From contig OZ037765.1 of assembly GCA_964035545.1 (NCBI GenBank), positions 32,549,504-32,613,503 on the forward strand: a stretch of DNA of 64,000 nucleotides, read 5' to 3'. The notes beneath the pieces were generated by a model. The model was not told the origin of the DNA and made no database searches. It saw only the letters and a program-made list of their open reading frames with translations. The stretch comes from Bugula neritina. Its lineage: Eukaryota; Animalia; Bryozoa. This document shows, piece by piece, positions 1 to 64,000 of the stretch; position 1 is the first letter of the stretch; each line of letters opens with the position of its first letter. A program made the translations under genes and the position numbers.

Positions 1-77
<77 letters not shown>
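1..77. repeat. (TA)n microsatellite
   Basis: Pure TA dinucleotide run at the window start. Confidence 0.97.
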
Positions 78-80
<3 letters not shown>

Positions 81-266
81 CTGCTTAATGTGAAAACTAG
101 TAGTTTACACATTAATCACCACGCCTCACATTATTTTTGTTTCACATAATTTTTCATACAATGCTTAGAAACTACAACCATAAGTTAATGCAAGCCGCAC
201 TGCACCGCACTAGCATTCATTGTAAAGAAAACACAGTAATATAGTTGAACGAAATTATATACTGAC

Positions 267-8388
<8,122 letters not shown>

Positions 8389-9175
8389 ACTTAGAAATGT
8401 CAACTTTCATCTTATCATAAGCCAAAGCTGCAACAAAAAATAACTAATTTATTTAAAATAAAGCTTATAAGGGTTAATATTTTTTCACAAATAAGCTAAA
8501 ATAGTCCATCTGATCAAGTGTGTTCTAACTTGCAACTGAAATAATACAAACAGTCAAAAATAAATATCAAAACTTTATTGAAAAGTTATAGTATACATTT
8601 GTTTCACATACGTAAAAGAAAAACAAATTTAGAAAAACTTAGCTAATTTGGTTTTGTTATATAAAATAAAACACTTGTAGTAGTAGGTTGTGGTTGCATT
8701 CTTCAAATTGAATAAAAATAAGCCATTTGATTCAATTTTGATGTATATTTTTTATCATATTTATGCAAGTATTTCTTATAGGTATTGCATAAATTTGATA
8801 AGAAAATGTCGCTTTAGTACATTTAATCTTAAATATAGTAGCCTACTTTTTTTCTAGCACCCACAACAATTGACATCTAGATTGAAATTTTTTTCATACC
8901 ATGAAATCAAATTTAAATAAATTAGCAAAATTTTAAATTAGTTAAAAATAAACATTGATGATATTAGTTTTCATTCAAAGTTAGAAAGCTAGTTTATATC
9001 ATTTAAAAGTTATTTCTGGTAGTGGTGGCAGTGGTATAACTATATTTCGACTACTGAAATAGGCTAGATACACTTAACCTGTCTGACCATCATTATAAGA
9101 GTTATTAAGTGATTTACAGGTAGTTATCTCCGAATTAATATTATTAGTATTACTTATTAAATTTAATTACTAGTG

Positions 9176-9420
9176 CAGTGGTGGTGGTAGTGGTAGTGGT
9201 AGTAGTAGTAGTAGTGGTAGTAGTAGTGGTAGTATTACTATTAGTATTAGTAGTAGTAGTAGTAGCAGCAGCAGTAGCAGTAGTAGTAGTAGTACTAATA
9301 GTAGTACTAGTTATACTTATTATTTATCATTTTATGTATATTAGTATTACTATTACTATTAGTATTAGTATTACTATTACTTTAGACTTAGTTCTAATAG
9401 TAATAGTAATTAGTTCATAG
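9176..9420. repeat. (GTA)n / (TATTAG)n low-complexity tract
   Basis: Visible trinucleotide/hexanucleotide repeats; source of the poly-Val ORF. Confidence 0.9.
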
Positions 9421-10843
9421 CTGGTACATGTTTTATAATTCCTAATAGTAATAGTAATACTAATAGTAATACTATTAGTGAAACCAAATCCAATAGTCAT
9501 AGGCAATACGAATAATTAATATCATCAAATTCAATAATCATCAGAATCATTATAACCTAAATCAACATGAACATGTGAATATCAATATGAATATGAAATT
9601 AGAAATAGAATAGCCTTGAATAGGAGTAACACTAACTCTAATACTAATAATAATCTCACACTCATACTTACTATTGACATTGTGAATTGTTGAGAAATGA
9701 CATTAGTTGCAGTAGGAGGCGAGTGGCCACTGTAAGTGGCAAACATAGTATCTGTAAGGGGAGCTACATCTTCTTTCGGCTTGCATTAGCTACCTGGAAA
9801 TCTTGGGTTGTCACCAACATTGTGCCTAATTCTTGAATACGCCCTATCAAGCGCAGTAACTCGAAAAATTCTAATAGCCTAAGTTTAAACCCATATATGA
9901 TATTTTTTAATATGCGGGTTAAAAATCTTTCTAGAGGGAAACTCTATGGTCTCTTTAATACCGTACCCCTTACTTCACATGCCGTTGCTGTAATTCTTAT
10001 TCCTATGGATACTAATCTATTCCAGTTCATTTACTGTGGACCACTGAGCTGGAATAGACCTGAAGAGGCCAAGGACGTTTTAGCGTGGCCAAATAGTTTA
10101 GCTCCGCCTTAACATGGAAAACTTAACCACGCCTACTTGTTTTGCACGCAGTAGTAGTAAAATCCATTATAAATGCAAGCTATTAGAGCTTATAAATTGA
10201 GGTAAACACTAAAAAATAATGAAAATTCAGCAATGTGAAGCAGGAACCAATTATTTTGTTTATTTTACTTTTGGTATTTGTAATTTCATGACTAATTATC
10301 ATTTTATGAAGCATGTACCTCAAGTATATATGATAATAACTTTAATAACCTAACAAATGCATTACATATTTATTGATTAGATCAACACATTAGTCAAAAT
10401 TAAATGAAAAGCAACAGCAAAGCAAATTTCAGCCTTAGTACATGAACACTGGCAGTAAGGATAACAAGTATAAAAGTTTATAAATAATATAAAAAAACCG
10501 GTGGTAAGACACAGCTTTACAACACAGGCAAGTAACAGATTTCCTTAAACCTTTCAAAGTTTTAAATTCTGTTTTCAAGTGCTAATCTGAAAGCAATAAG
10601 TGATTAAAATAGAATTACAGAATAAACAAAAAAATAATATTATATTGCAATAACAATATTTGTTATCATCTAATGTTATAATATAAATACTGTTGTAATA
10701 ACTTCTAAACGATTAATTACCCACATCCTTATTACTGGCCTCTAAACAGTACACTTTTGTTGCTACATTGCCTGAAATTTAGTTTGTGCATAGCAATATT
10801 TGTTAGTTTAGCAATGTGGTGCTGAAATAAGTCATAATATACT

Positions 10844-11068
10844 TCAATGAGTAAATTTAAAAGGGATAAATGATGATTTTCGATGCCTAATGATGTCTCC
10901 ATGAATAGCAGTTGTGCTATCTAATGGCTTAGAATTTCCTGAGTTGCCTGGATGTACACCACATCGGGTCACCAATTTTCTAAAGAGAGACTGTTTCAGC
11001 GTATCTAGTGAGTCAGCCACTGAAGCTGACAGCAACTGGGTAGCAAGAGACACCTGAGTAGATGACAC
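10844..11068 (-). pseudogene. Possible P-element/THAP9-type transposase fragment
   Basis: VSLATQLLSASVADSL resembles the P/THAP9 motif KVxLAAQxxSxSVADAL, followed by LFRKLVTRCGVH (cf. LFSxIRxxGG). No element ends identified. Confidence 0.4.
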
Positions 11069-11123
11069 AATAAGGATATTAGTTCAACACTCAATTATAA
11101 CCGCATTGCCAAAGTAGCGCTCT

Positions 11124-11670
11124 ACTACTAGTAGTAGTAGCAGTAGGCTAGTAGTAGTAGTAGCAGTAGGTTAGTAGTAGAAGTAGCAGCAGCAGTAGTA
11201 GTAGCAGTAGTAGTAGTAGTAGTAGTAGTAGTAGCAGTAGGCTAGTAGTAGTAGTAGCAGTAGGCTAGTAGTAGTAGTAGTAGCAGTAGGCTAGTAGTAG
11301 TAGTAGTAGTAGCAGTAGTAGCAGTAGGCTAGTAGTAGTAGTAGTAGTAGTAGTAGCAGTAGGCTAGTAGTGGTAGTAGCAGTAGGCTAGTAGTAGCAGT
11401 AGGCTAGTAGTAGTAGTAGGCTAGTAGTAGTAGTAGCAGTAGGCTAGTAGTAGTAGTACTAGTAGTAGCAGTAGGCTAGTAGTAGTAGTAGTAGTAGGCT
11501 AGTACTAGTAGTAGTAGTAGCAGCAGTAGCAGCAGTAGTAGTAGTAGTACTATCATACTGATACTGTAAGTATAACATTAGCCATTAGCCTTAGGCTTAG
11601 CTATTAGTATTACTACTACTACTAGTAGTAGTAGTAGTAGTACTAGTAGTAGAGTACTACTAGTACTAGT
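11124..11670. repeat. (AGT)n microsatellite interrupted by gcagtaggct units
   Basis: Visible compound repeat. Confidence 0.92.
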
Positions 11671-11759
11671 AGGCAGCAGCACCGCTACCACAACTATTAA
11701 GCCTACTGTTACGCTAGTTCATGTATTACTTTCACTGATTGTTGTAACTAAAGCCATAT

Positions 11760-12200
11760 ACTTACTTGTGAAAAGAGATTTTTTGTCTTTATGTAACTGC
11801 TGTACTGGTAGTTGCGGCAATTGTATGCATAACACTGAGACTCAGTGGTCTTGCTTCTTTGACCCTTAGTTTGCTTAGGATACGGAGAATTCGACATGTT
11901 TAACGAAGTAGAGGTGATAGAAAACACAATTAAATAAAAATATAGTCGCTTCAGATATAAAGCAGGACAAAAAACAAAGTTTAAAAGTGAGATTCACTCA
12001 ATCGAAATGATGGACGACCGGCTCTATTTTCTCCCGCTAGAAAAAGAGCATGCTCGGGCTCACAAAGCCAATCGGCAACGAGGTTACATTACAAAGTACA
12101 ATCGTACCCATTCCAGTTAATAATTATTGAGTTCATTGCTGTGGACGGTTCCAGTGAAGTTGCTCGCCTACGCTATAAAATTATTTTATTATTTTTATTA
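11760..12200. promoter_or_regulatory. Candidate shared (bidirectional) promoter region for genes A and B
   Basis: Locally higher-GC, CpG-containing unique sequence between two microsatellite blocks; minus-strand donor GTAAGT at 11765 suggests a 5'UTR exon of gene A; CCAAT near 12068. Inference only. Confidence 0.3.
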
Positions 12201-12365
12201 TTATTCACGTTTTTGTGAATTAAGAGAAATGTACAATAGCATTCAGTATTTAAAATCTATAAGCTGTTGAATTAGTTTTTGTTTTGGTTGGTTTTACTAG
12301 GCCTAATCCGTAATAGGGATATCTCCCATTAGGCATTAGCATTGTCATTGTGATCGCTATTGCCT

Positions 12366-12570
12366 ATTAGTATTACTATTAGTATTAGTATTACTATTAC
12401 TATTAGTATTACTATTACTATTACTATTAGTATTAGTATTAGTATTACTATTAGTATTAGTATTAGTCTTACTATTAGTATTACTATTAGTCTATTACTA
12501 TTAGTAACTATTACTATTAGTATTGGTATTAGTCTTGGATTTAGTATTACTATTAGACTTAGTATTACTT
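12366..12570. repeat. (TATTAG/TATTAC)n tract
   Basis: Visible hexanucleotide repeat; source of the ITISI ORF. Confidence 0.9.
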
Positions 12571-14149
12571 ATTTTTATGAAAATATGCTGTTATAAAAGC
12601 TGCTTCTCAGTTAAAAATTGCATATTTAAATGGTGTGTTTTTTCTGCACATTTAGTCAAGCTCTGTTAACCATAGCTGCATCTGTATCTCTGCGCTGCAT
12701 AAGTATTGATTGATGTTGGAAGTTGATATTCTTATTGCTGGCTTTCTAATTGTGTTCTTCATTATCTAAAATATCCAGCTGTAAATCAACTGTCTTATTA
12801 TAAATATATGGTATGACTTTTTGCATCAGTATAATACCAGTAACTTTATTACTTTATTGTAATAGTATACTCAGGCTCATCTGTCTGGGCACATCTAATT
12901 GTTGCTAATAATTTAGTATAAGGACACCAAGTTGAGATATATATGAATTAGAGTATATATAATTGTAAACTTGAGGGCAAGTGGTGTACCTCAGGTCTAT
13001 ACTTTATTATTTTATGTGATTGTTATGTGATAAGTCTAAGAAAAGCAACCCATTGTATTTTTTCTTGTTATCCTTACCTCACTCTTTGCAGTACACATTT
13101 CTACTGTTGGTGTTTGTGACGTTACGTCCTGAGTACCGTCCTTGTGTTGGCTATTTTTAGTGTGTTATATATGACTCAACGTCACCATCTAGTCTCCTCT
13201 TTGCACTGAGTTGGTAATGCAGTATCCTCTTGTGTCTCCAAGTGACTTTTTTCTTGAATAACCTGAAAAATAATAGACATAATATGAAAAAAATTTTTGT
13301 GATGGATCACACTAATTTCCCTTTATCCAGACATGTATTTTTTATGCTATTTTGCTCATTTTTGAAAACTCACTAAATTATCTAGTATTAGTATTACTCT
13401 AAGTCTATTGTATTTTATTATTTACTAAATATTAATATAATACAGTAAATGAGTAATACTAATACTAATACTAATAGTAATACTAATAGTAATATTAATA
13501 ATCATAATGTTATAGTAATACTAATAAGTATTATTAACTTTAAGTATAACTATAAGTATAACTATAACATTAACTGTATAAGTATTAGTACAAGTATCAG
13601 TATGAGTATTAGTGTATCAGTATCACCATCGATATTACATCAGTAGGAGTATGAGTATCACTATCAGTATCAGTATGACTATGACTGTATTACATTTTGA
13701 TTAACATTTACTTTTAGTTTTACTATTACTATAACTATTACTATTAGTATTGGTATATTTATAATTATTAATAAAAACTTGTCTATCAGTAGCAGGCCAT
13801 TAATTTCAAATTTAATTGTTAATATTAATACTATTACTATTAGAACTATTATGTGCTTTCTCTCAATCATGGATGTTCCCCTAGTACCGGGTGGAAGAAG
13901 ACAACTTCAAAATATAAATGCCCCTAGAGAGGGACTTCTGAAAAGGGTCTATTAAGCTAATTATTTTTTCAAATGCCATGTATATTTTTGTTTATTTGTG
14001 TTGGAACATCGCTGTAAAGCATTGCACCCGCCATGATGATAGACCAACATTTTTAATGATTTAAGGTTTATTTTAGTATAGTTAGTATGACAGAGTATGT
14101 TCAATCAAAGATGGAACTGTTTACTAGATGTTAGTTCAAGAAAACAAAT

Positions 14150-17100
14150 ATGGGTGGTATTGCAAGCTCGTTCCATGCAGGTATGTGGTCATAATTAGTA
14201 GTTTACATTTTGGATACTTTTTTTAATACAGTTTCATTGTATATGTTGTCAATTTATCACTTTGGTTGAGTACTGATCTTGATATTTTTCAATAGTTAGT
14301 AGATTTAAATGAGGTCAATATTAGATTGTTTGTTTTGGTATTGGTTTAAGTGTTAACTCAGTGAGTATATAGATTACTTAAGGACTCTTAGTATTAGGGC
14401 TATTAGATTCTATCAACCCAATATACATTTAAGATGTAGTTTTAGTATTCAATTCAAGCTAATGTCAATGGATGTTATTCCAGCAAAATACAAGGTCTGG
14501 TTCCGGCATTCTGGAGAGCCTGCAATTAGCCAACCTTGGCATGATAACGAAACTAGGCTTTACACTAAGGAAGAGCTGATAAATAAAATTGAAGGCCATA
14601 CAATTACCCACATGATAATAGATGGGGATGTACCAACTCACCTTAATCTTCTAATTCCACACTTGAGTCATCTGGCTGTCAAAAAAATCAAGTCTGCAAA
14701 CACCCTCATAAAGTAAGGTTTATAGCTTGCAATTTGCAGTCTCTTGATGAGACATTTGTATTGTCATACTCTGATTAGTCTTCTTTTCAAAGTTGGGTTT
14801 TCTAAATATTGTAGGTAGATGAAAATAGTATTGTTCATCCTTGATTACAGCTTTTTTCTACAAAATAGCAACTAAACCTTGAAAAAAAATTCCTTCACAT
14901 TCTAGGACTAATTTTGTTCTATAATGCATCTTTGATTTTCTTTTAAAACTTCATGTAAAAATAATGTGACTACTAAGACCATACATAATAAAATTATTAT
15001 TTGACATAGTTATGAATCTTGTTCACCCTACATTCCTGCAGTTCATTCCGATCACGCGATGTTTTATATGTCTATCACGTCTGTTATAATACTTTTCAGT
15101 CTAAAATATTTAGTGTTACGCCTATATTTAGTACATTTACATGTAAAATATATTTTTTTATAATTTAATCAGTTAGAGCATAAACTGAAAATATTTAACC
15201 TTTCGGAAACTTTTTTGGGTTTTTTTAATGACTACAAAAACCATAAAGGAATATTGACATTTACTCAAAGCAGCTCTGCAATAGGTAACCAATTATGCAA
15301 TTTATTCGAAACTGTATAGTAGCTGCTGCAAGTAAAATTTTTGACTAGTTTTATGTTGTTTGAAAGTAAGTTTTTTACAGGAACTCTAATTAGCCCATTG
15401 ACTTAAAACTAAAATTATGACAATTTAAAAAATTGACGGGTATATATATATATTTTCTTAATTCTTAGTTTTACCATTTAAGGCATACAATAGCCTTCAG
15501 TGTACCATTGAAATGGCTGGTTTCTAAGACAATATATTCAAGTATCGTCATAATATGCAACAGCTCAGTATATATGTGTTTCCCAGATAGTGAGTGCTAG
15601 GATTAAATTATTGATTATTTTATTCTCCTAGTTTTTATGCCACTCAATATACTCAGTCTCTGTTGCTTTTGACTGCTGAGTTTTTAAAGTAAAATGAAGG
15701 TTGCTTTGAGAATGTACTTTTATTTGCTATTGTTTTTGCTTCATGTTCAAGTTTTTGTTAGCATAACTGGAATATGTAGAGGTATAAATATATTATTATA
15801 CTCAGTCATTTGATGCTTTTTCAGCTCTAACATTTTACATGTGGTGTAGGTTTGAGCTTTCTCAGAATATGGAGAAACCTAGTGATTTTATTGTCTGTCC
15901 TAACCCAGGCATCGCATTATATTATAATATAAAAGTGTGATATTTATCAAAGTGTATAGACGTTATTTTACCACAGTATGTTTTTGTTGAACCACCTGGA
16001 CAGGCGTATGTCTGAGGGTTTATCTGTATGCTATGTTTACAGCATATCTTCACTGAGGAATCTTGAGGTGTTGAATATCTCAGGAAATAACCTGTCTGAA
16101 GGTCTACCTGACGATGTATTCACATCCTTGCTATCATTGAGAGAGTTGAACATGTGGAACTGTAGACTGGAGACTTTACCAAACAGGTATGTGAGTTGGG
16201 TTTAAGGGTTGCATGACAAGCATTTGTGAAACGCATGCATTTTTTAGTATAACTCATGTACCCCTCAACGATTGGTTAAATAGCTCATTTCTTGAGCATG
16301 CTCTTAGGTCTTATGGGGTCTACAGGCTACAGTAGGAACTGAACTGTGAACGTGAATACTTTCAACGTCACTTCCTACTTTTTGCTGGTCACACTACAGT
16401 TCACACTACAAACGCTGAATGCTAACTGTCTCTAGCCCCTCTCCCCCCAGTTAACTTTTAACTAATAGGAATGCCGTAGCTTAGTCTCTGCTTTGCCTAC
16501 AGCAGCCAAAAATTAAATTTAGCGCAATTTATTGAGATTTACTAGCATAATTCAATAAGATTTACTAGCTATTTTTATCCTAATTTACTAGCTTCACTTA
16601 TATTCAAAATTACTAGCTTCATTTAATGAGATTTACTAGCTTTATTCAACCACATTCACTAGCATAACGAACTAAGTATGCTAATAAAATTCAGCCAAAT
16701 TAGAATAGCCAAATATGCTGATACAATTTTTAGCCAAATTTAGCTGCTAAATATTTATTTTCACAGCTAACTTTTATTAAGATTTGCATACGTAACTTCA
16801 TCATAATAATGCTAAGTAAAATAATATAGTTTTCGAATAACCAAATCAAATAATAATGCTCGCTAGTAGCACTTGGAATAAGTAAAAGCACTTAACCAAT
16901 CAGGGCATACCTGGCCAGTCAGTGGTTGGCTGAACGCATCGAGAAAAAACTGACGGTTGTGTTCAGAAATCAGACAGTTGTGACATCACAGAGTTTAATG
17001 CTTAGCCCCGAAAACCTTTCACAGTTCAGTTTCAACCATAGACTCCTTAAGTTTGTGAGATTAAAAAACTGGTTGTAAACATAAAATGTTGCTACATATT

Positions 17101-20100
17101 TTAGTATCCTACAGTTGAAAAATCTGGAGGTCTTAAATTTATCATGGAATAACCTATCTGAAGATCTACCTGACAACATATTCACATCCTTACTGCCATT
17201 AAGAAAATTGAACATGGAGTACTGTAAACTGCAAACTCTGCCAAGCAGGTATGTAGGTAGTATGTATACTAAATAATGAAATGAAAACATCATTGACTTC
17301 TGTACAAAACCTCAACATTATTAATTAATCAATTGGTGTTGGAGGTACTGTTGAGCCATGTTGGGGGGGGGGGGGGTATCGAACATACTTGAGTTATTTT
17401 GGGTCCTAATTTGTTGATATTTTCAGCACAACTTATTAAATACTTTCACTCTATGCTAGCCAAACCTTTTTGAATTTTGAGACTTTACAGCATTGTACTG
17501 GAGAGAATAGCAACTAGAAATACTAAGTTACTTAATGCCAGGAACACCATAGGCCAGTTACAAAACCCAGATGATAACAGCACAAATACCTGTGGGTGAT
17601 CACCCAAGTTAACTTATTTGTCAGTAGTTCATATTTTGTTCAATATTTGTGAGGTGATAGAAAAATATGCATATCATTTGAAAGCTGCATATGTTCTCTT
17701 TACAAGCGTGTTTTAAAAAATTAGATCAATTTGGTTTTTCCAGCTAGTACACTTTTGGGGGTCATTCCAGATAGAAGCTTTCCAGTTAGACGCTATTTAT
17801 TTATTTATTTTGGTACAATAATATATGTATTTTATGAGCAATTTATTTGAATTTTATTGAAATATACTGAGGTGAGGTGTGAGTAAGTGTGACTGTTGAG
17901 CATAATTCGGCATTATTAAATTTCCTTTAATTTTCAAATAAATTCCTTTGTTCTTTATTACCTTATTAATTTTACGTTTTCTGTACTTCTTGTTGTTTGA
18001 AAAAATATTTTAGGATAGGTATTTATTAAAGATAATGTCTATTATTAAGGTAATACTGTGTTTGTCCCTCACAATACTGTGAAAATTGTAATAATGTTAT
18101 TCCACATAATTCATATTAACTATTATTTTATTTTTAGCAATCAATATAAAAGTAATATAGGCATATTACTATATATATGTTCCAAAATAAAAAGTAGCAT
18201 CTAAGTGGGAAGTTTCTATCTGAGATGAAACCTAATTTTGAACCAATCTACTCAATTAAGAGTTGAGATAAAACTATTTTAGCACAAAACTTGCTCTGAA
18301 TCCAGCTTTTTTTGAATGAAATTCTTTGAAATTAAATTGGCGACACTGTAAAGGGCCATTAAGGATGTCGGATTCAAAGTTTGCAAAATTAAAACCTGTG
18401 TAATTTTTACTAAAATATTTCTATCTTAATGCTAAAATGAGTATATTGGTTCAAAATTGTAGAATTGAAAAACTAAAATCAGCTAACATTTTGAATTATT
18501 TTTCCAAAGAGAACATTTATAGTTTTCCAATGATATGCATATTGTCCAAACTTTGGTTAGACCCATAATTTCGATCACCATGTCATGCTAAATATCGTCC
18601 TTGGTATTCGAAATAAACCAACTGTTGATAAGGTCACTTCACCTCATTTAGTATACACTAAATAAAATCATAGTTCTATGAAAATTTAGCGGCTGATATG
18701 TATGCTTTTTGTTGTAAAATAATGAATTGTTAGCAAATAAATCCAAATGTTCAGGTATTTTTCAAATTTTTTCTCTGTCTCTTAATTGTTGAATGATTAG
18801 TAAAAACCCTACCGGTTACAGTAATGATTATTAATAATAATATGATGATAATTAATTAATAACAATGCATTCAGCTGTTGGGGTCTCAGAATTTTTTTAC
18901 ACCTTACAAGGCCTGCTAGTTGTGCTATAGCAATACACATGGTGAACAGAGTATTTCTTCCTGTATTAGTCAATGCTGTGCAATGAATGTATTCCCTAAT
19001 GTTGTTAGCATAAACTAGTTGTAAAAATTATTGTCCTGAAATCTTAAGTTTTTTATATGTGCATATTGTGTGGTGTGTTGCAGTATATCCCTACTAAAGA
19101 ATCTTGAGGTGTTAGACATATCCGGAAATAACCTAACTGAAGGTCTACCTGACAATATATTCACATCCTTACTATCATTGAGAGATTTAGACATTGGCTA
19201 CTGTGAATTGCCAACTCTACCAAACAGGTGTATATCAATTGTAGAAGATCAAATTAGACATTAGTCAATTTTATATTGAGACTTTGCCAAGTCATTTTTT
19301 ATACAGAGTGACAATGTTTTTATTAAGCTATTATTGAATCTGATATGTGTTATCAAGTGAAAGAAACCGTGAGCTTTTTTAATGTTTTTATTCATTGAAA
19401 TATAATTTAATTATAGTCATTGGTTGAGCCAATCATGGATTTTTTAATTTCTATTATCAATTTGGCAATGCTAAACGTGGCTAGTTAGATTCATTTGAAC
19501 TTTCATTTATTGCCATAATGTACATAAGCAAATTGTACTATTTTATGCTGTGAAGTGTGTGCATCTTTGTGTCATAACTTGTAGTTCCATTATTTTATAT
19601 AAATATTTTTGCAGGTTTTCACAATATTATAGAATAAATATTATACTATGTTTATCCAATATTGCAGCATATCTTCACTGAAGAATCTTGAGGTGTTGAA
19701 TATATCATGGAATAAGCTATCTAAAGGTCTACCTGACAATATATTCACATCCTTACTATCATTGAGAGAGTTGTACATGAGTTACTGTAAACTGCCAACT
19801 CTACCAAACGGGTGTGTATAAAGTAAAGCTAAACCATTTAGCCATTTTTCGATCATGTTGGCACTAGGCCTTGTTATAATAGACCATGTAAAACTCAGCC
19901 AATCAGCGAAGTGTACCAGGTCAATGTCTTACCATTGTAACTGATATAAAATCCTGCAAGTTCAATTGCAAAATGCATGCTTCTAAAAGCTAGTTGTGCA
20001 ACTTTTTTTTCATGCATTATTTAATTTCATATCTTAAATTGATGACTCTTGAAATGATTTTTTAAAATGTCTAAATTAAGTGTTTATAAAACGCAATTAA

Positions 20101-23100
20101 AAATTGCATGTCTAGAAAAATGACCTGGTACACTTTTGCAACTTAAGGCCAATTATTACATAACTGCCAGCTTAGTAGTTATTTGTTGTTGCAGCTTGAA
20201 TGGGTTATTGTTTAGCATTGGAAGCTTGCAGTAAACATCTGTGAATTTGGTACATGACTTTGATTGGCTGGTTTTTGAATGGCCCTTTAGTATATGCATC
20301 TGAATGCTGGGTAGTGTAGACTCAGCCTACATCTAGCTAATGTACAGTAGCCAATCCACAGTAGTATTACAAAATTTCTGTTTAACAAATGAAATATTCT
20401 GGTCATTTGTTTTGTACTTTACAATAGTAAATATTCTATTCAACTGGAATTTTATTGTATGTAAGCCATGGGAACTACTAAGAGGTTAAATCAACCACCC
20501 ATGCTAGTAATATTGTTGCAGTAATAGCAAGTCCACACCATGTAAATATACACATAAGCTATTATGTGCAGCTTATGAATGCTGAAATGACCCCATTTTT
20601 TACTTTCAATTTGAAAAAAATTGTATTACATATTCTGCCACTTCTGCACCAAGAATTTGTTTTCCTTTTAAATTTTGAAAATAGTAGTCAGTTTCTGCAG
20701 CAGTCAACTGCATCCACAATAAACAACGTAGGCTTTCAAATAAACTATAAATATATGAAATATTAGTGTGGAAACAATGTAATTTATTCATTGCTATGAT
20801 GGAAAATTACAAGATTATATAAAAGCTAGATATATATTTCTATAAAATGGCACAGGTAAAAATAACACATTTTTACTTCAAATTCTAAATTTCATCAGTC
20901 ACCAATAGTGGCTGTAGATTACAGAGAGCACAGCAGACTATCATAATCATAATCATAAGAATGGTCAGCCCACTAAGCAAAATCCAACTTCAATCTTTCA
21001 TTTGGGTTACTAACGCACTAAAGCATATAATGTAAGACGCGCAAAAAAACAGTGGTTTTAATGAAACATGTGAAGGAAGCAAACAAAAAACGTCTTCAAC
21101 AGAGTCAGCTGATATAGAGCAACAGAACTCATCTGACAGCCATCCTCATAGTCAGACTTCATCAGAAGTAACTGAGTTACCAGAATCATCAACTACTCAG
21201 AAAAAAAGATCTGCACATTCTATTGATAGACTAAAATCAAAAGTTGGAAGAAAAGGCTCAAAAAGTTCCACGTTTAAACAAAAAGCAACTATTGAAAAAG
21301 TAAGTTTTCAAAACTTTCACCACTACAGATAAGCAAACTAAATTCTATACTGAACTACCTACACGTTCTCTATACTATTTTTTAGCAAAGTGAAAATTAT
21401 GATTTTCTTATTGCAAAGATAGACTATGGTTTATTACAAATAAACAATGCAAGTCTCACTATGCTAAAATTTCTACATTGATTAAATTTGATGTGTAGTA
21501 AAACTGTCATTTTAATTAAATTTGTTGCAGTGTGAGTGCATCATTCATACATTTTTTATTAAAGATGTTGTTTTATGTAAGATATTCATAAATACCACAG
21601 TGGTCATCTGTATGCTTTTTCCTTTTTTAGTTTAGGGTTTTATTTAAACAAGCAGCAGTCTTTTATTTGTGGACAAATTGACTCACTTTCTCCAGGAAAA
21701 GTAAATTGTTTTGACTTAAATTTTCCTTGGTTATTTTAAAGCTTATCAAAAGTGGCCTCCTAATCTAATTTTTAGCTGAAACTAACTCAGTGTTTAAAAC
21801 TAAAATGGTTTACACTTGTTACTAGTTTCACTTATTCACAAACATTATTGAATGCTATTCTAGAAATAATATGGGTTTGAATTAGTTATAGTATAATTAT
21901 AAAATGAAGTAATAATTGTTTGTCAACACTATTTGTTTAAACTCATGACTTCATTCAAAGCATGTATTCATGCAACTAGCTTATCATGTACTGTTACAGT
22001 ATTATGTAACACATGTTGACACACATTACATTCTGTTTGAATGGTGATATATTGGGTCAAGCCTTCAGCTAGCAGTTCTTGAACTTCATAGTTGTTGCAA
22101 AATATAACTGAAGCTACTTACCAGAGGGTAAAAACTGCCAAATGAATACAAACTAAGCACAAAATTTATTTAGCACATACATTATAATTTGAATCATAAT
22201 TTAATTTTCATTCTTTATTTACTATATTTAGATTTATATGTCTGAAGATGAAAGTTCTCACTCTCAGAAAAAAGTTAACAGGACAAGATAAACTTTAATT
22301 GGCTTTGATGAAGCTGCGTCAAGGTTTACAGTTTCAAATACTTGCTAGCCTTTTTTATATCTCTAGATTGCTAGCAAGCAAAACCTTCAAAAACACATTA
22401 GATATTTTAGCAAGAGAACTGAACAATCTAATAGTTTTTCCAACAGGAGAGAAGCTGAACATCCCTCTGAGCTTTCAAAGCCAATATGCTAACATTAGGT
22501 GCATTATAGACTGCACAGAAATATCCATTTGCAAGCCTCAATCTGTAATCTACAGCCACCATTGGTAACTGATGAAATTTAGAATTTGAAGTAAAAATGT
22601 GTTATTTTTACCTGTACCATTTCACTAGAAATCTATATCTAGCTTTTATATAATATTCTTGTAATTTTCCATCATAGCAATGAATAAATTACATTGTTTC
22701 CACACTAATATTTCATATATTTATAGTTTATTTGAAAGCTTACGTTGTTTATTGTGGATGCAGTTGACTGCTGCAGAAACTGACTACTATTTTCAAAATT
22801 TAAAAGGAAAACAAATTCTTGGTGCAGAAGTGGCAGAATATGTAATACAATTTTTTTCAAATTGAAAGTAAGAAATGGGGTCATTTCAGCATTCATAAGC
22901 TGCACATAATAGCTTATGTGTATATTTATATGGTGTGGACTTGTTATTACTGTGAGCTACAATATTACTAGCATGGGTGGTTGATTTAACCTCTTAGTAG
23001 TTCCCATGGCTTACATACAATAAAATTCTAGTTGAATAGAATATTTACTATTGTAAAGTACAAAATAAGTGACCAGAATACTTCATTTGTTAAACAGAAA

Positions 23101-26100
23101 TTTTGTAATACTACTGTGGATTGGCTACTGTACATTAGCTAGATGTAGGCGGAGTCTCTACTACCCAGCCATCCAGATGCATATACTAAAGGGCCATTCA
23201 AAAACCAGCCAATCAAAGTCATGTACCAAATTCACAGATGTTTACTGCAAGCTTCCAATGCTAAACAATAACCCATTCAAGCTGCAACAACAAATAACTA
23301 CTAAGCTGGCAGTTATGTAATAATTGGCCTTAAGTTGCAAAAGTGTACCAGGTCATTTTTCTAGACATGCAATTTTTAATTGCGTTTTATAAACACTTAA
23401 TTTAGACATTTTAAAAAATCATTTCAAGAGTCATCAATTTAAGATATGAAATTAAATAATGCATGAAAAAAAAGTTGCACAACGAGCTTTTAGAAGCATG
23501 CATTTTGCAATTGAACTTGCAGAATTTTATATCAGTTACAATGGTAAGACATTGACCTGGTACACTTCGCTGATTGGCTGAGTTTTACATGGTCTATTGT
23601 AGAAATTTGAAATAATTTTTGACATGCCCTCAAAGTTATGAGGCTGACATAGTTGGAAAAGCTCCGAGTATAGAAATTCTAGATTTAATGCCCAGGATCA
23701 CATGCAATGAGTTCAGAGAAAACATTTAAAGACACCTCTAGTCTCTAATTCTGTTGATGTCCTGTGTGCAATCTTTGCTTAGTAAAAACTTTGTTCTTAA
23801 AAATAGTAGCTGAGTTACTATGACTATTAGTCTAGCTACGCCTTAGGGTTTCCTGTTGGAATATTAGTTCTATTTACTGCAATTATTATTTTAATTAGAA
23901 GAAAACTGCCAGGGAATGTTGGTTGAATTTCTGTTCTTTGCATATACATGGAATATGCATTTCTATATTTTTAAAATTACCTAGTGCTGTGTATTCAGCA
24001 GTGATTTCTGGGTGATTTTGTGTACAGTTTCAGTCAAAAGTGTAATTTTCTGTTCACTATTGTATAGTGAACAGAAAATTATACCTTGCATTATTTGACG
24101 GCATGTCTTTTTGTAACTGTACTCTATTCTCAACGAGTTGGCGTAGTTTTTGACCAATAAACCAATATACTTTTTCAATGCAATTTGCTGAGTTAGTATA
24201 CTGAGAGCAATTGAGCAATTTTGCTGCTGAGCCTAAAACAGGTGATACCAGTTTTATTATTTTTGAAGAACCTAGCATAATAAGGTACTTAATATAAGCT
24301 GTTCATATTACAAACCTGTTATTTGTTAGAATATATACACCATTCATGCTTTTTTGTTACAGCATATGTTCACTGAAGAATCTTGAGGTATTGAATATCT
24401 CAGGAAATAACCTGTCTGAAGGTCTACCTGAGAACATATTCACATCCTTACTATCATTGAGAGAGTTGAACATGAGTGTCTGTAGACTGGAAACTTTACC
24501 AAACAGGTGTGCTATGTTTTACATTAGAACACAACTACAGTGCTGTGAAAAAGTTTAAGGACACCTCCCTGTTTTCCATAATAGTAATGTTCCAAGCTAA
24601 TTTTAAAACATAACTGAAGCATTTCCATAAGCGTGGTGCCTATCAAAATGATCCTTAAGATCTCCTTATCTCATTCATATAGAATATAAGTGTCTCTTTT
24701 TACATCCTCCAAAAATTTGGGTGAAACAACAAGATACTATGCATATATGGGAATTATTCAATGTTCTCACAATTTGTGTGCACTGTATGACATCAGAATG
24801 TTTTACTCAAAATATAGAAAAATATTATATGGGGTTTGTTATACACCTTATAGCAGCATTGCAACACACAGTGCACTCAATTTTAGTATCAATATTTTGT
24901 TGGCCAGCCTTTATTCCTAATCAGAAGTCGACAGTGACTCGTACAGCTTCTCCAACTCATTTTCAGTCACGACATAATGCCAAGCATGAATTACAGACTC
25001 TGTGAGTGTCACCTTAGTTGTTGGCTTTTTTGAGAAGACTTTTTTACCCACTCTTGATCATAATTTTCTATAGGGTTCAAGTCAGGGCTTCGTGCTTGCC
25101 AGTTGAGCGTTGAGACCGTCTGCTTTTTTATCCACTCTTTAACACTCCTCGCCCAATGACATGGTGCATTGTCATCTTGAAATATGTAAATTACATTTGG
25201 AAAAAAAGGTTTTTATAATTGGAAGAAATTTAGCATTGAGATTAATATTTATATATTTTTGGGTACTAACATCATTCCAGAGCAAATACTGAGTTCACCT
25301 ACCATTTTGATGTTATACAATCCTAAAGCATAACACTGATTATAGGGTGCCTAATTGTTCTAAGTACACATTGGCGGCTATATTTCTCATACTGGTATCT
25401 TCTAACACAGTAGTTTTCAGGATGACTGTTCACATTAAATATGGATTCATCTAAAATAATTACTTTTTTTTCAAATCATTCACTGTCTAACTCCCATGCT
25501 CCCTGGCCCACCGTAAACGATTTTTTTGCTGCTTCTTGGTTGGTAGAAGCTTCTTCTTGCTTTGCGGCCATGTAAGCTATGGCTCAGCAATCTTACCTTA
25601 TCAGAAATGTCTAAGCTGGTGTTCTTGTTGATTCTGACCATTCCTTGCCAACTCAGGACTTGTTTTATGGCGATCCTTTTTGCTGATCCCAATGAGAACC
25701 TTGTAATCTCTAGGTGTGCTTATTTTTAGTCATCCACTTTCAGGTCCATCTGCTACACTGCCAGTCTTCATAAACTTCTTGATAATTTGATGTAAAGTTG
25801 TCTTTGCTTTGCCAACCTTTTCAGATATTTTCCTAATTGAATAACCTTTCTTATGCAAGAAAATTACTACAAACCTTGCTTTTGAAGTAAGATTTACACC
25901 TCTCATTTTGTCTATGTGCAGCAGCCAAGTGGTCACCATATAAAAGCTCACAACTGAAGTTGCGTTTATACCTCTGCTGAAAAAAGTACCGAGTTTAAGT
26001 TAATAATGCTTGTCAGGGCACTCCTTTATAGTCAAACTGAAACTCGTTGAAATCATATTGATGCGGTTGCTCACTTTCTGAAATTGAAATTTGACTCGCA

Positions 26101-29100
26101 TAATAGCTATTTGATGCCCTTTGTAAACGTCGTGAATTAGTGAAGCGGACAGCATAAAAGCGATAATTGAGAAGGCGTAGGCTATATATTTATAACCGTA
26201 TAAGTACGTTGTCTAATCGCCAAAGTAATAACTAAATAAAGATGTTTACAAGGAGTTATTACTCCTATTCTAAAATTGGCCGATTAAGTTATCACAGTAC
26301 AAAAATTTTTACGAGTGGCTTTTACAATGCAATGCAACTCGGTGAAATTTCAACCCGGTGAAATTTCAACCCGGTCAAATTGAAATTCTGACCGAAAATC
26401 GTGAAGGTATAAAGGCAACTTAAATAACAGATTTCAAATTACAAAGGGAAGTTATACTTTATGATAACATGATGCCATGCACAAAGTCAAATTTCACTAT
26501 TTAGTTTTTGTGGTAAAAAAGGATAAACTTTGGTTACATAAAAATACAGGAGTTGCGCTTTCCTAACTTCTTGTGTAGTTGGCCTGAAAATAGGTGGAAA
26601 ACATCACAACAGTAAGAATTAATAGGTGGAAGTTGTAGAACACATTCTAAGGGTCATTTTAATATATAGAACTTGCAGGAAAATATTAAGAACTTACAAG
26701 AAATGTCTATTAAACAAGATACATGGAAATTTCTGCAAGGGTCCTTCACATCACTGTATAATAGTAATCACTATATTCTTTATACGTGGCCTATTTATTG
26801 CTATTTCTGTTTTCAGTGGTGCAAACCTATCGACTCCTCCTCATTTTAAGTCAAATGGCCCATAGTCATAGGTCCCAATGTGACCAATCGAATTCAATCA
26901 AGCTAGGTTTTAGCTCAAAGACTCCACATATATTTTGGCCATTAGGTAAATGGTGGCTTCAGGGTAGTATTTTGGTTTTATAATAAGTGCCTTGAGTTGC
27001 TTAAGATAATGGCTTATTTACTGATGAGGTTTGGTTAGCTCGGCATCCTCAGCACTATAAGAACTGATACTCGCCATACAGTGCATATTCTCGCAGACTA
27101 AAATTTGCTCCATGAGTGGAAAAAGGTGTCCACTGTACGGAATGTAGCGTCAGTGAAATCCAAAAACTACTAGCTAATAATATTTGCGTTTAACTTTACT
27201 GCTCGCCTTGTCTCTTTGGCTACATGTCTGGGATAAATTAGGATTTCATTTTTAAATCCCACTCGCTTTCAATAAAACGCAATGGAATGTAGCACTAAAT
27301 TGAGAAAAGTGGGCTCGCTAAATAACTACCAGCCAATTAGGTGACTACGGCAGAAAATATTCGCATTTGTCGTTCAGAGCTACAAGTGCATGACATTCAG
27401 ATACAGTGGATACCTTTATCTACTTCCGTCTGTGAAAATACACACCGTGTGGCCCTAAGCTAATTGGCTTTCTGTTTGTGCACCAGAGAAGTGTTTCTAC
27501 TAAAAAGGTTTCTTCTTTTCTGTACTTTTCTCAGTAAAATATGTTATACTTGTATCCTATATTGCAGCATATCTTCACTGAAGAATGTTGAGGTGTTGAA
27601 TATATCAGAGAATAACCTATCTGAAGGTCTACCTGACAATATATTCACATCCTTACTATCATTGAGAGAGTTGAACATGGAAGACTGTAAACTCTCAGCT
27701 CTACCATACAGGTGTGAATAAATATAATATTGCCTTTTCATAATTGCAGAAATTTGAAATAGTTTTTGACATGCCCTCAAAGTTATGAAGCTGACATAGT
27801 TGGAAAAGCTCCGAGTATAGAAATTCTAGATTTAATGCCCAGGATCACATGCAATGAGTTCAGAGAAAACATTTAAAGACACCTCTAGTCTCTAATTCTG
27901 TTGATGTCCTGTGTGCAATCTTTGCTTAGTAAAAACTTTGTTCTTAAAAATAGTAGCTGAGTTACTATGACTATTAGTCTAGGCCTTAGGGTTTCCTATT
28001 AGAATATGAGTCCCATTTACTGCAGTTATTTTTTATTATTAGGCTGTGTGAGCTGGAAACACAGGTGTGCTGTTTTATAGATTGTAGAGTATTAAAATAA
28101 TACAATAAACATGCTTTACAAGCAATTGACTACAAAGCGCTATAAATTATTCACCATAGATATATTTGTAAGTTCATTCGCAAGTTACTATAATATGAGC
28201 ATCAACATGTTTTATTATGTTATAGCATGTCTTCTCTGAAGAATATCGAGATATTAGGCATATACTTTTCTCAGTAAAATGTGGTATACTTGTATCCTAT
28301 AAAACTCACGCAAGTTTATAGTCGCTATCCCTGTGAAAAACCCCTGATGGAAAGGGTTTTTGTTAAAGCGGGCTAAGGACTTGTTTAAATGAGGCACAGG
28401 AGCAATTATGACTGGATGCTCTTCCTAACATCACCAATGACCTCTGTCCGGACTCGAACACAGGACTCGAACACATGACCTTCGTGTTCACAAAGCAAAT
28501 GTTTTAACCCCTTGACCACGGCTGCTCCCTAACTTATACTTGTATCCTATATTACAGCATATCTTCACTGAAGAATGTTGAGGTGTTGAATATATCAGAG
28601 AATAACCTATCTGAAGGTCTACCTGACAATATATTTTCATCCTTCCAGTTGCTGAGAGAGTTGAACGTGGGAAACTGTGAACTGTTAACTCTACCAAATA
28701 GGTATGTGTTGCTGTTTTTATTATGCTCTTGTAAATGCTGTTTTTCTAATATATAATATAATGCTCTTGTATCTAATTAATTGTTAGCAATATATTATAA
28801 GTATAGATAGATAATATGGACTTGTGCTGGTTTTTGTAAATGTAAATGTTTGCATAAAACGTGAACAGTAAGAAAACAACTCAAAAAAGTCCCTTATGCC
28901 TATTCTAAACCTAAAAACTGGTTTGGGGAAAGTGGCTTAACAATAAACCAACCATTTCTTGGCAGAAATATGAGCAAAAAGTTTAATTGCATATTTAATG
29001 CTAAAAAATTAAAAGTTTTATAAACGCTATTATTACTGTCTCCATATTAGCTATCGGACAGTACCCTTTTGCTTCTTTTTCTTTGCACTCTTTTTTTCCT

Positions 29101-32100
29101 TAACTCAAGACTTTTTTCTTTCTGTATTAACTGTTAGAAGCAATAAACTGACAACAACAACAACTTATGAGCGTGAACAATAAGACAATGAAAAGCATCA
29201 AGCTCATTTAATATGATTCTTGTAGTTATGTATATACCATGACTGCCTTTGTCCTTTTTATCTAAAATACTAGCTAAATTATAAATGCGTTTTTCAATCA
29301 TCTCACTTTAATTAGTGCACACCAAGAAACTTTTACCCAAAACTATTAATTATTCTTCAAATTATAGAATAATTTGTATTTAGATGTAAGTTGCATATAC
29401 ACAGGCCAGACATTGTACTAGCTGATTTCTTTATGGCTGATTTTGCAATCGGCAAAAAGTCTAGTCCGGAGTTATTTTTCTGCTTGCGTTTTATTGGCAG
29501 ATGGCTCTCAGTCTATATAACTTTCGTAAATTTATGCATAATAATAAATAATTTCAACAATGGTGTTAATCGGCCGATTTTGAAACTGATTTTTCACAAT
29601 TGAACATGATCAATTTTTCGCAAATAATTGGTTGAACCAGCCAATCAAAAAATCACGACAACGAGTGCGATTAGCATCATTATTGAAATACAAACAGGAA
29701 GTAATTAATACATTCCTATTACTATGAAAAATAATGTATTAAAATAACTATTAATGGCAGTAGTAGTAACAAAGGATTGGCTGTTGTGTAACTTTGAGAA
29801 ATTTAGTGTCAGTTTCATGGAAATCTCTTAAATATTGCTTTTTATGATTGAAAACTGGCATTATTCTTAACTTTTACTCATTTATAATATAATTTATAAC
29901 TTGTAGTTTATATGTTGTTGTTTTTATAGTATCTCTGTAATATCAAGTCCTATTCTGTGTAAGAGTCCCCTTGCGGCCTTTACTTTCACTCTCACAATGG
30001 CCAATATCGAAGCTGGTAGGAAATCCTAATGCTTGTAAGGCAGTTAGCCAATCACCTCAGGTTAGCTTGTAGCTTATCTGCTAAAGACTATAAACCACAT
30101 TATATTCCAATCTCAACTTTACAATTTAATTTTTTTGAAAGAACATATTTGCCGCAGTTGACGGTTTTAGTTAACTATATAAACAATAGCGCTTAAGTTA
30201 AACTTCTAGTTTTAAACTAAATAGCTTAAAAAATTTTGTAAGTGATGTTAATAGTGTAACTTAGTAATTTATGGATAATTAGACATTAGATCTAGTTAAA
30301 TAAATAGCTACCAAGCCAGCTATTTGTTTTTTAATTTAATACTAAAATACCAAAATTAGCATTAAATTTTTACGAAACTTTCAAATGCAGCAAGCTGTCA
30401 ACAAATTATACACAGCCAGTTTATTTTATCCAGTTTTTATTTATTAAAACATCAGAATAAACAGAAATGTTGAAGTAGCAATATCTTGATTGGTTTTATC
30501 AATTTATGTTATCAGTTTGATTTTTCAATTTAAATTTAAATTTCTTTATTGTTTCTAGCCATTTCACTTGTGAAAAATAAAAAGATATAAAAATTGCCGA
30601 GGTATGTTTACTATGCTAATGCACATACAACTGATCTTGACCTCTTCGAGTGAACCTAGAAGAAAGTTATATAGACTGAGAACCATCTGCCAATAAAACG
30701 CAAGCAGAAAAATAACTCGGGGCATTTTTTAAACATTTTTCGCCGATTGCAAAATCGGCCATAGAGAAATCGGCTAGTACAAAATCTGTTGAAATAATCG
30801 ACCTGTGTACGTGCAGATTTATAGCTTATTCACACGATCAACGAATTGGACGAATAGCGGACCAAAATGGCACGGCGAATACAAATTTTGTTAGTTTTGG
30901 ATCACGTGATCGACTTTTCACAGTTTCGTTGGAACCTGACCCAGCTAGGTTTCAGCTGACGAATTTTTTCTGATTGCGCTCCATTGGCTTATTTCAAAAA
31001 GCATAATTCACATGGCAAACATTTCGGCATTGTAACTAATTTAAATAATCAATATTTTAGTAATATTAATAATAATAGATACTAATTAATTAAAATAAAC
31101 AAATTTGTAGGAAGCATATTATTTTGCTAGTCAGCAGCATCTTAAAATTATTTTAAGCAGTTTTCATGACGGAATTACGTTTTTTATAGAAATTATCATA
31201 GCTTGACCAGCTGCATGCTCTTTGTGATCCTGAATACAAAGATGCACGTAAGCAACTGAGTCGATGTGCACAATGAGTAGCAGTGACTTGAAAAAAAGTT
31301 AAAATGTAGTTAAATTGAAACTGATGCAACTGAATCATTTCACCTAAAGTAGACACTACCAACTTCTATTTTATTTTATAATTGTTCCAGCTGAAACATC
31401 TTAGCTATAGTTCTTTCATAGAAAAACTACTATAAAACAGGTCATTTTAATTTTTTATTTTGCAACAATAAAAAATATAAGTAGAATGAGTAATGAAAAG
31501 CTGCGAAAAAAATAGGTAATCAGTTTGAGTTTGATATAAAAGCACGACCAGGGCATTGCAGTTTTACGTGTCATTTTCATTTCCTTTTCACAGTCCAACT
31601 GTTGTTAAACATAAATCTACTAAATCTTTAGCTAATAAATTTGTCGTAATTCAAATGTTTCATATTTGATTATAATCATTTTATTAACGCAAAATTTTTA
31701 CCTAGTTATCGCTAAATTTAAATAGTCACAACTTTACTAGTAAAAGCACTGTTGCTAAGCAACTATACACTACTATTGCAGCTGGCGCGACAAAGAAGTG
31801 CGATGATTGTTAGTTGGGCATTCGTCGGACCCAACGAACCAAAAAACGTCGTGTGTGAATAAGCTATTAGACCAATTTTGATGGGCTGACTCTCAATTTG
31901 ACCTCAAATTTTTTTGTATGACAGCCTGCTGCCATAATAACACAATGTCAAGTGCGTTTCATTACATAATTTAATAGCTCACAGTTTGAGTAAACCATTC
32001 ACTAGTTAAACATACAGTTTCTTGTAATAGTCTAAATTCTAAATTTGAATGACAACTTTTGTAACTTATATAGACAATAAGTGGTGCAATGTGAATTTTC

Positions 32101-35100
32101 AGTCATGAAATAGCGTAGCTGCCATGGTTTGTACTTCTTTTTTATTCATAATAATAGTGTTAGAACACACATTATTTTGTTATAGAGTATTTTCATTATG
32201 CTGATCACTTCCACTGTCTTTCCATGAATCCATCTCAGTTCGATATAAACCAGATCCATCTAATGTGATCAGTGCGATTGTTTTTCCATGGCATTCTAGG
32301 TTAAATCTTGAGTAGTTGCCTTCTGTTATCCGCAGAGTACTTGAATAAACTTTGCTAGTATAATTTGTTCACCCACCCGAGAGACTAAATCTACTTTGAT
32401 TAAAAAACGGAGTTGTTGATGGTGCTTTATGCTCTTAATTTTTTTAGCTTAGCAGCTTATATAAAATTAATAGCTGCTCAGCAAATTATTCACTAACCTA
32501 CAAGATTGTTAGCAACAAATAACTCACGGGAGCAATTTTTATTTGTCGAGTAAATTCAATTTAAGTGTCCTGTTTTTACTTTCTGCGATCTATAATTTTA
32601 TAGAATTGAGCTTTCTCAATCATTGTAATGGAAGTCAAAGTTTTTTCATCTGAAAATGTGGCCACCGTGATTCTTCACTTTGCTTATAAGTAACTAACAA
32701 TAAGTTGTCATTTTTATTAGCACACAAAAATTTAGCAAGCAGTCTTTTTCTATTTCTCAGATCGATCGTCGTTATGTTATCTGTCTACATACCCACAAAT
32801 TTTAGTTGCTTCGTTCCAGGAGCCTTTGTGTAATCTAGAATAAAATATATGACACTTGTTGCAGTGATCTGAGATTACTGGTGTGTAATTGTAATTTCGG
32901 CAGCAACTATCAAAATTAAATATTTATATAACTCTAAATTGAAAGACTGCACCATTGACTTTTTTCATTCTATCTGCATAGCTAAATGAAGTATAGTCTG
33001 CTAAGTATTGGCCTGCTTTAACGGTTCTATTTCAATTGTAGAATACAGAATCTACAGAAGTTAGAGAACCTGAACATATCAAGGAATCAATTCACCAGTT
33101 TACCATCTCCTGTGTACACATTAAGTAGTCTCCGAGTCATGAACATATTGTACAATCACTCCCTGACATCCTTAGATCCTGAGATACTACAGCTAACTCA
33201 ACTTCATACACTGGATGTATCTGGTTGTAATGCTCTCACATCTCCTCCACGAGAAGTATGTGAGAGCGGAGTAGATGCTGTGAGACAATACTACACAGAC
33301 TTGGCTAAAGGAGCTGGTAGAAGTCTTCCATTTGCTACTATAGCTGTGCTGGGTAATACGATGGCTGGGAAGACCAGTCTAATCAGAACATTACAGAGTT
33401 CTGACAAAAAGAGAGTTCTGACTAACAGAGGGCCAGATGCTGTGAGGGATGAGACAACAAAGGTGTTTAATGTTGAAGAGGTGGAAGTGGATGGTACAGT
33501 ACTCCGTGTCATTGATATGGGAGGCCAGGAGGTCTACCATATCACCTATCAACTGACACTGAGACAGAATTGTATTCCAGTCATAGTAGTCAACATGGAA
33601 CAGTATGATGAGATTTCAAAAGAATCAACACACAGAGAAGCTGTTAGAAGATTAGCCTTTGATTACATGTCTCACCTCTACCTGGCTAACCCAACTCTGG
33701 GTGCTCCAAAACTTATCTTCACACATACAGATAAGTTTCAAAATGCAGAATTTCAGAAGCTTCGAAAGAACTTTCTAGAAACTTCCAATCAACTGTGTGA
33801 GGAAATGATTAGAGAAGAGAAAGCACTGGGTGGAGAATTTGCTCAAATCAAACATTTCAGTGAATCAGCTGAAGGAGTTTTTCTTGGTGAGGACATTTAT
33901 GAGGTTGGGAAAGATGATAAGTATGAAGTGTTTGACCTGATCAAGGAGTCTCTTCTTCAAAGCAGTCAACATTTTGTGAAACCGTTACCTCTGGTTTGGG
34001 AAGAAGTGAATGAAAAAGTGCTGTCTATTCCCTCTGTGTACAGTACCTTTGATGAGGTACTGAAATATGTGCAAACAGAACTTCAACACATTGAGTCAAG
34101 TCAGCTGGACATAATCCTCACATACATGCATAACTGCGGCAAAGTCTTGTGGTATAAAAATATCAGCTCTCTCCGGCCATACATATTCTACAAGATTTCA
34201 GAAGTTACCAAACTTCTCTGTGTCTTGTATCACCACGATTCTAACATATGGCAGAGTAGAGTTGACAAGTTCCAGCCGTATTACTCAAAGCCCGAAATGC
34301 GTTTTGAGAAACAGGACTTTGAGGAATCTGTTAATTGTTTCACAGACACTGGTTTGATGATGCAATCTCTTCTTGTTTATTTGATTCAAAATGAAACAAT
34401 ATTTCACAGTTCTGAGAATGTTGAAGTTGCTATCCGCTTGCTCCAGACATTCCAGTTGTTGTACGGTCCTATACATGGTGGCTCTGCAAAGCCATGTTTT
34501 GTTGTACCACAGTTTGCCAGCGATTACTACAGAACCTCATCCTCTCAATCACAAAATCTGCTCCTTCAAGTTGGAACGCAGTTCAATGGTCTAGCCCTGC
34601 CACGCTATGTCTACCAGCAAATGACGGTTGGCTTGTTGGAGTTGTTTCCAGACGAGTTTGCTGTGATGGAAGTGAAGAGAAATGGAGCCAATGTCTATCA
34701 AGATGGAATCTACACGCAGCTCGTACACGACTATAAATCTAGAAAAGTGTTACTCCAGGTGTCATCTAATGCTGCCAACATCAGCAGAATGTGGGAGAGA
34801 CTTATCACCACCAACAACAACATCCTTAGACATGTTCTAAAAACTTGGACAGCAAGTAGAGCAGTCACTACAAGCTACTGTGCTCACTGTCTTCTCCTAC
34901 AAGTTCCTTGTCCTAAAAAAATGCTCAATCCTCCATGGTGTCTTCGTTCCTTGAAACATCCTACACCAAATACCAGGCTGTGCAGTGGATCTTCAATGAC
35001 ATTGTGTAACGATGAGGCGATTCCCAGTGCTCTACTTCACCCTTGTGAGTTGATATTTTCTGCTTTTACTGTGATATCTTTTGAATAATTGACTTCTCTT

Positions 35101-38100
35101 TACTTTTTGTTTTGAATTAATTTTATCTTTTACATTAATAGGCGAGTCTTTGTCCGAGAGCGAAGTTGCAACGATACACGAGTTTGTTGACCATCTTGTG
35201 AAAGTTGGGAATACTCGAAATGAATTACGTGTTTCAGGTATGTAGCTTGATACTAAGTGAGCAATAGTAATTGTGTCATTCACAACTAAGAGTACGAAAC
35301 AGATAATACAAATTATTTCTAACTGCAATATCTTATAAAGTCCTTTCTGATAATCATAAATCGTCTGTTAAATTTATAATGATATTTTCTCAGATCTAAA
35401 ATGTCTCTGTTTTGTGTTAATGCACTTTCATGTAAACTGTTATTTTGTAAATGTTGATTTAGAACTAGATTTTATTCTTGTTTAGATGAGGCTTTGGCAG
35501 AAGCAGAAACTGAGAAGTTGGGCAATCAACTAAAATCGGAAAGAGAACAAAACACTCCATCCGGTAGTTCCTAAGTATTTGTAGGCGTCTTCTAGCAGTA
35601 TTTTTTATATTTTTAGCACTTGCTGAAATATAGGCCTACAAAAATATATTATTATAATGTAAAGCTAAACTAAATTCTTTCTAATTTTTTTATTCTTAGG
35701 TTTCTATTACTATGCTGCTACTGCTGCTGCTACTATTACCACTACCACTAATCCTTAGAAATGTAGTGTATAGCTTGCGTGTGTGCCAATTTGCTTCAGT
35801 CGGAAAGTACTTCGACTTGTTTATTTAGGAAGCAGTCATATAAAACTAATTCAAGTGAAATCAAAATCGAAGCAAGTGTTAACAAGTTTTTGATTAGCAA
35901 AACTGTATCAAATATCTAAAATTAAATTGAATAAAATTTTGAAATTACTATAAAATAAAGCTTGAAAAACTTTTATAGGATTTGTGCAATATTTTTGAAA
36001 AGTGTTCATATTGAAACTTTTTGATCTAGTAAAGGAAAACACAGATGGCCTAAATACATACAAAATATGTAATTATGTCATTTGAATGCATGAATCAAGG
36101 TAATTAATATCTGCATAACAATATTGTTTAACAAATTTAAAAATAACATAGCTAAATGAAATTACCATTATATCTCTCAGAATTGTAATGTAATAGTAAA
36201 CTGCCAAAATGGCTCTTTTGGCTCTCGTACACTGAAGGCTCAGTTGAGTGATGTACTGGCCCAAGAAATCTTATTACTTCACGTGACTGTTAATGTGCCG
36301 GTATGATGTAAACATGTAAACAAAGTAGCATGGCTGTGCCATCTACAAGGAGTAGGATTTAGTTTGCTTGAGATTGTATCTGGACCTGTCAAAATTTGTA
36401 TTTTGGTTGTCAAACAATAAATGCTCAGAGCTAGAAAGAAGTTCATCTATTTCTGTGTATTTGTAGGATCTTCTTCAGTTATCGATGATGAGTTGAGTGA
36501 TCTTTCAGATGATGAGTTCATGGAGCAGAGTGATACCTTACATAGACAGAGTGTAAGGCCAACCTCAAACCCCAGAATTCAGAGCCTGTTTTATGATACT
36601 GAAAAGGTATAAAGAAAAATATTTTGAGAGTTCATAACAATTCTTAAAAAACTTTTACACCTTAACAATCATCAGTGGACAATTCAATTTCGATAAGTGG
36701 ATTTTTTGCATCATGAAAGCAACCTGCTCAGATCATAGTTCTGCTATCACTTTTTGGCTCATGTTCAATCTTCAATAATTACTTTCTTTATCAACTAATT
36801 TACTTCAGTCATGTTATGTTTTAATAAATAGGAATATTTATTGTCGCAGACTGAATGATAATTGCAATGTGAAACCTGTTACATCATAAGTTGTAAGTAT
36901 AGTTGCAAGTTGTAAGTAGCAAGTTGCAAGACGCAAGTGTGGAGATAAGTGAACAAATGCTAGGTTTTTATACCAGTTTAAAAGGTTAGCTATTGTGTAG
37001 TAACCATATTGAGTGTGTAGAAAGCATAATAATATAGCTGGCATAGCTGTGGTGATACATGAAAAGCTATACCTAATGAATTAGGGAAAAGCTCTCCCAG
37101 CTTATGTAAAGTCCCAACCAGTCATTTAAGTAAAAGCTATGATGTAATCCTACTACATAGGTTCTCATCAATATGATTTCAATTAATTTCAGTGAAGCTA
37201 TAAAAGGGTGCTTATCTGGGTTGAATGAACTCTACCTCGGTGCTTCAATTTCTATTATTTATATTTGAATGAAACCTTTGTCTTTCATTTATTCATCATA
37301 GCTGCAAGCGATTTATCAAAAACAGTTCTGGTGAATTGCGAAGTTATCATTTCCAATTTGTACAGAAAGCTGAAATTATCCTGAAAGAATCTTCGTTTTT
37401 CAACTCCGTTTGTCAAATAGTCTGCCTATATGAGCTTAACACTGCATAACCTACTAGATAAAAATGGCACAGGTAGCAATGGCACAAATGGCAAAGCAAG
37501 TAAAAATGGCACATTTTCAATATTAGGGTTTGGAGTAATGGTTGTGGGTTTCAAATGGGGGGTTTAGGTTTGGGGAAAATTCACCATCAGTGTGTCATTT
37601 TAACTACTTTTCCATTTGCGTCATTATTACCTGTGCCATTTTATGCTGTCGGGCCAACCCCAACAAGACAGCTTGATAATGAGGTTGCTGAGAGTTCACT
37701 CCATCGGTGCTGTAAAGGTTCAAACCAGCTTGTTAGTTTCTTCTGCTACTCAGTGGATTGTGCTTGTCGTAAGCAGCCTGTTTGTTTACCAATCTCCGGG
37801 CTTTTATTCACTCAACAGCAGCTATGATCTTTTATTTCCCTAATTGTCGGCAATCAATTCAATTTTAATTTGCATAAGATATTATGGTTACTATTGATGT
37901 TCTTCAATTGATAGATATTAGCTGGAAAGTTTATGCAGCATAGCCAATAATAATTTGTATTGGCAATTTAGCCATTGACACAAATTTTCACTGAGTATGC
38001 ATTAGTAAGAAAACTTTCAAGTACATTTTTTTCAATGTGTCTAAAATAAGATTTCTTCATCTTTCTTTTCTGTGCAGGTGTTCAAGATGTCTCCCATAAG

Positions 38101-40195
38101 AGGTAGAGCCTTGATAATCAATAACGCATCTTTTTCTGATCAGCATCGTGGTCCCGAGCTAGATGTTATTAATATAACAGACATGCTCAAACAGTTCAAG
38201 TTCCAAGTTTCAATGTTTGACGACATCACAGCTGAGGTGAAATTAACTCTTGTGAAAGTTTTTTTTAAAATGGCAACTTGTTAGATTTTATTCACTCAAT
38301 GTCTTATTTTTCCAAGGCCTATTCAATCCCATTAATGCAAATGGAAAGCTGCTACTGTAAATTATTTTCTAGTGCTACAGATTTTTTGCAGTAATAGAGC
38401 TACTTTTAGCTACTTATTATTGTTTAAATCAAAGTGACTTTAAAGTGCAATAATTGTACCTTACAAATATGTTGTGCTCTAAGCTGCACGGATAATGAAT
38501 GCTCTAGGTCACTTATACTCGTTCAAAACATCCAACTCATTTAAGAAATAATGGCATGGTTCGTTGTGTTAACAGTTACATGTATATAATCTTTAACATA
38601 AAATCCAATTGTCCCAGGTTTAAAGATCAAGTAAAAATCTTCCTTATCAGAACTAAATATTGTAGCAAAGCTTTAATGAACCTTATTCTTTTATTTAAAA
38701 ACATCCACCAATGAGGAATGTTTTGTTGTTTTGAAATAATAGCCAGGTTTTGTATCTTCCCAATACCAAGGTTTCTCTGATTATTTTCAACAGGATATTC
38801 TCCGTGTGATCAGGAATGAGGTTGAGGATGACCGCCATGAATACTATGGCACATTCTGGCTATGTATTATGGCTCACGGGTCTGGTGATGATTTTGTCTG
38901 TGGTTCTGATGGTGCTCTTGTTAGTCTAAAAAGTGTCTATGCTTTACTTTCACCATTCAACTTTCCTGGTATGGCTGGGAAACCAAAGGTGGTAGTTATT
39001 GAGACATATAAAGGAGGTAAGTGGTTGGAGAACTCATGATAGCACGTATACTGCTCTCACATTTTGTGCACATCTAATTTTACTGTATCCTGCGTCATAT
39101 TTGGGTTTTATAGTTGGTGCCCCAGGCAATATTTCATCTCACATGGGACACACCCTTGTAAATTTTCACATATTATATTGTATGGGAGGGAGGGTCTATT
39201 ATTTTCTTTCTATTGACATTTCTTGTCCCATTTTAATTTTTATTTTTGGAATCCAAATTCCTTCATCAGCGCTACATAGGAACTCTACAATTCCTGCCTT
39301 TGAATTTGTTTAACTTTATTTACACATGTTCTCCTTTTAAGTGGAACCAGTAAACAAGTCTAGTGGCCTACATTTTTTTAATCTGCATGTAATTTAATTC
39401 CTATCAAATGTCAGGCCCAGAAAACTACTAAACATTTAGTGTCAATTAACAGGGAAGTACAAGTTAAGGCATAAGTGTTGAAAGCTTTTTTTTAAATTTG
39501 GATACAAAAGGTTCTTTGCATACATAGTTTGATAATCTATTTGCATATATAATTTTGAAATATTTAGAGTTTCCAGATTCAGAAGAGAAATCTGTTGAGC
39601 CATCAGCGGTCAAAGTCCCTTCCAGCGAAACTCCATCTTTCCCTCCAATCACACAGTTGGAATGTGATGATTTGCTGATAATCACATGCAAGTCACATAG
39701 ACATGATATTGTTTACTTTCTAATTATCATCATATAATTTTTCCTAACAATATTTTGTAACAGAAATATATTTCTTGTTCATAAAACTATGATTGCAGCT
39801 TTTTGTAATGGCAGCTTTAGTGTTAATGGAACTGTTTTACTTTATAATTTTCTGGTCACCTACCATTGTTTCAACTCTAGACTTTTGCCACATATTTATG
39901 TTGTAGCTGGTCTATCAAATAGAGATTTCAATCATAGCTCCACGCTAATCAACTGCCTAGTTCGAACTATGTACAGGCATGCTTGTCACAGAGATATGCA
40001 TGAAATCTTCAAGATTGTAAGTATAGGTGGTAGCGGTCTCCCAAGGCTGAAAATAATTGTGTAAATGTGTTTATACTGTGGTAATCGAACATCTCAGATT
40101 GACCAAATCTACTCAATTTTTGTATGCTTTCTTACACAAAACTCCCGGATTGTGATCAACTGCTACTACTACTACTGCTACTACTACTGCTACTG

Positions 40196-40227
<32 letters not shown>

Positions 40228-41557
40228 GCTACTATTGCTACTACTACTACTATTGCTACTACTACTACTGCTACTGCTACTACTACTACTACTACTACTG
40301 CTACTATTGCTGCTACTACTACTACTGCTACTGCTACTACTACTGCTACTACTACTGCTACTACTACTACTACTACTACTACTGCCACTACTAATACTAC
40401 TACCACTGCTGCCAGTACCACTACTGCCAGTACTATTACTGGCTATTAAAGGCATATTTCAATTCCAGATATAAGCAAGTACCTACAAGTTTGCCACGGC
40501 ATTACTGTGACAAACTGACATTGCTAAATTGTTGCATTCTAGTATACTTTATTACTCACTTTGTTGCTTTTTACTGTACAATAAATGGAGTTATATAGAA
40601 AGTTTTAATAAAAATTGGAATATTATAAACTTACAGTACTTATATGTGGCAGTTGACATAGTTATTAAAGTGCAAGAGACTCGGCAAATACTGGCAACAC
40701 CCTAGGGAAATGGGGAAATATTATCTGGTGTCTTATCTGGCAGCAATTTGTTAAATTGTTGCAGGCAGTTTTTATTTTCACAATTTGTTGGTTTGAGTCA
40801 TTTGTTAGTATTTCAGAGTAGCTTTAATATTACGGCTAAAAGCAACACCACTTTGTTTCATAAAATTACAGTGGGGTAGGCTAGCAAAGTTTAGCTCAAT
40901 GAGTAATATTATTTTTTCAGAGTGCTTTCTGCTACTTAGATTTTGGCAAATATCAACTTCAAAGCAGAAAAGCAGTTAAATGGTTATTTAGCCCTGCTCA
41001 CGCAAAACAACCAAGTATAATAGATTTCATTTTAGGTAGAACACTTGCAAAAAGACAAAATAAAAGTATTTACATGTATATTTGGTCTCTGTCCTTTCTT
41101 CTGAGCATTGTTTAGAACTGGGTGGGGTTGATAAATTTTGTATTACAAGCAACATAATTGAATTAATACATAATGGCACAGCTATAAATGTACCAGTCCA
41201 AGCATGACTTAGTAATAATTATCAAATAATGCCTACAGATATTTACTATACTATACTCTTAGTTTGTCACAAATAAGGTCTATAATGGCTGACCTCTACT
41301 GTACAGTCTAGTACTAGTACCAGTAGCTGCACCTAATTGGGAAAACAAATCATGTTGGCTAACAATTTACTTAATTTCCTGATGAATTTTAGGTGGAGCA
41401 CCGGGTGAGAGAATATTGGATTAAAACCCGAAAAATCGGACAGTCAACATTGATTATAGACACGCTGACAAGTTTTAGGAAGCTTTACCTGTTTCCTGGA
41501 TATGATGGCTCCCGCAAGCATGGACTTGGGTATACTTCTCGTAGACGAGGCTCATAA
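14150..41557 (+). CDS. Gene B: LRR-Roc-COR-pseudocaspase fusion protein (~1453 aa)
   Basis: Exon model: 14150-14180, 14484-14712, 16043-16186, 17105-17248, 19084-19227, 19668-19811, 24363-24506, 27568-27711, 28558-28701, 33042-35044, 35142-35237, 35486-35563, 36467-36606, 38078-38236, 38794-39016, 39568-39687 (GC donor), 39907-40016, 41393-41557 (TAA). All junctions are phase-compatible and give one open frame with LRR, Roc G1/G3/G4, COR and caspase p20/p10 motifs. Confidence 0.8.
14484..14712 (+). CDS. Gene B N-terminal exon (LRR cap region)
   Basis: Part of ORF 14462..14716. Acceptor ttattccAG at 14483, donor GTAAGG phase 2. KYKVWFR aligns with gene A KIKAFYIR. Confidence 0.7.
16043..16186 (+). 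CDS. Gene B LRR cassette exon 1 (two LRRs, 48 aa)
   Basis: AG..GT, 144 nt, phase 2-2: ISSLRNLEVLNISGNNLSEGLPDDVFTSLLSLRELNMWNCRLETLPN. Confidence 0.9.
16325..17045. mobile_element. Degenerate MITE in LRR intron
   Basis: ctacagtaggaactgaactgtgaa (~16328) vs ttcacagttcagtttcaaccatag (~17019); internal tttactagc repeats. Confidence 0.45.
17105..17248 (+). CDS. Gene B LRR cassette exon 2
   Basis: 144 nt, phase 2-2: ILQLKNLEVLNLSWNNLSEDLPDNIFTSLLPLRKLNMEYCKLQTLPS (not in the ORF track on the + strand). Confidence 0.9.
17665..18545. mobile_element. Degenerate inverted-repeat element in LRR intron
   Basis: atgcatatcatttgaaa (~17667) vs tttccaatgatatgcat (~18524); ccagatagaagcttt..ttagacgcta vs tagcatctaa..aagtttctatctgag. 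Confidence 0.45.
19084..19227 (+). CDS. Gene B LRR cassette exon 3
   Basis: 144 nt, phase 2-2: ISLLKNLEVLDISGNNLTEGLPDNIFTSLLSLRDLDIGYCELPTLPN. Confidence 0.9.
19668..19811 (+). CDS. Gene B LRR cassette exon 4
   Basis: 144 nt, phase 2-2: ISSLKNLEVLNISWNKLSKGLPDNIFTSLLSLRELYMSYCKLPTLPN. Confidence 0.9.
19881..23595 (+). mobile_element. ISL2EU (PIF/Harbinger-related) non-autonomous foldback transposon with ~1.05-kb inverted arms
   Basis: Arms 19881-20925 and 22542-23595 are near-perfect reverse complements; AT target-site duplication; THAP-tail-like NGQPTKQNPTSIFHLGY (~20960) and transposase remnant LMKLRQG...IIDCTEISICKP (22299-22541). Confidence 0.85.
22299..22541 (+). pseudogene. Truncated ISL2EU/Harbinger DDE transposase fragment
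   Basis: HTH_Tnp_4-like LMKLRQGL..ILASLF.IS and first catalytic motif IIDCTEI, cut off at the right inverted arm. Confidence 0.8.
23596..23900 (+). repeat. Intronic direct repeat copy 1 (copy 2 at ~27742-28040)
   Basis: About 300 bp nearly identical downstream of LRR exon 4 (once the transposon is removed) and LRR exon 6. Confidence 0.9.
24363..24506 (+). CDS. Gene B LRR cassette exon 5
   Basis: 144 nt, phase 2-2: ICSLKNLEVLNISGNNLSEGLPENIFTSLLSLRELNMSVCRLETLPN. Confidence 0.9.
24538..26756 (-). mobile_element. Decayed Tc1/mariner transposon
   Basis: TA|CAGTGCTGTGAAAAAG left end, degenerate ...ttcacatcactg|TA right end. Minus-strand HTH (LHKKGYSIRKISEKVGKAKTTLHQIIKKF..TGSV, 25730-25906), QDDNAPCH (~25170) and SPDLNPIEN (~25075), with frameshifts and stops. 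Confidence 0.8.
27568..27711 (+). CDS. Gene B LRR cassette exon 6
   Basis: 144 nt, phase 2-2: ISSLKNVEVLNISENNLSEGLPDNIFTSLLSLRELNMEDCKLSALPY. Confidence 0.9.
28043..28262 (+). pseudogene. Two relic LRR exon fragments (3' end with donor at ~28043-28070; 5' end with acceptor at ~28226-28262)
   Basis: gctggaaacacag|gtgtgct resembles the exon 5 3' end; tatag|c atg tct tct ctg aag aat atc gag ata tta (MSSLKNIEIL) resembles the exon 5' end and then runs into a stop. Confidence 0.6.
28302..28534 (-). mobile_element. tRNA-derived SINE with 17-bp TSD
   Basis: Minus strand gggagcagccgtggtcaaggggttaa (A box) ... gttcgagtcc twice (B box); flanked by tatacttgtatcctata at 28285-28301 and 28535-28551. 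Confidence 0.8.
28558..28701 (+). CDS. Gene B LRR cassette exon 7
   Basis: 144 nt, phase 2-2: ISSLKNVEVLNISENNLSEGLPDNIFSSFQLLRELNVGNCELLTLPN. Confidence 0.9.
29387..30820. mobile_element. Non-autonomous DNA transposon with degenerate long TIRs
   Basis: gtactagctgatttctttatggctgattttgcaatcggcaaaaa (~29415) vs ttttcgccgattgcaaaatcggccatagagaaatcggctagtac (~30737); ttatttttctgcttgcgttttattggcagatgg is also inverted near 30682. Confidence 0.65.
30822..31866. mobile_element. PIF/Harbinger-type MITE
   Basis: 14-bp TIR tagcttattcacac / gtgtgaataagcta, flanked by TTA on both sides. Confidence 0.7.
33042..35044 (+). CDS. Gene B large exon: terminal LRRs, Roc GTPase, COR
   Basis: ORF 33112..35088. 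G1 GNTMAGKTS, G3 DMGG, G4 THTD; COR motifs PLVWEEV, YMHNCGKVLWY, FVVP; CAHC tail. Confidence 0.93.
36838..37117. repeat. Dispersed repeat; inverted copy at ~63037-63278
   Basis: Shared aatatagctggcatagc..gtgatac.tgaaaagcta..tagggaaaagct.tcccagcttatgtaaagtc. Confidence 0.75.
37459..37644. mobile_element. Small foldback element
   Basis: aaaatggcacaggta ... tacctgtgccatttt inverted ends with a G/T-rich core. Confidence 0.55.
38078..41557 (+). CDS. Caspase (peptidase C14A) p20/p10 domain exons of gene B, catalytically altered
   Basis: VFKMSPIRGRALIINN..F; CIMAHG (His codon 38875-38877); GSDG; GKPKVVVIETYKG (Tyr 39007-39009 at the Cys position); DDLLII; STLINCL; GQ....DTL..FRKLYLFPG. Confidence 0.88.
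40161..40440. repeat. (TAC/TGC)n microsatellite
   Basis: Visible run in the last intron of gene B; source of the poly-L/Y/S/V ORFs. Confidence 0.95.
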
Positions 41558-42927
41558 TGCATTCATTATATAGATGCTAAGACAATGATGCCTTGAAATT
41601 TCTCAAGGTTAATTTCATTCCTGTTTGGGTACACTTTTACCTTCTGGCAAGCTACTGGGCCTTATACTAACAGCACTAGTATATTTTCTAAAATAATTTT
41701 ATTGCGTAATTTTACCATTTATCTGAGTATATCAACCACATATATATTGATTTGATGCACAGGCTTTCTTCAGTCTATTTTAGAGTTATTTGAGGATATT
41801 GCAATGAATTTTTGCTGCTAAACTACATAGTTTAGAGGTTTTTAATATATTTTATTGGTCATTCATGGACGTCATTTCAAATATGACATATCTTTCACAA
41901 TTATAAGTTTTTATTTACATTTTAATTTTTAAAATGAGTGAGCTATCCAATTAATCCACAAATGCTAGCCTATATTTCTAATATCTATTTGATCATTACA
42001 ATGTAATTTGCTTATTCAAATGCTTAACATAGCCATAGAAATGCAAGATTCGGGTTAAAAATGAGAGTTATTAGCCCTAAAAGTTCATTCCTACAATCAT
42101 TTTAGTGCCTGTAACATAAAATATCCATATATGTATATTATATTGGAGTGTTTACTTGATTGATATATAGAAAAAATATAATAAATTAGCTTGCCACCGT
42201 CAACATCAAAGCATTTCCATAATTGCATGTTCTTCAAATGTATTGTTTACCAGTTTTCAATGCAAGAAACAGGACACCAGTATGATGGCAAATGCTGCAG
42301 CCTGCAGCAAGTGCATCTGTTAATAGAACATCAGCTGTATATAAATTTTGTTTAGGCTGCTTGGGAACTCAAGCCAAAATTTCCATTCAGCAGATATTTT
42401 TCATTAATATACTCCCTCGTAAATAATAGATCTTAAAGACATTTATTGCAACTCCATTTTGATCAATTTTGTAATTGAAAATTAGAAAAAAATACAATAG
42501 GTTATTAAATATAAGAACTTTTGGGCAATAGGGCACAAAACCCTGTGATAATGACAGAATTCATACTGTTGTCAGTTATAAAACATACAAAAGCTAAGCA
42601 TAATGTGGTATAATAGACTAGGAGAAAGAAGTTGACGATTTCTTTTAAAAATTGAATAGCATTTGGTAACAACAAAACGAAAAGCATTCTCAACTTGCTT
42701 CACAGTAAACGGATAATTTATAATAAATTACAGCAAAACTGTCATAAGATTTTGCTTTAGTGGAATGATTTAATGACTGCCTATAAAAATTACAATAACT
42801 TGTTCAGAATTTTGGATATGCAGTGCTTTTAGAAAAAGATATTATATAAAATTTATAATACATGATGGTATTATAGTGAAATAAGAATATGGGGATTGTG
42901 AAAAAATATTGACGGCACATTTGTGAG

Positions 42928-45900
42928 CTACACATTAGTGTCGGTGGATGTGTTGGAACGGAGACGAGATTGACGATTGTTCCAAACTTTATAAATAAAT
43001 ATAGTCAACAGGAAGAGCACCGAAGAGGCTAAGTACATCCCAGGAAACAGGATAATCAGTGCATCTGCAATAGTATAAATATAACAGTCATGTAAAAAAG
43101 TTATCTCCTCTCCATAAAATACAGCAAAGCACAGGTGTCCACATAGAACAAATGAAATTATTTGTTTTAAAGCTACATGATCTATTTTTAGAAAGAGATA
43201 AAAAAGTGATTTAGAAAAGAACAATTAACTAATTTATTACAATATTCAACAATATTAAAACTTATCAAATTAGTCCGAGTCAATAAATCATAATCAGAAT
43301 AATTATGTATAGTATAAATTATATTATCTAGATCCATACCATACCATAATTTATAAGTCAAACAAATTTATAGCAGAGAAATGATTTAAAATGAAACTTA
43401 TATTTATTGTAGACACTTGAATAAATTTATAAAATACATTACTACTCATCTAACATACAACATTTGAGCATAATTTATTGATGGAATGAATTTTAAAATT
43501 TTTATAATTTATTTAGTAAAATATTTCAAGTTTATTGCAGATAAAATAAAAACTATATATTCAATTTTATAGTAATAATATGTATCTATTTTATTACTGG
43601 ATCAAACAGCATTAGAGTTTTTTCATAAAATTTTATCATTACTTTTATATAGAATTTATGACATATTTAAGAGTTGTCCCCTTCACAGAGGGTCCCTCTA
43701 TATATGATATATTGAGTACAGTAGCTGCTGTGTTACTATAAATGAGATGCTAATGTGAGATAACAAGTTAGAAGAGTTACTCACTCCTGAGCGCTACATC
43801 GGCTCCCACATTGGCAAAGAGAGTCTTTAATGGAGGAAGTAGAAGAGGAATGTTACCTCCAATATTTGTGATTATGAAGAGGTAGTAGCCTACTGAAGCT
43901 CCTCTCAGTTTCTCTGGAACCAACTCCAGTACACAGGTTAAACACACCCCTATCCACATCTCACCTGTCAATCACATGTATAGTGTATACGCGATGCAAT
44001 TCGATATTTCGAAGCTTAAATATCAACAAGTTTTTTAAACATAGCAGAGAAGGCAACTGCTAGTTTAGGGCTATTTTTCAAAAAAATAGAGACCGTAAGA
44101 CTCCAACCTTTTTGATAGATTAAGTATGTTATATGATAAATCAAGCAAAGGGAAACACTTTGATGATAGGATTTGAACTTTTACAGCACCAATATTGACT
44201 AGGCAGTAATACAGTAACCACAGGGTACACTTCGTATACTGCGCAGCTGCTTGTGTGGAAGAAATATCAGGTGTGAGTTCAATTTGAATTTTCTCAAAAC
44301 AAAGATTTAAAAAACTTCTATCCCATCGCCCACCACATCCCAATACATGAACATGACAACAAGGGCTAGGAAATCACTCTATAAAAACATCATACATTCT
44401 GGGAATTTAGTCAAATAGTTTTTAAATAGATATTAAAAAAAAGAATGTCAAAACTTTGGATTTTTTAAAATTGATTTTATCCTTATTTTTTAAATATCAT
44501 TCCAGTGCAAAAACAGTTTAAATTTCTTTACCTTTCCCAAAAATTGACTCGAAGGCACAGCAAAGCAAATAATAATTATGGGTGGCTGCATAATATTATG
44601 GAGTCATCAATTCAGAACACTACATAGTGTGTACTATATCACAGTACGGTACAGTGGGTACTAATGTGACCAAAAGTAATGATTGTGATATGAGATCCCT
44701 CCTTCTATTGTATATTGCTTAGTGATGATACAAATTCTCAACATTCGGTAACTGTCTGCGAGGGAGGAGAGCCATGAGTTACTCACCTATGATATTAGAT
44801 GGCAGCAGCATGATGTAACAAGCCGGGGCAGGAAGCAACAGAGCCATCAAGGCGAATGGAGCAGCACAGACCTGCAACAGGAAGTTAAAGAATTGTATAC
44901 TGGTGGTAAGAGAACTCAGTAATGTGAGTTATTTTTAGCATCAATACCTTCTAGTCAGCCAGCTTTCATTGTGTGTTGAATATAAAACTATTTTGAATTA
45001 TTGATTTGAAAATGAAGATAGTAAATCCTAGGACCTAGATGATAAAGTTAAAACATTTATAGTGCTTCAGCAAATACACTTAACAAGCAATAGTAGAGCA
45101 AAGACCCTAAAAATACTTATTTACTATAAATTCAGAAAACCAGTGTCACAAATTCTGAGTGTACATATACCTATAAATAGACTTACCGGGTTTTTCCTAA
45201 TGATTATACACGAATGTTCATAAATATTCTAGACTGATCAAAGAGATGGGTCATTGTTCATTGTTATTGTTTTCATTAGTCATGTTAACTACTGCCCAGC
45301 AATGTAAACAAGGTGTTGCGCAATAATTGCGAAATAACCATGGAAATTCCAATGTTTTGTTTTGTTTTGATTTTCTATAAATAGTATTGGCATGTGGGGA
45401 ATGTTTCCTACTAGAATCTTCTATACTGGAATGCTTGAGAATGTTCTAGAGTTTTTTGTTTACTATAAATACTGAGGCAGTTGTGTTTACAAATCAGTTC
45501 ATTCTTGGAGTTCATTTTTATTAATTCATCTGTGCATATCTTACTAAAGGAATAAAGTCTACTTATATCCACAACTCTATTTACTCACAACTGGATTAGC
45601 AAGCTGTATGCTACTTGTCTCTACACTTCTGACTACCAGACTTTTCGAACTCGTCACACTGCTACCAACAGTTTTGTGACAATTGGGGGCTGCTCCGGGA
45701 AGTCTCAGTCGCACACAGGGAAGTTATTAGTTACAACGTGAGTATACACAGGATTAATTAACAGTTGTTGAGACATTATGGCGTTGTTGGAGAGAGTGAC
45801 ACAGATGGGTAAAGATCTTGGACTGGTGAATGACAAGCTCGTAGCTTTTGTTGAAAAGAACCTACCCATTGTCGCTGCACAAGAAGAAAAAGAAAAGGAC

Positions 45901-48900
45901 CGAGAGGAAAAAGAAAAGGACCGAGAGGAGCATAGATTAGAGCGTGAGGCAGAAAAGATCAGGCAAGAAAATGAGAAAGCCCTAATGGAGATGAAGATAA
46001 AAGCTGATCAGGAGGCAATGGCACTCAAGATAAAAGCTGACCAGGAGGCAGAAGAGAGAAGACAACAACATGAATTAGATATGGAAAAGCTGAAAGCTAA
46101 CACAAGTTTGGAGCACTCAAGACATGAGAGCACCAGGTTAGAAATAGCTAATAAACCAAAACCGAAAATACCATTCTTTGATGAGAAGGTGGACGAAATG
46201 GATAGCTATTTAGAGCGGTTCGAGTGGGTTGCCGAAGGATGTAACTGGGACATGGGAGATTGGCCCTACCATCTCAGTCAGTACCTAAGGGGTACAGCAA
46301 CAGAAGCTTACATCCGGTTGTCACCTACCGATCGTAGAGATTATAAAAAAGTCAAAGAAGCCTTGTTGGAGCGCTTTAACTTGACTCAAGAGGGCTACAG
46401 AAAAAAGCTCAGAGAGGCAGAAGCTTACGAGGATGAAACTCCTGCCCAACTATTCACTAGGATAGAAAGTTATGTGCACAAGTGGGTGGAGCTTTCAGGG
46501 GGCATGGACATAGCCAAACTAGTGGCGACTGAACAATTTATATCATCATGCCCAGACGACCTAGCCGTGCATTTAAAGCAAAGTTCCTACAACAGTAGTG
46601 AGGATATGTGTGATGCAGCGTCACTGTTCTTGCACGCTCGTGGAAGGAAACTAGCAAAGACAAAGAAAACTAATACAAAAAGGATGGAAAACACACCTGC
46701 CGATAGCATGAATGCTGAACAAGGAAGTAAAAGCAATGGTGCATGCTTCATCTGCAAAGATAAGTCACACATTGCTCGTAATTGCCCACGACGAGGGAAG
46801 AAGTACTGTTCACATTGCAAGATGAACAACCACAATACTTCAGACTGCAGAAAGTATGGTGGAAGGTCAGTGCATGCTGCTGCTGCAATAGCGACTACTC
46901 AGAATAAGACTATGGTCACAGATCCAGGAATGTCATCTAAAGTGGAAGAACCTACGGAAATCACAGTTAACGGTAAAAAGTTTGTCAACGCTGCTGTCTG
47001 CAAGAATGGGCCTAAATTCAAAGATGGGGGCACAGCGATATTTGATGCGGAAGTTAATGGCCAACGAGCTACTGTAATGCGCGACACCGGCTGTGGTTGC
47101 ATTGTAGTCAATGCAAAGTATGTGCAACCTCAACACTTAACTGGAGAATCAGTTTATCTGAATATGGCTGATGCAAGTGTTAGGGAGGCTCAGTGGGCAC
47201 TTATCTCAGTACGCTCACCATTTTACAATGGTGTCATCAAAGCTGCAGTAATGGACAAGACGATTTGTGACCTGCTTATTGGGAATGTGGATGGAGCGAG
47301 ATCAGCTGACCAGCCGCTGGAAAACTGGAAGGACTGCGCCGTAACCACAAGAGCTCAAGCTGTCAAAGAGAAATCAGGAGACAAACCACTAATGATTGAC
47401 TCAAATGCTAACCCATTAAGTATAGGGAAAGATGAGATAGCCAGACTGCAGAGGGATGACCCCACATTGGAGCGCTTCTTCGATGTAAGAGAAGTGAAGG
47501 AGAAAAAGGGATGCACCACTAGGTTTGTGGTGAGGAATAAGATTCTGTACCGTGAGTACACCGACTCGAAGTCTGTCAATGTAAAACCTGTTAAACAACT
47601 CATGGTACCCAGTTCACTGAGGAAGGAAGTTCTACAGAAAGCTCATGACTGCATAATGAGCGGACACCTAGGAGTAAAGAAAACCACTGATAGAGTGCTT
47701 TCCAACTTCTTTTGGCCAGGACTAAACGGAGATGTCGTACGTTTCTGTCAGTCATGTGACATTTGCCAGAAGACGGTGAAAAAAGGCTCAGTCATGAAAG
47801 TTCCAGTACAGGAAACTCCACTAATTGACACCCCATTCAAGAGATGTGCAATAGACCTAATCGGACCAATTAACCCTCCAAGTGAGAAAGGACACCGCTA
47901 CATCCTAACTTTAGTTGACTATGCTACAAGATACCCTGAAGCTACACCATTGAAGAATATTGACTCAGCTACTGTAGCTGAAGCGCTGCTTGACATATAC
48001 AGTCGTGTTGGGATACCAGAGGAGGTGATAAGCGACCAAGGAACTCAATTCATCTCGGATTACATGAAAGAGTTTACCAGATTACTTGACATGCGACAAC
48101 TTCCTACCTCACCATACCATGCAATGGCCAATGGACTTGTGGAAAAGTTCAACGGAACCCTCAAGAGTATGTTAAAAAAGTTGTGTGCTAAAGAGCCAAG
48201 ACAGTGGCATCGGTTTATCAATGCGGCTCTATTTGCATATAGAGAAGTCCCACAGGAATCAACAGGCTTCGCCCCATTCGAGTTACTCTATGGAAGAACT
48301 GTGCGTGGACCAATGTACATCCTGCGACAACTTTGGACAAAAGAAGACACTGCCGATGAAGTCAAGACCTGCTATCAACATGTTTTTGAATTGAGAGAGC
48401 GTTTAGATGACATGATGGAAATGGCACTAGCTTCGCTAAAAGACAGTCAAAAAAGATACAAACACTATTTTGACAAGAAAGCTAAGCAGAGAGACTTCAA
48501 ACCTGGTGACAAAGTGCTCATTCTTCTACCTACAGATGGAAATAAATTGCTGATGCATTGGCAAGGACCATTCAATATTGAGGAGAAAGTCAGACTGAAT
48601 GACTACATTATCAACATTAGAGGCAAGAGGAGAACATACCATGCCAACATGCTGAAGAAATATTTTGAGCGGGAGACGCCTACCGACCCTATGACTGTTG
48701 GAGCTGTGATGACTTTAGATGCTGCTGGTACTGGAATTATTGATCATGATGAGGAAAGAGAAGAAGGCCAAGATGATTTGTTGGACCTGTACAGTAAGAA
48801 ACAGCAGACAGAAACAAGCAAAGATGTCATTCTGGGTGAAGAGCTGGAGAATCAGCAAAGAAGACAGCTGGAGGAGTTACTAAGAAAGTTTGAAGGTATC

Positions 48901-51900
48901 TTCAGTGACTTGCCAGGAAATGCAACGGGAATAGAACATTCTATCGAGCTCACGACTGATGAGCCAGTGAAATCCAAACCATATAGATTGCCCTACAGGA
49001 TAAGAGAAACTCTCAAGGCGGACATCGAGGACATGTTGAAGATGGGTGTTATTCGGCCATCTACCTCTCCCTACGCCTCACCAACGGTGATAGTAAAGAA
49101 GCCAGATGGAAGCAACAGGATTTGTATAGACTATCGCAAACTAAACCGAGTCTCAGTATTCGATCCTGAACCAATGGTGAAAACAGATGACGTTTTCAGA
49201 AAGCTCAGTAAAGATAAATACTTTACCAAACTTGATTTATCCAAGGGATACTGGCAAATACCAGTGAAGAAAGAAGATATTCCTAAAACTGCATTTGTGA
49301 CACCCGATGGACATTATGAATTCATCAAGATGCCATTTGGGATGGTTAACTCTGGAGCGACACTGGTGAGAGGGTTGAGAAAACTTTTTGAAAATCTGAA
49401 AGGAGTGGACAACTATATTGATGACATTCTAGTGCACACGGAAAGTTGGGAAGAACACATTAAAATGCTAACAGAAGTTTTCAGTCGACTTGCCACAGCT
49501 GGACTCACCGTTAGACCAAGTAAATGTAGAGTAGGAGGAACAAACATGGAGTTCATCGGACATAAACTTTACAGAGGTGAAATCAAACCAATGGATGACA
49601 ACATTGAGAAAATTAGGGCTGTGCCAAGGCCAACCAATAAGACGCAAGTGAGATCGTTCATTGGACTTACTAGTTACTACAGAGAATATATACCTCATTA
49701 TTCAACTATAGCGAGTCCACTAACAGATTTAACAAAGAAGGGAGAACCAAAGAAAGTCAAATGGCAGGAACCACAAGAGAAGGCGTACACCACCTTAAAA
49801 ACAATGCTGACAAGTGCACCAATTTTAAAATTGCCAGATGTACACAAACCGTTTGTGCTAAGGACGGATGCATCAGATGTTGGGCTAGGGGCAGTGCTGA
49901 TGCAGCCTCAGGATGGAAAACTGCACCCTGTGAGTTACGCAAGTAGGAAATTACTAGACCGAGAGAGAAACTACTCAGCCATAGAGAAAGAATGCTTAGC
50001 TGTGGTATGGGCGGTCAAGAAATATCTACAATATTTATATGGTGTGGAGTTCGTGCTGCAGACTGATCACCAACCGCTGGTGTACATCAATCAGGCCAAA
50101 TTTGAGAACAGCAGAGTGATGAGATGGGCTATGTATTTACAGAACTTCAGAATCAAGGTGGAGTCAATCAAAGGAAAGGACAATGTTGGAGCCGATTATC
50201 TAAGCCGAATTGACTCAGAATTTTAAGTAGTTAGGAGAAATGATCAAGATAATTTCTCTTAGAATGGGGGGTTGTCACAAATTCTGAGTGTACATATACC
50301 TATAAATAGACTTACCGGGTTTTTCCTAATGATTATACACGAATGTTCATAAATATTCTAGACTGATCAAAGAGATGGGTCATTGTTCATTGTTATTGTT
50401 TTCATTAGTCATGTTAACTACTGCCCAGCAATGTAAACAAGGTGTTGCGCAATAATTGCGAAATAACCATGGAAATTCCAATGTTTTGTTTTGTTTTGAT
50501 TTTCTATAAATAGTATTGGCATGTGGGGAATGTTTCCTACTAGAATCTTCTATACTGGAATGCTTGAGAATGTTCTAGAGTTTTTTGTTTACTATAAATA
50601 CTGAGGCAGTTGTGTTTACAAATCAGTTCATTCTTGGAGTTCATTTTTATTAATTCATCTGTGCATATCTTACTAAAGGAATAAAGTCTACTTATATCCA
50701 CAACTCTATTTACTCACAACTGGATTAGCAAGCTGTATGCTACTTGTCTCTACACTTCTGACTACCAGACTTTTCGAACTCGTCACACTGCTACCAACAG
50801 TTTTGTGACAACCAGCAAATTAAACGTCGTGACACAGCAAGTAAAAGCAAACTTTAAAATTCATTTATATCATTCAAACTGCATGTGGAGTTCTCTCACC
50901 GGACTAGGAATTAAGTCACTTTTGCATTTACACCTGAATGATTTTCACAATAATTTTTTTATTTCTTATCTTATAAGTAACTTTTATAAATTGAAATGAC
51001 AAAATACATGTTTAGCTTTAAAAATTAAAGCACCAAAATAGGAGGATATGACATCACTGCTCACTATATTTACCTGTGAGACCATGAGGACGGCCATCCT
51101 AGCCGGGATACCTCGTCTCTTTACCACTCTGTCAGATATAAACCCACCAAAGAAGGCGCCAACGGATCCGCCCACCAGAGGGATCCAGCTCATGTAAGAA
51201 CCGATTTGTTCAGAGGTCTGGTGCTGACTCTCGAAGAAGAGCTGAGTGTTGACGGCCCACGTGTAGCCCCCTGATAGGATATACTATACACTGTATCCAC
51301 CCCTGATAGGATATACTATACACTGTATCTCCCTGATAAGATATACTATACACTGTATCTCCCTGATAAGATACACTATATACTGTATCCCCTGATAGGA
51401 TATACTGTATCCCCTGATAGGATATACTATATACTGTACCCCCTGATAGGATATACTATACACTGTATCCCCTGATAAGATATACTATATACTGTATCCC
51501 CTGATAGGATATACTGTATCCCCTGATAGGATATACTATATACTGTACCCCCTGATAGGATATACTATATACTGTATCCCCTGATAAGATATACTATATA
51601 CTGTATCCCCTGATAGGATATACTGTATCCCCTGATAGGATATACTATACACTGTATCCCCTGATAAGATATACTATATACTGTATCCCCTGATAGGATA
51701 TACTGTATCCCCTGATAGGATATACTATATACTGTACCCCCTGATAGGATATACTATATACTGTATCCCCTGATAAGATATACTATATACTGTATCCCCT
51801 GATAGGATATACTGTATCCCCTGATAGGATATACTATACACTGTACCCCCTGATAGAATATACTATGCACTGTATTCCCTGATAGGATATACTATACAGT

Positions 51901-54900
51901 GTACCCCCTGATAGAATATACTATATACTGTACCCCCTGATAGGATATACTATACAGTGTACCCCCTGATAGGATATACTATACACTGTACCCCCTGAGA
52001 GGATATAATATACACTGTATCCCCTGATAGGATATAATGTACCCCCTGATAGGATATACTATATACTGTACCCCCTGATAGGATATACTATACACTGTAT
52101 TCCCTGATAGGATATACTATACAGTGTATCCCCTGATAGGATATAATATATACTGAAGCCCCCTATTGAGATAAAATATACACTGCAATATAATATCATA
52201 ACATTTAATATATCATAATATACACTTTAACAGGATATAATACAATATACTAAACACTGTGACAGTATATTATATTATATAACATAGGCTACTATAATAT
52301 GCACTGTATATCTTCCTAATGCAATGATAAACTCAAAATAGCTCAATCAAATTTAATTGGTAAATGAACTGCCATTTGCTGGAGTAAGAAAAACATACAT
52401 ATGCAGTTTTTCAAACTAAAATATTACAACAACCTATAGGAGCATACGATATATTTTATTCTAGGAGTCACAGACCTGCGTTTCTGATAGAACCAGCTAA
52501 GCAGAGCATGAGGAGGGGCGGGGATAGGAACGCAAAGAACAGCTCCTTCAACTTCTCAGACCACGAGCTATAACAGAGAATTGAGGCTATATATAAGAAA
52601 TAAATAATACAAGTTGAATACAATTGATGTACTTCTACAGTAGATAATGGTGAACTATACTGTGTCAATACTGACGAGTTGATAAATAAGTCACATGACT
52701 TGATGTGAGTTATCATCTCATGTCAAGTCGCTAAAATGTTTTCCACGTGTTGTTTCTATACCCTATACTATGTAATCTATACTTTATGAATAATACATGA
52801 CTCTAAAGAGCAAGCTGCCATTAGTCATCCCCATGAGTTGTCAACCCCTGTACCATACAAGCACACTGTGGAGAACACAACTCCACTGCTAGGAGTTTAG
52901 TCGATGGAATCACAACCCATACTCGGTGTATAACTGTGTGAAAAGGAGAGTATTTGGTACGCTGTGTCTACTTACGGTTGGGTTGGCTGGGGGTCCTCCT
53001 CAAGGAGGGGGCAGTCATCCTCATCACCTTCGTTGCTGACAGGGGTGGAGCTAGAAGGGGGTGATTCTTTAACAGTTATAAAGAGCAGAGCCGCCACTGG
53101 TAAAGCCATCATTGCAGATATATAGAAGACCCAGCGCCAGCCCTGTATTATAGCATATACAGATCATATAGGATACACATGTATGTATAGCAACTACAGC
53201 ACACAAATGTTAGTAGCAGAGACTTTGAAAAAATTCACTGCCCCAAACAGGGTTATAATTTAGTGTCATTAGGTACAAAGTTCTACACAACTCTTAACTT
53301 GAGATATTCACAAGTATTGGTGGGGCATTAGCAGCTCTCCCAACAACTAAAGTGATCAGTTTGCAAAGGCTATAACAGAAATACTCAAGTGTTGTTATAA
53401 AAGAAGGAGGAAAGTCAAAAGGTTTTTTTCAGTTTAAATTTGAACACAAAAATCTAACAGCCTACCAGAAAGTGCAAAGACTAGAACATTTATACTGCAA
53501 GTCATAATGTACATTAGATATAAAAATGATGATAATTTTACAATTAAATTAAGAAATGACAACTCCAAAACTGAAAAATATCCTGTCTCCAATTCCGAAG
53601 CAGCAGCCTACCTCGTCCATGATATTAGCGTCATAGAGGAAGTTGCCGAACGCGTAGGACATGCTGTAGCCGAAGTAAATGCCGAAGTTGTAGATACCCA
53701 TCGCACTTCCTCTCAACTCCGTGTCGAACATCTCAGCTATGATGACCGCAGCAAATGGCGTGCAGCCGGCCTCACTGTAATACGAGAAGTGAAGAAACTA
53801 GATGCAGTATTATGCAGGCAGTTATAGAACATCTAGAGATAGATGGCAACTGCTTTTGACAGGATAGAAATTAGCTACAATATGATTATACCAAAAGTGG
53901 AAAGGGCAAAACATTACTAATATTTATAAACCTAACGTATTTATAAAATATATTTACTGAATCAAATTTTTCTGATTGTTAATTTATATAAAACAACTCT
54001 TTCACCGTGTAAAAATTAAGATGTAAAGAAATTTCAACCAATGACCATGTAATAGAACACTTATAGCACATTACTCAGCTACCACATAATGCAGTAATGG
54101 CACACTTATAGCACACTACTCACCCTATTCCCAGCCCGAACCTGGTCAGAGCCAACTGCCAGTACGCATTGCAAGCACCACTGAGGGCTGTGAAGACAGA
54201 CCAGACCAGCAGGAAGAAGGCTAGGAGGTTCTTCTTCTTGAATATTGAAGTCAGATACCCTGTGAGTAATAACACATGATGAGTCATACTGAAGTCAGAT
54301 ACCCTGTGAGTAATAACACATGATGAGTCATACTGAAGTCAGATACCCTGTGAGTAATAACACATGATGAGTCATACTGAAGTGAGATACCCTGTGAGTA
54401 ATAACACATGATGAGTCATACTGAAGTCAGATATCCTGTGAGTAATAACACATGATGAGTCATACTGAAGTCAGATACCATGTGAGTAATAATACATGAT
54501 GAGTCATACTGAAGTCAGATACCCTGTGAGTAATAACACGTGATGAGTCATACTGAAGTCAGATACCCTGTGAGTAATAACACGTGATGAGTCATACTGA
54601 AGTCAGATACCCTGTGAGTAATAACACATGATGAGTCATACTGAAGTCAGATACCCTGTGAGTAATAACACATGATGAGTCATACTGAAGTCAGATACCC
54701 TGTGAGTAATAACACATGATGAGTCATACTGAAGTGAGATACCCTGTGAGTAATAACACATGATGAGTCATACTGAAGTCAGATACCCTGTGAGTAATAA
54801 CACATGATGAGTCATACTGAAGTCAGATACCATGTGAGTAATAATACATGATGAGTCATACTGAAGTCAGATACCCTGTGAGTAATAACACGTGATGAGT

Positions 54901-57327
54901 CATACTGAAGTCAGATACCCTGTGAGTAATAACACGTGATGAGTCATACTGAAGTCAGATACCCTGTGAGTAATAACACATGATGAGTCATATTGAAGTG
55001 AGATACCCTGTGAGTAATAACGCGTGATGAGTCATATTGAAGTCAGATACCATGTGAGTAATAACACATGATGAGTCATACTGAAGTCAGATACCCTGTG
55101 AGTAATAACACATGATGAGTCATACTGAAGTCAGATACCCTGTGAGTAATAACACATGATGAGTCATACTGAAGTCAGATACCCTGTGAGTAATAACACG
55201 TGATGAGTCATATTGAAGTGAGATACCCTGTGAGTAATAACACGTGATGAGTCATATTGAAGTCAGATACCATGTGAGTAATAACACATGATGAGTCATA
55301 CTGAAGTCAGATACCCTGTGAGTAATAACACATGATGAGTCATACTGAAGTCAGATACCCTGTGAGTAATAACACATGATGAGTCATACTGAAGTCAGAT
55401 ACCCTGTAAGTAATAACACATGATGAGTCATACTGAAGTCAGATACCCTGTGAGTAATAACACATGATGAGTCATACTGAAGTCAGATACCCTGTGAGTA
55501 ATAACACATGATGAGTCATACTGAAGTCAGATACCCTGTGAGTAATAACACGTGATGAGTCATATCGAGTAGAAAATTCACACAATTTCTATGAAACATG
55601 TTTCCTGCTGTGAACGATTTCTTCTTGACCAAATGTTCATAACTAATGACCCTTTTAAAGGTCATTAGTTGTGAAAGCAAGTTTTTCTAGCATCAGTGAA
55701 CCTAGTTAACAAATGCCTCTATTCGATGTACCCGACAGCTCTTTCTGAATGACTCATGACTCTGTGATGAATCATGACAGCAAACTTGTAGTAACAGCAA
55801 TATGAGGAAACTATTTCTTTATGTTAATCAGAAGGTAATATTTACGATAATCTATTTATCGATTTGAATAACCAACACAGCCTATAAATTTGGAGAGCAT
55901 CTAACTGTAGTATTGTGTGACCACACACATACACTGATAGCACACCTATGAATATGCCACAGTGAGTCTAGTATTGTGTGACCACACGTATACAGAGATA
56001 ACAAACCTATGAATATTCCACAGTGAGTTTAGTATTGTGTGACCACACGTATACAGAGATAACAAACCTATGAATATTCCACACAGAGTGTAGACGACTA
56101 TAAACACGGGTCCAGCTATGAGCTGATACTCAATACCCTGTCCTGTGTAGTCCCACTCGCACACACTCTCGTTGCCTCCAAAGTAGAAGCTTGATTCGCA
56201 CCTGCAACACAGAGCAATGTGCAATGGCTAGCAAGTAGAGCTGTCGTGCATATAATATACAGTAGTTGTGTATATAATGTACAGTGAAAGTGTTAACTGC
56301 AGTCAATCTACAGCAACATGAAACTGAGAGCTGCAGTTATACTATTATTGAAATGAATTTAAATTACATACAAACTCAAGGAATTGACCAATAGAACATC
56401 AGTTTGATATTCAGTGCAGAATTTACTGCAAATCAAGAAAGCATATGTAGTGAAGAAAACTGATGATGAAATGGGTAAAAGCCTTGTGTTTTAGATGAAA
56501 ACTTCCAAAAAGTGATGGTCTTGCAAAAATTTTAATTCCCGCTTCAAACCAAATTATTCAGGTAGATAAAAGAACTTTAGCTATTAAAATTTCTCCTTCA
56601 CTGCACTTAAATTCAAATAGAGTAAGATTGGAATAGTTCTTCTGCCATGAAAGGATTATAACTGATTCAATAAACTCTACCACTGTGTTGATACCAGCTT
56701 CTGTCTAAATTAATACTTAATGACATTTCTATATAAATAATTCTAGTAGCAATGTGATGAGCAATACAACTGGTCAGACAACTTCTTAAATGTTACACAA
56801 AGTTTCTTTATGGCAATAGATCAGTTAACAGAATGACGAAAGGGTTTAGAGAACTTACACAGGCTGAGTAGTGATATGAGAGCAGTATTTATCATCTGTT
56901 ACAGAGGCGTTGAAGTAACCATCCCTGTCTAGACACCCCATGTCTCCATAATGTATATCATGTGCTATGTGCTTAGACATCACGGGTAATAGATATCTAC
57001 AAGCACATGCTAGAATCTTACAACTTAGTATGTGCAAAATAGCACTGTCTTGCAGTATTTTATATATATGGTATATACTATATCAGTGTATATGTATAAC
57101 AGTGTATAGTACAACAGTATATAGTATAACAGTGTATAGTATAACAGTATATTACTATAATATGGTCTGAGAACGTAGCCAGCAGGTTTCAACACACAGC
57201 ACACTGTTTCAATACAAGCATATTGTATATACCTATCCAGTTGATTGAGTAGATATGCCAGTAGACAAAGTAGAAGCACATAACACTTGTATGGGGTGAG
57301 ACTGCGAAGGAAGTCTAGGAACGCCAT
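42928..57327 (-). CDS. Major facilitator superfamily transporter, Spinster-like (~507 aa, 11 coding exons)
   Basis: Exons 57327-57233, 56996-56859, 56201-56068, 54259-54124, 53774-53612, 53142-52976, 52567-52476, 51270-51074, 44871-44787, 43964-43785, 43064-42928; all GT-AG and in frame. Motifs LNQLDRY, RFGLGIGEAG, ELRGSAMGIY, GWRW, GGFISDR, ELVPEKLRG. Confidence 0.9.
45144..45681 (+). repeat. 5' LTR
   Basis: tgtcacaa...ttgtgaca; TATAAA and AATAAA inside; appears identical to the 3' LTR by eye. Confidence 0.96.
45684..45701 (+). promoter_or_regulatory. Primer-binding site, tRNA-Pro-like
   Basis: tgggggctgctccgggaa vs the canonical tRNA-Pro PBS TGGGGGCTCGTCCGGGAT. Confidence 0.8.
45778..50226 (+). 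CDS. Gag-Pol polyprotein (Gag with two CCHC knuckles - protease - integrase - RT - RNase H)
   Basis: 1482-aa ORF: CFICKDKSHIARNC, CSHCKMNNHNTSDC, DTG, H..GHLG..CDIC, DLIGP/SDQGTQF/E, LDLSKGYWQ, YIDD, TDAS, TDH. Confidence 0.97.
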   Translation: MALLERVTQMGKDLGLVNDKLVAFVEKNLPIVAAQEEKEKDREEKEKDREEHRLEREAEKIRQENEKALMEMKIKADQEAMALKIKADQEAEERRQQHELDMEKLKANTSLEHSRHESTRLEIANKPKPKIPFFDEKVDEMDSYLERFEWVAEGCNWDMGDWPYHLSQYLRGTATEAYIRLSPTDRRDYKKVKEALLERFNLTQEGYRKKLREAEAYEDETPAQLFTRIESYVHKWVELSGGMDIAKLVATEQFISSCPDDLAVHLKQSSYNSSEDMCDAASLFLHARGRKLAKTKKTNTKRMENTPADSMNAEQGSKSNGACFICKDKSHIARNCPRRGKKYCSHCKMNNHNTSDCRKYGGRSVHAAAAIATTQNKTMVTDPGMSSKVEEPTEITVNGKKFVNAAVCKNGPKFKDGGTAIFDAEVNGQRATVMRDTGCGCIVVNAKYVQPQHLTGESVYLNMADASVREAQWALISVRSPFYNGVIKAAVMDKTICDLLIGNVDGARSADQPLENWKDCAVTTRAQAVKEKSGDKPLMIDSNANPLSIGKDEIARLQRDDPTLERFFDVREVKEKKGCTTRFVVRNKILYREYTDSKSVNVKPVKQLMVPSSLRKEVLQKAHDCIMSGHLGVKKTTDRVLSNFFWPGLNGDVVRFCQSCDICQKTVKKGSVMKVPVQETPLIDTPFKRCAIDLIGPINPPSEKGHRYILTLVDYATRYPEATPLKNIDSATVAEALLDIYSRVGIPEEVISDQGTQFISDYMKEFTRLLDMRQLPTSPYHAMANGLVEKFNGTLKSMLKKLCAKEPRQWHRFINAALFAYREVPQESTGFAPFELLYGRTVRGPMYILRQLWTKEDTADEVKTCYQHVFELRERLDDMMEMALASLKDSQKRYKHYFDKKAKQRDFKPGDKVLILLPTDGNKLLMHWQGPFNIEEKVRLNDYIINIRGKRRTYHANMLKKYFERETPTDPMTVGAVMTLDAAGTGIIDHDEEREEGQDDLLDLYSKKQQTETSKDVILGEELENQQRRQLEELLRKFEGIFSDLPGNATGIEHSIELTTDEPVKSKPYRLPYRIRETLKADIEDMLKMGVIRPSTSPYASPTVIVKKPDGSNRICIDYRKLNRVSVFDPEPMVKTDDVFRKLSKDKYFTKLDLSKGYWQIPVKKEDIPKTAFVTPDGHYEFIKMPFGMVNSGATLVRGLRKLFENLKGVDNYIDDILVHTESWEEHIKMLTEVFSRLATAGLTVRPSKCRVGGTNMEFIGHKLYRGEIKPMDDNIEKIRAVPRPTNKTQVRSFIGLTSYYREYIPHYSTIASPLTDLTKKGEPKKVKWQEPQEKAYTTLKTMLTSAPILKLPDVHKPFVLRTDASDVGLGAVLMQPQDGKLHPVSYASRKLLDRERNYSAIEKECLAVVWAVKKYLQYLYGVEFVLQTDHQPLVYINQAKFENSRVMRWAMYLQNFRIKVESIKGKDNVGADYLSRIDSEF
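50261..50271 (+). promoter_or_regulatory. Polypurine tract
   Basis: agaatgggggg immediately before the 3' LTR. Confidence 0.75.
50273..50810 (+). repeat. 3' LTR
   Basis: 538-bp direct repeat of 45144-45681. Confidence 0.96.
51267..52165. repeat. ~29-bp minisatellite (with 22-bp variants) containing the MFS exon 8 acceptor
   Basis: Unit cccctgataggatatactatacactgtat; the array begins at the exon boundary 51270. Confidence 0.95.
54245..55565. repeat. 44-bp minisatellite (~30 copies) containing the MFS exon 4 acceptor
   Basis: Unit gagtcatactgaagtcagataccctgtgagtaataacacatgat; the array overlaps the exon start at 54259. Confidence 0.97.
55905..56083. repeat. 61-bp tandem repeat (~3 copies) containing the MFS exon 3 donor
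   Basis: tagtattgtgtgaccacac...acctatgaatat recurs with 61-bp period. Confidence 0.85.
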
Positions 57328-60300
57328 CTTGTTTTCAAGTGTATACTACAATGGCTAGTCACTGTATGCTTGATATGATGGATATGTCAGTGAGAGAGTA
57401 TGTTATGTAAGAATGACATTCATTCCTGGAGAGTTGATAAGTTCTATAAAACAATTGTATGCAGAAGATTAATAAATAGCATAACATTTTATAAAAAATC
57501 ATAAATAGCATAGCATCTATATAAATAAAATGTTATAGTAAGGTTAATAGCAGATTGCAATACTCCACCATTATAATGAAACTGGATGAAGTAAAGTTTG
57601 ATAAATAAAATTCAAACAAAAAGTCCGTGCCATTTGAAATATAACATGGTCACTAGCCTATGACTAACGACTGAGTTTGGTAATAGTATGGTTGCCATTA
57701 TGATTATGATTTCATAATTATTGTTCACTAAAATCGTCATTGCGTTTGCAGCTGGGAATGTGTAGCTCAACTTGTTACTTGTGATTACTTGTGCAATATT
57801 CTAACTCATTAATCAATTACTCATGGTCACCTTGATTTTATCATTATCATTATCAAATTGAATTTAATAAAACAAATAAAAGCACGCTAATGATCAGTAT
57901 CACAATAATTATAACAATAATTATATCTAATTCTTATAAATTAATATTATTCCCATTATCAAACTTACGATATTCACATTTTTATTTAGTTTTACTGTTA
58001 TAATATTAATATACTTGACATTTAAAATTAATATTACCATTGACTTTGAGATTCAATTTATGTTAATGTTAAACTTAAAGTTAATGTTATGCTTATTTAC
58101 AATTAATATTATTATAACTATCATAATTATTAAATTTAATTATAATATTATTAAATTTAACATTAATCATTATTTATATTATAAACTACAATATGAATAT
58201 GAATAACAATATAATTATAAATTATATTCATATTGTAGTTTTGCAGATGTTTCTTTAAGTCAATATTGAATATTGACTTGAAGAAAAATCTGCAAAACTT
58301 TGCCTTAACCTAATTAATAAAGTGGTACACGTAGGTGCAGAAGTGTGTAAAACAATTATAAAATCAAAATGCTTTCATTTCAGTGGCATCAAATTCAGCT
58401 TTGACTCTGGGACAATCATGTGTCGCAAACCGAAGAAAAAGTTGTGTAACATTAATATCATGTGACTGCACTAAAATTCTAGGCCCTTAGTTGCTGCTTA
58501 ACGGTGCTCTGCATACTCACCGAAATCAACTACAGAAAGCGATAGAACTTGACAGAAACTAGGTAACCGAGGTCAAAGAGCAACTCTGCAAATAATACGA
58601 TTTTAGATAAGGAAACGCTGTTAGCGCGGCGCAAAAATATTAGACAACAGGTAAAACTTATTTCTACTGTTTCCTATACTGATATCTAAGTTAACGGACT
58701 GCTATTTTCGCAATACAATGAAAATAGAGTTATCTGCCCATTCTCTAAAGCGCTCTCATTTTTACTGTTATGTCACTGGTAATGTCAGCCACAGAACTGG
58801 AAATCTTTCTAGTTTATTGATGTCAGCTGCCTACATAATATTCATAACGAATATACGAATCCAAAAGCTGCTTAAATAACTGCATAGGAGTATAATATTA
58901 CTCACAATTACTTGGTTGCATATCTGCAAGTTTACACTTCCCCATACGGCATACACAGACAAGATAAGATGAAGCATTATAATATGATGTATGTGAATAA
59001 TACAATACGATGGTATTAAATAACTAAACCACTTTAATGTTAGTACATTTAGCAAAATATTCTAAACTATCTTAATCTTATACTTTGCGTATGTTTATTG
59101 CAATGGTTTCCTAATTTAACTATCCATACTATGTGAAACATATAATATGCATTATATATACTAAGTAACAAATTCCAGATATATATCAGTTGTAAGAGTT
59201 TTAACTGGTTTGACATTACAACCAAATTGCTTTGGACTAATAGCAACTCATGACCTAAATTTGTATATAAAATGTTGTTGTCTATAATTATTGATTGTTT
59301 ATTTTACTTCTTTATCTGAAGAAGGACAACTCCTAAAACATGTAATAGATTTGTTGCAAAGCATAAGAAAAGTATAATTATTATGCTGTTACTCAAGTAG
59401 GCACAAGCCTCTAGTTACTAGCATGCACTCCAATATTGTTGATTTCTCAAAAGAGTTATAGAACAATCTCATTGATATAACTTGTATTGGAATATAAGAA
59501 AACAACATATTATAGCATAATGCAGTGTCTGCGTCTATCTTTCCAATATACCTGTTTATTATCTTTTCACCTAAGTGTACAACTTTTTTGTTTGCCACTT
59601 TGTACAAAAATATATAATGTAATAAGTTTTACAGAAAGCAATTAAATTATAAACCTTAGACAACTTTGTAATCTTTAAAATATTGCAAGTCAAACAAATG
59701 GATGCTGTCTCAATTTTAATTAAACTATTTGAAACAAGGTGGCAAGGTAACAAAACATCAATGATAAGAAAACAGTTTCATCCCACTTTGACGATTTCTA
59801 CTTGAACTATTTTTTTTATTTTGGTACAATATATTATATAGTAATATACAAATATAACTGTTGCATTTACTGCTAAACATGAAATAAGCTATCAAGCCAG
59901 CTATTTGCTTTAACTCAATACTAATTTAGCAACAGTTTATTTATTCAGAATAACAGGTAAAAATGCACAAATGCATTTCATGGTATATCACATACTGCTA
60001 TATTACAACTTTTTCTTATTATATTGTGTCTATCTTTTACCTTTAAGATAAAGGTTTGTGCAAGATGGCTTTAGAAGCATTGTTACTGTAAGTGGCTTGC
60101 TGGTGGCTTCTTTGCTTTCTATTATGTGCTAAATAATAGCATAAAATACATATATTACATTAAAATCTATAAATATAGTGTAAGTGGGAATCGGCTAAAT
60201 GGGATGATACCAATAAAACATCTTCTGCAACGCAAAACTATCAGTTAATATATTCAACATTCAATGTACTGCTATGTGTCATGCGATAAGTGAATAGGCT

Positions 60301-63036
60301 AAAGCCTAAGGCTACAATCTTAAAACCAAACAAATGTACAATTGATGTGTTGATAACTAAGATACGCATTAAAAGCATTTCTAAATAAACAAATACCTTA
60401 ACACTTTTGTTGCAAGGACTTATGAGTTATGCCATGTTGCAAATATGAGAAAGATGCATGGAATACGCAGAACGGCATAAGGTTTTGCCATAACTTGATT
60501 GTTAAATAAAATTGCCAAATTTTATTGTTTATTTATTATATATACTTTATAATCGGTGAAATGTGAAATTAATTTTTACTCAGGGTTCTTAATTTTTAGA
60601 GCTTGAGGGTTAAAAGAGAAATGCTACACTATGATAAACTAACTTATTGATTTATCAATGGGTGTCAGCAATAACAGCTTTCAATTATTCTCAACTAATT
60701 TTGACCCCAGATTGTTCCAACGAGCTAAAAATTAAAATACCTTTAAAGTCTGAAATAACTACTCAGAACATAATACAATGCAGCGTTGGTTTTGCAAGCG
60801 TTAAATTATATTATAGCTTTATGGTGCAAGAATTCTAAAATACAATAATAAAGAATGCAATTAACTTTTAAATAGCCCAGTTGACAAAATAGCCTTCAAG
60901 CATTGATTAATTGTAGCAAACTATTAAAGGTTTTATGTTGCCCAACAATTCTTTGTGTGATTGGTAAAAATTGAAAGTAATTGGATTTATTTCATATATG
61001 GAGACATTATATGAAGCAAGAAAATAATATATTTTGCATTACATAGCAGAAAATAAGGTTCCGTTTCAAAATGCCGCATTTAACAATTAAAATGGTAATA
61101 CTTTCTTGTCTACTTTTATTTCTTTATATTGTAGAACACGCATTATTTGTACACTATGTGTGACGTTATATTGATTAGCATTTAAAAAAGAGTATTTTGT
61201 AGTTAACTACTTTAAATAAAAAACCAGGTAGTGAACCTACATTTCAGATATCTCTGTAGCCATTTTCAGAGTTTGATGATAGATTGCAGTTGTATTTGAA
61301 ATATAAATCCCTTTTATTTATTTATACAAATAAAGTAGTAATAATTTTTTAATTAAATTATCAGCCTGTAAGCATGATATTGGTATCAGTAATATGCCTA
61401 AAGCTTCATATAATATAAGAAAATGCTGATTGTAGAACACTTCTGCTGTTGAAAATAGAGAGCAGCCTGGTCTATATAGCTTAGATATAATTTTCTTAGT
61501 TAATGCTAAATCAACTTTAAAACTACTATTTTATATTTGACAATAAAGTGTGAGCCTATATACTTGGTTTTGATCTTACATTCAGTTTTGCTGTTATACC
61601 TTATTATCTGTTGCAATGTTATTGATGCAGGTGGTTGGCCTAGATTGTTTGCTGCTAGTTTAATATTTTTAATTTCAAAGCCAACTAAGCATTCTGCAGA
61701 TTAAAAGACAGGACTGCAGGTAACTTTCCATGAAGCTTATCCACAACAGCTATACTTAGGTGCTGTTTTGAAGGTTATATAAGTAATTTTGATAGTTTAG
61801 TTTAAAGAAACACATCGATTTGCTAAAAATTTTTAAACACTGGGATATTCTGCTAGCAGTCCAAGTTTGAGTTTAAAAGACATTTTTGGTTAGCAAATAA
61901 AATTAGTAAACATAATTTTTCATGATGCATAAACATTGGCTTTCATTTATTTTTCTACTACGCCTTAAAAACCACTCCAATTTTTTTATTCCTATCTAAC
62001 ACAAGAACAATTAAGTTTTATGACTCAATCATGTAAACCAAAGCATAATTTCAATTGACTTTAATGTTGTTTTAACCCAGCATTACGCGAGAGAAAAAAA
62101 TCTAACCGCAGTCTCGAATCGTCAAGTGTTAATTTTGCGTAACAGCCAATATGACCTCATAAGTTTAATATTCATGTATTTATACTGACCAATCAAAAGC
62201 TAAGCTATATTTATAGCAATGGCTATTTGCTAGCTCAGTGTTAGACCACCAAAGATGGCTTTATAGTTTCATAGACTCTGCCAAGTGAATGAATAATTTA
62301 CATATTAATTTATCAGGAACTGCATAATGTTTTTTTCTTCTCTAATTATTCTGTATACATATTGAGATGAATGTTGAAAGGAAAAACCACTACTTTTTTT
62401 AATCTCAAAGTATTAACTATGTATATAATACTGCTATAAAGCGCTTACTCATTCAATTAAGCCAAATTTATTTCTTAAAGCCAATTATTAAAAATAAGGA
62501 ATGGCTAAAGACAGTCTACGGGAGCACCGGCATTGGCATTGCTAGTCCTAATCATACTCTCCTTTTTCCAGTGGAACTAATTTTAATTTTTATGCCACAT
62601 TGCATTGAAAATCAGGATGTCCAATTATAGTGTCTAGTTAATAGTCTGCTCTGCCCTATTTGACAAATTTTTTCTATTTTCTATTCAGCTAGCAGATGAT
62701 GTGTATAGGACAAGGCACTGTAGTATAATCTTTAATGTAATGTAGCATAGTGTGATTTAATGCAATATAGTACAATACACAGTATAAATAATAGAACACA
62801 ATAGTTCGTAATATGATATGCCTTGGAATAAGCTAATATGACATAGCATATTATATGACTTGGTGCAACATGATGTAATGTAGTATGCTGTAAACGTAGG
62901 TTTAGTATTCGCTTATTTCTTATAAATTTTAGGATATAGCAGCGTAGTTGACTTGATGTACCTACTTAGTTACTATATGATATTCTATAACTGGTTGTTG
63001 TAGTTATTGTTGTATGTCTGAGGTGCAATGGTATCT

Positions 63037-63278
63037 ATTGAGACTTTACATAAGCTGGGAAAGCTTTTCCCTAAGTCATTGTAGCTTTTCACGTATCATC
63101 ACCGCTATGCCAGCTATATTATGCTTTTTATATGGCTATTAAACAATAGCTGACCTTTTTGACTGGTATACAAAAACCCAGCATTTTCATTTATCTTTTC
63201 ACTTACACTTGCAAACTTGCAACTACACTTATAACACAGTTTTTCACATCGGTATTTTCTTTCAGTCTGCTACAATAA
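63037..63278. repeat. Dispersed repeat, inverted copy of ~36838-37117
   Basis: See the partner copy. Confidence 0.75.
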
Positions 63279-64000
63279 ACATTTTTATATACAAAAAACA
63301 ACAGTAATAAAGAAAGCTTGTGCTCTAAATGTGACAGGATAGCATAATACCACAAACCAAACTTTATGAAGCTTCATCACTTTAAGTTAAAGAACTAGAG
63401 CTATTTCCTACACCCAAATGCTGAAGCTACCTGACTCAGTCAGTAGTACTAACGACCAATGATATGGAATACTAATGGCTAAAATTATTAACTGTACAAC
63501 TATATCAAAGGTAACATTTAAGAAATAGTTTTACATAATAGTAAGCTATTGACCATACCCACAGCATTGAGTGCATCGTGCTCGGCAACGGAAGCCATAG
63601 TTGAATGCTCTTCCTGCCACTAACCATGCAGACTAGACAGACACCTGTTTAACACTGTCATAGCATGTTTCAGTTGATTGCATAACACTAGCTGAATGAA
63701 AGTTTGACTGCAAGCAAGTGAATAAATTGATGTTAAACTTTTGCTAACAGTATAATTTGAGTTTTGCTATTAAACTTATGGTAATTTTATTCCCGCAAGC
63801 ACTTCTTGGTACAAACTTGATTATATAATTGCGGTTGAAATGAGGAAACTGATTCCAACTATTTTATTTCCACTTTTGTAGCACAAATTTGTCAAAGCAG
63901 TGTTTAAACTAATTACACAAAATGCCCCATTGAGTCTCTCAATTTGATTTATTTAACAGCAAAATTCAATGTACAGCACAATTCAACAATGTATATGGAA

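Follow-up and report, generated by a model that had tools for sequence, protein, structure and literature searches.

The window, that is, the whole stretch of 64,000 nucleotides of the Bugula neritina genome that was analysed, contains an 18-exon gene on the plus strand (14150-41557), whose exons are compatible in phase and free of stop codons and together encode 1453 amino acids (4362 nt). All introns have AG acceptors and GT donors, with the exception of one GC donor at 39688. A short first exon is followed by a family-specific cap, seven leucine-rich repeat (LRR) exons of 144 nt, one exon of 2003 nt, three linker exons and five caspase exons, and the encoded chain carries an LRR array, a Roc GTPase, a COR domain and a caspase fold in this order. 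Domains were assigned by searching Pfam exon by exon, and a fold was predicted for the large exon. A paralog is located head-to-head with this gene on the minus strand. The features are as follows:

1739-8388, minus strand: head-to-head paralog, LRR exons and Roc-COR exon; position 8388 is a candidate start
14150-14180, plus strand: exon 1 with the start codon (phase and splice model)
14484-14712, plus strand: exon 2, family-specific N-terminal cap without Pfam match
16043-28701, plus strand: seven LRR exons of 144 nt, symmetric phase 2-2, two LRRs each (Pfam, phase), starting at 16043, 17105, 19084, 19668, 24363, 27568 and 28558
33042-35044, plus strand: large exon with the final LRRs, Roc GTPase and COR (Pfam, motifs, AlphaFold/Foldseek)
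35142-35237, 35486-35563 and 36467-36606, plus strand: three linker exons (phase, RNA joints)
38078-38236, plus strand: caspase exon 1 (Pfam; RNA joins on both sides in four of four runs)
38794-39016, plus strand: caspase exon 2 (Pfam, active-site reading)
39568-39687, plus strand: caspase exon 3, intersubunit linker and start of the small subunit, GC donor (GC-AG joint in four of four runs)
39907-40016, plus strand: caspase exon 4, small subunit (RNA joint)
41393-41557, plus strand: predicted last exon, ending at the stop codon (phase and splice model; weak match to the C-terminal end of a Watersipora Roco-caspase)

Several other elements share the window. An LTR retroelement at 45144-50811 has identical 539-nt LTRs and one ORF of 1484 codons, in which integrase precedes reverse transcriptase (Gmr1-type order) and which includes a SCAN-like Gag part; it is apparently a recent insertion. 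An intron of the LRR array harbors an element (19875-23601) whose inverted arms of 1,060 nt are 97% alike and which contains pieces of a transposase-like ORF, and a Tc1-like remnant is found near 25480-26000. Exons of an apparent MFS transporter gene occupy 50987-57345 on the minus strand, with tandem arrays of 29-nt, 44-nt and 61-nt units in its introns.

Four probable RNA runs, each from a different study, yielded contigs that were aligned to 34150-40100 and have joints at all seven predicted introns between COR and caspase exon 4 (35044 to 39907). The join from linker to caspase and three joins within the caspase are present in all four runs, and the three linker exons that the sequence-only reading had placed between COR and caspase are confirmed by joints on their predicted introns. 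The single frame which that reading had traced from the LRR exons to the caspase is likewise borne out, its named features lying where it had put them. Splicing from COR to caspase is documented by a chain of overlapping contigs, none of which spans the whole distance. The contigs match caspase exons 1 and 2 at 96-98% and the COR end at about 84%, the latter being, judged by identity, a paralog-level difference. These two observations are what speaks for LRR-Roc-COR and caspase exons being separate transcription units, or the fusion a minor splice form. Such an arrangement is nonetheless highly improbable, as joint depth in one run is equal (25-28) from COR through caspase exon 2, a separate start for the caspase is lacking and RefSeq/GenBank models of three genera hold both parts in one chain. 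The LRR-Roc-COR-caspase fusion is thus confirmed as a real, single gene. We discarded the possibility that the donor after caspase exon 3 is broken, as the GC-AG intron 39688-39906 is spliced in all four runs; in the joined exons, the small-subunit loop is about four residues shorter than in canonical caspases. The N-terminus (MGGIAS) is a candidate N-myristoylation site, judged by the Gly2/Ser6 pattern. Furthermore, the linker between COR and caspase contains an acidic DLSDLSDD-like motif (DLSD), conserved family-wide and encoded here by the third linker exon (36467-36606), which might serve as a site for self-cleavage by the caspase or for CK2.

The GTPase appears intact, as the sequence-only reading had stated, with G1 GNTMAGKT (33352), G3 DMGG (33514) and G4 THTD (33721) motifs at the expected positions. 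Pfam Roc scores 31 bits against a cut-off of 27 (E 3e-7), and the COR-A match is weak and below cut-off (E 2e-3). The AlphaFold model of the large exon (mean pLDDT 91) retrieves LRRK1 (E 2e-22), the Chlorobium Roco protein (E 5e-21) and also LRRK2 in Foldseek, aligning with their Roc-COR over 580-760 columns, and COR follows directly after Roc, as in Roco proteins. Compared with close paralogs, the Roc-COR exon has a dN/dS of about 0.3, indicative of purifying selection; the ratio is 0.15-0.27 in Roc, and the last LRRs have a dN close to or exceeding dS. The seven 144-nt LRR exons are 72-91% alike, and their variation peaks in the second repeat, at those positions that are predicted to be exposed (pN 0.29 versus 0.12 elsewhere).

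The effector end of the same chain has lost its catalytic residue. Two of the caspase exons match Peptidase_C14 (E 2e-8 and 9e-6) and caspase exons 3-5 have matches in the small subunits of relatives, which together represent a p20/p10 caspase fold, the full fold model being that of a Watersipora relative. Caspase exon 2 retains the catalytic His (38875), but the catalytic Cys is replaced by Tyr (codon TAT at 39007-39009), giving ETYKG instead of QACxG and leaving this copy without the His-Cys dyad of C14A caspases. The S1 pocket also lacks the Asp-specific set of Arg179, Gln283 and Arg341: the Arg179-equivalent is probably His (38144, with the register uncertain by one), Gln283 is Glu and only the Arg341-equivalent is kept. 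Because of the Tyr and the probable His, a built-in working protease is unsupported for this copy, so that of the full caspase fold which had been claimed the fold stands and the catalytic Cys does not. The Tyr active site may be private to this haplotype; a metagenome scan for the caspase exon of an ortholog returned four weak 27-residue matches, none covering the Tyr codon.

B. neritina encodes a large family of such genes. Caspase exon 2 has 130 matches in its own genome and the exon 2 cap has 91. In the 128 related caspase exons that were read, Cys is retained in 113 and lost in 15, distributed over several clades, with five different replacements (Ser in 10, Asp in two, Tyr, Ala or Leu in the rest). 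The residue before the catalytic Cys motif, canonically Gln, is Glu in 57, His in 13 and Val or Leu in eight of the 128 exons, which may alter substrate preference. All 66 scored matches of the Roc-COR exon are followed by a same-strand caspase exon, mostly within less than 5 kb and always within 16 kb, and the same holds for 23 further Roc-COR exons, so that 89 of 89 among the matches listed have a same-strand downstream caspase exon within 16 kb. These counts are lower bounds (at least 89) and pairing was established by reading coordinates. Additionally, a GenBank protein from B. neritina matches the genome at 96%. The family looks like a set of about 90 mostly active, one-piece LRR-Roc-COR-caspase death or immune receptors, and the proposal of a built-in caspase effector thus fits the family (113 of 128 exons with Cys) but not this gene with its Tyr.

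A search of the genome yielded one partial NACHT match and no NB-ARC match, although intron-split NACHT or NB-ARC domains could escape detection. The protein itself does not contain the STAND ATPase (NACHT or NB-ARC) that defines NLRs, its switch being a Roc GTPase, and its likeness to NLRs is functional only. An NLR-like receptor in which Roc-COR takes the place of NACHT/NB-ARC, as had been suggested, is plausible for a large variable family in a genome nearly devoid of these domains; the part of the suggestion that gave this copy an active protease does not hold.

Comparison with paralogs places the two ends of the gene in different clades. The Roc-COR exon is 82-87% identical to one paralog cluster (dS 0.2-0.3) and the LRR exons are 86-89% identical to the same cluster at the DNA level. 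The caspase, in turn, is only 35-50% like the caspases of the closest Roc-COR relatives, with saturated synonymous distance, and groups with loci that have a Roc-COR identity of 45-50% (SH-aLRT 95, 72 columns); trees were quick IQ-TREE runs without bootstrap. The exon 2 cap is also closest (47-53%) to the clade that holds the nearest caspases. The gene is a mosaic with LRR and Roc-COR exons from one paralog clade and the caspase from another, which is most simply read as the result of recombination between its COR and caspase exons. Accelerated drift alone was rejected as the cause of the divergent caspase, given its saturated dS as opposed to 0.2-0.3 in Roc-COR. The Roc-COR modules of the cluster are on average 81% identical, and two caspase types occur behind them, with a similarity of 44% between the types and about 90% within a type. 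Near-identical Roc-COR modules with unrelated caspase types show module exchange among paralogs. The contig with 84% identity in COR that is joined to the linker of this gene hints that other animals might carry a different Roc-COR at this locus.

A gene of such origin could be a recent recombinant with a decaying caspase module, which is transcribed and spliced without a selected role. The mosaic origin, at least two active-site changes, a long branch (0.6) and transposon insertions in the introns are consistent with decay, and birth-and-death families yield such copies. Nevertheless, we regard it as rather doubtful, as the frame is open across 18 exons, loss of Cys recurs in the family and every RNA-examined intron, including the one with the GC donor, is spliced in samples of four studies that diverge from the window sequence by 2-4% in the caspase exons.

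The head-to-head neighbour has defects of the opposite kind. Its GTPase is degenerate (P-loop GPSESQKNT, no DxxG), and its caspase exons, located left of the window, keep His and Cys (QACSG). The two genes are divergent, about 5.8 kb apart and complementary in their defects, a single case of this kind having been seen. The neighbour is single-copy in the genome (next best match 29%), and its Roc-COR exon has a dN/dS of about 1 relative to a related JGI contig while still containing an open frame of 640 codons. Paired plant NLRs likewise face apart, and the two genes could form a dedicated pair of this type, with the gene described here providing GTPase and LRR sensor and its neighbour the caspase, an arrangement to which orientation, complementary defects and the single-copy status of the neighbour would all conform. 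We nevertheless consider it unlikely because it is one case in a paralog-filled chromosome arm and because a dN/dS near 1 in the Roc-COR exon is unlike a conserved helper.

Our preferred reading, held with some confidence, is that the gene encodes a GTP-switched pseudo-caspase receptor with variable LRRs, which would act through a catalytically active partner as c-FLIP does. Initiator caspases are activated by dimerization, and c-FLIP(L), with Tyr for Cys, tunes caspase-8 in heterodimers. The LRR arrays of the family would sense an intracellular ligand, the nucleotide cycle of Roc-COR would alter the oligomeric state, and this change would either bring the tethered caspase domains together as an active dimer or separate them. 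Because this copy is unable to cut by itself, it would act by pairing with a catalytically active paralog, which it could license or damp as c-FLIP(L) does with caspase-8, and recombination would reshuffle modules among paralogs into new sensor-effector combinations. The initial proposal that COR dimerizes and the caspase then fires is too simple, since the best-studied Roco protein, that of Chlorobium, is a dimer when nucleotide-free or GDP-bound and a monomer with GTP (PMC5714945). As GTP binding favours monomers there, the Roc-COR switch of the bryozoan family may run in either direction.

The Tyr for catalytic Cys in a caspase fold is a replacement which this copy has in common with c-FLIP(L), and both are plausible regulators of an active partner. 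This copy differs in that no tandem death effector domains were detected by Pfam in the scanned exons, its N-terminus being LRR-Roc-COR, that recruitment, if any, would proceed via Roc-COR, and that it is derived within the bryozoan family. Integrated decoys are known in plant NLRs, and the caspase-like domain might alternatively bind a pathogen caspase inhibitor while the signal is transmitted via Roc-COR. Repeated loss of Cys and the exchange of caspase types behind near-identical Roc-COR modules are compatible with a decoy; since the catalytic dyad is retained in most members, an alternative output domain is lacking and the LRRs already offer a variable surface, this is very unlikely.

The nearest named relatives are RefSeq proteins of Watersipora subatra, whose gene models contain LRR, Roc-COR and caspase in one chain, one being modelled as Roc-COR plus caspase fold. 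About a dozen Branchiostoma models also combine LRR, Roc, COR and Peptidase_C14, and all of them keep QACxG. The sequence-only reading knew of no characterized animal protein with this architecture. The layout as such is shared by Watersipora and Branchiostoma gene models, with the design partly in print (PMC2575513, PMC8195603); in agreement with the narrower point of that reading, our literature search found no characterized animal member, no paper on the bryozoan family and no functional test of any member. Amphioxus LRRs-caspase hybrids, for which a direct link from recognition to apoptosis was proposed (Zhang et al., 2008; PMC2575513), also unite sensor and caspase in one chain, but that paper does not mention a Roc-COR core, and the Branchiostoma models considered here are possibly not its genes. 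Because the Roc-COR of these models nests among other amphioxus Rocos, including GT4-bearing ones, far from the bryozoan clade (quick unrooted tree), the comparison suggests that the amphioxus and bryozoan fusions are separate. In amphioxus (Branchiostoma) Rocos, COR is followed by a GT4 glycosyltransferase, death or caspase domain, resembling the variable effector slot of bacterial proteins.

Bacterial LRR-AP-GTPase-COR conflict proteins, for which at least 24 effectors including caspase are listed (Kaur et al., 2021; PMC8195603), resemble the bryozoan family in their fast-evolving LRRs, their GTPase of the Roc type, their COR and the variable effector at their C-terminus. They are prokaryotic, predicted only and present in up to 11 copies per genome, whereas the bryozoan family has a metazoan p20/p10 caspase, introns and about 90 copies, and swaps caspase types rather than effector folds. 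MFHAS1, LRRK1/2, DAPK1 and the Chlorobium Roco protein have the LRR-Roc-COR core and fold in common with it, but are single-copy and conserved, with a kinase, a death domain or no domain as output. Brown algal LRR-ROCO genes, which are candidate immune receptors, similarly have LRRs on separate shuffling exons before Roc-COR (PMC11378527); they lack a caspase and encode one LRR per exon as opposed to two in the bryozoan gene. The bryozoan family is a variant of a known design and not a new category.

A broader and improbable extension is that Roco-caspases, about 90 in number and recombining, are the main intracellular receptor class of bryozoans, which are nearly devoid of NLRs, and that pseudo-caspase sensors trigger partners with active caspase and pseudo-GTPase; if true, paired NLRs would have in this division of labour an animal counterpart based on a GTPase. 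This copy adds that pseudo-enzymes recur at both ends of the chain within the family. If the family works as proposed above, it would constitute an animal receptor class that couples an LRRK2-type Roc-COR switch directly to a protease. As caspase activity depends on dimer state, the family could provide a simple read-out for whether GTP-bound Roco proteins signal as monomers or dimers, which is disputed. For bryozoans, it would also be a first point of entry to the study of intracellular immunity, symbiont control or the turnover of polypides.

Follow-up and report, generated by a model that had tools for sequence, protein, structure and literature searches.

The array of seven LRR exons in the 64,000-nt stretch of Bugula neritina DNA that we analyzed (the window) is likely the sensor arm of an intracellular, single-chain N-cap-LRR-Roc-COR-caspase receptor, whose surface has been diversified by germline exchange and selection. 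Judged by its sequence, the array appears to belong to one of about 90 such genes in the genome of this cheilostome bryozoan. These observations point to a large animal receptor family, apparently undescribed, whose members would place a caspase under the direct control of an LRRK2-type Roc-COR switch; our literature search found no paper describing a bryozoan Roco-caspase family. They also suggest that Roco genes came to diversify their LRRs through exon cassettes a second time, after brown algae and probably independently. For bryozoan immunity as well as colony recognition, the family provides a candidate gene set with mapped variable sites, and cell death could serve as a read-out of LRR-binding control of the Roc-COR dimer cycle. 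New from the window are an intron-controlled selection test, a cross-gene intron mosaic, a probable exon-number haplotype and a pseudocaspase member.

All seven exons lie where the earlier note had placed them (Table 1). Each is 144 nt long, flanked by AG and GT, of phase 2-2 and with an open reading frame, and pairwise DNA identity among them is 72-91%. Pfam LRR matches divide each exon into two repeats, of 25 and 23 aa. The array is not mis-assembled, because unitigs of run X1 agree with the window at every letter over most of 14400-19694, including parts of exons 1-4; an assembly artefact as its source is thereby ruled out.

Table 1. Predicted exons of the window gene and associated features (positions in the window).
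Feature	Position	Strand	Remarks
First coding exon, N-terminal cap	14462-14712	+	83 aa; phase 2 at its end; one copy at DNA level
LRR exon W1	16043-16186	+	144 nt, two LRRs, phase 2-2
LRR exon W2	17105-17248	+	most diverged copy of the seven
LRR exon W3	19084-19227	+	paralog-type RNA contig departs exon exactly at 19227
LRR exon W4	19668-19811	+	downstream intron sequence common to W4 and W6
Young foldback-type insertion	19875-23601	.	inverted arms of ~1 kb, 96-99%; all inside intron W4-W5
LRR exon W5	24363-24506	+	closest copy is W1 (91%)
LRR exon W6	27568-27711	+	144 nt
Probable relic LRR exon	28226-28300	+	decayed 5' piece (26/36 nt), then copied intron end
LRR exon W7	28558-28701	+	144 nt
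Large exon, last LRRs + Roc GTPase + COR	33042-35044	+	2003 nt; starts in phase 2
Three linker exons	35142-35237, 35486-35563, 36467-36606	+	predicted; basis: splice sites, phase arithmetic
Caspase large subunit, first exon	38078-38236	+	
Caspase catalytic exon	38794-39016	+	Peptidase_C14, 26 bits (cut-off 21.4)
Caspase linker and small subunit exons	39568-39687, 39907-40016, 41393-41557	+	last has the stop

The gene model comprises 17 exons and 1450 codons without an internal stop, and requires one GC donor, inferred for exon 39568-39687. Exons were searched singly, and phase arithmetic at each exon served to verify that the frame continues, giving the predicted domain order N-terminal exon, LRRs, Roc-COR GTPase and caspase domain. 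The first coding exon has homologs in paralogs (37-43%) and in the bryozoan Watersipora (32%), and no match in the Atlas. The large exon retains intact Roc motifs (P-loop GNTMAGKT, G3 DMGGQ, G4 THTD), and its Pfam Roc match (31.2 bits against a cut-off of 27) identifies it as a ROCO protein by possession of a Roc domain with G1, G3 and G4. The COR-A match directly after Roc (18.6 bits) falls below the cut-off of 35.3; a COR domain is likely present there, since full-length homologs carry COR Pfam matches. The third linker exon has paralog matches. The pieces scanned gave no NACHT or NB-ARC match, the switch domain being Roc, and the gene, though not itself an NLR, may act as one does.

The caspase catalytic exon keeps its His (MAHG), and its catalytic Cys is replaced by Tyr (ETYKG); the window copy lacks the complete His-Cys dyad of active caspases (peptidase C14A). 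Both residues are kept in the six paralogs read, which carry QACSG, HACSG or ETCSG at the Cys, and in both Watersipora loci. The same Cys-to-Tyr replacement in a caspase fold is seen in c-FLIP, among other pseudocaspases; unlike c-FLIP, the window copy keeps the His, has no DED domains and is fused behind Roc-COR. The window gene looks chimeric between its Roc and caspase parts, because these have different nearest loci: the genes that match its Roc exon at 86-87% identity share only 34% in the caspase exon, while the nearest caspase exons (55-56%) sit elsewhere.

To place the gene among its relatives, we surveyed the genome for its component exons. We found at least 88 Roc-COR exons (66 and 22 more), 130 caspase-exon matches and at least 150 LRR exons of the 144-nt type, with internal stops in none of those scored. 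The family is clustered at C1 33.8-35.1 Mb and elsewhere, and includes broken paralogs; the window gene lies beyond the main cluster, at a distance of 1.2 Mb. Reading 200 kb of the cluster gave 37 further LRR exons, all 144 nt with AG/GT, distributed as 4, 5, 5, 9, 3, 8 and at least 3 copies per gene; the seven fully read genes have 3-9. The earlier note had named neither the downstream Roc-COR and (pseudo)caspase domains nor this family.

The nearest named proteins, at 33-37%, are from Watersipora subatra, in which the gene layout is the same and the LRR exons measure 141 nt; the database protein models end before the caspase exons lying downstream. Closer than these are contigs of a JGI sample labelled AY690838, which are paralogs (83-89% in the Roc exon) and were rejected as alleles of the loci read. 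Two metagenome scans found nothing. RNA of the window copy was seen in none of the runs, the RNA runs containing at most 0.15 of its Roc words. The LRR-exon splice is confirmed at family level, because an RNA-type contig runs precisely to the predicted donor of an LRR exon and from there passes into sequence resembling the Roc exon.

The surface of the array is variable: all 44 LRR exons (7 window, 37 cluster) carry distinct surface signatures. Entropy peaks at codons 14, 38, 39, 36 and 41, followed by 16, 43, 11 and 34. With the exception of codon 43, these are positions in the LxxLxLxxN/CxL motif that point outward from the strand or belong to the loop after it. The variable residues listed in the earlier note (codons 14, 38-39, 41 and 43) are correct, and their assignment to the exposed motif holds except at codon 43, which lies past the Asn/Cys ladder and off the strand face. 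Its claim that changes cluster at exposed sites is marginal in the window for codons chosen a priori (p=0.07) and significant at eight sites defined independently from paralogs (16/43 extra states, p=0.0012). The nearly invariant scaffold that it described is a property of the paralog cluster, not of the window exons, where 20 of 47 codons are invariant and scaffold dN and dS are 0.12 and 0.40.

Positive selection at strand-face residues, which the earlier note had proposed to check by dN/dS, was detected by two approaches. In the paralogs, dN reaches 0.37 at exposed codons against an exon-wide dS of 0.06, and M2a is preferred over M1a with an LRT of 274, compared with 12.4 (p=0.002) in the seven window exons, both values being raised by recombination, with 45% of site pairs incompatible. 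These models used FastTree and our own M0/M1a/M2a code, with fixed topology and one branch scale. We also performed a tree-free test on five exon pairs with both flanks homologous, in which exposed (strand-face) codons differ at 20.6% of positions, flanking introns at 2.8% and the rest of the exon at 3.5% (37/180 versus 84/2967 differences, p=9e-19). Because recombination inflates codon-model tests, the tree-free test is the stronger of the two. At hot codons, with sites chosen from the same data, first and second positions are 7.7-fold (5.3-13.4) more diverse than fourfold sites.

The same sites vary in 12 exons of the JGI sample and in five Watersipora exons. We mapped them onto a stand-in structure, the database's own Watersipora protein, whose LRR region is modeled as a regular solenoid (pLDDT 88); homologous codons 9-11 and 34-36 form its strands, and the variable positions fall on these parallel strands and just after them. 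Strong diversifying selection is shown for codons 11, 14, 16, 34, 36, 38, 39 and 41, against a scaffold that is conserved, and the LRR consensus together with the Watersipora model would place these codons on the concave face. Regional hypermutation was rejected in favor of selection, because silent positions beside the hot codons are nearly fixed: Cys40 is identical in 44/44 exons and Leu35 in 43/44, leaving no silent change beside hot sites, and third codon positions vary far less than first.

The flanking introns reveal how the exons have moved. In cluster genes A-E, the introns that separate LRR exons can be grouped into shared types (90-97% identical), which turn up in different genes and at different positions. 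The two flanks of a single exon, upstream and downstream, often match different relatives most closely. Scaffold identity does not differ, at 95.6% within genes and 95.8% between them. This mixing of intron types across genes establishes that LRR exons are exchanged in the germline, by duplication, unequal crossing-over or conversion across genes. Linkage between variable sites is near zero; its decay with distance is not significant (p=0.19), and since linkage is at background everywhere, the decay test does not separate conversion from recurrent mutation. The window gene, with its unrelated flanks, is an older outlier.

Exon number probably varies between samples as well. A single 1352-nt contig of run X5, which belongs to another study, joins exon 1 (95% identical) directly to the intron before W4. 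Both joined stretches are single-copy in the reference genome, and the contig is therefore probably an allele without W1-W3, a three-exon deletion haplotype, although it is one short-read contig and may stem from a cryptic species or from a locus that the assembly lacks. The modular, diversified surface proposed in the earlier note is upheld as germline exon duplication, loss and exchange combined with positive selection, whereas alternative splicing and a 2^7 repertoire are unsupported.

Each 144-nt exon adds two turns to the LRR solenoid, whose concave face, we propose, may bind a changing ligand, either a pathogen or parasite molecule or non-self tissue. Binding would shift the Roc nucleotide cycle and the COR dimer state, in line with the Roc-COR monomer-dimer cycle (PMC6337361), and dimerization could then switch the caspase toward cell death or inflammatory cleavage. 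Since its catalytic Cys is absent, the window copy would depend on a partner for its effect and could serve as a c-FLIP-like activator, brake or decoy. The repertoire is passed on by inheritance, as many genes times many haplotypes, and the main transcript probably includes all exons. We infer an immune function of the family from this pattern, with a pathogen-driven arms race as the most likely selective force and allorecognition as its rival.

Regulated or stochastic exon skipping, superimposed on germline diversity and yielding many LRR isoforms per gene, is unlikely. All LRR exons are symmetric, but this is weak evidence, because such exons, including an equal-length, frame-preserving 141-147 nt class of LRR exons, are common in human genes (PMC6642158). 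Minor skipping is likely, since it is on record for Ectocarpus ROCO (PMC11378527) and human NLRP3 (PMC6642158), and the figure of 2^7 isoforms is no more than a possibility. Against a larger role, the unitigs, which cannot phase these repeats, contain no skipped junction; splice sites are ordinary in all seven window exons; and there is neither a decayed full-length exon nor a mutually exclusive arrangement. Foldback-driven skipping was rejected because the arms of the insertion in intron W4-W5 bracket no exon.

A role in colony allorecognition (fusion or rejection), more than in pathogen sensing, seems distinctly unlikely. High polymorphism, a colonial host and a death effector would suit it, by analogy with fungal heterokaryon-incompatibility NLRs. 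Bryozoan allo-incompatibility is moreover listed in PMC8195603. However, inspection of the gene model by eye showed no signal peptide or membrane segment, and the roughly 90 loci are spread over many chromosomes, whereas known animal allorecognition genes encode surface proteins at one complex.

That the window copy is a decaying relic whose variation reflects neutral drift is improbable. Its lost catalytic Cys, required GC donor, unseen transcript, transposon-filled introns and position outside the main cluster, together with the broken paralogs, would all be compatible with decay, but 17/17 exons are open, scaffold dN/dS is about 0.3, the P-loop is intact and positive selection is still detected within the seven window exons. 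Quite improbable, in our estimate, is an NLR-scale Roco-caspase immune or self-nonself system in which cassettes are recombined or spliced between cells or zooids and dead-caspase copies such as the window gene and dead-GTPase copies such as its head-to-head neighbor serve as paired regulators; if true, such cell- or zooid-level mixing would constitute an anticipatory repertoire in a lophotrochozoan. That zooids of a colony diversify the exons in VLR-like fashion, through somatic or clonal rearrangement of their DNA or through targeted hypermutation, is very improbable: near-identical donors are many in the clusters, linkage is near zero and budding would spread variants, but the germline gene is already complete, the X1 unitigs are identical to the assembly, and the invariant codons and third positions show the silent constancy described above.

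Among known systems, the LRR-Roc-COR core without kinase resembles MFHAS1/MASL1-type animal ROCO proteins, the database name of the Watersipora homologs; in vertebrates MFHAS1/MASL1 is a single conserved gene without caspase. The parallel with brown-algal LRR-ROCO genes (Ectocarpus, Saccharina), drawn in the earlier note, is apt: both are expanded LRR-Roc-COR families with LRRs on equal-length, symmetric phase-2 exons, variable exon number and concave-face selection, and in both an immune role is proposed (PMC3341825, PMC11378527). The bryozoan system closely parallels this shuffling principle, already known from brown algae, and adds a caspase fusion; no C-terminal caspase is reported for the algal proteins. 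Algal exons are 72 nt with one LRR, whereas bryozoan exons are 144 nt (141 in Watersipora) with two, and alternative splicing is annotated in the algal genes, whereas the bryozoan unitigs show no skipped junction. Since the bryozoan host is an animal, the two systems are most likely convergent; algal sequences were absent from the database matches to the bryozoan gene.

Bacterial LRR-AP-GTPase(Roc)-COR-effector conflict proteins (PMC8195603) share fast-evolving N-terminal LRRs, Roc-COR, a varying effector, possibly a caspase, at the C terminus, and several paralogs per genome. They differ in having no introns, and so no exon cassettes, in reaching up to about 11 copies rather than about 90, and in a Roc-COR with only 21-32% local identity to that of the window. 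Vertebrate NLRP/NOD genes (PMC6642158) likewise have frame-preserving two-LRR exons of fixed length and a sensor-switch-effector chain, but use a NACHT ATPase in place of Roc-COR, recruit rather than fuse the caspase, and have LRR exons that are not homogenized across genes. The lamprey VLR comparison made in the earlier note extends to interchangeable LRR modules with hypervariable concave residues and fails beyond that, because VLRs are extracellular and somatically assembled from an incomplete germline gene, whereas the bryozoan gene is complete and open in the germline, with introns, GTPase and caspase, and each module is an exon with its own splice sites; VLR membership was rejected.

The probable relic exon lies before W7; the intron end copied after its decayed piece is the one preceding W6 and W7, and the downstream intron block common to W4 and W6 is 99% identical. 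A neighboring gene with a dead GTPase, whose caspase active site falls just beyond the window, stands head-to-head with the window gene.

Across the Bugula neritina paralog loci (L001–L020), the caspases encoded downstream of closely related Roc-COR exons fall into three or more types (QACSG, ETCSG and HACSG), which suggests that these genes exchange effector modules. Variation is also unevenly distributed within the large Roc exon, where the terminal LRRs (window 33043–33250) are more variable across paralogs than the Roc domain (77% versus 94% identity). The paralogs further display signs of birth and death: a nine-exon copy (L011/L010, near C1:33968810) carries a frameshift close to the start of its Roc exon, and an eight-exon copy (L019, near C1:34240250) contains a stop within a caspase small-subunit exon. 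Around exon 1 of the main gene (window 14413–14777), sequences from samples X1, X2 and X5, possibly all under one species label, diverge by 5–6%, reflecting either high polymorphism or cryptic species.

A second, strongly diverged LRR-Roc-COR gene appears to be oriented head-to-head with the main gene. Its P-loop (GPSESQKNT) is degenerate, its closest paralogs reach at most 30% identity, and a caspase-exon match for it lies immediately beyond the window edge. This side-by-side arrangement of a gene with a putatively dead GTPase and a main gene with a predicted dead caspase is reminiscent of paired plant NLRs.

In Watersipora, the public gene models for two loci (L022 and L023) end upstream of the caspase exons and omit both the N-terminal exon and individual LRR exons (L023 35355; L022 1327), so that the architecture is concealed in databases.

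The window also harbors mobile elements and repeats. The LTR retrotransposon contains a single open ORF of 1482 aa, in which integrase precedes reverse transcriptase (Gmr1-like order), together with a SCAN-like match. Read depth indicates many genome-wide copies of the foldback-type insertion.

Neighboring gene, mobile elements and repeats in the window
Feature	Position	Strand	Details
Second LRR-Roc-COR gene	1736–~11900	minus	extent approximate
LRR exon of second gene	6193–6050	minus	144 nt, phase-2
LRR exon of second gene	5187–5041	minus	147 nt, phase-2
LTR retrotransposon	45144–50572		young; LTRs identical to each other
Foldback-type insertion	19875–23601		inverted arms ~1 kb
Minisatellite region	51252–52260		units 29/22-nt
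Minisatellite region	54110–55685		units 44-nt
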